A DNA stretch of 64,000 nucleotides from an uncultured Solirubrobacteraceae bacterium (GCA_964588985.1 CAZPQW010000001.1:160001-224000); one strand, 5' to 3'; shown: positions 1 through 64,000, counted from the first letter of the stretch. Program-made: numbers and translations. Notes: generated from the sequence alone by a model not told the origin.

Positions 1-1
1 G

Positions 2-2778
<2,777 letters not shown>

Positions 2779-2782
<4 letters not shown>

Positions 2783-5700
2783 GCGACTTTCGCCTCTCTC
2801 CCCAGCAGGCGTTCCTGCTCGGACGCGGCCCGTCGGCCGAGGTGTCCCAGATCGTGCTGGAGCTCGAGGCAGGTCCCGCGGGCGACGAGCTGCGGGCCCG
2901 GCTGGAGGCGCTCGTGCACCGCCACGAGGCGCTGCGGACCACCTTCGTGACGCCTACGGGTGCGCGCGCTCCGGTGGCGCAGACGATCCACGACCGCCTC
3001 GAGCCGGGATGGGACACGGTCAGTGGCGGCGAGGATCCGCTGGCCGATCGGGCGGCGCGCGAGGGCGTCCTCGCCGGCGAGGCGGCCCGCGTCGATCCGG
3101 GGCACGGTCCGAGCATCCGCGCACTGCTCGTCGAGCCCTCCGATGGCGGCAGAGCCCTGCTGCTGACCGCGCTCGCCGCGAGCGCCGACGCCCGCTCTCT
3201 GGTCCTGCTCGGCCGCGAGCTGCTTGCGGCGGCGACCCAGCGGTCCGGAGGAGACCCGATCCAGCACGCCGACTACGCCGAGTGGCGCCACGAGCTCCTG
3301 AACGGCGACGATCCTGACGCGGCGCGAGGCAGCTCGTTGTGGGCCTCGGCGGTCGAGGAGATCCGTCGCGAGACGCTGCTGTTCGGCGCGCGCGCGCACC
3401 GCGGCGGCGCGCGCGCGAAGGTGTATGTCCAGATCGATCTCGACCCTCACGACCGCAAGCGCCTCGACGATGCCGCGGCGGGCGCCGAGCTGTTCCTCGA
3501 CGCGGCGTGGCACGCGCTGCTCGCTCGCCTAACCGGCGCCACCGAGCTGTTGACGGCCGAGCTCGTCGACGGCCGATCGCAGCCCGACCTCGAGGATGCG
3601 ATCGGTCCGTATGCGCAGGTGACTGCGATCAGGCTCTCGATCGGGGCTGACACCCGATTCGTCGAGCTGATCGACCACCTCGCTCGAGTCCGCGCGGACG
3701 CCCGCAGGTGGCTCGACTACGCCGTCGAGGCGGACCTCGGTCGCGTGGTCGACGCCGCGACCGCCGGCTTCGACGCCGTCGCGGCCTCGTCCGACGCGGC
3801 CGTTCCTTTCCTCTCCGCCAGCGCGACCGGATGCCCGATCGAGCTGCGTTGGCTGGGCGGCGGCGCCCTCGAGCTGCGCTACGACTCGACCATCTACGAC
3901 GAGCGCGACGCCGAGGACATCTCGCGTCAATTCACGACACTGCTCGGTGCAGCACTTACCGATCCCTCGCAGCCGCTCGGCGAGCTGCGCCTGCTCGACG
4001 ACGCCACGCGCGCGGAGATCTACGCCATTGGTGGCGGCGAGCAGCCGGCCGGCGGATCCGACTGCGTGCACCACCGCTTCGCGCGCCAGGCGGCGAGCAC
4101 CCCCGATCTGGTCGCGGTCGCGGGGGACGGCGTGGCGGTCACGTTCCGGGAGCTGAACGAGAGCGCGAACCGGCTCGCCCACCACCTTCTCGACCTGGGC
4201 GTCGAGCGCGATCAGCCGGTCGGGCTGTGCATGCGCCGCTCGCCGGCGATGGTCGGCGCCCTGCTGGGCGTCATGAAGGCCGGCGGCGGCTACGTGCCGA
4301 TCAACTTCGCGCACCCGCCGGGCCGGATCGCGCACCAGCTCGCCGAGGCGGGCGTTCGCGTTCTCGTGACCGAGGCCGAGTTGGTCGAGCACCTGCCCGA
4401 GCAGGACACGACTACGGTCGTGTGCGTCGATCGCGACGCCGAGCGGATCGCGACGCGTCCCTCCGAGGATCCGCCGCGCAGCTCGCGGCCAGCGGACCTC
4501 GCGTACGTGATCTACACGTCCGGCTCGACCGGCCTGCCCAAGGGCGTGGCGGTCACGCACGCCAACCTCGACAACTACACCGCCGCGATCGTGGAGCGAC
4601 TCGGCGCGTCGGAGGCTATGGGGTTCGCGCTCGTCTCGGAGATCAGCACCGACCTCGGCAACACCGCGGTCTTCCCGCCGCTCGTCACCGGCGGCTGCCT
4701 GCACGTGATCGACAACGAGACCGCGATGGATGGCGGCGCGCTCGCCGCATACGCCGCGGAGCACCCGATCGACGTCGTCAAGATCACCCCCACCCACCTG
4801 CGAGCGCTGCTCGCGGCCGACGAGCGGGTTCTTCCCCGGCGCTGGCTCGTAGTCGGGGGAGAGGCGCTGTCGTGGGAGCTGGTGGAGCGGATCGAGGCTG
4901 CCGGTTCCGGCTGTCGCGTGCTCAACCACTACGGCCCGACGGAGACGACCGTCGGCTGCTGCACCTTCGAGGTCAAACCCGGCGCGCAGAGGCCGCCATC
5001 GGCCACCGTGCCGATCGGACGTCCTCTCCCCGGCGCCCGCGCGTACGTGCTCGACGCGCAGCTCGAGCCTGTGCCGGTCGGGGTCGCCGGCGAGCTGTGC
5101 GTCGGCGGGGCCGGAGTGGCCCGCGGGTATGTGAATCGGCCCGATGAGACCGCCGAGCGGTTCGCCGAGGATCCGCAGGGCGGGCGCATGTACAGGACCG
5201 GCGACCGCGTGCGCTTCCTGCGCGACGGCTCGATCGAGTTCCTCGGACGCCTCGACCACCAGCTCAAGATCCGCGGCTACCGCGTCGAGCCCGGCGAGAT
5301 CGAGACCGCGCTGGCGCGCCATCCGGCGATTCGCGAGGCCGCCGTGGTGCCGGTCGGCGACGGAGACGGGGACCCCCGGCTGGTCGCGTACTTCGTCGCC
5401 GCCTCAGAGCCGTCGCTTGACGATCTGCGGGAGTTCCTCGCGCAGTCGCTGCCCGAGTACATGCTGCCCTCCCGCTGGGTGCCGATCGGCGCGTTCCCGC
5501 TGACTCCAAGCGGCAAGGTCGATCGTCTCGCGCTCCCCGATCCAGACTCGGTGCAGTCGCAGCGGCGGGTGGAGTTCGTCGCCCCGCGGGACGAGGTCGA
5601 GACCGAGATCGCGGCGATCTGGTCTGCGCTGCTGGGGGTCGAGGACGTCGGCGTGCTCGACGACTTCTTCGCGCTCGGTGGCCACTCCCTGCTGGCGACA

Positions 5701-5823
5701 CAGGCGATCATGCGGATTCGTCGGGTCTACGGCGAGATCCCGCTGGGTGCGCTCTTCAACTCGCCGACGGTGGGCGCGCTGGCCGACGTGATCCGAGCAC
5801 GGATCTCTGCCGACGCGCCGTAG
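2779..5823 (+). CDS. NRPS, degenerate C (interface-like)-A-T; A domain predicted Asp
   Basis: ATG 2779 overlaps the upstream TGA (ATGA) with GGAGGAG SD. N-terminal C-like domain (LSPQQ, RHEALRT) has ALAASADARS in place of HHxxxDG. A motifs TDLGNT, KITPTH, NHYGPTETTVG give code DLTKVGHVGK; T domain GGHSL. Confidence 0.93.
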
Positions 5824-5843
5824 ACCTTCCGCGGCGTTCTCCG

Positions 5844-7790
5844 CTATCGCAGGGTGAACGGCTTCGTGACCACGACGGGCGATCCGCCCGTCGGAGTGAA
5901 GGTACCCCGGCCCGTCAACTTGATCCGGCGACCGTGCTTGAGCAGGCTCTTGCCACGCGCCGTGAGCTTGAGCGCCAGCTTCCACACGCCTTTCGTCGTG
6001 ATGGTGGCCTGGCCGCTCGCCACGAGGATCGGCTTGGCGCTCGCGAGGTGGGCCCCCTTCGGAAGCTCGTACCAGGAGATCGCGACTGGGCCGGCGGCGG
6101 GCGCGTCGAACGTCACCTGATAGCCGCGGTGCTTGCGGACCGAGGCGATACGACCCGCCTTCCCGATGGGCAGCAGCGCGCCCAGCAGCGCCGCCTGGAT
6201 CTGGGCCGGGTTGGGCGCAGCTTCGCCGCCGCCGGAGCCACCTGAGCCGCCGCCCGATCCGCCGCTGCCGCCTGTCCCGCCACCGCCTGTCGATGGCGTC
6301 GTGACCGTCCAGTCGTAAGTGGCGGTGTTGGTGTTGCCGGCGGAGTCGGTGGCCTGGACCTGGAAGCTGTGGGCGCCCGCGCCGAGCGCTGTGTAGGACT
6401 GGCTGGTGGGAGTGGCGCACTGCGTCCAGATGCCTGAGTCCAACTGGCACTGCACGGTTGCGACTGCGTCGTTGACGGAGAAGGCGAAGCTCGCTGATGT
6501 GAGAGCGGTCGGGTTGGGGGGCTCCGATTCGGCGGCGATCGTCGCTTCGACCGGTTCGGGATCGAGTGTGATCACGGACACCGTGCCGGTCAGTTCTGGG
6601 CCTTCGGGCTGCAGCGCGAAGGGGGGGAAGGGGGTCTGGTGCTGCGTCGAGAGGTTGGTCGAGGTGGCGATCACGTGGCTGCCCGTCGGATCGAGGTCGA
6701 GCCCGGTGGTGGAATGAAGGTGCGCCGGGTCGCTGTAGCTCGCGAGCAGTCGCGGGCTGAGCGGGTTGGAGATGTCGATGACGGCGATGCCGGCGGCTTC
6801 GGAGGCGGAGACGAACGCCATGTTTCCTCGCACCCGGATCCGGTAACCGCCTGCGAGCGCGGAGTTCGCGAGGAACCCGACGACCTTCGGTTCTTTTGGG
6901 TTGCTGATGTCGACAGCAGCCAGCGGCCCGTTCGATTTCTGGTTGATGACGTACGCGTAGCTGCCGCTGATCGCCACGTCGACGGGGAACGTGAAGTGCG
7001 TGGTGTCGTGCAGCGAGGTGACGAGCTTCGGTTCGACGGGGTTGGCGATGTCGACCACTGTGAGGCGGTCCTGGTAGGCGGCGGTGAGGTACGCGTAGGT
7101 GCCCGAGATCGCGACAGCGGTGACGTGGCTGAAGGCTTCCGGTTCGGCTTCGCTACGCAGCGTGGCGACTATCTTCGGCGCTTCCGGGCCGGCGATTTCG
7201 ATTACGTCCAGGGCGTTGCCCACGGAGGGGTCCGGGCATGGCTGTTCTTTTCCGAGGGTGAGGCATCCCTGCGAGGCGACGTACGCGTAGTTGCCGGACA
7301 CGGCGATCCCGTAGGCGCCGAACAGGCTGTTGGGGTCGCGCACCGAGCCGACGATCGTGGGTTTGGCCGGGTTGGTGTGGATGTCGAGAATCGTCAGGCT
7401 GTTGCCCGAGCCGTCGTCGTTGCTTCCAGAGACTTTGGCTTCGTTGCGGTTCTTCGAGACGACGAACGCATAGCCGCCGGCGATGTTGACCGTGTCCCCG
7501 TTCTCCAGTTCGTTGCTTGACGCGCTCGACCCCACGAGGAGCGGCGAGGAGGGAAGCGAGATGTCGATCGCGCTGAGCCGGCCAGCGAAGTAGTCGGTCA
7601 CGTACGCGTAGATACCTTCGACCGCTACGGAGTCGACGCCCGGAAGCGTCGCGGAGTCGCTCACCGAGCCGGCGAGCACCGGGTTGACAGCCGCCTGCGC
7701 GGACACGGGCGCGAGCAACACCGCGGCCGCGACCAGAGTCGCCCAGCGCGCCGTGATCCAGACCGTCCCTCGAGTCCCGCGGAGGGTCAC
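5844..7790 (-). CDS. Secreted LVIVD-repeat (beta-propeller) protein with Ig-like domain, Gly/Ser linker and basic C-terminal domain
   Basis: GTG 7790 sits just after the NRPS stop. Signal peptide ending SAQA; repeated YAYV...L.vvDIsnP units; CQLD...C...FQVQATD Ig-like unit. Confidence 0.85.
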   Translation of the reverse strand: MTLRGTRGTVWITARWATLVAAAVLLAPVSAQAAVNPVLAGSVSDSATLPGVDSVAVEGIYAYVTDYFAGRLSAIDISLPSSPLLVGSSASSNELENGDTVNIAGGYAFVVSKNRNEAKVSGSNDDGSGNSLTILDIHTNPAKPTIVGSVRDPNSLFGAYGIAVSGNYAYVASQGCLTLGKEQPCPDPSVGNALDVIEIAGPEAPKIVATLRSEAEPEAFSHVTAVAISGTYAYLTAAYQDRLTVVDIANPVEPKLVTSLHDTTHFTFPVDVAISGSYAYVINQKSNGPLAAVDISNPKEPKVVGFLANSALAGGYRIRVRGNMAFVSASEAAGIAVIDISNPLSPRLLASYSDPAHLHSTTGLDLDPTGSHVIATSTNLSTQHQTPFPPFALQPEGPELTGTVSVITLDPEPVEATIAAESEPPNPTALTSASFAFSVNDAVATVQCQLDSGIWTQCATPTSQSYTALGAGAHSFQVQATDSAGNTNTATYDWTVTTPSTGGGGTGGSGGSGGGSGGSGGGEAAPNPAQIQAALLGALLPIGKAGRIASVRKHRGYQVTFDAPAAGPVAISWYELPKGAHLASAKPILVASGQATITTKGVWKLALKLTARGKSLLKHGRRIKLTGRGTFTPTGGSPVVVTKPFTLR

Positions 7791-7792
7791 AG

Positions 7793-10700
7793 CTACCGCT
7801 CCAGGTACTCCTGCAGCCGCTCGGCGACGAAGCCGACGGCCGGCTCCTGCATCACCTGACGGTTGTTGTCGTGCTCGCCGGGCACTGCGTAGCTGATGAC
7901 CGTGCCGAGCGACTCCCAGCCGAGCGTCGGGTCTTCGTAGAGCTCCTGCCCGTAGAAGACGAGCAGCTCCCCGGGGTAGGGGGTGGGGACGTAGCTTTTC
8001 TCCGCGTCGCTGTGCAGGTTGAAGAAGAACTCCTCGCGGTCGCGCTCGGGCACCGGGCGGCCGAGTGAGAGCAGCAGCCGCGTACGCGGTGTGCGCGTGT
8101 ACCGGTAGAAGCCGCTCACCAGTTTGTGAGGTTCGACGATCGCCCGCGGGAGGCGCGCGATCAGCTTGAACGGCGCCAACAGCCTCCGCTTGCGTCGGCG
8201 GGCGCGACGGACGTGCGGCGGGGGCATCGGCTCGCGCGAGCGCTTCGCGCGCCAGCTGGGCTGGTTGGCGTAGTAGCCCCACTGTTTGACCCACAGGGGG
8301 CTCGGACCGTTGAACATCGCCACGAGCTGCACGTCCTCGCCGGCAGCCAGGAGCTGCTGTGCGATCTCGAATGCGACGATCGTGCCGAAGCAGTAGCCGG
8401 CGATCAGCCACGGGCCGCCCGGATGCACCTGGCGCATCTCGGTGATGTAGTGCGACGCCATCTCCTCCACTGTCCGCAGCGGCGAGCTGCCGCCGTACAG
8501 CCCGCTCGACTGCAGGCCGTAGAACGGCTGCTCCGTTCCGAGCCGGCGAGCGAGCCGATGCAGGTGCAGGATGGTGCCCGCTCCGCCGTGGATGCAGAAG
8601 ATCGGCGGGCGTGAGCCGAGCGGCTGGATCGGCACGAGCGAGGTCCAGCGCGAGGAGTCCGCGCCGGCCTCGATCAGCTTGGCGAGCGCCTCGATCGTGG
8701 GAGCCCTGAATATCGCCCCCAGGGGCAGGCTGTCGCCGAGGTCGCGCTCGATCGCGGCGAACAGCGTCGCCGCCACGATCGACGAGACGCCGAGGTCGAA
8801 GAAGTTGTCGGTGACGCCGATCGGGTGGATGTCGAGCTCGCGTTCCCAGGTCGAGACCAGTCGGCGCTCCAGGTCGGTGCGAGGGGCGATCAGCTCGTGT
8901 CCGCTGGAGCGTTCGCGGACCGGCTCCGGCAGCGCCTTGCGGTCGACCTTGCCGTTGGGCGTCAGGGGGAACGCCTCGAGCGTGGTCACGGTCGAGGGGA
9001 CCATGTACGCGGGCAGCGTCTCGCCCAGGTACCCGCGCAGCTCGTGGGCCGGCAGCGCCTCTCCCCGCGCGGTTACGTATGCGGCGAGCTCCGCCTCGGC
9101 GTCGCTGCCTCGGGCTACGACGACGGCTTCGACGATGCCAGGGTGGCGCGCGAGCACGGTCTCGATCTCGCCGAGCTCGATGCGAAAGCCGCGCACCTTG
9201 ACCTGGTGGTCGATCCTGCCGAGGAACTCGACGTCCCCGTCCTCTCGGTAGCGGGCGAGGTCCCCCGTCCTGTAGATACGCGCTCCGGGCGTGTCGTCGA
9301 ACGGGTGCGCGACGAATCGTTCGGCGGTCATCTCGGCCTGCCCGCGGTAGCCGCGGGCGAGTCCGTCGCCGCCGATCCACAGCTCGCCGGCGACCCCGAC
9401 CGGCACGGGTTGCATCGCCGCGTCGAGGATGTACAGGGTGGTGTTCGCGATCGGGCGCCCGATCGTCAACGGCTGGCCCTGTGTCGTCACGCGGTCGCAG
9501 GTCGACCAGATGGTCGTCTCGGTCGGCCCGTACATGTTCCACAGCTCGAGGCCCGCGTCGACGAGGCGGTCGGCGAGCGCGACCGGCAGCGCCTCGCCGC
9601 CGCACAGGGCCTTCAATCCCGGCCTGCCGACGAGGCCGCTGTCGACGAGCATCCGCCACGTCGTCGGCGTCGCCTGCATGACGGTCGCCTGTGAGCGGTC
9701 GAGCAGCTCCGCGAGCGCCCGCGGGTCCTCCGCGGTCTCGCTCGGGGCGATCACCACCCGCGCCCCCGTCGTCAGCGGCAGGTACAGCTCGAGGCCCGCG
9801 ATGTCGAAGGAGAGCGTCGTCACGGCCACGAGCACGTCCTCGGCGGTCAGCCCCGGCCGCTCCCTCATCGTGGTGAGGAAGTTCACCAGCGCGCGGTGGG
9901 GGATCTGCACGCCCTTCGGGTTGCCCGTCGAGCCGGACGTGTAGATGACGTAGGCCAGCTGCTCTGGGTCGCCGGCGACATCAGGGGGGGTGCTCGGCCG
10001 TTGGGCGATCGCGCTCCAGTCGGTGTCCAGACAGACGACGTGAGCGTTGCCCACGGGCAGGGAGTCGCGCAGCTCCTCCTGCGTGACGATCACCGGCGCT
10101 TCGGAGTTGGTGAGCATGTACGTCTGGCGCTCGGCCGGGTAGGCGGGGTCGATCGGGACGTAGGCGCCGCCCGCCTTGAGGATCCCGAGAAGCCCGACGA
10201 CCATCGCGGTCGAGCGCCTCGTGCAGATGCCGACGAGCACGTCCGGGCCGACGCCGAGGTCGAGGAGGTGGTGGGCGAGCTGGTTGGCGCTCGCATCGAG
10301 CTCCGCGTACGTGAGCCGCTCCTCGCGGCACTCGACGGCCACCGCGTCCGGTGTCGCGGCCGCCTGTTGCGCGATCAGCTCGTGCAGGCACGCAACGGGG
10401 TAGGGGGCGGCGGTGTCGTTGAGCTCGATCAGCAGCCTGGCGCGCTCCTGCTCATCGAGCAGTGGCAGTGCGCCGACGGCGATGCCAGGATCGGCAAGCG
10501 CCGCCGCGAGCAGGGTGCGCAGATGCCCGACGAACCTCCCGTTCACGCCCGCGGCCTCGCCGCGGAGCTCGAGCTCATCGCCGCCGGGGCTGGCATACAG
10601 GCAGGGCTCCGGCAGCGGGCTGTCAGCGGGGCCTCTGCCGACGGCGACCACGGCGTCCGTGGGGCCGTGGCCGTTCTCGCCCTCGACCCCGCCTTCGAGC

Positions 10701-10915
10701 GCCTCGCGCACCTGCTCCAGGAGCTCGGAGAATGCGAGCTCTCCGTCGAGGCGGACCGGGAGCGCGCGCGGCTGGGCCGCCCCGCCGGGGGCGTACCCGA
10801 CGAGGACCTCGGAGCGGTCGCTGTAGCGGTGGAGCAGCGCCGCCACGCCCGCGATCAGTTGGCAGCCGAACTCGTCCTCCCGCTCGGCGGGTTGCGTGAT
10901 CTGTTCCGTGGAAAT
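7793..10915 (-). CDS. NRPS terminal module, partial C remnant-A-T-TE; A domain predicted Gly (start uncertain)
   Basis: YTSGSTG, FDIAGLE, NMYGPTETTIWS (code DILQLGMIWK), T domain FFDLGVSS, TE GYCFG. Start is either ATT 10915 after GGAGG or ATG 11032. Confidence 0.9.
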   Translation of the reverse strand: MSTEQITQPAEREDEFGCQLIAGVAALLHRYSDRSEVLVGYAPGGAAQPRALPVRLDGELAFSELLEQVREALEGGVEGENGHGPTDAVVAVGRGPADSPLPEPCLYASPGGDELELRGEAAGVNGRFVGHLRTLLAAALADPGIAVGALPLLDEQERARLLIELNDTAAPYPVACLHELIAQQAAATPDAVAVECREERLTYAELDASANQLAHHLLDLGVGPDVLVGICTRRSTAMVVGLLGILKAGGAYVPIDPAYPAERQTYMLTNSEAPVIVTQEELRDSLPVGNAHVVCLDTDWSAIAQRPSTPPDVAGDPEQLAYVIYTSGSTGNPKGVQIPHRALVNFLTTMRERPGLTAEDVLVAVTTLSFDIAGLELYLPLTTGARVVIAPSETAEDPRALAELLDRSQATVMQATPTTWRMLVDSGLVGRPGLKALCGGEALPVALADRLVDAGLELWNMYGPTETTIWSTCDRVTTQGQPLTIGRPIANTTLYILDAAMQPVPVGVAGELWIGGDGLARGYRGQAEMTAERFVAHPFDDTPGARIYRTGDLARYREDGDVEFLGRIDHQVKVRGFRIELGEIETVLARHPGIVEAVVVARGSDAEAELAAYVTARGEALPAHELRGYLGETLPAYMVPSTVTTLEAFPLTPNGKVDRKALPEPVRERSSGHELIAPRTDLERRLVSTWERELDIHPIGVTDNFFDLGVSSIVAATLFAAIERDLGDSLPLGAIFRAPTIEALAKLIEAGADSSRWTSLVPIQPLGSRPPIFCIHGGAGTILHLHRLARRLGTEQPFYGLQSSGLYGGSSPLRTVEEMASHYITEMRQVHPGGPWLIAGYCFGTIVAFEIAQQLLAAGEDVQLVAMFNGPSPLWVKQWGYYANQPSWRAKRSREPMPPPHVRRARRRKRRLLAPFKLIARLPRAIVEPHKLVSGFYRYTRTPRTRLLLSLGRPVPERDREEFFFNLHSDAEKSYVPTPYPGELLVFYGQELYEDPTLGWESLGTVISYAVPGEHDNNRQVMQEPAVGFVAERLQEYLER

Positions 10916-11032
10916 TGCCCTTCGCCTCCGTGCCCGAAGATGATCCGATGCGGTGCGATGCCCCGGTACCCCATCCGTCCGCGCATCCTGCGCGATCCGT
11001 CCCAATCCTGGCCAAATGGTACCGGATGTCAT

Positions 11033-11038
11033 TACTAT
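11033..11038 (+). promoter_or_regulatory. Putative -10 element (TACTAT) for a leaderless PPTase transcript
   Basis: TAnnnT hexamer 6 nt upstream of in-frame GTG 11045. Confidence 0.5.
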
Positions 11039-11044
11039 TCGTGC

Positions 11045-11839
11045 GTGGTGTTGGCCGTCGACATGGGGGAAACCGTCGTGGGAGCACCGGACGAGCCTTG
11101 CGTGCCCACGACCCTGCCCGCGAACGAGGTCCACGTGTGGCGGGACTCGCTGTCGCGGCCGCCCGCGGAGGTCGCCCGGCTGCGGACCCTGTTGGCGCCG
11201 GATGAGCGCCGCCGCGCCGACCGTTACAGGTTCGAGCGCCACCGCTCGCGCTACGTCGTCGGCCGCGCGACGCTGCGTTTGCTGCTCGCGCGCTACCTCG
11301 ATGTCGGGCCCGGCGAGATGGAGATCGGCTATGGCGAGTTCGACAAGCCCTACCTGGCGGGCGGACCCAGCTTCAACCTCTCCCACTCGGGGACCGTCGT
11401 CCTCTACGCCTTCGCGGCCGCCGGCGAGCTCGGGATCGACGTCGAGCTCGACGACGCCGGCTTCTCGAGCGAACGCATCGCCGAGCGATTCTTCTCCCCG
11501 TCGGAGGTGAGCGTGCTGCGAGCCCTGCCGGCAGACGCTCAGCCGCGGGCCTTCCTCGCGTGCTGGACGCGCAAGGAGGCATTCATCAAGGCGCGCGGAG
11601 ACGGGTTGAGCTTGGCACTTGACAGTTTCGATGTCACACTTTCGCCTGACGCCCCCGCCGCGCTGGTGCGCACCGCGTGGTGCAGCGAGGAGCCGGGGCA
11701 CTGGAGCATGGAGGACTTGAGTGACAGTCGGGCCGGATACGTAGCGGCAGTGGCGATGCGCGGCAACGGATGGCACGTGGTCGAACGACAGATAGAAGAC
11801 ACGATCGAGGGCGGCATGCCCGGACAGGAGCAAGGATGA
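11045..11839 (+). CDS. 4'-phosphopantetheinyl transferase (Sfp type)
   Basis: FNLSHSG, LGIDVE and WTRKEAFIKARG motifs. Start GTG 11045 or ATG 11063. Confidence 0.93.
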   Translation: MVLAVDMGETVVGAPDEPCVPTTLPANEVHVWRDSLSRPPAEVARLRTLLAPDERRRADRYRFERHRSRYVVGRATLRLLLARYLDVGPGEMEIGYGEFDKPYLAGGPSFNLSHSGTVVLYAFAAAGELGIDVELDDAGFSSERIAERFFSPSEVSVLRALPADAQPRAFLACWTRKEAFIKARGDGLSLALDSFDVTLSPDAPAALVRTAWCSEEPGHWSMEDLSDSRAGYVAAVAMRGNGWHVVERQIEDTIEGGMPGQEQG

Positions 11840-12891
11840 GCGCAGAACAGGAGCCGTCGGGTGCAATGGGGGGCCTGAGGGGCATGCGACGCAAGGCGGT
11901 GGAGACGACGGAGCTGGTGCAGACCGGCTTTCTGCCGGGCAACGAGGGGCGCCTGCCGTTGGTGATCACACCGGCGGTCGACAATGTCGATCTCGCTGCT
12001 TGGTGTGCGAGTCACCTGGAGGACGTCGAAGGTCATCTGGACCGTCACGGGGCGATTCTGTTCCGCGGCTTCCCGCTCGCGGGCGCCGAGGACTTCGAGG
12101 CCGTCGCGTCGACGATCGCCGGCGATCTGTTCGCCGAGTACGGCGACCTGCCGCCCGAGGAAGCAGGCCAGAAGATCTACCACTCCACGCCCTACCCGCC
12201 GGACAAGATGATCCTGTTTCACAACGAGAGCTCGCACTTCTCCAGCTGGCCCCTGCGGCAGTTCTTCTTCTGCGTGGTCCCGTCTCGGGAGCAGGGTGAG
12301 ACGCCGCTGCTGGACTGCCGGGAGGTCTACGAGAAGCTCGACAGGGAGATCGTCGAGGCGTTCGAGAGCAAGGGCCTCGTGTACGTGCGTAACTTCTCCG
12401 AGGGCGTCGACGTGCCGTGGCAGGACTTCTTCCACACCGACGACAAGGCAGCCGTCGAAGACACCTGCGCCAAAGCCGGGATGACGTGCGAGTGGACAGA
12501 GCTGGGCCTGCGCGTCAAGCAGCTCGCGAAGGGCGTGCGGACGCACCCTCGCACGGGCGAGAAGCTGTTCTTCAACCAGGTGCAGCTGCACCACATCGCG
12601 TGTCTGGACGAGGAGACGCGGACGGCGCTGCGCCAGCTGTTCGACGACGAGGACCTTCCCCGCAACGTGTACTACGGCGACGGGACGCCGATTCCGGACG
12701 AGGTGATGGACCGGATCGGCGAGGTCTACGAGGAGCTGTGCGTGGAGGCTCCCTGGGAGGCGGGCGATCTGATCGCGCTGGACAACATGATCGTCGCGCA
12801 CGCTCGTCGCCCGTTCGTGGGCGAGCGCAAGATCATCGTCGCGATGGGCAAGATGCAGCACGCCGAGGATGTCGCACCTGCGGCGGCGTAG
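11836..12891 (+). CDS. TauD/TfdA Fe(II)/2-OG dioxygenase, SyrP-like (candidate aspartyl beta-hydroxylase)
   Basis: ATGA overlap with the PPTase stop. HGAILFRGF, FHNE (HxE), FFNQ and DNMIVAHAR motifs. Confidence 0.92.
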   Translation: MSAEQEPSGAMGGLRGMRRKAVETTELVQTGFLPGNEGRLPLVITPAVDNVDLAAWCASHLEDVEGHLDRHGAILFRGFPLAGAEDFEAVASTIAGDLFAEYGDLPPEEAGQKIYHSTPYPPDKMILFHNESSHFSSWPLRQFFFCVVPSREQGETPLLDCREVYEKLDREIVEAFESKGLVYVRNFSEGVDVPWQDFFHTDDKAAVEDTCAKAGMTCEWTELGLRVKQLAKGVRTHPRTGEKLFFNQVQLHHIACLDEETRTALRQLFDDEDLPRNVYYGDGTPIPDEVMDRIGEVYEELCVEAPWEAGDLIALDNMIVAHARRPFVGERKIIVAMGKMQHAEDVAPAAA

Positions 12892-12903
12892 GCAGGACGT
12901 GCA

Positions 12904-12939
12904 CCGGTCGCGCGGGTCCTGCCTGACCTGCGCGACCGG
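12904..12939. terminator. GC-rich hairpin between convergent genes
   Basis: ccggtcgcgcgggtc ... gacctgcgcgaccgg inverted repeat with one G-U pair. Confidence 0.55.
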
Positions 12940-12960
12940 CCGGAGCGCCGGGGGCGGCGG

Positions 12961-15900
12961 TTACGGAAGCGTTCCGCCGCCGAAGTTCGTCAGCCTGACC
13001 GCGCCATCCCGGGCGGTGAGGTTGAGGTAGCCGGCGCCCTGGTAGGTGCTGTCGGTCGCCGACAGGATCCGTGTCCAGGCGCCGGCGTCGAATCGCCACA
13101 GCTCCAGTTTCGTGCCGATCGCCCGGAGCAGCAGCTGATCGCCTGGGTTGAGCGTGGGGCCGTTGACGCTCGCGAGCGTGATGCTCGTGGTCCCGTTGAC
13201 GCGGCAGATGATCTTGTACTGATCCGCCTGGCTGGAGCGATAGATGTAGTACGCCTGGTAGCCGCTCGCGTTGGCCGCGCCGGGGTTCTGGAAGCGAAGC
13301 CCGAGCACGACCGGGTCCTGATCGAGGTTCGGCTTGACGGCCACGGTGATCCACACCTCGCTGTTGGGGCCGTACGTCTGGGGGTTCCAGAAGTCGGCGT
13401 TGCTGCCTGAGCGTCCTGTGATCTGCTGTTTTGTGACGAACAGATCGTTGGTGGAGCTGGTGCTCGAGACGAGCATGTGCGTCCAGTTGGGGCCCGGCGG
13501 TCCGGTGTTGTCCGCGCGCGCGAAGTTGTCCAGCAGCGGCGTCTGCGGTCCCGCCGCCGAGGCCACGACGCCGCTGGCGGTCGAGCTGGCCGCTGTGGAG
13601 CCGGCGACGTTGCTCGCGGTCACCGTCACGATCAGCGTGGAGCCGACGTCAGCGGAGAGCGCGGTGTAGCTCGACGCGGTCGCGCCCGCAATGGCGGCGC
13701 AGCTCTGCCCGAGGCTGTTGCACCGTTCCCACTGGTATGCGAGCGAGGGCGCCGGATAGCCCGACCAGGAGCCACCCGAAGCCGTCAGCGTGGCTCCCTC
13801 CGTGGCGCTGCCCGAGATCGACGGCGGCGAGACGCTCACGGGCGGTCCGGTGACGACGGCGCTCACGGCCGAGCTGGCCTGTGCGGAGCCGACGCCGTTG
13901 GACGCCTGCACGATCGCCGCGACCGTGGAGCCGACGTCCGCCGCTTCGAGTGTGTAGGTGGAGGCGTTCGCGGCGGCGATGGGGTTGCAGTTGGCGCCGT
14001 TCTGGTCGCAGCGCTGCCACTGGTAGGCAAACGTCGGCGCTGGGTAGCCCGACCAGGAGCCGGGGGATGCCGACAGCGTCTGCCCCTGTGTGGCCGACCC
14101 CGAGAGCATCGGGGGGGAGGTGATCGCGGGGGGCCCGGTGACGATCGCGCTCGGGCTCGACGTTGCTTGCGCGGAGCCGGCGCTGTTGGACGCTTCCGCG
14201 ACCACCACGATGGTCGAGCCCGCGTCTGCGGCTTCGAGTGTGTAGGTGGAGGCGTTCGCGGCGGCGATGGGGTTGCAGTTGGCGCCGTTCTGGTCGCAGC
14301 GCTGCCACTGGTAGGCAAACGTCGGCGCTGGGTAGCCCGACCAGGAGCCGGGGGATGCCGACAGCGTCTGCCCCTGTGTGGCCGACCCCGAGATCGTCGG
14401 TGGGGAGGTGCTTTCCGGTTTGGCGGTCACGACGGCCGTCTGGCTGGATTCGGCGAAGGCCGAGCCCGCGCTCGTGGTGGCGGTCACCTGCACCCTGAGG
14501 GTGAGCCCCATGTCGGCGGCTTCGGGTGTGTAGCCGGCTGAGGTCGCGCCGGTGATGGGCCAGCAGCTCATGCCGTTGACGTCGCAGCGCAGCCACTGGT
14601 ACGTGAACGTCGTCGGAGAACCCGTCCAGGAGCCGGTGGAGGCGCTCAGGGCCTGTCCGACGGTCGCCGATCCGGAGATTTCGGGGAGTGACGTGTTGGC
14701 CGGTGCGACGACGGTCCAGCTGTAGCTGGCGGTGACGGCTTTTCCGGCAGCGTCCGCAGCCTGCACGACGAACTTGTGGGAGCCCGCCCCGAGTGTGCTG
14801 TACGCCTGGCTCGTTGGGGTCGTGCACGGTAGCCAGGAGCCGCTGTCGAGCTGGCACTGCACCGTCGAGATCGCGTCGTTAACAGAGAAGCTGAAGTTCG
14901 CGGAGGTTTGCGCGGTCGGGTTGGCCGGTCGCGAGGCCGCCGTGATGCTCACCGCGATCGATGACGGATCGAGGGTGATGGCTGTGACCGTCCCGGTCAA
15001 CGTGGGCCCGCCCGTCTGCAACGCGTACGGCGGATAGAGCGGCTGGCTCTGAGTGGAGAGGTATGGAGAGCTCGCCACCACATAGCGTCCCGTCGGGTCC
15101 ACGTCCAGCCCGGTCGTCCTGTGCATATGGGTGTCGTTGGCGACTGTGGCTGCGATCCGCGGGCTCAGCGGATTGGAGATGTCGACCGCCGCCACGGTCG
15201 CCACCCCTGACGCCGACACATACGCAAAGGCCCCGTGCACCCGCACCCGATATGCCCCGTTCAACGTCGAGCTGGCCACTGACGTCACCACCTGGGGATT
15301 GGCCGGATTGCTCACATCCACCACCGTCAGGCGCCCGGGTGAGATCTGATCGGTGACGTACGCGTACTGGCCGCTCACCGCCACGTCCACCGGGAAGTTC
15401 AGGTTCGTGGTGTCCTTGAGCGACGCGACGATCGTCGGGTTGAGCGGGTTGGAGATGTCCAGCACGGTCAGGCGATCCTGGCTGGCCGCGGTGACGTAGG
15501 CGTAGTTACCGGAGATCGCGACCGACGTCGCGTGCCCAAACGCGCCTGACCCGGTCCACGGCGCCGGAAGCGCGTTGTTGTGCAGCGCCGCGACGATCGA
15601 CGGCGACGCCGGATTGCTGATGTCGATCACCGCGAACGCGTTGCCCACCGAGGAGTTCGGACACGGCTGACCGCTCAAGCAGCCCTGTGCGGCGACGAAC
15701 GCGTAGTGACCCGAGACCGCCACGCCGTAAGCGCCGAACAGACTGTTGGCATCTCTCACCGAGCCGACGATGGCGGGAGACGCGGGATTGGTCGCGATAT
15801 CGAGGATCGTGAGGCTGTTCCCCGTCCCATCGTCATTGCTGCCCGATCCACTCGGACCATTGCGGTTCTTCGAAGCTACATAGGCATAGCCGCCGACGAT

Positions 15901-16311
15901 GTTGACCGTGGATCCGTTCAGGAGCCCGTTGCTGGCTTCGCTCGAGCCCGCGATCGTCGGCAACGCCGGATTCGAGATGTCGATCGCGGTCAGCCTGCCC
16001 GCGTAGTAGTTCGTCACATACGCGTAGTGGCCCGCCGCCGCCACCGACGTGGTGCCCGGCAGCGTCACCGAATCGCTGATCCAGCCGCTCACCAACGGAT
16101 TCACGACCGCCTCGGCACTCGCCGGCCCGAGAGCCATGGTCGCCGCGATGGCGACGATCACCGACCATGAGCGCAACAGACGCCCGATGAGCGAACTCCT
16201 GCCATCGGCCGATCCCTGCCGCTTACAACTCTCCACCGCCGCCTCCGTGCCTTCTCGATGTCGGTGCTGCCGCCATTCCAGGGCTTCGAAGGCAAATCGT
16301 AGCGCAGGCAA
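12961..16311 (-). CDS. Large secreted LVIVD-repeat protein with Ig-like repeats and C-terminal beta-sandwich (start uncertain, possibly near 16176)
   Basis: Signal-like VIVAIAATMALGPASAEA. The propeller region is paralogous to 5844-7790. Four ~96-aa P.ISG...GSW...YQW.RC repeats. Confidence 0.88.
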   Translation of the reverse strand: MPALRFAFEALEWRQHRHREGTEAAVESCKRQGSADGRSSLIGRLLRSWSVIVAIAATMALGPASAEAVVNPLVSGWISDSVTLPGTTSVAAAGHYAYVTNYYAGRLTAIDISNPALPTIAGSSEASNGLLNGSTVNIVGGYAYVASKNRNGPSGSGSNDDGTGNSLTILDIATNPASPAIVGSVRDANSLFGAYGVAVSGHYAFVAAQGCLSGQPCPNSSVGNAFAVIDISNPASPSIVAALHNNALPAPWTGSGAFGHATSVAISGNYAYVTAASQDRLTVLDISNPLNPTIVASLKDTTNLNFPVDVAVSGQYAYVTDQISPGRLTVVDVSNPANPQVVTSVASSTLNGAYRVRVHGAFAYVSASGVATVAAVDISNPLSPRIAATVANDTHMHRTTGLDVDPTGRYVVASSPYLSTQSQPLYPPYALQTGGPTLTGTVTAITLDPSSIAVSITAASRPANPTAQTSANFSFSVNDAISTVQCQLDSGSWLPCTTPTSQAYSTLGAGSHKFVVQAADAAGKAVTASYSWTVVAPANTSLPEISGSATVGQALSASTGSWTGSPTTFTYQWLRCDVNGMSCWPITGATSAGYTPEAADMGLTLRVQVTATTSAGSAFAESSQTAVVTAKPESTSPPTISGSATQGQTLSASPGSWSGYPAPTFAYQWQRCDQNGANCNPIAAANASTYTLEAADAGSTIVVVAEASNSAGSAQATSSPSAIVTGPPAITSPPMLSGSATQGQTLSASPGSWSGYPAPTFAYQWQRCDQNGANCNPIAAANASTYTLEAADVGSTVAAIVQASNGVGSAQASSAVSAVVTGPPVSVSPPSISGSATEGATLTASGGSWSGYPAPSLAYQWERCNSLGQSCAAIAGATASSYTALSADVGSTLIVTVTASNVAGSTAASSTASGVVASAAGPQTPLLDNFARADNTGPPGPNWTHMLVSSTSSTNDLFVTKQQITGRSGSNADFWNPQTYGPNSEVWITVAVKPNLDQDPVVLGLRFQNPGAANASGYQAYYIYRSSQADQYKIICRVNGTTSITLASVNGPTLNPGDQLLLRAIGTKLELWRFDAGAWTRILSATDSTYQGAGYLNLTARDGAVRLTNFGGGTLP
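13943..14393. repeat. Intragenic direct repeat: 13943-14105 identical to 14231-14393 (period 288 bp)
   Basis: Direct nucleotide comparison; 163 bp identical by eye. Confidence 0.9.
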
Positions 16312-16498
16312 TTGTCATTGACTAGGGCTTGCAAGCCGCCGCGCAACGACTGCTCCAGGATTAATGTCCAGAGTTGGGGCCCGAAGCTCGATGTTCGTCG
16401 CGGGTGCTCCGATGAGCACTCCATAGCCACTCGCAGCCGGCCGATCGGGGGGCACTCCGAGGCGCTGCCGTAGCCCACGGGCCCCAAAAAGGAGTCTC

Positions 16499-17929
16499 AT
16501 GTCAGTGCTGTCAGCTCGGCGCTCGTCGGCGGCCAAAGGCCGCTCGCTGATCATCGGTGCAATCTTCTGGTGCATCCTCAGCCTGACGCTGATGGCAAGC
16601 GCAGGCTCGTCTCGCGCGGCCGGCGCTCACACGTCAGCGAAGGCGAACCAGCGTGCGAGGTCCGCTGCATCACGTAGCTCGTGCGTCCCGGCTGGACGTC
16701 GTCGTGCGCGGCGGACCGCGGTCAAGCCATGCAAGGCCACGGGGCACAAGCGGTCGCAGCTCAGGATCTCAGTCGGCAAAGTGCGTCGAAAGAAGCCCGC
16801 GACCGGCGCATCGGGGCAGGCGCAGTTGCCCACGACGCTGGTCGGAGCGACGCTTCCGAGCGAAGCGACTCCTCCGGTTGAACAGGCTCCGCCAGCCGAA
16901 AAACGGGTTCCACCGGTAGCCCCTCCGGTCAAGGCGCCTCCCGTCGAAGCTCCGCCGGTCGAAACCCCGCCCGTCGAAACCCCACCGGCCGTCGAAACCC
17001 CACCGGCCGAACCCGCTCCATTCCGCTTCTTCGCTCCGACGAGCTTCTGGAACGAACCGGTTCCTGCGGGTGCGCTCCTGGACTCGAGCTCCGCCTCGGT
17101 GGTGGCTGCGTTGAACGCGGAAGAGCTGGCTGAGCAGAGCGCCAAACACGGCCCCGCGATCAACACGACGAGCTGGTCGGTGCCGATCTACACGGTGCCG
17201 TCCGGCCAGCCGACGGTCACCGTGTCGCTCGTCAACCACGTCGCGGCCTCGTTGCAGTCGGCGTGGAACGCGGTTCCGCTGCCGGCAAACGCCCAGGCGG
17301 CAGCCGGAACGGACAAGCACCTCGTGGTCTGGCAGCCGAGCACGGACCGGATGTGGGAGTTCTGGCGTCTGGAAAAGGTCGGCGAAGCGTGGAGCGCGTC
17401 GTGGGGCGGAGCGATGCAGGGCGTGTCCGGCAGGGGAGGTGTGTACAGCTCCGAAGCGTGGCCGGGTGCGTCGAGCACGTGGGGTGCGTCGGCGTCATCG
17501 TTGCCGCTCGTCGGCGGGCTCATCACGCTCGAGGATCTCGAAAAGGGCAAGATCAACCACGCGCTGGCGATTTCCATTCCGAACGTGCGCGCGGGCGTTT
17601 ACGCGTCGCCGGCTCAGCGCACGGATGGCACGTCGGCAGAACCGTCCTCGTTGCCCGAGGGTGCGCATCTGCGGCTGGATCCGACTCTCGATCTTTCGTC
17701 GCTGCATCTGCCGCCGCTGACGTTGATGATGGCCGAAGCCGCTCAGCGCTACGGGATCTTCGTACGGGACAAGGCGTCGAACCTGGCCTTCTACGCCGAA
17801 GATCCCACGCCGACCGGCAGCAACCCTTACTCGGGCTCGCACGGCTATTTCGAAGGGCAGTCGCCATCGAAACTGCTGGCCTCGTTCCCGTGGAGCCACC
17901 TCCAGCTACTCAAGATGGAACTGCACTGA
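16499..17929 (+). CDS. Secreted/membrane-anchored protein with Pro-rich linker and uncharacterised C-terminal domain
   Basis: AAGGAG SD; hydrophobic N-terminal segment; basic region; PPVE(T/A) repeats; domain with GASASSLPLVGGLI, INHALA, RTDG, PEGAHLRLDP. Confidence 0.85.
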   Translation: MSVLSARRSSAAKGRSLIIGAIFWCILSLTLMASAGSSRAAGAHTSAKANQRARSAASRSSCVPAGRRRARRTAVKPCKATGHKRSQLRISVGKVRRKKPATGASGQAQLPTTLVGATLPSEATPPVEQAPPAEKRVPPVAPPVKAPPVEAPPVETPPVETPPAVETPPAEPAPFRFFAPTSFWNEPVPAGALLDSSSASVVAALNAEELAEQSAKHGPAINTTSWSVPIYTVPSGQPTVTVSLVNHVAASLQSAWNAVPLPANAQAAAGTDKHLVVWQPSTDRMWEFWRLEKVGEAWSASWGGAMQGVSGRGGVYSSEAWPGASSTWGASASSLPLVGGLITLEDLEKGKINHALAISIPNVRAGVYASPAQRTDGTSAEPSSLPEGAHLRLDPTLDLSSLHLPPLTLMMAEAAQRYGIFVRDKASNLAFYAEDPTPTGSNPYSGSHGYFEGQSPSKLLASFPWSHLQLLKMELH

Positions 17930-18992
17930 ACCACATAGGTGGAACTGCGGTGAACTGCGTCGCTGTATAGCGGTGTACATGTAGGCTGCCGCGATGATCG
18001 TTGCTCTGGGGGCCGCGGCTCGTTCGTGCCTGATCGCGCTCGTGCTTCTCGCGAGCGCGGGCGCCTCCGCGTCTCCGGCCGACCCCTTCCGGTTCTTTGC
18101 TCCTGGAAGCTTCTGGAACGCGGTGCCGCCGGCCGGCGCCCCGCTGGATAACGGCTCCACCGCGGCGGTGGCCGCCCTGAGGAAGATCGAGCTGGCTGAG
18201 CAGAGCGCCAAACACGGCCCTACGATCAACACGACGAGCTGGTCGGTGCCGATCTACACGGTGCCGTCCGGCCAGCCGAAAGTGCCCGTGACGCTTGTCA
18301 ACAACGTAATGGCCTCGTTGCAGTTGGCGTGGAACGCGGTTCCGCTGCCGGCAAACGCGCAGGCGGCTGCTGGGGGGGATGAGCAGCTCGTGGTCTGGCA
18401 GCCGAGCAGGGACCGGATGTGGGAGTTCTGGCGTCTGGAAGAGGTCGACGAAGCGTGGAGCGCGTCGTGGGGAGGTGCGATGCGCGAAGTGAGCGCCAAC
18501 TCGGGTGTGTACGGCCCCGAAGCGTGGCGGGGCGCGTCGAGCACGTGGGGTGCGTCGGCGTCTTCGTTGCCGCTCGTGGGTGGGCTGATCACGCTCGAGG
18601 ATCTCGAAAAGGGGACGATCAACCACGCGCTGGCGATTTCCGTTCCGAACGTGCGCGCGGGCGTTTATGCGTCGCCGGCTCAGCGCACGGATGGCACGTC
18701 GGCAGAACCGTCGTCGCTACCCGAGGGCGCGCATCTGCGGCTCGACCCGACTCTCGACCTCGCGTCGCTGCACCTGCCGCCGCTGACCTTGATGATGGCC
18801 GAAGCCGCTCAGCGCTACGGGATCTTCGTGAGGGACAGGGCCTCGAACCTGGCCTTCTACGCCCAGGACCCGACACCGACGGGCTCCAATCCCTACCTGG
18901 GCGTAGGCGGCTATTTCGAAGGGCAGTCGCCATCGAAACTGCTGGCTTCGTTCCCCTGGGGCCACCTCCAGCTGCTCAAGATGGAACTGCAC
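17021..18992 (+). repeat. Tandem duplication: 17021-17926 vs 18087-18992
   Basis: Same 1066-bp offset at both ends; long identical nucleotide runs. Confidence 0.9.
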
Positions 18993-19004
18993 GCAACCTC
19001 ATAA
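17994..19004 (+). CDS. Secreted paralogue of the preceding C-terminal domain
   Basis: Signal peptide followed by a near-identical copy of the ~300-aa domain. Confidence 0.85.
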   Translation: MIVALGAAARSCLIALVLLASAGASASPADPFRFFAPGSFWNAVPPAGAPLDNGSTAAVAALRKIELAEQSAKHGPTINTTSWSVPIYTVPSGQPKVPVTLVNNVMASLQLAWNAVPLPANAQAAAGGDEQLVVWQPSRDRMWEFWRLEEVDEAWSASWGGAMREVSANSGVYGPEAWRGASSTWGASASSLPLVGGLITLEDLEKGTINHALAISVPNVRAGVYASPAQRTDGTSAEPSSLPEGAHLRLDPTLDLASLHLPPLTLMMAEAAQRYGIFVRDRASNLAFYAQDPTPTGSNPYLGVGGYFEGQSPSKLLASFPWGHLQLLKMELHATS

Positions 19005-19036
19005 AGGCCGAGGCGCGGCGCTAGAGTTGAACGTGG

Positions 19037-20200
19037 ATGGCCAGCTCGCACGCCGAACAGCAACTCATCCTGCTCAGCGCCGGCACGGCTGCCAGACGGC
19101 GGGCGATGGGAGAGCGCGCCGAGCGGCTGGTGGCGGACGTGGACTGGCCACGACTCGCCGAGACGCTGCGCCTTCGCAGGCTGCTCCCCACACTCGGTCC
19201 ACGCATCGTCGAGCTCGCGCAGGGACGTGCGAGTGACGATTTCGGCGCGACGGTGGAGCAGGCGATAACGGCAGGGCGTCGGCACGGAGCCTTCCTGCAA
19301 CTCGTATCCCTGCGCGCCATCGCCATGCTCGCCGACGCGGGGATTCGCTCGGTCGCACTGAAGGGGCCGCTCTTGGGCGAGGCCATATACGGCGATCCCG
19401 GACGGCGTCCCTCCAGCGACATAGATCTGCTGGTCGCACCGGAGCAGCTGCAGGCGGCGGTGGAGGTGATACGCCGGCTCGACTACGGTGCGCCGACCGA
19501 TTACGTGGACGACCGTGGTCTGCCCCTGCTGCACCTGATGCTTGTCCACGAGCGGGAAGAGCTGCCACCGGTCGAGCTCCACTGGCGCGTGCACTGGTAT
19601 GAGGAGAGCTTCGCGCGCGAGCGGCTGCTGCCGGCTGCCGTGGAGCCCCTGGGCCGCTGGCGCCCCGCGCCTGCCGACGAGCTGACCGGCCTGCTGCTGT
19701 TCTACGCGAGGGATGGCTTCGTCGACCTGCGCTTGGCGAGCGACCTGAGCGCCTGGTGGGACATCCATGGCGCCGACCTGCCCTCCGGCGCGCTCCAGGA
19801 GCAACTGCGCGCCTATCCGGCGCTTGCGCGCGTGATCCCGGCTGCGGCCAGGGTGGCCGAGAAGACGGTGGGCCTGCCGGCGGCGCAGATCATCGGGGGC
19901 ATTCCGAGGCTGGGTGTCCGCCAACGCATGGCTGTGCGGCTCGCGAATCCCAATCCGCACTCGAGCCGATCGCAGCTCTTCGCCGACATCGGCCTGATCG
20001 ACGGGCTGTTGATGCCACATGGTGACTTCGGTGCGTTCGTGCGGCGCCAGGTGCTGCCTCCACCCGAGGTCTTGGATCAGCACGCGCGGCACGCCGCGAG
20101 ACGACGAGCCAGAACGCCCCTGGGCCGCGGCGCGGGCGTGCTGGGGCGGTATGGGCTGACCATGACTCGACTGCTGCGCGCCCCCGAAACGCTGCGCTGA
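19037..20200 (+). CDS. Uncharacterised nucleotidyltransferase family protein (NTP_transf_5-like, lasso-cluster type)
   Basis: ALKGP, RPSSDIDLLV and VELHWR motifs. Confidence 0.85.
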   Translation: MASSHAEQQLILLSAGTAARRRAMGERAERLVADVDWPRLAETLRLRRLLPTLGPRIVELAQGRASDDFGATVEQAITAGRRHGAFLQLVSLRAIAMLADAGIRSVALKGPLLGEAIYGDPGRRPSSDIDLLVAPEQLQAAVEVIRRLDYGAPTDYVDDRGLPLLHLMLVHEREELPPVELHWRVHWYEESFARERLLPAAVEPLGRWRPAPADELTGLLLFYARDGFVDLRLASDLSAWWDIHGADLPSGALQEQLRAYPALARVIPAAARVAEKTVGLPAAQIIGGIPRLGVRQRMAVRLANPNPHSSRSQLFADIGLIDGLLMPHGDFGAFVRRQVLPPPEVLDQHARHAARRRARTPLGRGAGVLGRYGLTMTRLLRAPETLR

Positions 20201-20203
20201 GGC

Positions 20204-21244
20204 TCACTGCGCCGAGCGTCGACTCCCGTCGAGCGCCGCCGCCGAGTACAGCTTTCGTAGGCGAGCGTCGATGGTCTCGACGCTTCGCGTCTCCAGGCAG
20301 AACCGCCGGCCGCGTTCGCCCATGGTCCGCGCGAGCTCGGGGTCGGCCAACAGGTCCGTGAGGCGGTCGGCGAGGCCGATCTCGTCATCGACCGGGACGA
20401 GCACACCGCCTCCCTCGCCGGCGAGCTCGGGGATGCCTCCAACCGGTGTGCTCACGAACGGCCGTCCCAGGCTCATCGCCTCCGCCAGGACCATCGGCAT
20501 TCCCTCCGCGCGCGAGGGCAGAGCCACGACCCGGGCGCGTCGCAGGATCTCCTTCATCTCCGCCGGATCGGCCGGCGGGCGCACCACGAGGCGCTCCGTG
20601 TCGGGAGGCGCGAAGTCGCCTGCTGGGCCTGCCATCAGGCAGCTTGCTTCGGGGCGTCTTTGCGCTACCAGCTGCCATGCGCGAAGCAACACGTCGGCGC
20701 CCTTGCGCAGGCCGATCTCGCCGGCGAATACGACGAGCTCGTCGGTCTGGTCCGCGGGCAGGAAGCTGTCGTCGACGAACACGGGATTGGGCACGATCTC
20801 GGAGTGAACGTCGGGCGCGCGGCGTCTGACCACATCGAGCACTTCCTGGTCCAGGCAGGTCACGAGGTCGGCGCGTCTCAAGACAGCGGAGACGAGTCGT
20901 GGGTGCTTGCTCGCGAAGGGTACGAATGACGCACCGTGAATCGTGGCGACCGTGACGAGCCCTCTCCTGTCTGCCAGTGCGACCAGTGCCCCCTCTCGGA
21001 GGAAGGAGCCTCTCTCTGAGAGATGTATGTGGGCCACCTGGCCGGCGGGCATCCGCAACAGCGCCCGAGCCGAAGCGGCGAAGAGACGAGTTGTGGCCAG
21101 GAGCGACCGCGGGCTCCAAGTCGCATGGAAGTCGACGATGTCGCCTCCGATCCCGTGCTCGGTGAGCACCCGGATCACGGTGGCCATGCCGCCGACGGTG
21201 GCCGGATCCGGCCCGAAGTGACGAACGACCAAGCCGCGTGTCAC
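20204..21244 (-). CDS. Glycosyltransferase family 4
   Basis: GGMATV, RKGADVLL, PSRAEGMPMVLAEAM, VGGIPE. GTGA overlap with the upstream stop. Confidence 0.9.
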   Translation of the reverse strand: MTRGLVVRHFGPDPATVGGMATVIRVLTEHGIGGDIVDFHATWSPRSLLATTRLFAASARALLRMPAGQVAHIHLSERGSFLREGALVALADRRGLVTVATIHGASFVPFASKHPRLVSAVLRRADLVTCLDQEVLDVVRRRAPDVHSEIVPNPVFVDDSFLPADQTDELVVFAGEIGLRKGADVLLRAWQLVAQRRPEASCLMAGPAGDFAPPDTERLVVRPPADPAEMKEILRRARVVALPSRAEGMPMVLAEAMSLGRPFVSTPVGGIPELAGEGGGVLVPVDDEIGLADRLTDLLADPELARTMGERGRRFCLETRSVETIDARLRKLYSAAALDGSRRSAQ

Positions 21245-22542
21245 ACGGCTCGCGGGATCGGCGCTCGCTTTGTCGCGATGCCAGGCAAGCTCAGGGCGGC
21301 AACGACGATCAGCGCGGCCGCGTAGCACGTGGGGCTGTTGAGAAGCGTGTTGTCCGCGAGTGAGTTCACGAGACAACCGGCGATGACGGCGAGTCCAAGC
21401 GCCGGTGCGTTGAGCGTGCCCGCACCCAATGTGCCGTCGATCTTTCGCATGCGGAAGAAGCGAAGGATCAGCATTGTCAGGCTCGCGAGCAGGATCATCA
21501 GACCGACGACGCCGGTCTCGACGAGGTATCGCAGATATTCGTTGTGGGGCAGGAGATAGTTCAGCCGATTCTTGGCGGTGCTTTCGGTGGTGGTCGTCGT
21601 GCCAAGTCCTCGGCCCACGACGGGGGATTTTTCCCACTCCGGTAGGAGTGTCTTCCACCTATACAGACGCGTGTCGAGCGAGCTGGTTGTTTCCCCGCGA
21701 TCGGCGGCCGCGAGGCTTGTCGACGACTCGCCCGCGACGCGCTGGGAGCCGAGTGGCGTCGCGAAGAACACCAGGACGACGGCCGCCGCGATCGCGCAGG
21801 GCACGAGCTTGACTCGGAAGGAACCGGTGTGCAGCGCGCCAAATGTGACCAGCATCGCGGCCAGGGTCAGCAGGCCGTCGATGCTGAAAGTCGCGACCAG
21901 AGCTGCTGCGAACAGTGTCACGAGAAGCGCGTCGGATCGCCGTTTCCCGCTGTCGAGGTACAGCCAGAGCGAGGCTGTGGCCGCGATCGCAAAGAACATC
22001 GCCGCGCTGTTCGGATGTGCAAACGTTCCGTTTGCCCGGATGTTGTTCGCGACGAGCTTGCCTGTGTGCGTCGCGAGCTGGTAGAGGGCGAGGATCGCGG
22101 GAGCGAAGCCGATGAGCTGAACCAGACGAGCGGCGGTGGGAACGTTCACTGCGCCACGTGCGTTGTACACGATCACCGCAAGCGCGAGGACCGAAACCTC
22201 GCGCACACCCTCGCGAAGCGTCTCGGTCGATGCGCCGCTGGTGTTCAGCGCTATGGCTGTCCATACACACAGCCACACCCCAGCCACGACCGTGGGCACC
22301 ATGCCGCGGCGACGGCGCAGCAGCAGACCCACCGCCAGGAGGATGAACAGCACGGCGATCACTCCCGACAGGTTGAGACTGCCGGAGTGACGGCTGTCCG
22401 GCGCGGAGCGGTCGTCGTTCAGCACGCGCACGAACAGCATCGCGCCGAGAAATGGCACCAGCAGGAGGTTGAGACCGCCCGCCAAGCCGAGCCCACGACG
22501 CCACGTGGACAGACTGGTTCGCTGTGATGGCCAAGCGCTCAT
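21241..22542 (-). CDS. O-antigen ligase / Wzy_C family membrane protein
   Basis: Multiple TM helices; RANGTFAHPN, R...W, GRGLG, PHNEYLRYLVETGVVG. Confidence 0.88.
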   Translation of the reverse strand: MSAWPSQRTSLSTWRRGLGLAGGLNLLLVPFLGAMLFVRVLNDDRSAPDSRHSGSLNLSGVIAVLFILLAVGLLLRRRRGMVPTVVAGVWLCVWTAIALNTSGASTETLREGVREVSVLALAVIVYNARGAVNVPTAARLVQLIGFAPAILALYQLATHTGKLVANNIRANGTFAHPNSAAMFFAIAATASLWLYLDSGKRRSDALLVTLFAAALVATFSIDGLLTLAAMLVTFGALHTGSFRVKLVPCAIAAAVVLVFFATPLGSQRVAGESSTSLAAADRGETTSSLDTRLYRWKTLLPEWEKSPVVGRGLGTTTTTESTAKNRLNYLLPHNEYLRYLVETGVVGLMILLASLTMLILRFFRMRKIDGTLGAGTLNAPALGLAVIAGCLVNSLADNTLLNSPTCYAAALIVVAALSLPGIATKRAPIPRAV

Positions 22543-22620
22543 CCGGGCACCTCTGCTTCTTCGGGCCACCGGCAAAAGGCCCCCTCTAGACATATACGAG
22601 GTCGGGTAGTCTACAGGTCA

Positions 22621-23403
22621 GTGGCTCCCGTCAACCGTGTCAAGGAACGACTAGAGGCAGGCGAAACCGTGTTTGGCACGTGGCTTCAGACCGCGTCGCT
22701 CACCGTGGCCAACATCCTTGCCCACAGCGGGATGGATTTCGTGACAGTGGACATGGAGCACGGTCCCGCCAGCTTCTCGGAGGCCGAGGCGATCATGTAC
22801 GCGGTGGAGGCGGGGGGCAGCACGCCCATGATTCGCCTCGGCGACGGAAGCGCCCCGAATATTCTGAAGGCTTGCGATGTTGGGTGTCAGGGCATTCTCG
22901 TCGCCCACGTGCAGACCGCGGATGAGGCCGCGGACATCGTTCGCGCGATGCGGTTCGCGCCTGAGGGGGAGCGAGGCATGGCCCCGTTCACCCGCTTGCA
23001 CGACTGGTCCGCCGAAGATCTCGCACGGAAGTTGGCTGACGCCAACCGCTGGCAGCTGGCGGGCATTCTGGTTGAGGATCGGGTCGGCCTCGAGAACCTC
23101 GACGACATACTCGCGGTCGACGGGCTCGACCTCGTCTACCTCGGTATCTACGACATATCGCAGGCCGTCGGCCTTCCTGGGCAGGTCGATCACCCCGCGG
23201 TGCTGGAGACCGTGTCGTCGGCCGTGAGCCGTATCAACGACGCGGGCAAGGCGGCGGGGGCGGTAGCGCGTGACGCCGACCATCTCAGATGGCTCCTGAA
23301 AACCGGATTTCGCTATATCTCCTATCTCTGCGACACCGCGCTGATCACGCAGCGGGCGCGAGCTGTGAGAGCCGACTTCGAGGAGATCGTGCGCAATGGC
23401 TGA
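22621..23403 (+). CDS. HpcH/HpaI class II pyruvate aldolase
   Basis: DFVTVDMEHG, RFAPEGERG, LVED, GIYDIS. TAGTCT -10-like element at 22607-22612. Confidence 0.9.
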   Translation: MAPVNRVKERLEAGETVFGTWLQTASLTVANILAHSGMDFVTVDMEHGPASFSEAEAIMYAVEAGGSTPMIRLGDGSAPNILKACDVGCQGILVAHVQTADEAADIVRAMRFAPEGERGMAPFTRLHDWSAEDLARKLADANRWQLAGILVEDRVGLENLDDILAVDGLDLVYLGIYDISQAVGLPGQVDHPAVLETVSSAVSRINDAGKAAGAVARDADHLRWLLKTGFRYISYLCDTALITQRARAVRADFEEIVRNG

Positions 23404-24457
23404 TTCGAGCGAAATCCTTCGCGTGGGCGTGGCCGGCTATGGAAGCACCGGGCAGATACGGCGAAAGCACATCGACGCCCATCCACGCATGCAGACCGTT
23501 GCCGTGTGCGATCGCACCGTGGCCACGGCGGGTGAGACGGTGGATGGCGTGCGGATGTGGACCAATTGGGAGCAGCTCCTGGAGGAGGAGCTGGACGTGC
23601 TGTTCGTGTGCCTCTGGAACGACATCGCTCCGACGGTGGTGATGGAAGGCCTCAAACGCGGTCTGCACGTTTTCTGCGAGAAGCCACCCGGTCGCACGAT
23701 CGAGGATGTCATCAGGGTTCGCGAGGTGGAGCAGGCCCATCCTCAGCTCAAGCTCAAGTACGGGTTCAATCACCGTTACCACCAGTCGGTGCGCGACGCT
23801 CTCAAGATCATCCAGAGCGGCGATCTCGGCGCTGTGGTGGATCTACGTGGCGTGTACGGAAAGTCGAAGATGATCCGCTTCGATCAGGATTGGCGGACGA
23901 AGCGAGAGATCGCCGGTGGGGGGATCCTCCTCGATCAGGGGATTCACATGGTCGACATGATGCGCCTGTTCGCCGGTGAATTCGTGGATATTCACTCCCA
24001 CATCTCCAATGCCTTCTGGTGTCATGACGTCGAGGACAACGCGTATGCGCTGATGCGCACCGCGGATGGAATCGTCGCCATGTTGCACTCGTCGGCCACC
24101 CAGTGGCGGCACCGCTTTGGGCTCGACATCACCCTCAAGGAGGGCGGGCTCTCGCTCTCGGGGATCCTGTCCTCGTCCAGGAGCTACGGCGCTGAGACCC
24201 TCACCGTGGTTTACAGGGGCAACGACGATCTCGGCGATCCCCGTGAAGTGACGACCCGCTACAACGAGGACCAGTCTTGGCACGACGAGATCGAGGAGTT
24301 CGCACGGGCGATCATCGCCAACCGCGAGATCCGCCACGGGTCCTCGCTGGAGGCTCTCAAGACCATGCAATTGGTGTACGACATATACGCCGCGGACCGA
24401 GACTGGGCGGCCCGCTGGCTGGAACCCGCGGAGGCGCTGCCGGGGGGAGCGCGGTGA
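23396..24457 (+). CDS. Gfo/Idh/MocA family oxidoreductase
   Basis: GVAGYG, HVFCEKP, GFNHRY, GGGILLDQGIH. Confidence 0.92.
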   Translation: MADSSEILRVGVAGYGSTGQIRRKHIDAHPRMQTVAVCDRTVATAGETVDGVRMWTNWEQLLEEELDVLFVCLWNDIAPTVVMEGLKRGLHVFCEKPPGRTIEDVIRVREVEQAHPQLKLKYGFNHRYHQSVRDALKIIQSGDLGAVVDLRGVYGKSKMIRFDQDWRTKREIAGGGILLDQGIHMVDMMRLFAGEFVDIHSHISNAFWCHDVEDNAYALMRTADGIVAMLHSSATQWRHRFGLDITLKEGGLSLSGILSSSRSYGAETLTVVYRGNDDLGDPREVTTRYNEDQSWHDEIEEFARAIIANREIRHGSSLEALKTMQLVYDIYAADRDWAARWLEPAEALPGGAR

Positions 24458-25068
24458 ACAACGTCGAGCGGCTCTTTCACGAGCATCCGGAGGCGGTTGA
24501 CTTCGCCGACGGTTATCTGAGCTATCTGAGCCACGTGTTCGCGCGGATCGATCGCGACGCGATCGCGGCGTTCATCGATGTGCTGGAGCGCGCGCGCACC
24601 TCGGGTGGGACCGTCTTCTTCTGCGGGAACGGCGGCTCGGCGGCTACCGCGAGCCATTTCCAGAACGACCTCACACGGTGGCGCACGAACCCGATGAGGG
24701 TCGTGAGCTTGACCGACAACGTGGCCGTCATCACCGCCCTCGGGAACGACTACGGCTACGAGCGCATCTTCGTGATGCAGCTCGAGCCGCTGCTCACCGA
24801 GGGCGACGTCGTCGTGGCGATCTCCGCGTCGGGCAACTCGCCCAACGTCGTGCAGGCGATCGAGTTCGCCAACGAGCGCAATGCCACGACAGTTGGACTC
24901 ACAGGTTTCGACGGAGGCCGGCTCGGCGAGCTCTGCGGCATCCACGTCCACGTACCGTCGGCGCGAGGAGAGTACGGGCCGGTCGAGGACGCGCACATGG
25001 TGCTGGACCATCTCGTCATGTCCTATCTGTGGGAGAAGTGGGCGCGCGAGGGCAAGGACGACACGTGA
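24454..25068 (+). CDS. SIS-domain sugar-phosphate isomerase (GmhA-like)
   Basis: CGNGGSAA, ALGNDYGY, ISASGNSPN, EDAH. GTGA overlap. Confidence 0.9.
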   Translation: MNNVERLFHEHPEAVDFADGYLSYLSHVFARIDRDAIAAFIDVLERARTSGGTVFFCGNGGSAATASHFQNDLTRWRTNPMRVVSLTDNVAVITALGNDYGYERIFVMQLEPLLTEGDVVVAISASGNSPNVVQAIEFANERNATTVGLTGFDGGRLGELCGIHVHVPSARGEYGPVEDAHMVLDHLVMSYLWEKWAREGKDDT

Positions 25069-26015
25069 GCGAGCGGGACCCCACGCCCGTGGCGGTCACC
25101 TCCCGCTCCTTCTCCCGCAACGAGGTTCTCCGAGCTGAGACGCTCGCGCGCTACGAGCGGGTCAAGTTCAACGACGAGGGCCTTTCGCTCGACGGAGACT
25201 CCCTGGTCGACTTTCTCGCCGGCCACCCGCTGGCGATCACCGCCCTGGAGAAGATCGACGACGAAGTCCTCGAGCGCCTCCCGGACCTCGAGGCGATCTC
25301 GAAGGTGGGAGTGGGGATCGACATGATCGACCTCGAGGCGATGGAGCGTCACGGCGTGCGCCTCGCCTGGTCGCGCGGAACCAATTCGCGTTCGGTATCC
25401 GAGTTGGCGCTCTCGTTCATGCTCGCGCTTCTGAGACATCTGCCGTCCGTCACGAAACTGGCGCGTCGGGGAGAGTGGCGCCAGGTTCAGGGCAACACGC
25501 TCACCGGTCGAACAGTGGGCATCGTTGGCTTTGGGCATGTGGGACGCGACCTTGCCGGCCTGCTGTCCGCCTTCTCCTGCCGGGTGCTCGCATATGACGT
25601 CGCGGCGCTCGCGGACCTCCCCGCCCACGTCGAGCAGTCGAGCCTGGAGTCGCTCCTGGCCGACAGCGAGATCGTGACGCTGCACACGGTGCTCAGCGAG
25701 GACACGCGGAACCTCCTCGACCGGGAGCGGATCGACTCGATGCGTTCGGGTGCGCTGGTGATCAACACATCGCGGGGGGGCTTGGTCGACGAGGAGGCGC
25801 TCTACGACGCGCTGTCTTCGGGGCATCTGGCCGGCGCCGCGCTGGACGTGTTCTCGAGTGAGCCGCCCGGGGATCATCCTCTGCTCGGCCTCGATCAGGT
25901 GATCGTCACTCCTCACATCGGTGGGAGCACCGCAGAGGCGGTTCTGGCGATGGGCAGGGCCGCGATCATGGGGCTGGCCGAGGCGACTCCCGTCCGGGAG
26001 TTGAGCGGCGGCTGA
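25065..26015 (+). CDS. D-isomer-specific 2-hydroxyacid dehydrogenase (PGDH-like, no ACT domain)
   Basis: GVGIDMID, GIVGFGHVG, INTSRG, ALDVF, TPHIGG. GTGA overlap. Confidence 0.92.
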   Translation: MSERDPTPVAVTSRSFSRNEVLRAETLARYERVKFNDEGLSLDGDSLVDFLAGHPLAITALEKIDDEVLERLPDLEAISKVGVGIDMIDLEAMERHGVRLAWSRGTNSRSVSELALSFMLALLRHLPSVTKLARRGEWRQVQGNTLTGRTVGIVGFGHVGRDLAGLLSAFSCRVLAYDVAALADLPAHVEQSSLESLLADSEIVTLHTVLSEDTRNLLDRERIDSMRSGALVINTSRGGLVDEEALYDALSSGHLAGAALDVFSSEPPGDHPLLGLDQVIVTPHIGGSTAEAVLAMGRAAIMGLAEATPVRELSGG

Positions 26016-26097
26016 TCGATCGGGAGAGTCGGGGGTTAGACGCACGCGGCAACTCAGGGGGTATCGTTCGCGTTCCAATGAGCCGAACTTCCCAGCG

Positions 26098-26832
26098 ATG
26101 ACCGTGCGAGCGGTTGCCAAGGCAGCGCTTCGTCGCGTTGGATTGGAAGATCAAGCCAGGCAGCTGTTCGCAATGCGGACTGCGCATAGCCGGCGCGGGC
26201 TGCGTGACGATCGCCAGCTCGGATATTTCATGACGGCAACCCTGAGGCACGATTCCAACTGTGTGGATGTCGGCGCTCATAGAGGCGCGGTGCTCGAGCA
26301 AATGGTGAGACTCGCCCCCGCAGGTCGCCACCTCGCCTTCGAGCCAATCCCTACTTTTTGTCAGACCTTGTGCGAGCGGTTTCCAAAGGTGGAGGTACAC
26401 GGTTGCGCTCTCGCCGACGTCGATGGTGAAACGACGTTCCACGTCGCGGAGAACCCTGAATTGAGTGGGATTCAGCAGCGCGAATGGCTGAATACCGGCT
26501 ACGACTCGATCGAAGTGCCGGTGCGTACCCTCGACAGCGTCGTGGCTGCCGACCGGCAGGTCGACTTTCTCAAGATCGATGTCGAGGGAGCTCAGGTGCT
26601 TGTTCTTCGTGGTGCCGAGCGCATCCTCTCGACCGACCGTCCCGCAATCTGGGTCGAGCATGGCGCACGCTCGGCCAGCGCTCACGGCACGGAGTCACAT
26701 GAGCTCTGGGAGATCCTGAGCCTGCACGGGTACCGCATGTGGACGGCTGACGGCGAGGGTCCTCTGGACCTGCCGGCCTTTCTCTCGTCGGGTAGGGACA
26801 AGCCGATGTGGACGTTCATGGCCCACCGCTAG
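26098..26832 (+). CDS. FkbM family methyltransferase
   Basis: VDVGAHRG, AFEP, LKIDVEGA. Confidence 0.9.
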   Translation: MTVRAVAKAALRRVGLEDQARQLFAMRTAHSRRGLRDDRQLGYFMTATLRHDSNCVDVGAHRGAVLEQMVRLAPAGRHLAFEPIPTFCQTLCERFPKVEVHGCALADVDGETTFHVAENPELSGIQQREWLNTGYDSIEVPVRTLDSVVAADRQVDFLKIDVEGAQVLVLRGAERILSTDRPAIWVEHGARSASAHGTESHELWEILSLHGYRMWTADGEGPLDLPAFLSSGRDKPMWTFMAHR

Positions 26833-26853
26833 GTCTCACCCACCACGTCAGCC

Positions 26854-27579
26854 CTAGACCGGCGTGAGAGGCTCCTGTGGAGCGGGCGGAGAGAGCAATT
26901 GGCCAGCTTCGCGGTCCACGAGCAGGATGGCGTTCTTCGGCTCCACGCGACCGGCTGGGATGGTCGGATCGGACGCTGCAAGCCTACGGCACATCTCGGC
27001 TTTCGATGGCCCGACGGCCAGCCACAGGAGCCTCTCCGCGCGGTTGATGAATGGATAGGTCATGCTCATCCGCGCCAGACCGTTGAATGCATCCACGCAC
27101 CAGATCCCACGATCTGCGATTTCGAGGATGGGGTCCCCCGGAGCCAGCGAGGCGGTGTGGCCGTCGTCGCCCAGGCCCAGCTGGAGAATGTCGAGCGCCG
27201 CCCCGTCCGTGACGCGCAGCAACTCGTCTTCGTAGCGTCGGCAGGCCGCCACCAGATCCTCGCTCTCCACCGGCATCGGGTGAACGTTCTCGCTTGGGAT
27301 GGGTACGCGCTCCAGAAGGCAATCCGTGAGCTGCGTGAGGTTCCGGTCGCCGTCGCCGGCGGGCGCGACGCGCTCGTCGACCTGGAATATGTGCACTCGG
27401 CTCCATGGCATGGGCAGCGCAGCGAGCTCGCGGAACATGACCTGAGGGGTGCGTCCTCCGCTCACGCCGAGCGAGTAGCAGCCTGGCCGAGTCGCGAGCG
27501 TCTCTTCGCAGTGATCGAGAATGAGTTTCGCCGCCGATCGCGCCAGATCACGCGCATCGACGAAGCTCCTGACCTCCAT
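26854..27579 (-). CDS. pgl: 6-phosphogluconolactonase family protein
   Basis: SGGRTP, VDERV, LGLGDDGHTASL. TATCCT 6 nt upstream of ATG suggests a leaderless transcript. Confidence 0.88.
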   Translation of the reverse strand: MEVRSFVDARDLARSAAKLILDHCEETLATRPGCYSLGVSGGRTPQVMFRELAALPMPWSRVHIFQVDERVAPAGDGDRNLTQLTDCLLERVPIPSENVHPMPVESEDLVAACRRYEDELLRVTDGAALDILQLGLGDDGHTASLAPGDPILEIADRGIWCVDAFNGLARMSMTYPFINRAERLLWLAVGPSKAEMCRRLAASDPTIPAGRVEPKNAILLVDREAGQLLSPPAPQEPLTPV

Positions 27580-27621
27580 GAAGGAAGGATATCCGCGACC
27601 GCGCTATGCGATGATGGGGGT

Positions 27622-28314
27622 ATGGACAGCGAGCGCCAGCCCAAGATCGCGGCGATCGTGCCGATGCGGCATTTCAGCCGCCGCGTGTCTGGAAAGAACT
27701 ATCGGATTCTCGGCGACAAGCCGTTGTATCGCTACATCGTCGACACGCTGCTGTCGGTGCCGGAGATCACCGAGGTGATAGTCGACACCGACAGCGATCT
27801 GATCATCGAGGATGTGGAGCAGCACATTCCTCAGGTCCGGATCGTGCGGCGTCCGGAGCATCTCCGCAGTGAGATGCAGGTGATGAACGAGATCCTGCTC
27901 AACACGGTCACGCAGGTGGAGGCGGATTACTACCTGCAGACCCACAGCACCAACCCGCTGCTGAAGCGTGAGACGATCAGCCATGCGATCGCGATGTTCC
28001 TCGCCGCGCGCGACACCCACGACTCGCTGTTCTCCGTAACGCCTCTCCAAACTCGCCTGTGGACAGCGGACGGTCGTCCGCTGAATCACGATCCGGACCA
28101 CCTGATCCGCACGCAGGATCTCGAGCCGGCGATGGAGGAGAACTCGTGCATCTACATCTTCCGGCGCGACATCCTGGAGGCACGGAACAATCGCATCGGC
28201 GCCCATCCGCTCGTGTTCGTCATGGATCCGGCGGAGGCGATCGACATCGACACCGAGCTGGACTGGCGGATCGCCGAGGCGACGCTTGACCTTGCGGAGA
28301 GCCCGACGGCGTGA
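27622..28314 (+). CDS. Acylneuraminate/ulosonate cytidylyltransferase family (NeuA/KdsB-like)
   Basis: IVPMR..S.RV.GKN, VDTDS, TNPL, DIDTELD. Confidence 0.9.
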   Translation: MDSERQPKIAAIVPMRHFSRRVSGKNYRILGDKPLYRYIVDTLLSVPEITEVIVDTDSDLIIEDVEQHIPQVRIVRRPEHLRSEMQVMNEILLNTVTQVEADYYLQTHSTNPLLKRETISHAIAMFLAARDTHDSLFSVTPLQTRLWTADGRPLNHDPDHLIRTQDLEPAMEENSCIYIFRRDILEARNNRIGAHPLVFVMDPAEAIDIDTELDWRIAEATLDLAESPTA

Positions 28315-29156
28315 ACCTCAACGATCCGATCGGCAGCGCGGATCACTGGCTGAAGTGCTTCCATCGCGCGGCGGAGCGCGCCACCGAGGAGCTCGATCGT
28401 CGCCCGGACATCGATTCGCGTCTGCGCGAGGTCGGAACCGTCGGTGCCGGAGGGGACCGCACTCTCGAGATAGATGCGCTGGCCGAGGACGCCGTGTTCG
28501 ACGAGCTGGATGGGCTTGCCCGTGAAGGGGCCTCTTTCACCGCGGTGTCGGAGGAGCGGGGCGTGGTGACCTATGGCACTGGCGAAATGCGCGTGGTCAT
28601 CGACCCGATCGACGGCTCGCTGAACGCCAAGCGAGGTCTGGGCCACTGCGCGATGTCGATCGCGGTGGCGGATGGGCCGACGGTCGAGGACCTGGCGTTG
28701 GCGTTCGTGTGGGATTTCGGTACGCGCGAGACTTTCCACGCGGTGCGCGGCGGTGGGGCGTTCTTGGACGGGGCGCGGGTCGAACCGCTCTCAGAGGAGC
28801 GCCTGACCGAGGATGGGCGGTTGGAGCTGCTGTGCGTCGAGACGAGCGACGCGCGACGGACGGCGGAGATGGCGGCGCCGCTCGCTGAGATCGCGTACCG
28901 GTGGCGCATCCTCGGCTCGATAGCGTCGGCGATGTGCCAGGTGGCGACGCCTCGGGCCGACGCGATGGTGAACGTCACGCGCTGCCGTATCGTCGATGCG
29001 GCGGCGGGCGCGCTGATCGTCCGCGAGAGCGGAGGGGTCGTGCGATTCGAGGCGGGCGAACGCGTACCCCTGGACCTGGCGCAACGCACGTCGCTGTGCG
29101 CCTCGCGCACTCCTTCGCATGCCGGCAAACTGCTAGCGTGCCTTGCCGCTGCCTGA
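28311..29156 (+). CDS. Inositol monophosphatase family sugar phosphatase
   Basis: SEE, IDPIDGSLN, DAAAGALIVRESGG. Confidence 0.9.
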   Translation: MNLNDPIGSADHWLKCFHRAAERATEELDRRPDIDSRLREVGTVGAGGDRTLEIDALAEDAVFDELDGLAREGASFTAVSEERGVVTYGTGEMRVVIDPIDGSLNAKRGLGHCAMSIAVADGPTVEDLALAFVWDFGTRETFHAVRGGGAFLDGARVEPLSEERLTEDGRLELLCVETSDARRTAEMAAPLAEIAYRWRILGSIASAMCQVATPRADAMVNVTRCRIVDAAAGALIVRESGGVVRFEAGERVPLDLAQRTSLCASRTPSHAGKLLACLAAA

Positions 29157-29174
29157 TGTAATCACCAGCCGACG

Positions 29175-30743
29175 ATGACCGTTAGCGATCTGAACATCAT
29201 GCGTATGCCTCGCCGGTTTGGTGGGGGACGCTCACCCGTCGGCCTCGGTGTTCTAGGGATCGCAAGCGCCGGCGTATCCGTCGGCCTGGGCGCCCTCGTT
29301 GCCAGCGAACACTACTCCAAGGTCGTCGAGGGCCTGCTCGTCTTCATAGCGCTCGTGATGCTGATATCGCGCTTCGGGCTGGGCATCTGGCTTGCCCTCC
29401 TCGTACTCGGCAGCATCGATGCCCTGCCCGGATCCGAGCTCGAGACCATCGAAACGCCGCTGCTGCACATCTATGTGACGGATACGTTGATCGTGGTCCT
29501 GATACTCACCCTTTTGGCTGACAACTATCGCGACGACTTCAGGCGCCTCGTCGATACGCCCGTGCGTCGCATGCTCTGCATGTGGTCAGGCGCGCTTGTT
29601 CTGCTTTGGCTGGTCACGGTGGCGCGCTCCTATGGATGGGCGGAAATCCCGCTCACCCACGCGATGGACTTTGGGCGAGACTTCCTGTTCTTCGCCCTGC
29701 TGCTGCCTCTCTTCGCGGCGACGCTCTCGCGGGCGCGTGTACGACTGGTGATGCTGGCCACGTTGGCGGTCGGCGTGGTAATGGTCGACGTCACCGAGAT
29801 CCTTTCCACCGTCACCCACAAAGCGTTGACATTCTGGGTCCATGCCCAGAAGCGCACGGTTGAAGGTGCCGGTATCACGCGCCTCTACGTGAGCTCCCAG
29901 TACCTGTCGGTCGCCGCCGCGATGCTCGGCGTTGGGCTGCTGCTCCTGGCGCGGGACCGGAGGCTGAGGCTGCTGGGAGCTCTGTTGGCACTGCTTTCGA
30001 TAGCCGCGGTGGCGCTGGAGCGCACGCGAGCTCAGTATGTGGGCGGCATTGTCGGTCTGGCCGTGGCGCTGATCGTGTGGTTGGCGATCAATCGAAACGC
30101 GGCTCGCCTCAGCAGGCGACGCGTGGCTCGGCTGTTTCTTGGGCTGACCACACTTGGCGTGGTGGTAGCGCTCGCCGGTCCCCCTCAGATAACCAACAAC
30201 GCGCTGAGCGGCATCGAAGAACGATTCTCCTCGGTGATTACAGCTCTCTCGTCGAACAACTCAGCGACGTCCACGGTGGCGTATCGCGAGAAAGAGGCAT
30301 CGGGGTTGGAGCAGGTGCTTGGATCGAAATGGGCCTTTGGGCTCGGCTTCCTCGACCCGAGGAGCCATTACATCGTGAGTCTCCGAAGAGGCTCCATTCG
30401 CAACGGCGACGTGGGTGTGCTCAACGCCGTGATGACGATGGGCGTAATCGGCGCATTCCTCATCTACTTTCCACTCGTGTTCATACTGGCTGGTCTGATC
30501 CGGCGCGCCGCATCTGGTCTGGAGCCGCCACACGAATCGTGGATCACGTTTGGAGTTGTCGCGTGGATCGTGTCGTCGCTCACCTCGTCGGTGACCCTGG
30601 TGAGTCTGTTTGGGGCTCCGGGCCTTTGCATCGCGGCATTGACGCTGGCCATCGGGACGACATGCATGACGCCCGAGCTCGCCGACGCCAAGCAGCGAAT
30701 CGCGCGACGGCATGCGCTCAGGGCGCCGCAGCCAGCCTCTTGA
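29175..30743 (+). CDS. Polytopic membrane protein, O-antigen ligase/Wzy-like
   Basis: About 12 TM segments; ERTRA, AYR..E, FGLGF, D.G.L......GVIG pattern. Confidence 0.75.
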   Translation: MTVSDLNIMRMPRRFGGGRSPVGLGVLGIASAGVSVGLGALVASEHYSKVVEGLLVFIALVMLISRFGLGIWLALLVLGSIDALPGSELETIETPLLHIYVTDTLIVVLILTLLADNYRDDFRRLVDTPVRRMLCMWSGALVLLWLVTVARSYGWAEIPLTHAMDFGRDFLFFALLLPLFAATLSRARVRLVMLATLAVGVVMVDVTEILSTVTHKALTFWVHAQKRTVEGAGITRLYVSSQYLSVAAAMLGVGLLLLARDRRLRLLGALLALLSIAAVALERTRAQYVGGIVGLAVALIVWLAINRNAARLSRRRVARLFLGLTTLGVVVALAGPPQITNNALSGIEERFSSVITALSSNNSATSTVAYREKEASGLEQVLGSKWAFGLGFLDPRSHYIVSLRRGSIRNGDVGVLNAVMTMGVIGAFLIYFPLVFILAGLIRRAASGLEPPHESWITFGVVAWIVSSLTSSVTLVSLFGAPGLCIAALTLAIGTTCMTPELADAKQRIARRHALRAPQPAS

Positions 30744-30777
30744 TCTGCTCAGCGATCAGACGACTTGGTGGACGCAG

Positions 30778-31719
30778 TTGAAACGCAGCCTGGTGGCAGT
30801 TGTCCTCTCCTACGGTGACGGCATGCAGTGCCTGGGGCTGCTCGCCGACCTTGCCGCGCACCCCGATCTCGACGCCAGTCGAGTTGTCGTGGTGCACAAC
30901 CCAAGTCGTGCCGGTGAGGTTCTGCGATTCACCGACGACGTGCAGGCAACGATCGTCGAGAACCCGTCGAACCTCGGCTACGCGGGTGGTATGAACGTGG
31001 GGATCGCGCGAGCGCTCGATCTGGAGACTGAGTCGGTGCTCTTTCTCACGCACGATGTTCGCATCGGCGTCAGCGACATCGATGCGCTGTGCGATGCCCT
31101 TGCATCCGATCGGCGATTCGCCGCCGTCGGGCCGGTTCTGTCATCGCCCGATGGCTCGGTCTTCTCCACCGGCATGACACGTAGTGGGCTGCGAGTGAAA
31201 CACCGTGCCACGCGCCGACCGGAAAGCCCGCTTCAGCCCTGGGAGTGCAACGGCTTGGACGGATCTGTGATGCTGTGGCGTGCTTCCGTGCTTGCAGAGC
31301 TCGGAGGGTTCGATAGCCGGTTCTTCATGTACATGGAGGATGTCGAGCTTTGCGCTCGCGCCGCACGTGCCGGCTGGAAGGTCGGCTCGGTCGACGGCGC
31401 GTTCGCGGTGTCAGTCCCGGGCGGACCGCAAAGGAAAGCCGCTCACGCGTACTTGAGGGCTCGCAACGGCTTGGAGTGTGCCCGTGGTCAGGGGGCTCGA
31501 TATGTTGCCCTCGAGGCGGCGGCGCTGCTGCTGGATTACTGGAGGCACACTCCGAAGCCAGGCGGTAGTCGCTTCGGACAGCGCGATTTTCATCTCGCCG
31601 CCCGGGCGTTTCGCCGTGGTGCAACGCTTGGCATCCTCGATTTTCTCCGCGGGCGGTGGGGGCCTCCACCTGCTCGGCTGCTGGGCGAAAGCGATATCGG
31701 CTCCACAAGCGCCAGCTAG
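30778..31719 (+). CDS. Glycosyltransferase family 2 (start uncertain)
   Basis: NLGYAGGMNVG, GGFDSRFFMYMEDVELC, RNG. Confidence 0.88.
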   Translation: MKRSLVAVVLSYGDGMQCLGLLADLAAHPDLDASRVVVVHNPSRAGEVLRFTDDVQATIVENPSNLGYAGGMNVGIARALDLETESVLFLTHDVRIGVSDIDALCDALASDRRFAAVGPVLSSPDGSVFSTGMTRSGLRVKHRATRRPESPLQPWECNGLDGSVMLWRASVLAELGGFDSRFFMYMEDVELCARAARAGWKVGSVDGAFAVSVPGGPQRKAAHAYLRARNGLECARGQGARYVALEAAALLLDYWRHTPKPGGSRFGQRDFHLAARAFRRGATLGILDFLRGRWGPPPARLLGESDIGSTSAS

Positions 31720-31739
31720 CGCTCAGCCTCTCTCGAACG

Positions 31740-32855
31740 CTATTTGGTGAGTCGTCGACTCGCGAGGCCAACCAGCGTCTCGGTGTACGACTCGCACACG
31801 GCCTCCCACGAGTAGCGCTCGCGAATGATCGAACGACCGCGCTGCGCCATCTCCTCTTGCAGCGATCCGGATCCCGTGACAGCCTGAATTCGGTCGGCGA
31901 GCGCGCGGGCGACGTGCGGAAACCGCTGCTCGGGGTAGGGCAGCACCTCGGCGTTGAACGGCGTGTCCAGTGCCAGGGTCGGCGCTCCAGCGCCGAGTGC
32001 TTGCAGCAGCGCCGGGTTCGTACCGCCGACCGAATGGCCATGTACGTATACGGTGCTGTGTGCCCAAAGCTGGGTGAGAAGCCGTTGATCGTCGACGTGG
32101 CCGAGCCACGAGACACGTCCCGCCGCCTCCAGCTGCCGCAGACGTCCTTCGATCGGCGAGTCGAAGTTGGCGCTGCCCACGATCACCGCCTGTGGCGCCT
32201 CATCGCCCAGCAGCTCGAGCGCGTCCAACGTCAGGTCCACGTTGTTCTCGGGCGCCAGACGAGCGACAACCAGCAGATAGGGCTTGACCCCAAGGCCCAT
32301 GGCGTCCAGCCTGTCGCGGCCCACGTCGCTCAGCACCGAGGCGCCGTACGGGATGAAGGTCGAGTCACGACCGAAGATCTTCTTCCAGACGTCCCCGATC
32401 GCGCGAGAGTCGCAGATCAGCGCGTTTGCGTTACGAGCGGTCATCCATGCCCCCGCCCGAAACGTGGCGCGGCCAAGGCGGCTCCACTTACCGCGCTCCC
32501 ACTCGATTCCGTCCGTGTTGACAGCGAACGGCGTGCGAGCCAGACGAAGCATGGGAAACCAGAATCCATTGGCGATGTTGAGAACCAGTATCGAGTCGAA
32601 GCGGCGAAAGCTCGCATCGAGCGTCGCGGTCATGCCAAAGGAAAGCGTCGAGAAGGACTTGGTATCGCGTCCCGGCGTTGCGATGCATCGCACGTCCTCA
32701 GTGATCGAAATCCGCCGACCGTCGTCGCGCGTGCGGCAGTAGACCGTGACTTCGTGCCCGGAGCGGACCAGGTGCGGAGCCAGGTGTCGAACGAGGGTCT
32801 CATAGCCCCCATAGGTGCTCGGAAAGCCACGGCTGCCGATGATCGCGAGCTTCAT
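31740..32855 (-). CDS. Glycosyltransferase family 4 with DUF1972-type N-terminus
   Basis: IIGSRGFPSTYGGYET, NTDGIEWERGKW, ARLAPEN, HGHSVGGTNPALL. Confidence 0.92.
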   Translation of the reverse strand: MKLAIIGSRGFPSTYGGYETLVRHLAPHLVRSGHEVTVYCRTRDDGRRISITEDVRCIATPGRDTKSFSTLSFGMTATLDASFRRFDSILVLNIANGFWFPMLRLARTPFAVNTDGIEWERGKWSRLGRATFRAGAWMTARNANALICDSRAIGDVWKKIFGRDSTFIPYGASVLSDVGRDRLDAMGLGVKPYLLVVARLAPENNVDLTLDALELLGDEAPQAVIVGSANFDSPIEGRLRQLEAAGRVSWLGHVDDQRLLTQLWAHSTVYVHGHSVGGTNPALLQALGAGAPTLALDTPFNAEVLPYPEQRFPHVARALADRIQAVTGSGSLQEEMAQRGRSIIRERYSWEAVCESYTETLVGLASRRLTK

Positions 32856-33377
32856 GGAAGATGGGGAGGGAACAATGGGATGACGAAGCCGTCGTTGCTG
32901 GCTGACCTAAGGATGAGAGACCGCGGATCCTACCGCGCAAAGGCTCTTAGGTCGTCTGCCGCCGCCAATCGTGGTGCGGCCGTCGACGGCATACCACGTG
33001 GCCAAACCCCGTGATTTCGGATGCCTGGACTCGTGCTCGACCCACCCGGCAAGCCCCATCGATGGCCAGCCATGGCGCACTCCTGGATGGCTTCGGGACG
33101 GATCGTGGATCGCGTGTCGATCCGCACCGGCGACAGCGGGCAGCGATCGCCGGCCGGCCGCGCATGAGCTCGGGATGAGCGGCCGCAGAGGCGCGTCCGA
33201 CTACGCCGACGACCCGCCAACCACATATCGGGTCGCGATGCGGTTGCTGTCGTGTGAACGGGCTCGCGTCCTCTGTGAGCACTGTTAAATAAAAACACCC
33301 TGAAACAGATGGTGATACCATCGCGCTCCATGGGGCGTGTGAGAAGGACCGGTTAGACGAGTGCCTCGTACGAACGC

Positions 33378-34508
33378 ATGAGGGTCCTGCTGCAGGGACG
33401 CTCATCTCGAAGTATCGCCGTGAACCCGGGAGGGGATCAGGTCCAGCTCGACGCCACCGCGGATGCGCTTCGAACTACAAAGGGCGTCGATGCACATGTC
33501 TCGGCCGAGGTCGCCCCGGATCTAACCGGCTTCGACGCCGTTCACCTATTCGGGCTGGTGCGGCCGCAGGAGACCTGGATGCAGGCGAGGAATGCGCATC
33601 GGCAGGGCAAGCCGATAGTTCTCTCCACTGTTTATTGCGACGTTTGGGAGTTTGAGCGAGTGGCGCGCACGGGTCCTGTGGGTTGGATCGCGCGTCACTC
33701 CAATCGCGATATCATGGAGGCATTGAAGGCGGCGGGTCGCGGGCTCAACAGTCGCGAGTGGAGCAGCGGCTCGACAGCGCTGTTCATTCGGCGCTTCACG
33801 CGTATGCAGAGAGAGTTGATAGCGATGTCGTCCTCGTTGCTGCCGAATTCACACTCCGAGTGGTTGCGTATAGCCGACGATCTCGGATTCGACCGGACCG
33901 ATGGGCGCGTGACCGTCGTTCCGAATGGCTTCGACGCCGACGCTTGGAATTCCGTCGCGGTCGGCGGATCTCCTCCGGACCATCTCGCGCAGCTCGAGAA
34001 TTGCGTGCTGTGCGTCGCTCGCATCGAGGGCAGGAAGAACCAGTTGAACCTGATAGAGGCGGTCCGCGACACCGACATGACACTCGTCCTCGCCGGTCCG
34101 GCGACCGCGAATCAGAGCCGCTATGTTCGACGGGTCAGGGAAGCGGCCGCGTCGGCAAGCAACGTACACATGCTTGGAGAGGTCACAGCCGAGGAAAAGG
34201 CCTGGCTCTACGCGGTGGCCGGCGTGCATGTCCTGCCGAGTTGGATGGAGACGACGGGGCTCTCTTCACTGGAAGCCGCGGTCGCCGGCTGTGCGATCGT
34301 CGTCTCACCGAATGGCGATACCCGCGAGTACTTCGTCGATGACGCCGAGTACTGCGACCCCGCGGATCCGTTGTCGATCCGTGCGGCGATCCTCAGGTCG
34401 CGCGAACGTGGCCCGAGCCCCGAGCTCATGCGCCGCATTCGAACCGAGTACACATGGGAGCGGGCGGCCGATGCCACCTACCGTGCGTATAGCGACGTCA
34501 TCGCCTGA
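33378..34508 (+). CDS. Glycosyltransferase family 4
   Basis: GGDQVQ, ARIEGRKNQ, PSWMETTGLSSLEA. Confidence 0.92.
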   Translation: MRVLLQGRSSRSIAVNPGGDQVQLDATADALRTTKGVDAHVSAEVAPDLTGFDAVHLFGLVRPQETWMQARNAHRQGKPIVLSTVYCDVWEFERVARTGPVGWIARHSNRDIMEALKAAGRGLNSREWSSGSTALFIRRFTRMQRELIAMSSSLLPNSHSEWLRIADDLGFDRTDGRVTVVPNGFDADAWNSVAVGGSPPDHLAQLENCVLCVARIEGRKNQLNLIEAVRDTDMTLVLAGPATANQSRYVRRVREAAASASNVHMLGEVTAEEKAWLYAVAGVHVLPSWMETTGLSSLEAAVAGCAIVVSPNGDTREYFVDDAEYCDPADPLSIRAAILRSRERGPSPELMRRIRTEYTWERAADATYRAYSDVIA

Positions 34509-34537
34509 CCTTCCGCGCGCAGAGCCAGATCAGGCAC

Positions 34538-35416
34538 TCACGACAGCTCGCGCAGCGGCTTGCCGCTGATCACGTCGTCGTAGGCGACCTTTGGGAAGAT
34601 CGTGAGCTTGCCACCGACGGTAGCGTCGACGATGACGCGTCCGGCGCGCTCGTAAGCGCGTCGTGTCTCAGCGTACGCCGCCTCCATCTGCTGCCAATCT
34701 GGCAGCTGCCACTTGACGCCCTTGCCGAAGTAGCCGGGCGTGAAGTGATTCGGGTCATCGCCATGAGATACGACCACCGCCGGTCGCAGGTCGTCGGCGT
34801 CCTGCGGAAGCGTCTCGGCAGCAACGATTCCCGTCTCGACGAACGCGTGATCCACGCCGATGAGGATGACCTCGGAGAAGCCGAAGTAATAGGCAAGCTG
34901 CATGGAGAAGTGGGTCACGGTCGCACCTTCGTAAAAGCCCCAGCGAGTCGGGTGCGTGCCGAAGTGCGGCCCGCGACGGGCCAGGAACGCCGTCACGGTT
35001 CTCGGCAGATCCTGAAATCTTGCGTACTTGTGGCTCATGAACACCTCGCACGGCGTTTGGGCCATCTCCTGTCCAAACTGTTCAATTATCTCCACTGCAA
35101 TCGCAGACAGGAAGGTCGTATGAAATCCGAGATCCTCGAACGCGAGGTAGATTCGGTTGGCCCCGAAAGTGTATTCGTCCGCGAGTGGAGACAGGTCCAT
35201 GTTCTTCAGGCTCGGCCCATTGCCGATGATGAACGCACGCTTGCCCCAATGGCGATCGCGCATGCCGACCAGACGCTGCGCCGATTCCCTGCCCCAAGGC
35301 GATCTCAGGTACGACGACAGGAGAAACGAATCGTCGAATGCTCCTCCGACGCGCGCTGGAAGCTCGGAGCCGACGGCCGCGCGGGCTACACCCGCTACTT
35401 TCTTTCTCAATGTCAT
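34538..35416 (-). CDS. DUF115/MptE-like (Maf/sialyltransferase-like fold) protein
   Basis: IIGNGPSL, FGANRIY, QLAYYFGFSEVILIGVDH, NHF..GYF. Confidence 0.85.
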   Translation of the reverse strand: MTLRKKVAGVARAAVGSELPARVGGAFDDSFLLSSYLRSPWGRESAQRLVGMRDRHWGKRAFIIGNGPSLKNMDLSPLADEYTFGANRIYLAFEDLGFHTTFLSAIAVEIIEQFGQEMAQTPCEVFMSHKYARFQDLPRTVTAFLARRGPHFGTHPTRWGFYEGATVTHFSMQLAYYFGFSEVILIGVDHAFVETGIVAAETLPQDADDLRPAVVVSHGDDPNHFTPGYFGKGVKWQLPDWQQMEAAYAETRRAYERAGRVIVDATVGGKLTIFPKVAYDDVISGKPLRELS

Positions 35417-35586
35417 CAGCGGTCAGACCTCCGGTGGCTCGCGGGTGCGCGTTGGCAAGCTCCGGCCCTGTCGGCGGAACTGGCCACGTAGGCTAGCGAG
35501 TCGCGTCCCGAGCAGCCTGCTCCCCGGGGGCCGTCGTCTGCGTGAAACGTGTGCAGTCGATGGGTTCCCGTGTACCCTTATCGGCG

Positions 35587-36501
35587 ATGATGACCGGGAA
35601 GACCGTGATCGGCATAGCAACCGGTGGACGCCACGAGGAACTTCGCCGGCTTCTCGACGCGCTGGCAGCCGATTACGGATATCGAGAAGATGTGTACCTG
35701 CTTGTGGTTGACAATAGCGCGGATGCCGGCTCACGTTCCGTCTTCGACGAGTGCAGCGTCGGCTTCGGGGAGCGGTGCCTCTATGTGCACGAGCCCAAGC
35801 GCGGCTACGCGGCGGCTCGCAACGCGGTGATCCGCAACGTCGACGGCGCGCGGGCGCTGGCGCTCATCGATGACGACGAGGTCCCGGAGTCCGGTTGGCT
35901 CGACAGCCTGCTCGAGGCTCAGCGCCGCACCGGAGCCGACGTGGTCGCCGGTCCCGTGATCAGCATCTACCCGCCGGGCGTCCCGGACTGGTACGAGAAG
36001 AGCGGGGTATTCACGATGGAGGCTCCGGACTTTCCGGAAGGGCATGAGATGCCCTGGTGCGCCACGAACAACACCCTGATCACTCCGCGGGTCCTGGAGG
36101 CGGTGCCGGAGGGCTTCGACGACCGCTTCAACACGATGAGCGGCGAGGACAGTCACTTCTTTCTGCTCGCTCGACTCCGCGGCTGCCGGCTCGTGTGGAC
36201 CCGCACAGCGGTGGTCCGTGAGTATCTTCAGCTGGCCAGGTTCAACCGGAGGTGGATCTTCAAGCGCGCCATGCGCAGCGGGAACACGCGGGCGCTCATC
36301 GAGCGACAGCTCATCGGGGGAGCTCGGATCACATTGGTCCGAGGGTTCAAGGCCGCCGGCCTGCTCGTACTGGGATCCGCATCGGCCATCGTCGCCGCCG
36401 TCCGTCGGGACCGGGCGCTCAGCCTGCGCGCAATCCACAGGATCGGGCTCGGTTGCGGGATGGTGCTCGCATTCGTCTTCTCCGACCCATGGAAACCATA
36501 G
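35587..36501 (+). CDS. Glycosyltransferase family 2 (ExoM-like)
   Basis: VVDN, GYAAARN, IDDDE, GFD..F...GEDS. Confidence 0.9.
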   Translation: MMTGKTVIGIATGGRHEELRRLLDALAADYGYREDVYLLVVDNSADAGSRSVFDECSVGFGERCLYVHEPKRGYAAARNAVIRNVDGARALALIDDDEVPESGWLDSLLEAQRRTGADVVAGPVISIYPPGVPDWYEKSGVFTMEAPDFPEGHEMPWCATNNTLITPRVLEAVPEGFDDRFNTMSGEDSHFFLLARLRGCRLVWTRTAVVREYLQLARFNRRWIFKRAMRSGNTRALIERQLIGGARITLVRGFKAAGLLVLGSASAIVAAVRRDRALSLRAIHRIGLGCGMVLAFVFSDPWKP

Positions 36502-36527
36502 GTTGCGCGGGAGCCGATTGCCTCAGC

Positions 36528-38087
36528 TCACTTGCGGAACGTCATGACAATGGCGCTCGAAGGCGCAAGCGCGACCCGAAAGGCTCCACCGAGCTTGGGA
36601 ATCGCCGTTCCGGTTGATCGCCGCCCAAAAGTCACACCGCTGGTCGCGCTGATCGAGGGGCCCGTCAAACGCTTGCCCGTGGCTTTGCTGTAGCCCGACA
36701 TTCTCACGGCGAAATCAGTCACACCTTCGGTGGCGAAGTTGTCGATCGCCAGGGTTGTCACACCGTTAGAGTGCGTCGTCGCATACGCGGTGAAGTCTTC
36801 TGGTGTGCCCTGTTCGCCGATATCGACTGGGATGAAGCGCCCGCCCTCGAGCTGTCGAGCGGCCAGCAGGCCAAAGTACTCCGGGCGGGGAGCGACTCGT
36901 CCGCGCGCCTCCGCGGTTCTGCTGGGCGCACACATGGGACTGAAGGAGGCCGGCGTGCAAAGTCCAAAGGAACCATGGAAGTTGAGTCCGGTGACTCCGG
37001 CGCTGGCGGCGCGCAACACCCAGTCGAAGGCCCACAGCGCGCTTGCGAACACAGGGCTTGTGGCGGGGCCGCCGCCCGTGTTGCAGGAGGTGGTCGTGTT
37101 CGTCTCACTGATGCGAGCTTCGCGGTGGGCGGCCTGGCCCGCGGCGACAAGCATCTCGAGCATGGAGGTCTCCTGCTGGCGAACTTCTGGGGAGAGGAGA
37201 TCGATCGCGGTGGGCATGGCCGTGGCTTTGCAAGCACCGCGAGCGACACTGTACGTAGTGGGGTAGTAGTGCTCGGTCAGCGCCGCAAACGGCGCCGGTG
37301 AGTTTGAGGTAATCGCAGTCAACCAGCTGGACGTGGAAAGCTCTGGGCCATATAGCCGGATTCCGGGTGAGGCGGCATGGATCGCAGTGCTGTATGCCGA
37401 GAGTTCTTCGAGATAGGTGCCGACGCTGTAGGAGCTGTCGCGGAGGCCGATCGAGGGAGTGCTGTAGCCATTGGGCTCGTTCCCGATCTCGATGCCCAGT
37501 AGACGCGAGCCCACGACGTGCCTCGCGACGCGAGCCTCGCTTGCCGCTCGCGTGGGGTCGAAATGGCCGAGGTCGACGCCGATGATCGCCCGCCAACCGG
37601 TTGCTTCCAACAGCCTGCGAAGGGCGCTTAGATCTGAAGGGGTGATCACGTTTGTGGCCCACGCTGGCGCTGCTTCGCGGTCGCTGGTCCACCACGAGGT
37701 GTCGAGTGAATTGCCGCCGATCCGAAGCACTCCTGGACCGAGCAGTCGCATGAGCGCTACGAGCGACCTGTGGCCGGCGCTCATGTTACGGGTTGTGAGC
37801 TGGGCGACCTCCACGGACAGGCCGATTGCGCCTGACACGAATCTCTTTCCCGGATGCGCGGATTCGACGGTCAAAGTTACGCGCCGCGCGGCGCTCTCGG
37901 TGGCGCGATGGGTGTGGTCGAGACCTCGTACCGGTGCGTGAGCCAAGCGGGCGGATCGAGACCCGTGCGGGAGCGCCACGCCGAGGCTTGACAGCAGCAG
38001 GATCATCGCCGCGGACGCGACCACCAGTGCTAGTGAGGCTCGCAGGCGAGTCCGTAGCGCTGAATGACGCTCAGGTTGCGTGAGCAC
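36528..38087 (-). CDS. Secreted glycoside hydrolase family 79-like protein
   Basis: N-terminal TM/signal; GLSVE, LRIGGN, EIGNEP, HYYP, ISETN, ALWAFDW, NFHG. Confidence 0.85.
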   Translation of the reverse strand: MLTQPERHSALRTRLRASLALVVASAAMILLLSSLGVALPHGSRSARLAHAPVRGLDHTHRATESAARRVTLTVESAHPGKRFVSGAIGLSVEVAQLTTRNMSAGHRSLVALMRLLGPGVLRIGGNSLDTSWWTSDREAAPAWATNVITPSDLSALRRLLEATGWRAIIGVDLGHFDPTRAASEARVARHVVGSRLLGIEIGNEPNGYSTPSIGLRDSSYSVGTYLEELSAYSTAIHAASPGIRLYGPELSTSSWLTAITSNSPAPFAALTEHYYPTTYSVARGACKATAMPTAIDLLSPEVRQQETSMLEMLVAAGQAAHREARISETNTTTSCNTGGGPATSPVFASALWAFDWVLRAASAGVTGLNFHGSFGLCTPASFSPMCAPSRTAEARGRVAPRPEYFGLLAARQLEGGRFIPVDIGEQGTPEDFTAYATTHSNGVTTLAIDNFATEGVTDFAVRMSGYSKATGKRLTGPSISATSGVTFGRRSTGTAIPKLGGAFRVALAPSSAIVMTFRK

Positions 38088-38271
38088 GAAGGATTGCGTA
38101 GATGCGAAGAATATGACGATTCACAACGGCACGCGCCGTTTGACAAGAGCGCATTGTGTGGCTCGAAGGCGCTCGGGCAGGAGCGTGAGGCGTTGCGACG
38201 TGCTTGCTGTATAGTGCGCCGTCCGGTATTGTACGGAACTTGCACATGGATGCGGCGAGTAGGATGACCTG

Positions 38272-39882
38272 ATGGGCTCTGAGCGGCCAAGCCTAAGTAT
38301 TGAGCAGGTTCTGGGCGTCCTTCGACGTCGCGCGTCATGGATCTTGCTGTGCGTTGTTCTCGCCGCGGCGGCGTCCTACGGCTTCTCGAAGCAGCAGACC
38401 AAGAAGTACAAGGCGACCGCTTCCGTCTCTTTCAGCAACAACCCGCTCGGTCAGCAGATCGCCGGCCTATCTTCGGGCGGCGGCAGCAACAACAGTGTGC
38501 TTGTTCAGCAGGACAACGACCTGGAACTCCTCAGTCTTGGCGACATGGCGGCGAAGACCGCAAGTCTGCTCGGGCATGGCTTGACCGAGGAAAAGGTCAG
38601 CTCGATCGTGAGCATAAGCGGCAAAGGAGAATCGAGCATCTTCGCCGTCGCGGCGACCTACACGTCTCCGGGGGCAGCCGCCGAGATCGCGAACACCTAC
38701 GCGCGGCAGTTCGTCAAAGAGCAGCAGACCGCCAACCGTCAGTTCTTCAAGTCCGCGCTTGCGCTCGTCAAGAAGCAGCTGTCTGCATTGTCACCGGTGC
38801 AGAGGATCGGCTCAGACGGACTTGATCTCGTGAACCGCGCTCACACGTTGGCCCTTCTTGCCGCCCTGGGCTACAACAGCGTCGAGTTGGCCCAGGAAGC
38901 TGGGGTGCCTACGAGTCCGTCCACCCCGAAGACCAAAAGGAACACCGGATTGGGCGCGGTCTTGGGCTTGTTGCTCGGCCTGGGCATCGCCTTCCTCCTG
39001 GAGCGCTTCGATCGTCGGATCAGGGAGCTCGAGGAGCTGGAGGAGATCTATCGCCTGCCCATGCTCGGCATCGTCCCGAAGAGCGCTGCGCTCGCACGAT
39101 CCGCTACGCACGATGGGAGGGGCAAAGGCGCAGCTCTGCCGCCCGCGGAGGCGGAGGCGTTCAGTCTGATCCGCGCTCACCTGCGGTTCTTCAACGTGGA
39201 TCGAGACGTGCGCACGATCGTGATCGCATCGCCTGCGCCAGGCGACGGCAAGACGACGATCGCTCGCCATCTGGCCGAGGCGGCTGCAAGATCGGGGTCG
39301 CAGGTGCTGCTTCTGGAGGTGGATTTGCGGCAGCCGACGCTCGCCAGGCAGTTCGGCATCGACGCCGGACCAGGCCTCGCCGGCGTGCTGATCGGCGCCA
39401 TCTCGATGAACGAGGCCACTCAGTCGGTGGCGGTGCAGGCGCCTTCTGGCGAGGGCGTCCAGGGGCGAACGCTCGATGTGCTCGCCGCCGGCACGGTATT
39501 GCCGCCCAACCCGGGTGAGCTGCTCGAGAGCCACGCAATGAGCGTCGTGCTTGAGCAGGCAAAGTCCGTATACGACCTCGTCGTCATCGACACGCCGCCT
39601 CTCACCGCGGTATCGGATGCGTTCCCGCTGCTCATGAAGGTCGACGGTGTCGTCATCGTCGGCCGAGTCGGGCGCAGCCGGCGCGACGCCGCGGAGCAGC
39701 TCCACCAGGTTCTCTCGAGCAGTGGCGCGCCGCTGCTCGGAGTCATCGCCAACGGCTCGAAGTCGGGCAGTCTCAGTCCCTACCCCGGGCCCGGGGGAAG
39801 TGGCAAGTCGTCTTCTGCCGTCGCCTCGGTCAACGGTGCCTCTTCGTCATCCGAGCAGCTCACCCCGAGCGCCAGGATCTGA
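38272..39882 (+). CDS. Polysaccharide co-polymerase/tyrosine autokinase (Wzc/CpsCD fusion)
   Basis: Two TM segments; Walker A SPAPGDGKT, EVDLR, PPNPGELL, VIDTPP. Confidence 0.92.
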   Translation: MGSERPSLSIEQVLGVLRRRASWILLCVVLAAAASYGFSKQQTKKYKATASVSFSNNPLGQQIAGLSSGGGSNNSVLVQQDNDLELLSLGDMAAKTASLLGHGLTEEKVSSIVSISGKGESSIFAVAATYTSPGAAAEIANTYARQFVKEQQTANRQFFKSALALVKKQLSALSPVQRIGSDGLDLVNRAHTLALLAALGYNSVELAQEAGVPTSPSTPKTKRNTGLGAVLGLLLGLGIAFLLERFDRRIRELEELEEIYRLPMLGIVPKSAALARSATHDGRGKGAALPPAEAEAFSLIRAHLRFFNVDRDVRTIVIASPAPGDGKTTIARHLAEAAARSGSQVLLLEVDLRQPTLARQFGIDAGPGLAGVLIGAISMNEATQSVAVQAPSGEGVQGRTLDVLAAGTVLPPNPGELLESHAMSVVLEQAKSVYDLVVIDTPPLTAVSDAFPLLMKVDGVVIVGRVGRSRRDAAEQLHQVLSSSGAPLLGVIANGSKSGSLSPYPGPGGSGKSSSAVASVNGASSSSEQLTPSARI

Positions 39883-39909
39883 CTCGACGCACTTTCGGAG
39901 CCCGTCGGC

Positions 39910-40788
39910 TCAAGGGCAAATTCCGCCTGTAGAGGGCCGGTCCGGTTGTGAGACGACCGCGAATCTCGTCAGGTCGTCGTAGAGGGCGACAGCCTCGTCA
40001 TCTTCGACAAGATCTCTCCAGTCGTCGGTTCGCGATCTGACGAGGCGATCTTCAAAGAAGTTAGCCGCGACGTCGTCGCTGTAGCCGTGGTGACGTGTGC
40101 AGCGAATCACCTGATCGGCGAAGTCGGGGCTATCGAATAGCGCTATCGGACAGTCATGGCTCTGCGCAAAGCCCAGCAGCGCTCGGTTGTAGGTCTTCCA
40201 GAGGGCGATGGCCTGCCGGTTCGTCATCGGCTCGCCACGCCGCACCAGCGATTCGGCGACATCGATCGGGTTCCGAACGGTCGCCATCGGATTGATCGAC
40301 ACGCCATCCCACAGATCGAGCATGAGGAGCATTCTCGGGTCCTTCAATACGCATCGTCTCCCGGCGCACTGACTGATGATGCGGTTTCGATCCGCCATGT
40401 GGGCCTTGAGATATTTGACCGCGGTCTTTGGCGGTTCGCGCCACGATGACGCGTTCACCTGAAGCACTCGGTTAGTAAGCGCCGTCAGCTCGACCGGCTC
40501 GCGTGTGCCCCGCTTGTTGTCGCCGGTCCCGTCGGAGGCGACCGTTCCAGGCACCGTGAAGCCAAGGTCCTCGAGAATCCCGACGGCCGCAGACGTGCCG
40601 CTCCGGTGCATACCGAAAACGACGAGAACGGGGTCGTGTGGTGGGGCATCGGACTTCGGGGCTCGATACCGCAATCGCCACGCAGCTCGCTGCAGGGCAT
40701 ATCCAGAGAGCCGTAGCCGTTCGTTGAGCGAGGTGGGCTGGTCGGTATATGGAAATGAGCCTCGTGGAGACTGCACGGGCTGCGGCAT
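39910..40788 (-). CDS. Sulfotransferase family protein
   Basis: GMHRSGTS PAPS loop, LKDPR, VRNPIDVAESL. TGATG coupling to the ABC gene. Confidence 0.85.
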   Translation of the reverse strand: MPQPVQSPRGSFPYTDQPTSLNERLRLSGYALQRAAWRLRYRAPKSDAPPHDPVLVVFGMHRSGTSAAVGILEDLGFTVPGTVASDGTGDNKRGTREPVELTALTNRVLQVNASSWREPPKTAVKYLKAHMADRNRIISQCAGRRCVLKDPRMLLMLDLWDGVSINPMATVRNPIDVAESLVRRGEPMTNRQAIALWKTYNRALLGFAQSHDCPIALFDSPDFADQVIRCTRHHGYSDDVAANFFEDRLVRSRTDDWRDLVEDDEAVALYDDLTRFAVVSQPDRPSTGGICP

Positions 40789-42650
40789 CAAACCGGATCC
40801 CGGCCGGGTGCTCCCGTGGCTACAGTCGTTGCGGAGCGGTAGTAAGGGTTGGTTTGCTCCAGCTGCGTGATGGTGTCGAAAGCGTTCAGGTGGCCGTCGA
40901 GAATCACCATTACCCGGTCGCACATGTCGAGCGTAGACATGCGATGCGCGATGATGAATAGCGTGACCTTGTGCTTGAGCGCGGTCAGGGACTCCTGTAT
41001 GAGGACCTCCGAGCGTGGGTCGAGTGCACTGGTGGGCTCGTCCAAGATCAGGATTTCCGGTTGGGCGGCGAGTGCACGCGCCAGACAGATCCTCTGCTGT
41101 TGTCCGCCTGAGACCGCGTCTGCTCGAGGCCCGACGATCGTCTCATAGCCGTTCGGCCAACTCGCTATGTCCTCATGGATCCGGGCGAGTGTGGCAGCCC
41201 GAATCACAGCGTCATCGTCGAGGTCGCGGAAGTACCGTATGTTCTCCGCCACGGTCGCATGCACGAGGCGGGGTTCCTGCGGTACATATGCAACGCGCGA
41301 GTGCCAGTCGTCCTGACGGAACTGCTCGACGGGTACGTTGTTGATGAGATATCGCCCCGCGTCTGGTGCGCGCAGGTTCAGCAAGATCTGGACCAGCGTC
41401 GACTTTCCTGCACCTGATGGACCGATCACACCAACGGCCTCGCTTCCACGGGCCTCGAAGGTGATATCGGACAGCACGGGCCGGCCTGGTTGGTAAGCGA
41501 ACGACACGTGCTCGAACTTCAAGGTCAGCACTTTCTGCATCGGCAACGAGCCGCTTGCTCGACTGCTTGCCGAATAGCGCTGCTCGGCCTCATCCAGGCG
41601 CTCGATGAACGGGGCGGCCTGACGAACGAATGTGTAGGAGCCCTGGATCTGCTGACCGTAGAGGCCGGCCCGCACGAGCAGCAGGACCACCGCTCCCAGC
41701 GATGCCACGTGGCTGCTTCCGGCCTCGTACAGAACGCCAAGACCCCCAACGAGGACCAGGTAGACCAAGCTCTGATAGACGTTTGGAATCAGGCGGGCGA
41801 CGAACTGTGTGCGAAAAAACAGATCCTGAGCGATGGCGACGAAGCCATTGATGCGGCTGCGCTGAGCGTCGGCCACCCCGAATACCCGGGTCTCTTCGAT
41901 CACCCGATTGGCCTCGCTGACCCCACCGGCGTAGGACATCTGCGCCTGCGACAGCGACCTCGAATGCCGAGCGCCCATTGCGTTTATCGGTCGCAGAAGA
42001 GAGAAGAGCAGGATGGCGGCCGCGAGTACGACGATGGCGGCCACGATGTTCAGGGCCAGCGCCGAGACGACCAGAACGGCGAAGGTGAAAAGCGAGGAGA
42101 TCAACGTCGTCGCCTGGAGCGCTCCCTGGCTGGCCTGCATAATCTGACTTGTCATGATCTCCTGCAGATGTCCCTCGCGGTCGCGCGACTGCATCTCCCA
42201 GGAGGCGTCGGTGAAAGACTCGAACATGCGTCTACGCAGGCGCCCCTGCACTTCGGCGGCGATGCGCGCGGGAAGCCACGAGATCAATACTTGAAGCGCG
42301 ATGCGAACGACGGCTAGGGCGAACGCGATGGCCAGCAGGGCGCCGACCGACGCGTTTGCATGCAGCGGCCCGATTTCAAGATGAACTCGCGTAACCCTGT
42401 TGACGAGTGTCGTCGCCACCTGGGCCACGATCGCGAGGACGCCGGCTTCGGCGAACCCCGAGATCACCGAGCCGATCGCCAGTGCCACGATCGACCGGCG
42501 CCGATCGCCGAGCAGCGGGCGCAACTGCGACCACACCGACAACCGCAGTGGTGTTGTCACAGGTTCGGACGGTCCAAGAGGTCTGGTTCCGGGATCCACC
42601 CGCGAGCGGAACGCAGCCCATCTCTTGCGGCCAATCGTGTCGTCAGCCAT
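40788..42650 (-). CDS. ABC transporter permease/ATPase fusion (PglK/MsbA-like candidate glycan flippase)
   Basis: TM domain plus GPSGAGKS, VSGGQQQR, LDEPTSALD, IAHR. Confidence 0.92.
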   Translation of the reverse strand: MADDTIGRKRWAAFRSRVDPGTRPLGPSEPVTTPLRLSVWSQLRPLLGDRRRSIVALAIGSVISGFAEAGVLAIVAQVATTLVNRVTRVHLEIGPLHANASVGALLAIAFALAVVRIALQVLISWLPARIAAEVQGRLRRRMFESFTDASWEMQSRDREGHLQEIMTSQIMQASQGALQATTLISSLFTFAVLVVSALALNIVAAIVVLAAAILLFSLLRPINAMGARHSRSLSQAQMSYAGGVSEANRVIEETRVFGVADAQRSRINGFVAIAQDLFFRTQFVARLIPNVYQSLVYLVLVGGLGVLYEAGSSHVASLGAVVLLLVRAGLYGQQIQGSYTFVRQAAPFIERLDEAEQRYSASSRASGSLPMQKVLTLKFEHVSFAYQPGRPVLSDITFEARGSEAVGVIGPSGAGKSTLVQILLNLRAPDAGRYLINNVPVEQFRQDDWHSRVAYVPQEPRLVHATVAENIRYFRDLDDDAVIRAATLARIHEDIASWPNGYETIVGPRADAVSGGQQQRICLARALAAQPEILILDEPTSALDPRSEVLIQESLTALKHKVTLFIIAHRMSTLDMCDRVMVILDGHLNAFDTITQLEQTNPYYRSATTVATGAPGRDPV

Positions 42651-42877
42651 GGATCACGTCTCCGAACTCTGCCGTATTCGAGGCGATCCGCTGTCTTGCG
42701 CATGTAGCCATCCGTTAGCTCTGAGGTTACGTCATCCGCTTTGCACGATGATATTGGCCGTGCACAAGGAGAATGTCAACTGAACAGAGCAGACAGTCGT
42801 AGTCTACGGTATCTAGGCTGGGCTCAGCCCTTCCACCCGCGTCGCTTCGGTCCGGCGCTGGAGCGGCTCCCCGGACG

Positions 42878-43807
42878 TCAGTCCTCCGAGGTTCCGAAAA
42901 CCTCACTGCTTCCATGACGAACGCGGTGTCGTAGTGCGGACATCATCAGCAGGAGGCCAAATGGCAGGCCGTTCATGATGTAGCGCCGCGCGAGGCGACG
43001 TGTGGGTTCTTGGCTGAGGCGATACGCCCACTCCAGCCCGAGGCGGCAGATCCAGGCCGGTGGGCGCGACAGGTCCCCTGTCGCATAGCTGAGACTGATG
43101 CCCACGCCGAGGAACGATGCGCCTGGCAGGGAGCTGCGCAGGGAGCGAATCAGGAGATCCTGCTTCGGAAACCCAAGCGCCACGAACACGACATGGGGCG
43201 CCGTCTCGACGAGTTGACGCTGAATTCGGTGTAGCTCCTGCTCGTCGCTCTCAAAACCCACGGGAGGACAGGTCGTGCCCACGATGTCGAGATTTGGATA
43301 GCGGTCCTGGAAAACCTTCGCCGCTCGCTCGGCGACGCCGGAGTTGCCGCCGAGGAGAAAGAGCGTCTGCCCGCGGGCGCTCATCGCGTCGCACATGGAC
43401 CAGACCATGCTCGACCCGGACACGCGTTCCGGGAGCGGCGCGTCGGCGAGACGGCTCGCCCAGATCAGCGGCATCCCGTCGGCGACGACCATGTCGGCCT
43501 CGTCGATCAGGCTCTTGGCGATCGGTTCGCGACGGTAGCGGCGGAGATGATCGAGGTTTGCGGTGATCGTCCAATGCCCCAGGCCTGCATCGGCCGCGTC
43601 GAGGATCGTCCGCACCGCGGTCTCTTCGGTCACGACCGCTATCGGCGCTCCCATCAGGCGCACGTGCCGCTCGGGCCCGGCTGATACTTCATCGGTTGAG
43701 AATCCGGGTATCAAGGTCTGAGCCGTGGAAGGCGGGTCGCTGTTAGCACGCGGCGATGGCGATACGGTAGCCAGCGCACTGGAGGGGCGCCCCCGGCTTG
43801 TGAGCAT
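42878..43807 (-). CDS. WecB/TagA/CpsF family glycosyltransferase (GT26; start uncertain)
   Basis: TANLDH, VADGMP, ERVSGS, LGFPKQD, GLEWAYRL..EP.RL..RY. Confidence 0.92.
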   Translation of the reverse strand: MLTSRGRPSSALATVSPSPRANSDPPSTAQTLIPGFSTDEVSAGPERHVRLMGAPIAVVTEETAVRTILDAADAGLGHWTITANLDHLRRYRREPIAKSLIDEADMVVADGMPLIWASRLADAPLPERVSGSSMVWSMCDAMSARGQTLFLLGGNSGVAERAAKVFQDRYPNLDIVGTTCPPVGFESDEQELHRIQRQLVETAPHVVFVALGFPKQDLLIRSLRSSLPGASFLGVGISLSYATGDLSRPPAWICRLGLEWAYRLSQEPTRRLARRYIMNGLPFGLLLMMSALRHRVRHGSSEVFGTSED

Positions 43808-43899
43808 GCCTACGATCGTCTGCACGCTCCAGCGACTCAACCAGTGCGAAGATTCTTCCAGATTCCACGTGTGGAACCACTCTACGACCTAATCCGCAC

Positions 43900-44601
43900 C
43901 TATCGCGTCACGGTCGACGTCTGCCCCACCGGTTCCCCTCCCAGCGCCAGGATACCCATCCCCAGCCCTCGCTCCGGATCCAGGATCAGGCCCACCGCCT
44001 CGTTGCGGGAGCGCACGCCCAGCTTGCCGAACGCCGACGACAGGTGGCTCTTGACCGTGCTCTCCGCGAGGAACAGCTGTGCTGCGATCTGGCTGTTCAT
44101 ATAGCCCATCACGACCAGTCCCAGAATCTGCTTCTCCCGCGAGGAGAGAGCCGGCGGCTGGATCTGGCGCCAGTGGTCGCGCGGCACGCAGGCCTGGCCG
44201 GCCTGCACCGCCTGCAGGCATGGGCACAAAGCCGTGTCGATGTCGTCCAAGAGCACCACGCCGGCAGCTCCCGCGGCCAGGGCGGAGCGCACGGCCCAGC
44301 GCTCGATGTCGGCGCAGACGATCACGATCGGCGTCTGCACGAAGTGCTGTGCAAGCGGCTCGACGAGTCCCGCTGGCGCAGAGGCCGTGTCCGACCTCCA
44401 GAGCACGATCGCCGCGAGACACTGCCCTTCGCTCTCGTCGAGCAGTTCCTCCACGCTGTCGAAGACGGCGATCTCCAACGCCAGCCCGCTGAGGCTCTCC
44501 GCGATCCGCTCGCCCGGTCCGTCGCCGACGACCAGCGCCACCCGTCCTCGCGCTACCTCCGCGTTCGGCGCCTTCCGTGTCGCGATGTGGGTCCTGGACA
44601 C
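43900..44601 (-). CDS. LuxR-family regulator with degenerate receiver domain
   Basis: LSSREKQIL...N.QIA..LFLAESTVKSHLSSAFGKLGV HTH. Confidence 0.9.
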   Translation of the reverse strand: MSRTHIATRKAPNAEVARGRVALVVGDGPGERIAESLSGLALEIAVFDSVEELLDESEGQCLAAIVLWRSDTASAPAGLVEPLAQHFVQTPIVIVCADIERWAVRSALAAGAAGVVLLDDIDTALCPCLQAVQAGQACVPRDHWRQIQPPALSSREKQILGLVVMGYMNSQIAAQLFLAESTVKSHLSSAFGKLGVRSRNEAVGLILDPERGLGMGILALGGEPVGQTSTVTR

Positions 44602-44661
44602 AGATGACTAACGGTGGGCCTGCGCTCAGACTTGCGAAGCTCGAGCTCGAGCCCGCCGATC

Positions 44662-45285
44662 TCAGCCGATCTCAGGTAGAGACTCCTCCGGAGAGATGTG
44701 AAGGATGCCGGGGCCCAGGCCGCTCTCTCGGTCGAGGATCAGCTCGGCGGCCGCGCTGCGGGACTTCACGCCCAGCTTCTGAAACGCCGAGGAGAGGTGG
44801 TTCTTGACGTTGCTTTCGCTCACGAACAGCTTGCGTGCGATCTCGGCGTTGGAGAAGTCCAGGACGATCATCGCCAGGATCTGACGCTCGCGTGGCGACA
44901 GGGGAGGCCTGTCGACGATCTGTCGGATCGCCTTGGGCATCACGCACTGCCCGACCGCTACGGCCGCGAGCGTCGGCATCAGCGTGTGCTCGATGTCGGC
45001 GACCATCACCGCGCCCTCCAGGCGGGCGGCGAGAACGCGTGCGCCCCGCGGGCTGGGCGTGTCCTTCAGCACGACCACCAGGGGGCCGTTGTGCTCCTCG
45101 CGCACCGTCGAGAGGCTCGCGATCTCCTCTCCCGTCGCGCTCACCCAGCCGAGCAGCCCGATCTCGCTCGCGTCGGAGCTGCCGCGCTCGGCGTGGGTTG
45201 AGCCAGGTATGAGGGCCTGCACCGCGGGCCAGATCGTGGCTCCGTCCCCCAGCAGCGAGACGTGGTAGTCGGGAGAGCCGCTCAT
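44662..45285 (-). CDS. LuxR-family regulator with degenerate receiver domain (paralogue)
   Basis: LSPRERQIL...NAEIARKLFVSESNVKNHLSSAFQKLGV HTH. Confidence 0.9.
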   Translation of the reverse strand: MSGSPDYHVSLLGDGATIWPAVQALIPGSTHAERGSSDASEIGLLGWVSATGEEIASLSTVREEHNGPLVVVLKDTPSPRGARVLAARLEGAVMVADIEHTLMPTLAAVAVGQCVMPKAIRQIVDRPPLSPRERQILAMIVLDFSNAEIARKLFVSESNVKNHLSSAFQKLGVKSRSAAAELILDRESGLGPGILHISPEESLPEIG

Positions 45286-45330
45286 CTACTCATCAGCGGA
45301 CTTGTCTCCATGAGCAGAGGTCATTAAAGC

Positions 45331-45370
45331 GCACATGTCGGTCGGTCCCGCGGGACCGACCGACATGTGC
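45331..45370 (-). terminator. Perfect 40-bp palindrome downstream of the lasso precursor
   Basis: gcacatgtcggtcggtcccg|cgggaccgaccgacatgtgc, followed by gcTTTAAT on the minus strand. Confidence 0.75.
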
Positions 45371-45396
45371 CAAGGTCTATCCGTCCAGCTCGCAGC

Positions 45397-45549
45397 CTAC
45401 GGCGTGGAGAAGGTCAGATCCTTTTTCGGGGTGTGAATCGGGAAGGCGGCGTCGGTCGATTCGCCTTCGTGACTACCCGCGGTGAGTTCCGCGAGGTCCC
45501 CGTGATCCTCGATCCTGGGGCTCTCGTACGTGGGGGTGTCCTTCTCCAT
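45397..45549 (-). CDS. Lasso peptide precursor (50 aa, absent from ORF track)
   Basis: Manual translation: MEKDTPTYESPRIEDHGDLAELTA-GSHEGESTDAAFPIHTPKKDLTFSTP. YxxP leader motif, Thr at -2, core Gly1/Asp9, AAGGAAGG SD; lies directly downstream of the cyclase. Confidence 0.93.
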   Translation of the reverse strand: MEKDTPTYESPRIEDHGDLAELTAGSHEGESTDAAFPIHTPKKDLTFSTP

Positions 45550-45641
45550 GAGCTTCCTTCCTTAGGTAGGTAAGAGGGGGAATGATAGGGACGCTCCCGT
45601 GGAGCGCAAGACCCGAAAAAGTACCGGGTCCGAATTTGCTC

Positions 45642-47465
45642 CTATCCGCGACGCGCAGCCCCTTCGAGCAGTTCGCACGGATACTCCGGGCGCTCGAGCG
45701 CCCGGAGCCACGCGTCGGCCAGGCCGACGTGCCACAGTCGGCGAGCGGCCCGACTGTCGCGAGGATTCGAACCTTCCCGCAAGAGCTGCTCCAGGGTCTC
45801 GGCTCGGACGAACGCGCGCACCGGCGCATCGTCGCGGGCTGGGCCGTCGGCGAGCAGGGTTCCGTCGGCTGCGAGCCCGGCGGGCAGCAGCGCGGTGAAG
45901 AAGCTCTTCGCGTGGCGGGTGCGTATCGCCTCGGGGATGTGGCCGGCGAGCGCGTCGCGCAGCAGCGCGCGGTCGCGAACCGGGTCGAACTGCATCTGAG
46001 GGGGAGTGGAGAGCACCGTGCGCAGCAGATCGACGTCGAACTGGAAGGGATGGCGTCCATCGACCCGCTCGTCGATCGCCTCGCGGCGAAAGTGGGCCGA
46101 CACGCCGAGTTTCTCGCCCGCCTCGGTCAGGTCCTCCGCCAGCGATCGCCACCACACAGGGCCGTCGAGCCGTGTTCCCCGCTGGTCGTCCACAAGCTCG
46201 AGGAGGGCCGATGCGTCGGTGGGCAGCAGCAGCGATCCCGGCGAGCCGGCGGCTCTCGGGCGCCGTTTCAGGCCCGCGGGCACCAGGCGGCGGACGCCGT
46301 ACACGCGAAGCGCTCGTAGGCGCATGCGCACGTCCGCCTCGGCCCCGACTTCCGGGATGCGCCGGGTGAGCCTCCAGGCCGCGAGCGCCCTCCCGCCGCG
46401 CAGCATGTCGGCGATCAGATAGGGCGCGAATCCGAACAGCTCATCGCCTCCCTCGCCGTCGAGCATAACGTCCACGCCGAGCCGGCGGGCGCTCGCCAGC
46501 AGCGGCTTCCACACGAACAGGTTCGGCGTGGCCGGCGGAAGCTTCCAGCGATCGATGTGCTCGAGCGCCGGCGCCAGGATCGAGGCTCGATCGTCGAAGG
46601 GAACCAGCTCGACGGGCATGCCGGTGTGACGCGCCGTCGCCTCGATCAAATCCCGCTCGTCGGTCTCGGGGTGGGTGGGGAAGATCGCGCCGAGCGCGAG
46701 CGCTCGACTCACGGAGCCCTTCCGCGCCGCGAGCCCCGCCGCCACGCAGGCCGAGTCGAGGCCGCCGCTGAGACGCACCGCGGGCTGGTGCGCTCCCTGG
46801 GCCGCTCGCTGCACCGCGTCAAACGCCGCGGTGCGCAGACGTTCGGCCGCCTCCTCCCGCGATCCGGAGACGACGCCCTCGTAACAGGGGCGCCAGTAGG
46901 GCTCGATCGTCATCCCGTCCACGGCGAGTAGGACCCTGTGTGCCGGTGGGATGCGCGCGATGCCCTCGAACATGCTGCGCCCGGCGGGGACGCTGCCGCG
47001 CTCGATCCACTGCGCCAGCGCCAGACGATCGGGTCCGGGGGCGCTCGGCAGCAGATCCACGATGACGCGCTCGTGTTCTGCGAACAGAGCTCCGCCGCCC
47101 ATGCGAGCCTGCACCAGCGGCCGGCCGCCGAGCTGGTCGCGCACGATCGTCGCGACCCCGCGTTCGCCGTCGTAGGTCACCACGACGAACTCCCCGCGAA
47201 GGAGCTCGCAGGCGCCTGGGCCGAGCCGCGCGTGCGCTCGAGCGATCACAGCGGGCACCCCCGCGGTGGGGGGCAGGCCGAACCGGTCGCGCAGCGCGTC
47301 CGCGTTGCTCAGCCGTCCGGAGATCCAGCAGCGCCAGCTTCCGTCGACGTCGCCCTCGGCGCCCACGACCGCCAGCTGCCCGACGCGCTCGGGCGTATCG
47401 CCGGCACGCCTCGCGCCAAGCTCGAGCAGCTCGACCGATCGCTCGCCCCACGCTGCCGCGAACAT
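45642..47465 (-). CDS. Lasso peptide cyclase (asparagine synthetase-like, C protein)
   Basis: RDQLG, LSGGLDS, DGEGGDELFG; lacks the N-terminal catalytic Cys of true AsnB. Confidence 0.9.
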   Translation of the reverse strand: MFAAAWGERSVELLELGARRAGDTPERVGQLAVVGAEGDVDGSWRCWISGRLSNADALRDRFGLPPTAGVPAVIARAHARLGPGACELLRGEFVVVTYDGERGVATIVRDQLGGRPLVQARMGGGALFAEHERVIVDLLPSAPGPDRLALAQWIERGSVPAGRSMFEGIARIPPAHRVLLAVDGMTIEPYWRPCYEGVVSGSREEAAERLRTAAFDAVQRAAQGAHQPAVRLSGGLDSACVAAGLAARKGSVSRALALGAIFPTHPETDERDLIEATARHTGMPVELVPFDDRASILAPALEHIDRWKLPPATPNLFVWKPLLASARRLGVDVMLDGEGGDELFGFAPYLIADMLRGGRALAAWRLTRRIPEVGAEADVRMRLRALRVYGVRRLVPAGLKRRPRAAGSPGSLLLPTDASALLELVDDQRGTRLDGPVWWRSLAEDLTEAGEKLGVSAHFRREAIDERVDGRHPFQFDVDLLRTVLSTPPQMQFDPVRDRALLRDALAGHIPEAIRTRHAKSFFTALLPAGLAADGTLLADGPARDDAPVRAFVRAETLEQLLREGSNPRDSRAARRLWHVGLADAWLRALERPEYPCELLEGAARRG

Positions 47466-47469
47466 CGAT

Positions 47470-48504
47470 TCAGAGTTCCAGCGTGTGCTCGATGAGATTG
47501 TCGGCCAGCTGCGTGGCGTTCACGTCGGGCTGGACGCGCAGGCGGTAGATCCGCTCCGTGGCGGCAAGGGCGACCGCCAGGTCGAGATGGCGGACGAGGC
47601 GCTCGGGTGTGCGCACGGACAGGTTGAAGGTGCTCGCGAGCAGCGCGAAGGGGTCGACCGCGTCGATGCGCTCGACGAGAGGGCCATCCGCGGAGCGCTC
47701 CAGCAGGAACAGCTCGCCGAATGGCGCCGGCGACGCGTTCAGGCTGGGGCTGTAGCGCTGCTTGCCGAGGAAGCTCGTGGCGGGGCCGAGGGCCGTGCGC
47801 TCCCGCGTCGAGAGACGATCGTGCTCGGCGGCGCGCAGTTGCAGCAGGGCCGCGCCCGGATGGGCCAGCAGCTCGGGGCCGCACTGCTCGAGCGCCACCG
47901 TGTCGTCGCTCAGCAGCGTCGCTCCGTGGCGCAGCAGGGCCGCCGCCAGCGAGGACTTGCCGGCCCCGGGCGGACCCGTGAACAGCGCCGCCCTGCCTCG
48001 CAGCACCACGCCCGAGGCGTGCAGCACCTCGAACCCCCTCAGGGTCGCCGCAAGCGGCAGGGCCTGGGCGGTGAGGAGGGCGGTCCACTCCGAGCTTCCA
48101 TCCTCCGGGTCGCAGATCACCTCGGTCCCGTCCAGGGCGATAAGGATCCGCGCGAATCCCGGCGCATGCAGGAGGTAGCCGGCGGGAGGAGCGAAATCGA
48201 CGGTGAGCAGTACCGCGTCCCCGTCGCGCAGCTCGCGCACGCGTCCGGCCGCGTGCGCGGCGACGCTCCAGCGTCGCGAGAGCTCTCGCGGATCGAGCCT
48301 CACACGCGTCGATGGCCGCGAGTCGCAAGGAGAGGCCGGGTGCCCAGGGGCGGGAGCGTCCGGGTCGCGGGCGCCGTTAGCATCGAGCTGAGCGATGCCG
48401 GGGATATCGATGCTGGGGTCGACTTCGAGTCGAAGGCCAAACGCGGCGCCGTGGGCCGCTTGCTCGCGGACCGGGCTGTCGGGCGCCTCAGGCTCGATCT
48501 GCAT
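47470..48504 (-). CDS. HPr kinase-like P-loop kinase (lasso peptide kinase family) 1
   Basis: VLHAS, GPPGAGKSS, LLSDD. Confidence 0.85.
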   Translation of the reverse strand: MQIEPEAPDSPVREQAAHGAAFGLRLEVDPSIDIPGIAQLDANGARDPDAPAPGHPASPCDSRPSTRVRLDPRELSRRWSVAAHAAGRVRELRDGDAVLLTVDFAPPAGYLLHAPGFARILIALDGTEVICDPEDGSSEWTALLTAQALPLAATLRGFEVLHASGVVLRGRAALFTGPPGAGKSSLAAALLRHGATLLSDDTVALEQCGPELLAHPGAALLQLRAAEHDRLSTRERTALGPATSFLGKQRYSPSLNASPAPFGELFLLERSADGPLVERIDAVDPFALLASTFNLSVRTPERLVRHLDLAVALAATERIYRLRVQPDVNATQLADNLIEHTLEL

Positions 48505-48826
48505 CCACCGTCTCGATCAGCCCGCGCTCGAGCAGCCCACGGGTGAGGGCGAGCAGATCGCTCTGGATCTGCTTCTGCTCGAGGCCGTACTCGCCGGCGA
48601 GCACAGGCGCCGCGTCACCGATCGTGGACGCCGCCTCGAGCGCCTCGAGCATCCTGCCCGCGGTGGGGTTCAGTCCGTGGTATCTGCCCGTCCTGAGGTT
48701 GAGGACGACCGTCTCCGAGACGAAGCTGCGATGGACGACGTGCTGGGGCAGCCGCGCTCGCGCTTGCAGGAGCTGTTGGTCGGAAAGCTGGGACATGGTC
48801 GTGGTATCGACGTTTTTGTCGGTCAT
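48488..48826 (-). CDS. PqqD-family RiPP recognition element (lasso B1/E)
   Basis: ETVVLNLRTGRYHGLNPTA...L..EY...D...L...LLERGLI. Confidence 0.92.
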   Translation of the reverse strand: MTDKNVDTTTMSQLSDQQLLQARARLPQHVVHRSFVSETVVLNLRTGRYHGLNPTAGRMLEALEAASTIGDAAPVLAGEYGLEQKQIQSDLLALTRGLLERGLIETVDADRA

Positions 48827-48827
48827 C

Positions 48828-49637
48828 TCAATACTCGGCAATCGTTCCGGAGCGTTGACCGTAGCGAATCGATGCGCGCAGCAGCATGAGGCCGGCGGGT
48901 AGCAACACGGCGCAGAAGCCCACCAGCTTGAGCAGCTCCACCCCCGCGGGGTGAACCAGCGGTGTGTCGATCAGCAGGTGGCGCAGCAGATCGGTCGCCG
49001 GTGTGAACGGCTGCACGTCGGACGCCCAGCGAATCCACCCCGGCAGCACGGCGGTCGGGAAGTACAGTCCGCCGACGATCGCAACGCCGGCGACGATGAA
49101 CTGGGTCGCGCTGGATGCCTGCTTGAACGCCATCACCAGCGCCACGAGGAAGAACGCGAACGGCATGAATGCGAGCGTGCCGAGCAGCGCCACCGGAATC
49201 GCGAGCACCGCTGTGCTCGCCAGGGGAAGCCCGAATATCACCGCGGCCAGTGTGAGCATCAGGATGCCGCTGAAGAACGCGTTGATGAGGGGAAACAGCA
49301 TCGTGCCGAGTATCCCGTTGATCGGCCCGTGGGCACTCACGAGGAAACGCTCGATCGTGCCCGAGATGAGTTCCTGTCGCACCGTCACCGGCATCACGCC
49401 CATGGATATGGTGAGGATCTGGACGATCACCAGGCCCACGATCACGAACCCGAAATAGCCGCCCGGAGAGTGAATGCTCCTGGCGGTGACGAGATGGCTG
49501 ATGTAGTAGAAGAGGGTGATCGAGAACAGCGGGCCGAGGAACTGCGCGACGAGCTGGCTGCGGTAGCTGGCGAACAGGATCGCGTCGCGGCGGATGATCC
49601 CCCACATGGCTTCGCACCACAGGGCCACAGGACTCAT
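48828..49637 (-). CDS. ABC-2 type exporter permease
   Basis: About 6 TM segments; E..SGTIE, GLYFP..VLPGW..P.T. ATGA overlap. Confidence 0.88.
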   Translation of the reverse strand: MSPVALWCEAMWGIIRRDAILFASYRSQLVAQFLGPLFSITLFYYISHLVTARSIHSPGGYFGFVIVGLVIVQILTISMGVMPVTVRQELISGTIERFLVSAHGPINGILGTMLFPLINAFFSGILMLTLAAVIFGLPLASTAVLAIPVALLGTLAFMPFAFFLVALVMAFKQASSATQFIVAGVAIVGGLYFPTAVLPGWIRWASDVQPFTPATDLLRHLLIDTPLVHPAGVELLKLVGFCAVLLPAGLMLLRASIRYGQRSGTIAEY

Positions 49638-50371
49638 TGGATTTGCTCCAGGCAGCCCTCGGTGAGGGTGTAGCTGGCGTCGCACGCGATCACGCGATCC
49701 TCGCCTCGCGGCGAGCACCACAGCACCGTCGAGCCGCGGCTCGACGCCCGCGCGATCTGCTCGTTGAGCAGCCGGTAGCCATCGTCGTCGAGCGAGTTGC
49801 GCGGCTCGTCGAGCAACACCACCCGAGGTTCGTGCAGGAACGCCATCGCCAGCCGGATGCGCTGGCGCTGGCCCATCGACATGCGGTCCACGCGGCGTGT
49901 GGCGAACTCCATAAGTCCGAATCGTTGCAGACTGTCGGCAACCAGCTCGGCGCGTCGCTCGCGGGGCACATAGGCCAGCCGGCCCCAGTAGTCGAGCTGC
50001 TGAGAGACGCGCATGCGCGCCTGTAGGCCACGGTCGCCCGCCGACAGAAAGCCGATCTGGCGTCGGTAGAGGCCCCCCCTCGATGCCGGCGTGAGCTCGC
50101 CGATGCGTACGGTCCCTCGCTGTGGCAGCAGGATCCCGGCGGCGAGCCGCAGCAGTGTGGTCTTGCCGACGCCGTTGCGACCGCCGACCCACGTGACCTC
50201 GCCCGCGCGCAGGGTCAGGCTGACGTCGTCCAGCACCGGCGGCTTGGGGCCCTTCCACCGGTGGTGCAGACCCTCGAGCTCGAGGATCGGCTCGCCCGCG
50301 CCGGCGGCGGGCGGCGGATCGGAAAACGGGGCTGACACCGAGGAAGCGGACATCGAAGGAGAGCTTTTCAC
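49634..50371 (-). CDS. ABC transporter ATP-binding subunit
   Basis: GRNGVGKT, MSMGQRQR, LLDEP. Confidence 0.9.
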   Translation of the reverse strand: MKSSPSMSASSVSAPFSDPPPAAGAGEPILELEGLHHRWKGPKPPVLDDVSLTLRAGEVTWVGGRNGVGKTTLLRLAAGILLPQRGTVRIGELTPASRGGLYRRQIGFLSAGDRGLQARMRVSQQLDYWGRLAYVPRERRAELVADSLQRFGLMEFATRRVDRMSMGQRQRIRLAMAFLHEPRVVLLDEPRNSLDDDGYRLLNEQIARASSRGSTVLWCSPRGEDRVIACDASYTLTEGCLEQIQ

Positions 50372-51339
50372 AGCTCAGCCGCCAGGAGCGTGTCTGCGAG
50401 GACGCTAGGGGGGGTGTCGAGGTTGGCCGACAGTCGCCACAGCTCCACGCTCGAGGCGATCGTGCTCGCGAGCTCGAACCGCGCTCGCTCGCGCTCGGGG
50501 AGGCGGGGGAAGCGCAGCAGCGAGTCCAGCAGCGGGCCCAGCTGGCTCTCGATCCTCTCCAGCGACGGCAGCGCCCCGGCCCCCTGCGATTCGGGCCGTC
50601 GGTCGAGCACGACCAGCGCCTTCAGCGGCAGCGGCTCGGGGTGCACTGGAACCGCGATCCAGCGCTCGTCGCCGATCGAGAGGATCGTCGCTCGGGGGTC
50701 GGCGTCATCACGCGCGCGAATCCCATCGGCGGGGACGGTCATCAGCGGGGGAGCAGGATGGGCGAGAGGGGCCTGGGCTCCACGGGGCTCCAGCACGAGC
50801 ACGTCGTCCGCCATCAGCGCCAGCCCGCGCCCGAGGAGCTCCGCGAGCAGGGTGCTCTTGCCGCCGCCGGTCGCCGCGGCGATCGCGATCGCGCCGTCAG
50901 GTGTGGCGATCGCGCCCGCGTGCAGCGCCTCATAGCCCCGCAGCAGCGCGACCGTGAACAGCGCCGAGTCGAGCACCACCCGCCACCACGAGGGATCGGC
51001 GGGGTCCGACGGTGCGCACCGCAGCACGCTCGCGTCGGCCCGGAGGTGGTGGACCGCTCGGGTCTGCGCCGACGGGACGCCGCTGGGATCAGGTGGCGCG
51101 CCGTGCACGAAGCGATGATCCCCCTCGGCTCCTCGCTCCACCACGAATGGGGCGCCGTCGATCTCGCCCGCCCAGCCGACCGCCTCGAAGCCGGACCAGC
51201 TCTCCTGGATGGCCTGGGGGGTGACGGACAGGAGCCGCAGTTCGGGCTCCTCGCGCAGGGGTCGTGCCTGCCACGCGCCCGGGGGGGGCGCATCGCTTCG
51301 TAGGCTGAGGCCGAACGCGGCCAGGCCCGGCTGGGGCAC
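50368..51339 (-). CDS. HPr kinase-like P-loop kinase 2 (start uncertain)
   Basis: ALHAG, ATGGGKST, LMADD; N-terminal AFGL segment as in kinase 1. Confidence 0.83.
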   Translation of the reverse strand: MPQPGLAAFGLSLRSDAPPPGAWQARPLREEPELRLLSVTPQAIQESWSGFEAVGWAGEIDGAPFVVERGAEGDHRFVHGAPPDPSGVPSAQTRAVHHLRADASVLRCAPSDPADPSWWRVVLDSALFTVALLRGYEALHAGAIATPDGAIAIAAATGGGKSTLLAELLGRGLALMADDVLVLEPRGAQAPLAHPAPPLMTVPADGIRARDDADPRATILSIGDERWIAVPVHPEPLPLKALVVLDRRPESQGAGALPSLERIESQLGPLLDSLLRFPRLPERERARFELASTIASSVELWRLSANLDTPPSVLADTLLAAEL

Positions 51340-51347
51340 TGCGTGCG

Positions 51348-51824
51348 TCAGAGCTCGACCAGTCGGCCGAAGGACTCCGTGCCGGGGTCCAGCACCGCGA
51401 TTCCGTCGTGCTCGACCCACGCGTGCGCGAGGAACTCCGGATCCGCCTGCGCTCCGATCACCAGCTTCGCCTCTATGCCGCGCCTGGCGAGCAGACGTGT
51501 CAGCACGAGCGAGCGGGCCAGGCAGCGGGTGTCTCCGGGGACGTGCGCGAGCAGACGCGTCACCGCATGACCGAGACGGTAGGCCTCCGCGAGCGAGTTC
51601 GTGGCCGAAGGCGCGGTCGACGGCGATCGCGAGCGCAGGGCGGCCACAACGTCGGCGATCGGGGCGCGGCGCAGCGTGCGTCGCGCCTGCACGTATGCCG
51701 CGAGTATCTCGATCGCGAGTCGCGCGCGGGCCGGGTGGCTCAGGCGCTTTGGGCGTGCGCTGCGGGCTGCTGCGATCGTCGGGACCGCAGCAGCGCAGCG
51801 AGGCTCAGGGCTTGGGACTGCCAT
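51348..51824 (-). CDS. Lasso peptide B2 leader peptidase (transglutaminase-like)
   Basis: TRCLARSL (catalytic Cys), LVIG, AHAWVE. Confidence 0.92.
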   Translation of the reverse strand: MAVPSPEPRCAAAVPTIAAARSARPKRLSHPARARLAIEILAAYVQARRTLRRAPIADVVAALRSRSPSTAPSATNSLAEAYRLGHAVTRLLAHVPGDTRCLARSLVLTRLLARRGIEAKLVIGAQADPEFLAHAWVEHDGIAVLDPGTESFGRLVEL

Positions 51825-51842
51825 CGGCGGCCCTGTGACGCG

Positions 51843-52688
51843 TCAGCCGAGTTTCTTGGGGTGCGATTTTTTGGCTTTCTTCGCGCACGTGTGGTAAGAG
51901 CGGGTGGCCGACAGATGGTGCCCGAGGACCGTCGTCGCCGCGATCTTGATCGTGAACTTGCCAAGCGGGAAGCCCTTGAGGTTGATCGTCGCGACGATGT
52001 AGTTGCCCTTGCGCGCCGTCCTGATTTTTTTGCCCTTGATCGATACGAGCACCTTCTTGAAGGGGTCGTATTTCGGGTCGAGCAGGTGGATGCGGAAGAG
52101 CCTCGCGCTCAGGCACTTCTTGCTGCTCGGCAGCGACAGAGTCTCTTTCAGGCCGGCGGTGCCGGAGTTCCCGGTGGGCAGGGGAGCGATCAGAGCGGAG
52201 CTCGTGCAGCCATAGCTGGCGCCGACGCCCGGGCTGCCGGACGGGATGCTCGGCGTTCCGGTACCGGGGCGGCTCAGGCATACGCGCAGGTAGCGCGACC
52301 CGCTGGCTTCTTCGACCACTCGCCACGCCGTGGGTCCGACGAACGTCGGGTCTTCAGTGCAGTCTTCTCCGGATGTCGTGCTTTTGAACCACTGGTGGGA
52401 GCCTAGGTAGGAGCCGTCCGGTTGGAGGGTGATTTCTTTCCAGATCTTCTGTCCGGCGGGGTGGGTGCAGGTCGCGAACTTTGTCGGCGAGACGACGACG
52501 CCTTCGAACTTCCCGTTGCCTTCCGGCTGGATGGCGATCTGGCCGCCGTTGAAGGACCAGATCCCTTCGATGTTCGTCGTCGCAGCTGTGGCTACGCCGG
52601 CGGTGAGCAGGAGGATGGTCGCGGCGATCGCCAGTAGCAGCGATGAGCGGCGCCTTGTGCGTGTGGGAGTGTTCTGAGTTCTAGGCAT
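51843..52688 (-). CDS. Secreted hypothetical protein with Lys-rich C-terminal domain
   Basis: Signal peptide RRRSSLLLAIAATILLLTAGVATA; several Cys; C-terminus ...RSYHTCAKKAKK. Confidence 0.8.
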   Translation of the reverse strand: MPRTQNTPTRTRRRSSLLLAIAATILLLTAGVATAATTNIEGIWSFNGGQIAIQPEGNGKFEGVVVSPTKFATCTHPAGQKIWKEITLQPDGSYLGSHQWFKSTTSGEDCTEDPTFVGPTAWRVVEEASGSRYLRVCLSRPGTGTPSIPSGSPGVGASYGCTSSALIAPLPTGNSGTAGLKETLSLPSSKKCLSARLFRIHLLDPKYDPFKKVLVSIKGKKIRTARKGNYIVATINLKGFPLGKFTIKIAATTVLGHHLSATRSYHTCAKKAKKSHPKKLG

Positions 52689-52774
52689 TGCTCTATCAAC
52701 GCGGGGCCGATTCGATTCTTCCACGCATCCGAGTGGGGGCTCGGGGCCGCTCGCTTGTATGCTCGGTTCGACGC

Positions 52775-53530
52775 ATGCGCAACTGCATCATCCTCGGCTC
52801 GGGCCGTAGCGGGACGAGCATGCTCGCGGGCATGTTGCACGGCGCCGGGTATTACATGGGCGACCAGCTGCTCGAGCCCACGCCCGCAAACCCGAAGGGC
52901 TATTTCGAGAGCCAGGAGGTCAACCTCCTCAACGACGAGCTCATCGCGTCCATTGTGCCCGTCAGGCCGCGAGTGCCGCTCGGATGCCTGTTCCCCTGGC
53001 GACTGCCGGCTGGCCTGCTGTGGTTGGCGAGCATCGACGCCGACGTGCAGATACGTCCGAGCCCCGAGCAGCTGAGTCGCATCCGCGGGCTCGTCGCCAA
53101 AGAGCCGTTCTGCTTCAAGGATCCCCGCTTCTGCTACACGTTGGACGCATGGCGTCTCGCGTCGGAGGACGTCGTCTTCCTGTGTGTGTTTCGAGAGCCG
53201 GGCCGCACGGCGACGAGCATGAGGCAGGACGTTCGCGACAGGCCCTACCGCGGTTTCTACCTGACCAGAGCCCGTGCGCTACGGGTGTGGACGTCAATGT
53301 ACGAGCACGTGCTCCAATCATCAGGACAAGACGGAAGATGGCTGTTTGTCCACTATGATCAGATCCTCGACGGCAGCGCGATGGCTCGCATCGAAAGCGC
53401 TGTTGAGGCCGGGGTCAGCAGCAGCTCGATCGATCCCAGCCTGAAGCGCTCTCGCGACGACTCAAGCCATCTGCCACAACGTACGATCCAGGTGTATCAG
53501 CGACTGTGCGAGCTTGCCGGAGCGAACTGA
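52775..53530 (+). CDS. Sulfotransferase family protein
   Basis: GSGRSGTS, NPKGYFE, FKDPRF, FREP. Confidence 0.88.
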   Translation: MRNCIILGSGRSGTSMLAGMLHGAGYYMGDQLLEPTPANPKGYFESQEVNLLNDELIASIVPVRPRVPLGCLFPWRLPAGLLWLASIDADVQIRPSPEQLSRIRGLVAKEPFCFKDPRFCYTLDAWRLASEDVVFLCVFREPGRTATSMRQDVRDRPYRGFYLTRARALRVWTSMYEHVLQSSGQDGRWLFVHYDQILDGSAMARIESAVEAGVSSSSIDPSLKRSRDDSSHLPQRTIQVYQRLCELAGAN

Positions 53531-53557
53531 CCCCACATACTGGCGCTTTCGAGGACC

Positions 53558-54511
53558 GTGACCACACAGCAGCAGACAGCAACGACGCTACCGATCTGCG
53601 TCATCATCCCGGTCTACAACCGCGCGCATCTCCTGGAGCGCGCCATCGGGAGCGTCTGGGCACAGAGACCGATGCTTCCGGCGGAGGTCCTCGTGGTGGA
53701 CGACGGATCCGACGACGACACGCCTGAGGTGGCAAAACGGTTCGGGGCCCGGATCGTCAGCCATCCCGAGAACCTGGGTCTGGCGGCCGCACGCAACACC
53801 GGGCTGCGTTCGACGTCGCAGCCGTGGGTGGCGCTCCTGGATTCCGACGACGAGTGGCTGCCCGGCCATCTCGCCCACCTCTGGCGCATACGAGACGACC
53901 ACGCGCTCGTCGCCGGCGCGGCTCTGCGCTGTGGTGTCAACCCCAACGACGACCGGTACCACGGTCCGAGCGGCAAGAAGCCGAAGATCCTCCACTCCGG
54001 CGATCAGCTCGTCGTCCCCGAGAACATCATTCCCGTGAGCGCTTCGATGATCAAGCGCGAGGTCGCCATTGAGGCCGGTGGCTTTCAGGCTCGGCACGGC
54101 GTCACCGAGGATCTGGACCTCTGGCTGCGCGTGCTCGCCAACCACACGGCCATCTGCTCCCCGGAGGTCAGCATCATCTACCACATGCACGGCGAGCAGA
54201 TGTCGTCCGCGCTGTCGCAGATGCTGCTCGGCCACTATGCGGCGGGCGAGGCTCACAGGGTGCGGACCGACGGGTCGCGGATACCGATTCGGCGATGGGA
54301 GGGCGCCTCGGCGTTCTACAACCTGCGCGACGCCCAGCTGTCCGGCGAACTGGGGCGGATGATGCGATGGGGGCTCTACATCCTCGCTAGGCCCTACCGC
54401 CTGAGGGGCTCGCTCGAACTGGTGGCGCAGCGCTACAACGGGATCCGGCGCGCCTCTGCCCTGCGGGCGGCTGGCGTCGGGCCGAATCGCCGTGGGAGCG
54501 AGAGGGCGTGA
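53558..54511 (+). CDS. Glycosyltransferase family 2
   Basis: IIPVYN, VVDDGSDD, AARNTG, LLDSDDEW, EDLDLWLR. Confidence 0.92.
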   Translation: MTTQQQTATTLPICVIIPVYNRAHLLERAIGSVWAQRPMLPAEVLVVDDGSDDDTPEVAKRFGARIVSHPENLGLAAARNTGLRSTSQPWVALLDSDDEWLPGHLAHLWRIRDDHALVAGAALRCGVNPNDDRYHGPSGKKPKILHSGDQLVVPENIIPVSASMIKREVAIEAGGFQARHGVTEDLDLWLRVLANHTAICSPEVSIIYHMHGEQMSSALSQMLLGHYAAGEAHRVRTDGSRIPIRRWEGASAFYNLRDAQLSGELGRMMRWGLYILARPYRLRGSLELVAQRYNGIRRASALRAAGVGPNRRGSERA

Positions 54512-54578
54512 GGCCTGCCGGGGGCGCCCCGGTGCGCACCGCCGCGTCGATGCGATCCCGGGCGACGTAGGCCCGCGA

Positions 54579-55571
54579 TCAGCTCTCGAGCGACTGCTGC
54601 AGCTTCTCCAGCACCCGCACCACCCGTAGGCCGCTGTGTCCGTCCGAGCGAGGCGTGGTCCCCGTGCGGATGCACTCGAGGAAGTGCTCGCACTCGATTC
54701 GCAGCGGCTCGACGTTGGGGATGCGCGGCGAGAAGGTGTCGCCTGAGCGGGCTATGTACTCCCCCCACGAGCGCGTGTCCTCGTCGAAGCCCTTGTCGTA
54801 GATCGTGAGCTTGCCCTCGATCAGCATGTCGTCGAACGTCGCCATCCGGCGCGCGCCCACCACGGTGATTCGCCGCTCCTTGTGCGGATCCAGCCACGAG
54901 AGGTGCAGGTGCGCGACGATCCCCGAGGGGAAGCGCAGGTAGCAGAACACCACGTCCTGGATGCCTTCTCGTACGTAGGAGGCGCCGTGCGCGGTGCACT
55001 CCTCCGGCTCTTCGCCGATCAGATGCAGGGCGACTGAAACGTCGTGCGCGCCGAGGCTCCACAGCGCGTTCTCGTCGGCGCGCAGCTTGCCCAGGTTCAG
55101 GCGGTTGCCGTATATGTAGTAGAGGTCGCCGAGCTCTTCGCCGTCGATCAGCTCCTTCAGGCGCGCCACCGCCGGGTGGTACTCGAGCAGGTGGCCGACC
55201 ATCAGGATCCGCTCCGCGTCCGCCGCGGCCGCCACCGCACGTTCGGCGTCCGCCGCGTTCGTGGCCAGTGGCTTCTCCACGAAGCAGTGCTTGCCGGCGC
55301 GCGCCACAGCGATTGCCAGCTCGGCGTGCGTGGGCACGGGCGTGGCCAGGATCACCGCGTCGAGCTCGCCGTCCTCGAGCAGGTCCTCGAGCCTGCCGGT
55401 CGGGCGCGCGTTCGGGAAGGAGCGCGCGAGCTTCTCGCGCGCCTGCTCGGAGGCGTCGCACAGCCATGTCAGCTCGCAGCCGGGAATCGAGCCGAAGTTG
55501 CGCGCGAGGTTCGGGCCCCAGTAGCCGAGGCCGACCACGCCGACGCGGATCGGGGTCGAGGCGTCGCTCAT
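54579..55571 (-). CDS. Gfo/Idh/MocA oxidoreductase (nucleotide-sugar dehydrogenase-like)
   Basis: GVVGLGYWG, VEKP, VGH, SLGAHD, SWLDP.K.R. Confidence 0.92.
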   Translation of the reverse strand: MSDASTPIRVGVVGLGYWGPNLARNFGSIPGCELTWLCDASEQAREKLARSFPNARPTGRLEDLLEDGELDAVILATPVPTHAELAIAVARAGKHCFVEKPLATNAADAERAVAAAADAERILMVGHLLEYHPAVARLKELIDGEELGDLYYIYGNRLNLGKLRADENALWSLGAHDVSVALHLIGEEPEECTAHGASYVREGIQDVVFCYLRFPSGIVAHLHLSWLDPHKERRITVVGARRMATFDDMLIEGKLTIYDKGFDEDTRSWGEYIARSGDTFSPRIPNVEPLRIECEHFLECIRTGTTPRSDGHSGLRVVRVLEKLQQSLES

Positions 55572-55661
55572 GGAGATACTACAGCTGGCATGGAGGGGTG
55601 GCGCATCGCCTCATAGTCTCCCGTCTGCGGCGGCGGGATGACAGCCAGTCGTGCCGGACGA

Positions 55662-55694
55662 ACGAGGGGAAGGACAGGGGGCCCTTCCCCTCGT
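55662..55694 (-). terminator. Hairpin downstream of the secreted-protein gene
   Basis: acgaggggaagg...ccttcccctcgt 12-bp stem. Confidence 0.6.
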
Positions 55695-55737
55695 AGGTCT
55701 CATCGGGCCGTCTCAGACGGCCATGAGCCGGCGAGCG

Positions 55738-57303
55738 CTACCCGTCGGTCTCCTTCTGGGTGGGCGTCGTGAACGGACCGCCGACCGTCCACTCCAGCGC
55801 GCCTTTCTTGTTGTAGACGTGCAGCTTGATCGTGTCCGGCCCGGTCGACCCGGCGTCCTCGATCTCGACCCGGAACGTGTAGCCCGGTTTGGCATGGCCA
55901 CCGGTGACGAACGTCCCGATTCCCTTACCGCTGATCGCGTTGAACTGATTCCCATTTGACGGAATGGTCGAGTTCTTGAAGCACCTCGTCGACGTCAGCG
56001 ACGTCAGCCTGAGGAGCCTGCCGTTGCCTCTGACCACGAGGTGCTCCGGCAGTTCAAGGTTGGAATTCAGTAGGTCCTCCGCGTACAGCGTGTGATGCGT
56101 CTTCGTGTCGGTGAACGGGTCGGCCTTGCTGCCGCCTGTCATGGAGCAGCCTTCCGTCGAGGCCACCCAGTGCTTCACGGCCGTCGCCGACTGCAGAGAG
56201 CCGGCGGCGTCGACGAAGCTCGCCTTGATCGTGTCTTCGCCGGCGCCGTTGTCGTCGTGGTAGGTGAACGCGACGTTACCGGAGGAATCCGTCACGCAGC
56301 CGAGCGGCGCACACGTGCCGCTCACGCCCGCGTTCTGCCCGGTCACCGTGAACGTGACCGCCTGACCGGCGAGCGGGGAGCCGCCGCTGGTGAGATGGGC
56401 CGTCACGGTGTGACTGGTCCCGGCCGGGTTCGTGGCTTCGAGCGGCGTCAATTCGATCTGTTCCGATTTCACCACGATCTTAGATCCCGCGATGAGGATG
56501 TAAGCCTCGCCGCATGCTTCCAGCCCTGTGTTGGGATCGACACCGCAGGTCGGATGGCTGGTGGTGTCGGTCGCGACTGAAAGCGCGCTGAATTCAGTTG
56601 GGAACGTCGGGAAGGACTCGTGTACCGAGCATTCCCAGCCCTCGAGGCTTTCGGTTGTCAGTTCCGAAAACGCCGGATTCGACGCGATCAGCGAGACGTT
56701 GCCACCGCACGGCGGTTCCGAGTCGATCGTCCACGAGCCGGGACCGCCATTCAGCGCGGTCGCGATTTCGAGAACCTGGGGAGCCTGGCTTATCTCTCCC
56801 GCGCACGAGGCGTCGTAGTACATGCCCGTGCTCCCGGACTGGGCGCTCGCGAAGCCGATGCCCTCACGGATGATCGTGCCTCTTGCGCCCGGTGCTTCGA
56901 AGCTGCCGCCGTCGTGGAATACCGGATCGGTACCCACGATGACCCTGTTGCCCGCAGACGTTCTGCCGCCGGCGAGTCCCAGCACCACGGGGCCATAGGT
57001 CGAAGCGCTTGCGATGAGGCCGGGCGGTAGCGTGCTGCAAGTCGGGTCGCCGGCGATCAGGACTTGATATTCCCCGAATTCGGCCTGTGTCATGGAGCCC
57101 CAGGTCGCGTCGCTGACCACGTTCACTTCAAATCCCTGTTTCGCGGCGATCATCGCCTCTTGGCTTTCTGCGCCGCCGGTCACCGTCGCTTCGTCGATCA
57201 AGGCTTTCGGTGGCGTCGCCGAAGCCGACGACGCCATAAACGAGCTCATCGCGAACAGCGCCACGATGCAAGCTCCGATCAGCCTGCTGCGTCTCATATC
57301 CAT
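55738..57303 (-). CDS. Secreted protein with Big_1 Ig-like domain
   Basis: Signal peptide ending ASA; HTVTA...G..VTFTV.G.N...TDSSG...FTY...GEDTIKA; Cys-rich N-terminal domain. Confidence 0.82.
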   Translation of the reverse strand: MDMRRSRLIGACIVALFAMSSFMASSASATPPKALIDEATVTGGAESQEAMIAAKQGFEVNVVSDATWGSMTQAEFGEYQVLIAGDPTCSTLPPGLIASASTYGPVVLGLAGGRTSAGNRVIVGTDPVFHDGGSFEAPGARGTIIREGIGFASAQSGSTGMYYDASCAGEISQAPQVLEIATALNGGPGSWTIDSEPPCGGNVSLIASNPAFSELTTESLEGWECSVHESFPTFPTEFSALSVATDTTSHPTCGVDPNTGLEACGEAYILIAGSKIVVKSEQIELTPLEATNPAGTSHTVTAHLTSGGSPLAGQAVTFTVTGQNAGVSGTCAPLGCVTDSSGNVAFTYHDDNGAGEDTIKASFVDAAGSLQSATAVKHWVASTEGCSMTGGSKADPFTDTKTHHTLYAEDLLNSNLELPEHLVVRGNGRLLRLTSLTSTRCFKNSTIPSNGNQFNAISGKGIGTFVTGGHAKPGYTFRVEIEDAGSTGPDTIKLHVYNKKGALEWTVGGPFTTPTQKETDG

Positions 57304-57400
57304 CCCTTTCCAGTACGTTGCCCCCCGCGCGGGCCGCGCGAGCAGGCGCAAGAGTACAGGATGTTGGAACTTTTTGGTTACGCTGATGTGACTGGAGCAG

Positions 57401-58465
57401 CTACAGCGCTGCGATCGCCTCAACACACCGCTCCGCGGCGTGGCCGTCGCCGTACAGCACCGGACGCTCGGCCGGAGCGCCGCGCTCGAGCGCCGCGAGC
57501 GCCGCGTCCGTGTCGAGGTCCACGAGGATGTTCCAGCCGGACTGGACCGTCTCGACCCACTCGGTGTTTGCTCTGAGGGTCACGCAGGGCACCCCGGCAA
57601 GGTACGCCTCCTTCTGGACGCCGCCCGAGTCGGTGAGCACCGCGCGGGCCTGGCACACGAGCGCGCTGAACTCCGCGTAGCCCAGGGGCCCGGCCAGGCG
57701 CACTCCGTCGCTCTGCTCGAGCCGTGCCAGCAGCTTGGCGTCCCGCAGGCGCGCGCGGGTGCGTGGGTGCAGCGGGAAGAGGACCGGGCCTGGAAGGGCT
57801 TGGATGAGCTCCACCAGTCCGTTCAGGCGCTCGGGATCGTCGACGTTGCCCGCGCGGTGGGCCGTCAACAGCAGGTAGTCGCCGGGGCTGAGGCCGTACG
57901 CGGCGGGCACGCCCGCGTCGGCGCGTGCGGCTGGCTGCCAGCGCATCGCCACGTCGACCATCACGTCGCCCACCACCTCGACCGTGCCTGCCACCGACTC
58001 CGCGCGAAGATTGTCAGCGGCGGTCTGCGACGAGCACAGCAGCAGCTCGGCGAGGTGATCGCTGAGCACGCGGTTGAGCTCCTCCGGCATCGAGCGGTCG
58101 AACGAGCGCATCCCCGCCTCCACATGCACGACCGGAACGCCGACCTGCGCGGCCGCAAGCCCCCCCGCGAGCGTCGAGTTGGTGTCGCCGTAGACCAGCA
58201 CCGCATCCGGCGCGATCTCCGCCAGCAGCGGCTCCAGCGCGGCGAGCATCCGCGCGGTCTGTGCGGTGTTGCTGCCGCCGCCGATACCCAGCTCGCGGTC
58301 CGGGCGCGCGAGCCCCAGCTCGGTGAAGAACACCTGCGAGAGCGAGTCGTCGTAGTGCTGGCCGGTGTGCACGAGGATCTCCTCGTGGCGCTCGCGCAGC
58401 GGTCCGGACACCGCGGCCGCCTTGATGAACTGCGGCCGGTTGCCTACGACGGTGAGGATCTTCAC
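57401..58465 (-). CDS. wecB: UDP-N-acetylglucosamine 2-epimerase (non-hydrolysing)
   Basis: GNRPQFIK, HTGQHYD, GDTNST, HVEAG, PEE.NR, TDSGGVQKEA. TAGGCT 6 nt upstream of GTG. Confidence 0.93.
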   Translation of the reverse strand: MKILTVVGNRPQFIKAAAVSGPLRERHEEILVHTGQHYDDSLSQVFFTELGLARPDRELGIGGGSNTAQTARMLAALEPLLAEIAPDAVLVYGDTNSTLAGGLAAAQVGVPVVHVEAGMRSFDRSMPEELNRVLSDHLAELLLCSSQTAADNLRAESVAGTVEVVGDVMVDVAMRWQPAARADAGVPAAYGLSPGDYLLLTAHRAGNVDDPERLNGLVELIQALPGPVLFPLHPRTRARLRDAKLLARLEQSDGVRLAGPLGYAEFSALVCQARAVLTDSGGVQKEAYLAGVPCVTLRANTEWVETVQSGWNILVDLDTDAALAALERGAPAERPVLYGDGHAAERCVEAIAAL

Positions 58466-58524
58466 GCGCTCAGCCTATTTGGCCGCGCACACAGGGGCCC
58501 CGTCCAGGTGGCCCGAGGCGTCCC

Positions 58525-59427
58525 TCAGGCCGCCGCGCCCACGACCGACGTGGACCAGTCGATCACCGCCGTCGGTCGCACCACGTGGCGGTTGAGGCCG
58601 ATTTCCTTGGGGTCGAGGCCGAGCGCCAGGCCCACGAGCTGGGGCAGGTGCAGCACCGGCATGTTCAGCTCACGGCCGACGACACCAGCCGCGGTCGGCT
58701 GCTGCAGGTCGAGGTTCAGGTGGCACAGGGGGCAGGGGGTCACGAGGCAGTCGGCTTCCGCGTCGACCGCGTCGCCGAGGTGGCGGCCGGCCTGCTTGAG
58801 CGAGGCTTCCTTGTTCATGGTGATGATCGGGAAGCCGCAGCACTTGCGCATGCCCGCGTACTCGATCACCGTGCCGCCGAGTGCCTCGATCACCTGCTCG
58901 AGGTAGTGGTCGCGCGGGTTCTCGTCGTCGATGCCGAGGCGGTTGCGCGGGCGGACGATGTAGCAGCCGTAGAAGGGGCCGACCTTGAGGTTGCTCAGCG
59001 GCCGCTTGACCCGCGCGGTGAGGTTCTCCAGGCCGAACTCCTCGACCAGCAGCCATAGGAAGTTCTTGTTCGTGAGGCCCGTCTCGTACGTGAGTCCCTC
59101 CGCGGCGAGCGTCGTGTTGACGTGGTCGCGGTACTCCTTGTTCGCGTCCAGGCGCTCCTGGCACTCGCTCTGCGCGCCCTGGCAGGTGGAGCAGATGTTC
59201 ATCATCATCGCCGCGCCGTCGACCTGCTGGGCGAGCGCGAACGTGCGCGCGTTGAGCGTGTCCGCCAGCTCCTGGTTGTGCTCCGCGATCACGCCCGCAC
59301 CGGTGCAGCACGCGCGGTCCAGTTCGACCAGCTCGATGTCCAGCAGCGGCGCGACCTTCGCCATCGAGCCGTGCAGCTCGGGAGTGAAGCCGCGGCTCAC
59401 GCAGCCGGGCCAGTAGGCGACCTTCAT
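58525..59427 (-). CDS. CCG-domain (HdrB/SdhE-like) subunit of non-classical succinate dehydrogenase
   Basis: YWPGC, CCTG, CSTC, FYGC, CCG, PCPLC. TGATG coupling to sdhB. Confidence 0.9.
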   Translation of the reverse strand: MKVAYWPGCVSRGFTPELHGSMAKVAPLLDIELVELDRACCTGAGVIAEHNQELADTLNARTFALAQQVDGAAMMMNICSTCQGAQSECQERLDANKEYRDHVNTTLAAEGLTYETGLTNKNFLWLLVEEFGLENLTARVKRPLSNLKVGPFYGCYIVRPRNRLGIDDENPRDHYLEQVIEALGGTVIEYAGMRKCCGFPIITMNKEASLKQAGRHLGDAVDAEADCLVTPCPLCHLNLDLQQPTAAGVVGRELNMPVLHLPQLVGLALGLDPKEIGLNRHVVRPTAVIDWSTSVVGAAA

Positions 59428-60551
59428 CAGTTGGCGCTCCCTTCGGGGCTCGCGGCGACGGGCTCCGGGGCCTCGTCCTCGCCGACGATGTACAGGTTCA
59501 GCTCGTAGCGCTCCTCGCGGCTCTCGACCTTGTCGTAGATCGCCTTCACCGCCTTGAGGTCGCTGCTGGGGATCTTGTGCGGTTTGAGGATTCCGCCCAA
59601 CGTCATCTTGCGCCGCAGCAGCCCATAGAAGGCGACCGGCAGCGAAGCCAGCAGCTCCTTGCCGGCGGCCGGCGCGAACTTCCCGAACCACGAGGCGCCG
59701 CCGTAGGAGCGCGGCACCAGCTCCGCCTCCCACAGGATGCCGTTGTCGCGGATCAGCCCCGTGAACGCCGCCTCGTGGCGCTCGCCGTTGTTCTGATCGA
59801 CGATGTGGTGGTCGGAGATCGCGATCCGTCGCAGGCGCATGATCTGGCCCATCGGGTTGACGTCCTTGGGGCACGCCTCGACGCACTTGAAGCAGTGTGT
59901 GCAGTCGAAGATGCCCTGGGGGTCCTGGGCGAGGTCGTTGAGGCGCTCGAACTGCTCGTCGTCGCGCGGGTCGCCCACGAAGCGGTAGGCCTTCGCGAGG
60001 GCGGCGGGGCCGATGAAGCCGGGGTCGACCTCCATCGCGAGGCAGTCTGAGACGCACGCGCCGCACTGGATGCAGCCCATCGCCTGGGTCACGTCGACCA
60101 TCGACTCTTTCGAGACGATGTACTCGCGCTCGGGCACGGGCTGCTTGGCGAGCAGCCACGGCGTGACGCGCTGGATCTTCTTCCAGTGAACAGCGTCCAT
60201 GTCGACGACGAGGTCCTTCAGCACGGGCATGTTGCCCATCGGCTCGATCTCGATCACGCCGTCCTTCGCGCTGCGCTTGGCGGCGTCGAGGTGCGTGTGG
60301 CACGCGAGCGCCGGTTCGCCGTTGACGCGGATACCGCACGATCCGCAGATCGCCTGGCGGCAGGAGCAACGCACGCCGATCGATCCATCAAAACGGTCTT
60401 TCGCCTGCAGGATCGCCTCCAGCACCGAGCGGTGCGGAGCCAGTTCGACGGTGTGCTCGTCCCAGTAGGGAGCCTCGCCGGACTCGGGGTCGTAGCGGCG
60501 CAGTCGGAGGGTGAACTGCTCGGGTGGTTTGTCGTGCGCTTCGGCGGGCAT
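59427..60551 (-). CDS. sdhB: Succinate dehydrogenase/fumarate reductase Fe-S subunit
   Basis: SCRQAICGSC, CIQCGACVSDC, CTHCFKCVEACP. Confidence 0.93.
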   Translation of the reverse strand: MPAEAHDKPPEQFTLRLRRYDPESGEAPYWDEHTVELAPHRSVLEAILQAKDRFDGSIGVRCSCRQAICGSCGIRVNGEPALACHTHLDAAKRSAKDGVIEIEPMGNMPVLKDLVVDMDAVHWKKIQRVTPWLLAKQPVPEREYIVSKESMVDVTQAMGCIQCGACVSDCLAMEVDPGFIGPAALAKAYRFVGDPRDDEQFERLNDLAQDPQGIFDCTHCFKCVEACPKDVNPMGQIMRLRRIAISDHHIVDQNNGERHEAAFTGLIRDNGILWEAELVPRSYGGASWFGKFAPAAGKELLASLPVAFYGLLRRKMTLGGILKPHKIPSSDLKAVKAIYDKVESREERYELNLYIVGEDEAPEPVAASPEGSAN

Positions 60552-62245
60552 CAGTATTTCCTCTCCTCGGGCTGCCACTGGGTGATCGTGACCGGCGAGT
60601 AGCTCACCTCTGGGCCGTCTTGCCCCAAGGTGATGTCGATGTGCTTGAGCCACTCCTCGTCGTTGCGCTCCGGGTAGTCGGTGCGGAACTGCGCGCCGCG
60701 CGACTCCTTGCGCTCGATCGCCGCGACCACCGTGGCCTCGGCGCAGTCGACCATGTAGCCAAGCTCGATCGCTCCGAGCACGTCCTGGTTGAAGACCGTC
60801 CCGCGGTCGTCGATCCAGGCGCTCTGAGCCTCCTCTTTGAGGCGGCCGATCGTCTCGAGCGCGCCCTGCAGCCCGGCCTCGTCGCGGAACACGGCGGCGT
60901 GTTTGTTCATCAGCTCGCCCAGCTCGTTCTTGATCTCCGACACTCGCCTGCCGTCGTGGGAGCGGGCGATGATCGAGTCGATCCGGCCCGCGTCCTCGCG
61001 CAGCTGCGGGCGCGTGTCCACGTCGGGCATGCCCATCGACGCGGCCCGGTCGGCGGCGTGTTCGCCCGCGCGGCGGCCGAAGATGAGTGTGTCGAGCAGC
61101 GAGTTCGCGCCGAGGCGGTTGCCGCCGTGCACCGACACGCACGCGACCTCGCCCGCCGCATACAGGCCCTCGATCGGCGTGCGCCCGTCGACGTCTGTCT
61201 TGACGCCGCCCATGATGTAGTGCTGGCCGGGGCGGATCATGATCGGTTCGCGGGTGATGTCCACGCCGGCGAAGTCGCGCCCGAGGTTGACGATCTCGCG
61301 AAGCGCCTCCAGCGTGCGCTTGCGCGGCACGACCGTCACGTCGAGGTAGATGCCCTCGCCGTTGGGGCCCACGCCGCGGCCCTCGTTGATCTCGATCTGC
61401 TCCGCGCGCGAGACCACGTCGCGGGAGGCGAGCTCCATCTTGTTGGGAGCGGATTTCTCCATGAACCGTTCGCCGTTGGCGTTCAGCAGGTGCGCGCCCT
61501 CGCCGCGCGCGCCCTCCGTGATGAGGATGCCCGTCTCCACGAGGCACGTGGGGTGGTACTGGACCATCTCCATGTCCATCAGCGGCGCGCCCGCGCGGTA
61601 TGCCATCGCGATTCCGTCGCCGGTCACGATCAGGCCGTTCGTCGTCGGCTTGTAAGCCTGGCCGGCGCCGCCACACGCGAGGATCACGTTCTTCGCGGTG
61701 AAAGCCTCCATGCGCCCGGTGCGGATGTCGCGCGCGAGCACCCCGCAGCAGCGGCCGGACTCGTCCTTGAGCAGCGAGGTCGTGAACCACTCCTCATACC
61801 GTTCCACGGTCTCGTGGTGCTTCATCAGCTGCTCGTAGAGCACGTGCAGGAGGGCCTGCCCGGTGATGTCGGCCACGTAGGCGGTGCGCTTCATCGAAGC
61901 GCCGCCAAACGCGCGCAGGTCCATCTCGCCCTTGTCGTTGCGGTGGAACGTCACGCCCATGTGCTCCAGGTCCATGACCTCCTTGGGCGCCTCCGAGCAC
62001 ATGATCTCGATCGCGTCCTGGTCGCCGAGGAAGTCCGAGCCCTTGACCGTGTCGTACGCGTGCGAGCGCCAGTCATCGTCGACGCTGATCGCCGCGTTGA
62101 TGCCGCCCGCGGCCGCCACCGAGTGGGAGCGCACCGGGTGGACCTTGCTCATGATCGCCACGCTCGCGCCCTTCTGAGCAGCGGCGAGCGCCGCGCGCTG
62201 TCCCGCGAGACCGGCCCCGATGATCAATACGTCGTTTGCTGGCAT
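60551..62245 (-). CDS. sdhA: Succinate dehydrogenase/fumarate reductase flavoprotein
   Basis: IIGAGLAG, RSHSVAAAGG, QYHPT, TEGARGEG, HYIMGG, HGGNRLGANSL, ESRGA. Confidence 0.95.
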   Translation of the reverse strand: MPANDVLIIGAGLAGQRAALAAAQKGASVAIMSKVHPVRSHSVAAAGGINAAISVDDDWRSHAYDTVKGSDFLGDQDAIEIMCSEAPKEVMDLEHMGVTFHRNDKGEMDLRAFGGASMKRTAYVADITGQALLHVLYEQLMKHHETVERYEEWFTTSLLKDESGRCCGVLARDIRTGRMEAFTAKNVILACGGAGQAYKPTTNGLIVTGDGIAMAYRAGAPLMDMEMVQYHPTCLVETGILITEGARGEGAHLLNANGERFMEKSAPNKMELASRDVVSRAEQIEINEGRGVGPNGEGIYLDVTVVPRKRTLEALREIVNLGRDFAGVDITREPIMIRPGQHYIMGGVKTDVDGRTPIEGLYAAGEVACVSVHGGNRLGANSLLDTLIFGRRAGEHAADRAASMGMPDVDTRPQLREDAGRIDSIIARSHDGRRVSEIKNELGELMNKHAAVFRDEAGLQGALETIGRLKEEAQSAWIDDRGTVFNQDVLGAIELGYMVDCAEATVVAAIERKESRGAQFRTDYPERNDEEWLKHIDITLGQDGPEVSYSPVTITQWQPEERKY

Positions 62246-62384
62246 GGCTCCCTGAGGTTGATTGGGCTAAGGGGTTGCGGGCGGGACTCTATAACGCGGG
62301 GGCGTTTGGGCTCTGAGTGGCGGTGGGGTGGGGAGCTGGGTTGCGCGGATGACGTGGGCTACTCGACATCCCGCGGCCAGCCAT

Positions 62385-62513
62385 CAGGCGCGCTGGGCGT
62401 CAGGACGGTCCTGCTCGCCCTCGCCGCAGCCATCCCCCTCAACCACCAGCTCAGCCGCCCAAGCAGAGCACTCGTCAACTACTGCGCCTGACTCCCGTGG
62501 AATCGATCATCTA
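62385..62513 (+). mobile_element. Remnant 3' end of an IS982-like transposase plus putative right terminal repeat
   Basis: Frame ends ...LLALAAAIPLNHQLSRPSRALVNYCA* (stop 62489-62491), resembling actinobacterial IS982-type C-termini from memory. Followed by TGGAATCGATCATCTA. Confidence 0.5.
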
Positions 62514-63137
62514 AGCGCGACGGCTTGAGGCCGCCCGGAGCGCCGTCACCTTGCCGACTCGCTCGACGACAGCTAGCTCACCTGCATCAATCAGCTCGCC
62601 GATGAGACGATGGGGGCCAGCGGACTTGTCGGTGGAATCGTCGAAGGCGACCGCGGCGCCCGCGACCAGGTGAGGGTTCCATGCATCCCAGTCGCGCCGA
62701 ACCCCCTCGTAGCTGTGGTCACCGTCGATCCACAGGAGTCGCACCGGCATTTGCCAGCCGGGGGTGATCACCTCGCTTGAGAGATTAACCAATCGCACGC
62801 GCTCGTATGCTCTCGAGCTCAGCATGGTCCTAAAGAAGGCGGCTCGGTCTGCCGGGCCGAAGACGCCTCCGAAGACGCCCTTGAACGGCTCGTGGGGCTC
62901 GATAGCGAAAACTGGACTTGAGCCGGCGCCCTGGGCGAGGGCTACTGTCGAGCGTCCGCGGTAGCTGCCGACCTCAACGATGCATCCTGCCGGGTCGTCC
63001 TTCTTGGCGAGACGCAACAGCAGATCGGCCTCATCCAATGAGATCATCCCTGGCGCGCGGTCCACGGCGCGAAGAGCTGGAGGTACGCGACGCCACCTGG
63101 AAGTCAGGACGGTTCTAGCTGTTTGAACCACAGGCAA
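62511..63137 (-). CDS. Class I SAM-dependent methyltransferase (Methyltransf_24-like)
   Basis: VEVGSYRGRST, LWIDGDHSYEGV, AFDD. Confidence 0.88.
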   Translation of the reverse strand: MPVVQTARTVLTSRWRRVPPALRAVDRAPGMISLDEADLLLRLAKKDDPAGCIVEVGSYRGRSTVALAQGAGSSPVFAIEPHEPFKGVFGGVFGPADRAAFFRTMLSSRAYERVRLVNLSSEVITPGWQMPVRLLWIDGDHSYEGVRRDWDAWNPHLVAGAAVAFDDSTDKSAGPHRLIGELIDAGELAVVERVGKVTALRAASSRRA

Positions 63138-63188
63138 AGCATAGTGATCCCTGCATGTGTTCGGGCAGGCAGAACTGCGAGACGTGCC

Positions 63189-63998
63189 TCAACCGACCAT
63201 GCCGGCCCGTCCCACCGGCCGCAGCGCCTGCCGAACTTGAGCCAGCGTGACGACCCCCTGCAGCACACCATCGGCGTCTACAGCCACCATCGCGCCGAGC
63301 CGGGCTATGCCCTCGGCGCGCAGCAGCGATTCGAGCGGCATCTGTTCTCCGATGCGCACGGGCATGTCCTCCTCGAGGACGTCGGTGACCGGCAATGCCG
63401 GCCTGCCGGCGGCGATCTCGCTCTCGACGCGCTGCTGGCGCACGACGCCGAGGAAGTGGCGCGCGGGGTCGACGACAGCGAACCACGGCCAGCGGTAGCG
63501 AAGGAAGAACTGCTCCTGGGCGTCGAGCAGCGTGAGGTCCGCCGAGATCGTCACGGGCTCGCGGTCCATGATGTCCGCGACGGTGATGTGCTGGATGCGC
63601 CGGCCGAGCGCGCCCTGCACGACCGCCGCGCCCGCGGATTGGTAGATGATGAAGGCGAGCATCAGTGTCATCAGGGCGAGGAACGAGTCGCTGCTGGTGA
63701 GCGTCCACAGGCCGAGCGCGCCGAGCGCGAGCGCGAACGCCTGTCCCGAGCGTCCCGTGGCGAGCGTCGCGCGGTTGCGGTCGCCGGTGAAGCGCCACAC
63801 GGCGGCGCGCGCGATTCGTCCGCCGTCGAGCGGGAACGCGGGCACGATGTTGAAGATGAACAGCGCGGCGTTGATGAAGCCGAGCCAGCCGACGAGCGCG
63901 AGCGCCGGCGTGGCGATCACGGCTTCGTTGGTGAGCGATGCGACGTGGGTGAAGCTCCCACTGCTCGCCAGAAGCGTGCCGACTCCCAGGCATAGGCC
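63189..63998 (-). CDS. Site-2 protease (M50) with CBS domains, 5' truncated by window
   Basis: FNIVPAFPLDGGR; C-terminal CBS pair; frame open to the window end. Confidence 0.9.
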   Translation of the reverse strand, partial: GLCLGVGTLLASSGSFTHVASLTNEAVIATPALALVGWLGFINAALFIFNIVPAFPLDGGRIARAAVWRFTGDRNRATLATGRSGQAFALALGALGLWTLTSSDSFLALMTLMLAFIIYQSAGAAVVQGALGRRIQHITVADIMDREPVTISADLTLLDAQEQFFLRYRWPWFAVVDPARHFLGVVRQQRVESEIAAGRPALPVTDVLEEDMPVRIGEQMPLESLLRAEGIARLGAMVAVDADGVLQGVVTLAQVRQALRPVGRAGMVG

Positions 63999-64000
63999 GA

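Follow-up and report, generated by a model that had tools for sequence, protein, structure and literature searches.

Why do the genes of a lasso peptide pathway stand among those for a surface polysaccharide, and do the two products work together? The locus that raises this question lies in a 64,000-nucleotide stretch of DNA (hereafter the window) from a soil actinobacterium of the order Solirubrobacterales, whose genome measures 3.41 Mb. Pfam and NCBIfam profile searches recovered in the window every gene that a sequence-only reading of it had named: a complete kinase-type lasso operon (45397-52724, minus strand) with two LuxR genes, a Wzy/Wzc-type glycan cassette of ~24 kb and, on the far side of the glycan genes, a lasso-type nucleotidyltransferase that had been placed about 25 kb away and is found 25.2 kb from the precursor gene. 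Co-location of the lasso operon, the glycan genes and this PF14907 transferase is thus confirmed, and it goes beyond chance, as the single B2 gene and the single PF14907 gene of the genome lie only about 31-32 kb apart. The arrangement is shared with related species and bears on what such lasso peptides are for.

Apart from the precursor gene, the operon occupies 45642-52724 on the minus strand, in the order uncharacterised secreted protein (51843-52724), B2 protease (51348-51824; NF033537, 75.7 bits against a cut-off of 33; PF13471, 77.6 bits), HprK-like kinase 1 (50368-51420; a weak TIGR04352 match, E 1.2e-7), ABC ATPase (49634-50371), ABC-2 permease (48828-~49640), PqqD/RRE protein or B1 (48488-48841; PF05402, 51 bits), HprK-like kinase 2 (47470-48504) and Asn-synthase-type cyclase (45642-47465; PF00733, 105.9 bits against 21). 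The cyclase matches the lasso-specific NCBIfam cyclase models below their cut-offs (107.6 versus 525 and 106.6 versus 300 bits). The two kinases are paralogues (30% identity, E 5e-18) that both carry a P-loop and a DD motif, with every match under the curated cut-offs (Hpr_kinase_C, 27.1 versus 33.3 bits; TIGR04352, 38.2 and 31.1 versus 200). B1, B2, the Asn-synthase-homologous cyclase and a precursor with an RRE-binding leader, Thr at -2 and an acidic residue within core positions 7-9 together mark a lasso cluster with a predicted threaded-lariat product, and this gene set is kept across the mapped relatives.

The precursor gene (lasA, 45397-45549, minus strand; NF033521 lasso leader, 27.9 bits against 19) encodes a 50-residue peptide, the one peptide of the genome that fits the leader pattern strictly, with a YxxPxI leader, Thr at position -2 and a 26-residue core that has Gly1, Asp9 and a C-terminal S-T-P. 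Thr at -2 and Asp9 recur in all 22 distinct precursors of the genus, the C-terminal Pro in 21, and a Ser or Thr at -3 likewise in 21. Where paeninodin has a C-terminal Ser as phosphate acceptor, nearly all of these precursors have a [S/T]-x-Pro tail; with Pro as last residue, the paeninodin rule does not apply and any phosphorylation site named here is conjectural. The related kinase LppK acts on Ser3 of its own core.

The second lasso-linked gene group begins on the plus strand with a secreted or membrane-anchored protein of an uncharacterised family, bearing a Pro-rich linker (16499-17929), and its likewise secreted or anchored paralogue (17994-19004). These are followed in the same direction, after intergenic gaps of 64 and 32 nt, by the PsmN-type PF14907 (NTP_transf_5) transferase (19037-20200; 88.7 bits against 31.2), whose D128-x-D130 motif is invariant in nine of nine aligned relatives; we infer from the wording of PMC6993621 that PsmN belongs to PF14907. 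In 69 of 80 orthologous loci, relatives of the secreted pair, whose family counts 4591 representatives, are encoded no more than 10 kb from the transferase, and the five lasso-less genomes searched yielded paralogues at 27-31% identity only. For this family the AF2 model (pLDDT 94.4) has MltA-type lytic transglycosylases as its best six structural matches, all weak (Z 3.5-4.5). On the opposite strand, a GT4 glycosyltransferase (GT4a, ~20204-21220, the printed ORF extending too far upstream) and a Wzy_C O-antigen-ligase-like membrane protein (Wzy1, 21241-22593; PF04932, 61.4 bits against 31.7) form a conserved pair adjoining the transferase, with homologues in 62 and 43 of the 80 loci, respectively. 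Orthologues of Wzy1 are present in 22 of 161 genus genomes, 21 of them lasso-bearing. PF14907 enzymes of other subtypes stand in purely glycan surroundings, lacking RRE and kinase genes, in genome G003, and the window transferase could by that token act for the glycan instead of the peptide.

The variable cassette (22621-38087) encodes an HpcH aldolase, a GFO oxidoreductase, a 2-hydroxyacid dehydrogenase, an FkbM methyltransferase, a CMP-sugar-type cytidylyltransferase, an IMPase/CysQ-like phosphatase, GT2 and GT4 enzymes, an MptE-like protein and a secreted GH79-like protein (36528-38087). Next to it lies a Wzc-type chain-length regulator and tyrosine autokinase (38272-39882, plus strand; TIGR01007, 118.8 bits against 108), followed on the minus strand by a probable sulfotransferase (39910-40923; no Pfam match, 25% identity to the other sulfotransferase, E 3e-6), an MsbA/HepA/PglK-like ABC exporter (40788-42650) and a WecG/TagA-family transferase (42878-43840), all three co-directional with the lasso operon and 3' of it. 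Between them and the precursor gene, directly downstream of the latter, are the two LuxR/GerE-type regulators (43900-45285, minus strand), and a terminator-like site was looked for on the minus strand from 39800 to 53000 with none found. The right flank (52688-58465) encodes a Sulfotransfer_3 protein (52688-53530; 28.6 bits against 27), a GT2 enzyme (53558-54511), a GFO protein resembling UDP-GlcNAc 3-dehydrogenase, an Ig-domain surface protein and the UDP-GlcNAc 2-epimerase WecB.

A Wzc-type co-polymerase/tyrosine kinase and a Wzy-type membrane protein, as found here, are markers of Wzx/Wzy loci. The two O-antigen-ligase-like proteins of the sequence-only reading hold up for Wzy1, and the second (29175-30743) is a weak match of 20.8 bits, under the cut-off; its 'flippase' is the MsbA/HepA/PglK-like ABC protein, and no Wzx-type flippase (Polysacc_synt) was matched in the window. 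Neither was an initiating phosphoglycosyl transferase found in the locus, the genome's five Bac_transf and two PF00953 genes all lying outside the window; in relatives, a Wzx flippase and Bac_transf initiating transferases are inside the cassette. The window holds WecG and WecB, the usual route onto lipid-linked GlcNAc.

Comparison across the genus and beyond shows that lasso, PF14907 and glycan genes stay linked, as a comparative-genomics check proposed with the sequence-only reading had anticipated. B2 is present in 49 of 161 genus genomes, spread over all SdhA-identity bands (14/59, 7/28 and 24/62), and 44 of the 49 have a PF14907 gene on the B2 contig, 0.7-46.5 kb away (median 17.7 kb), the other five being contig-edge or fragmented assemblies; the genomes are related, so that such linkage counts overstate independence. 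All six genus relatives mapped share the order lasso operon, LuxR, variable glycan genes, transferase. Glycan-type genes occur within 10 kb in 80 of 80 orthologous transferase loci, and a PGT, Wzc, Wzy or flippase gene in 72. Where lasso genes are visible (17 of the 80 loci), glycan genes lie in between in 15, and in the remaining two (L064 and L093) the transferase abuts LuxR and lasso genes with the glycan genes outside. Gene order is shuffled across loci and the neighbourhood kept. The trio stays together in different chromosomal settings, its distance to SdhA being 9 kb in G000 and over 700 kb in both G002 and G022, and the same mix is found in three other families of the order (G051, G044 and G028).

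The polysaccharide locus, in turn, exists without the peptide. Lasso-less G008, G014 and G032 have such a locus with Wzc orthologues at 54-62% identity, and in the sister species G008 it occupies the same chromosomal site, without lasso genes, transferase or secreted partner, amid syntenic GFO2, WecB, HdrB and SdhA (77-91% identity). Priming of the glycan therefore does not depend on the peptide. This, with Bac_transf enzymes in relatives, WecG and WecB in the window and an acceptor other than a C-terminal Ser, speaks against the earlier suggestion of a carrier, primer or anchor.

Starting from the gene content, conserved linkage, co-absence and motifs that were directly observed, we infer on balance an accessory phospho-(glyco-)lasso module that joined a hypervariable polysaccharide locus, with which it probably works. 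In this pathway the RRE would bind the YxxPxI leader, B2 would cleave after Thr-Ala, and the cyclase would link Gly1 to Asp9; the conserved Ser/Thr in the [S/T]-x-Pro tail may be the target of one HprK-like kinase or of both, the PF14907 transferase would put a sugar onto the tail phosphate, and the product would leave through the ABC-2 pump. The kinase P-loop and DD and the transferase DxD correspond to the residues mutated in PsmK and PsmN, and the enzyme set is consistent with the phospho-glycosylation chemistry published for that system (PMC6993621). The second system would be a hypervariable sulfated heteropolysaccharide of the Wzy/Wzc type, presumably built on a lipid carrier by way of WecB and WecG here and of Bac_transf in relatives. 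In this genus its cassette is flanked by the lasso operon with LuxR and by a second lasso-linked module of putative MltA-like secreted proteins and transferase, often with GT4 and Wzy_C. Most likely, the peptide would draw on the locus for its decoration, be co-expressed with it and act alongside the polymer, either on the cell surface or within the matrix; a covalent link between peptide and glycan is possible.

The two systems might instead be neighbours only. A polysaccharide cassette would have landed inside a compact ancestral lasso cluster that included the transferase, and the association would persist by descent and cassette swapping with no functional tie, leaving the peptide an ordinary exported antimicrobial or signalling lasso. 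We give this a minor though real chance. The Wzc locus standing alone at the same site in G008 agrees with it, as do cassette contents that differ in every species, a cassette G+C of 0.62-0.66 against 0.72-0.73 in the lasso operon (~8-10 points lower), IS and recombinase genes inside the G002 cassette, and G047, of another family, where the transferase abuts lasso genes on a 12-kb contig with no glycan gene; the low G+C and the G002 mobile genes could fit a recombination hot spot that keeps neighbours by descent alone. Yet the association outlasts gene-order shuffling and chromosomal relocation, and recurs in the three other families and in Bacilli (PMC13381572). Furthermore, the transferase is predicted to be co-transcribed with secreted glycan-enzyme-like proteins and has as partners a GT4 and a Wzy_C protein nearly confined to lasso-bearing genomes, all of which speaks against mere adjacency.

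Less probable still, and in our view doubtful, is a lasso-capped glycan, in which the exported tail receives a lipid-linked glycan en bloc from Wzy1 acting as O-oligosaccharyltransferase or ligase, or the transferase activates the phospho-Ser for a phosphodiester to the sugar of the growing unit. Wzy1 is kept at 51-67% identity amid varying transferases and occurs in a single lasso-less genome, the species-specific 29175-30743 protein could be the true polymerase, and the S-x-P tail may resemble an O-glycosylation sequon. The sole NCBIfam match of Wzy1 is the O-oligosaccharyltransferase TfpM (NF058641, E 6.9e-6), but at 25.4 bits against a cut-off of 600; it stays under the curated models of the PglL/TfpO/TfpM type and has no sequence match in the PDB. 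This score lowers the claim of Wzy1 to the O-oligosaccharyltransferases and leaves a ligase-like action possible. Moreover, its orthologue is present in only 21 of the 49 lasso-bearing genomes, and the conserved Wzy and GT4 pair is explained equally well as polymerase machinery for a conserved backbone. Two further observations agree with a conjugate: the pseudomycoidin hexose sits on the phosphate (PMC6993621), and G051 encodes a 151-residue LPXTG wall-anchored protein with the same leader beside kinase and transferase. That the peptide is a dedicated surface-glycan acceptor, its phosphorylated tail joined to the polysaccharide unit of the cassette by the transferase through a phosphodiester or by Wzy_C en bloc, is accordingly an idea we would not bet on; if true, it would give a sulfated glycan a protease-proof knotted peptide as cap or handle, and the same machinery in a sister family would act on a wall protein anchored by sortase.

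Natural-product clusters often include LuxR regulators, which as a rule act on their own cluster only. The signal suggested by the sequence-only reading, here an exported peptide that the two LuxR-type regulators would sense, whether by themselves or by way of other components, to tune the adjoining polysaccharide genes, has its one basis in the conserved LuxR genes. These come straight after the precursor gene in this genome and in six of six mapped relatives, and in the window they are co-directional with the operon, WecG, the ABC exporter and the sulfotransferase. A signalling role is very improbable given the usual range of such regulators and N-terminal halves that match no ligand-binding family in Pfam or NCBIfam.

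Set beside known systems, the locus shares with Wzx/Wzy capsule and O-antigen loci its Wzc, Wzy_C, many GT2 and GT4 enzymes, sugar-modifying enzymes, lower G+C and conserved flanks around a centre that varies by species; it differs in having neither Wzx nor an initiating transferase and in that its conserved flanks are RiPP genes. With the davasins (PMC11912497) it has in common the idea of a lasso peptide glycosylated on Ser by a cluster-linked glycosyltransferase, whereas there one dedicated enzyme, IgtG, acts iteratively and directly on Ser of the mature peptide, and the abstract reports no kinase, nucleotidyltransferase or polysaccharide-export machinery. Closer are the pseudomycoidin cluster psmCAKB1B2ND of Bacillus pseudomycoides (PMC6993621) and paeninodin-type clusters (reviewed in PMC8498205), which share the split B1/B2, the Asn-synthase-type cyclase, a kinase with P-loop and DD that in the window is HprK-like by matches below the cut-offs, an 'uncharacterised nucleotidyltransferase' with DxD, the YxxPx[ILV] leader, Thr at -2 and a cluster-edge sulfotransferase gene. 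The window differs in its pair of candidate kinases where those clusters have a single one, an ABC-2 two-gene pump within the operon, a core ending in [S/T]-x-Pro rather than Ser with a nine-residue ring (Gly1-Asp9), a transferase 25-31 kb away across a polysaccharide cassette and in an operon with secreted proteins, and an actinobacterial (Solirubrobacterales) host.

Finally, lasso/capsule co-localisation is already known for Bacilli, where paeninodin-like lasso and LPP clusters are embedded in capsular polysaccharide loci (PMC13381572, Nat Commun 2026). An LPP cluster was considered for the window and rejected: a cyclase and B2 are present, and no SipW-type signal peptidase occurs among the 49 window ORFs scanned. 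The Bacilli loci share with ours the kinase/NTP-transferase RiPP genes within a polysaccharide locus that also encodes numerous glycosyltransferases and a tyrosine autokinase, an MsbA-like transporter and, with some of our relatives (G002 and G022), two RREs. They differ in that no second linear precursor was found in this genome, that the phylum is another one, and that in this actinobacterium the lasso genes form two modules bracketing the cassette.

The lasso, polysaccharide and nucleotidyltransferase genes that the sequence-only reading had placed together in the window were recovered as described by third-position G+C gene calling combined with Pfam and NCBIfam scans. Between 52724 and 45397 the minus strand carries the lasso operon with its precursor gene, encoding, in order, a secreted protein with no assigned family, the B2 protease, an HprK-like kinase, an ABC ATPase and ABC-2 permease, a PqqD-type leader-binding protein (RRE), a second HprK-like kinase, an Asn-synthase-type cyclase and, as the final gene, the 50-aa precursor. 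Sharing 30% identity (E 5e-18), the two kinases are paralogues, and both retain a GxGKS loop with a DD pair after it, the counterpart of the pair whose mutation inactivates the pseudomycoidin kinase PsmK, as stated in the available text of that study (PMC6993621). Downstream of the precursor the minus strand continues with two LuxR/GerE regulators, a WecG/TagA transferase, an MsbA/HepA/PglK-like ABC protein and a probable sulfotransferase, with gaps of at most 227 nt; a promoter and terminator scan, whose consensus patterns may not fit this host, found neither kind of site on the operon's strand. An Atlas search with the first operon gene returned unnamed clusters only.

The far side of the region is formed by a PF14907 nucleotidyltransferase (19037-20200, plus strand), upstream of which two co-directional genes encode paralogous secreted proteins (16499-19004). 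A polysaccharide cassette extends from 38 kb down to 20 kb and has a G+C content of 0.62-0.66 versus 0.72-0.73 in the lasso operon. It encodes Wzc, a secreted GH79-like protein, GT2 and GT4 enzymes, an MptE-like protein, a weak second Wzy_C protein, an FkbM methyltransferase and a CysQ/IMPase-like phosphatase, as well as an HpcH aldolase, two dehydrogenases and a cytidylyltransferase whose combination looks like a pathway for the synthesis and CMP-activation of an acidic keto-sugar; a strong Wzy_C protein (21241-22593), for which a PDB sequence search gave no useful match, and a GT4 enzyme occupy the transferase-side end. The cassette has no initiating transferase of its own, and the genome's five Bac_transf and two PF00953 genes all lie elsewhere. 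The aldolase, a GFO oxidoreductase, a 2-hydroxyacid dehydrogenase, the cytidylyltransferase (471 aa, with no family assigned to its N-terminal half) and the IMPase-like phosphatase form one block (22621-29156), which per-gene tblastn shows travelling together in three other species (L049, L081 and L099; 51-93% identity) and whose product is probably a CMP-activated acidic sugar. The FkbM gene lies inside the block in the window, and none was seen in those three loci.

Two large minus-strand surface proteins flank the region (12961-16311 and 55738-57426), one with LVIVD repeats and AIR9-type Ig domains and the other with a Big_1-like domain. Just to the left, at 7793-12891, is an NRPS-like single module (adenylation, carrier and thioesterase; 1357 aa, minus strand) with a TauD/TfdA-family dioxygenase beside it (11770-12891, plus strand); both also adjoin the secreted-protein genes in several relatives.

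The window's genome, 3.41 Mb in 48 contigs, carries one B2 gene and this single PF14907 gene, 32 kb apart, and its close relatives are uncultured, metagenome-derived Solirubrobacterales/Solirubrobacteraceae. The linkage of lasso, transferase and glycan genes seen in the window is conserved in relatives. Among 161 genus genomes of at least 85% completeness, 49 have a B2 gene above cut-off, and in 44 of these, which are related genomes and hence not independent events, PF14907 lies on the same contig at 0.7-46.5 kb (median 17.7 kb; 43/48 if the unpublished genome G063 is excluded). In the remaining five (G001, G076, G124, G160 and G178), B2 lies close to a contig end or on a separate contig. Lasso-bearing genomes are found across all bands of identity to the window's SdhA, a flank marker (14/59, 7/28 and 24/62), and the distance from the lasso-transferase block to SdhA ranges from 9 kb in the window's genome to more than 700 kb in G002 and G022, with the block intact in each. 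In every one of the six genus relatives for which tblastn and Pfam maps were made (G002, G004, G009, G022, G030 and G033), the lasso operon comes first, then LuxR, glycan genes and transferase; cassette content differs between the species and among them includes Bac_transf initiating transferases, Wzc, Wzy_C, a Wzx-type flippase, aminotransferases and epimerases. The G002 cassette, between lasso genes and transferase, also contains a large serine recombinase and IS3-type transposase genes (L016:13497-15695, L017:2376-4226).

A scan with a six-sequence transferase alignment retrieved 204 relatives, of which the best 80 (58-89% identity), all from the same order, were examined. Within 10 kb of the transferase, these best 80 of 204 loci have glycan-type genes in 80/80 cases, an initiating phosphoglycosyl transferase (PGT), Wzc, Wzy or flippase in 72, the secreted partner in 69 and lasso genes in 17. 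Glycan genes separate the transferase from the lasso genes in 15 of the 17 loci showing both; in L064 and L093 the transferase abuts LuxR and lasso genes, and glycan genes lie outside. The transferase neighbourhood is thus preserved despite changing gene order. The mixture is seen again in other families of the order: 40 kb of G051 hold kinase, flippase, transferase, GT4, Wzy_C, sulfotransferase, PGT, WecB, LuxR, ABC-2, RRE and B2 genes, and a PGT adjoins RRE, kinase and transferase genes in G044 and G028; the 12-kb contig of G047, also from another family, has lasso genes and transferase and no glycan gene. Short Asn_synthase proteins of 409-462 aa that lack the N-terminal amidotransferase-like domain stand beside PqqD genes in G051 (L011:2686-3915), G044 (L007:2242-3477) and G028 (L009:12186-13574).

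The precursor departs from expectation at its C terminus. Residues 8-26 of the window precursor, MEKDTPTYESPRIEDHGDLAELTAGSHEGESTDAAFPIHTPKKDLTFSTP, match the NCBIfam lasso leader model NF033521 above its cut-off, and the core, which had been expected to end in Ser, ends in Pro. A leader motif scan over the loci collected gave 22 distinct genus precursors. Thr at -2 and an Asp as ninth core residue are common to all; Pro is the last core residue in 21 and, likewise in 21, Ser/Thr stands at -3, and one group has two Cys. Paeninodin and pseudomycoidin accept phosphate on a C-terminal Ser, according to the accessible parts of both reports (PMC8498205, PMC6993621), a rule from which cores ending in Pro therefore depart. 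For the related kinase LppK the target is Ser3 of its own core, as given in the excerpted text (PMC13381572), so that kinases of this type are not bound to a C-terminal Ser. From conservation among the precursors, we infer that the Ser/Thr at -3 would be the phosphorylation site. A second, linear LPP-like precursor was looked for and not found in the window's genome, where the precursor is the sole strict leader match genome-wide in a motif scan that, not being an aligned-leader profile, may let divergent leader-bearing substrates escape. In G051, a 151-aa protein (L010:730-1185, equivalent to L110:12730-13185, both minus strand) combines a lasso-type leader (YxxPxI...LT-A) with a Gly/Ser-rich body and an LPFTG sortase signal; it is followed by an HprK-like kinase and a HEAT-repeat protein, with flippase, PF14907 and GT4 genes adjoining, and is possibly a wall-anchored substrate of the same machinery.

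In the transferase, D128 and D130 are unchanged in all nine aligned relatives; the D134A/D136A mutant of PsmN, the pseudomycoidin nucleotidyltransferase, is reported as inactive in the available text (PMC6993621). PF14907 also occurs outside RiPP contexts. A subtype of about 740-790 aa, carrying a long C-terminal extension, is encoded in an operon in lasso-less genomes, as in G003 (L020:8667-10895, minus strand; about 742 aa), where two GT2 genes and sugar epimerases accompany it and RRE and kinase are absent; similar ORFs occur in G015, G134, G191 and G194, and a third subtype measures about 330 aa. The secreted partner is a member of a large, uncharacterised family, with 4591 representatives retrieved at E up to 0.001, in which fusions to Ig-like, PKD, RTX, lectin-like and M23 domains occur. 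Its AF2 model reached a pLDDT of 94.4 from 40 diverse sequences, and one from 30 close sequences was unusable (48.3). The top six hits of a wide structural search with the model are MltA-type lytic transglycosylases (171-189 residues aligned), albeit weak at VIA Z 3.5-4.5, and the best Foldseek PDB matches are again MltA-type and weak (E 0.25); a glycan-cleaving, MltA-like role is therefore a lead only. A PDB sequence search with this protein gave no useful match, and an Atlas search unnamed clusters only.

What travels with the peptide can be separated from what does not. G008, G014 and G032 have neither B2 nor PF14907, yet carry Wzc orthologues (54-62% identity), and the Wzc locus of G008 abuts the counterpart of the window's right flank (GFO2 83%, WecB 80%, HdrB 77%, SdhA 91%). 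The five lasso-less genomes searched have only paralogues of the secreted partner (27-31%). Orthologues of the 21241-22593 Wzy_C protein (51-67% identity) occur in 22 of 161 genomes, 21 of them lasso-bearing, the exception being the 270-contig assembly G018. Transferase, secreted partner and, in a subset, the GT4/Wzy_C pair thus track the lasso genes; Wzc and the cassette occur irrespective of them, and the polysaccharide does not require the peptide. Our preferred reading is an accessory phospho-(glyco-)lasso module whose parts lie on either side of a hypervariable polysaccharide cassette, its peptide probably tailored with, and active beside, the surface polymer. A covalent peptide-glycan conjugate, joined through the lasso-linked Wzy_C protein or a transferase-made phosphodiester, would be the most daring interpretation compatible with these data, and we consider it improbable. 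The suggestion that the peptide primes the polymer is rejected, as the Wzc locus stands alone in the lasso-less genomes and cassettes of relatives carry Bac_transf initiating transferases, and the window's WecB and WecG, which we take to point to an ordinary ManNAc-GlcNAc-lipid start, also argue against it.

Lasso-glycan coupling like that published for Bacilli is seen in a large uncultured soil genus of a distant phylum and survives gene shuffling and relocation. An accessory set of transferase, secreted (tentatively MltA-like) protein, GT4 and Wzy_C protein goes with the peptide genes and not with the polysaccharide genes, and turns a vague co-localisation into testable hypotheses about the peptide-touching enzymes and their target residue. 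Should glycan machinery indeed join or mature the peptide, it would represent a glycoconjugate of a new type and would offer a way towards glyco-engineered lasso scaffolds.

Literature searches returned no paper combining lasso peptide, exopolysaccharide and HPr kinase, and no relevant one among the papers listed on lasso peptides in Thermoleophilia. In pseudomycoidin, PsmK polyphosphorylates the C-terminal Ser and the addition of one or two hexoses to the phosphate requires PsmN, as the accessible text describes (PMC6993621, PMC8498205), and in davasins a dedicated GT glycosylates the mature lasso peptide, according to the portion available (PMC11912497). For the paeninodin-like clusters reported in 2026 within capsular polysaccharide loci of Bacilli, the available part of the paper states that roles are unknown and offers a biofilm role as speculation (PMC13381572). 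These clusters have two RREs, as do G022 (L003) and G002 (L016), in which one RRE by the kinase and cyclase and another by B2 are separated by a reverse-strand gene without assigned function. As far as the same text allows comparison (PMC13381572), the window differs from them in belonging to another, distant phylum, in its two kinases and different acceptor motif, in the splitting of its module around the cassette, and in its defined accessory gene set.
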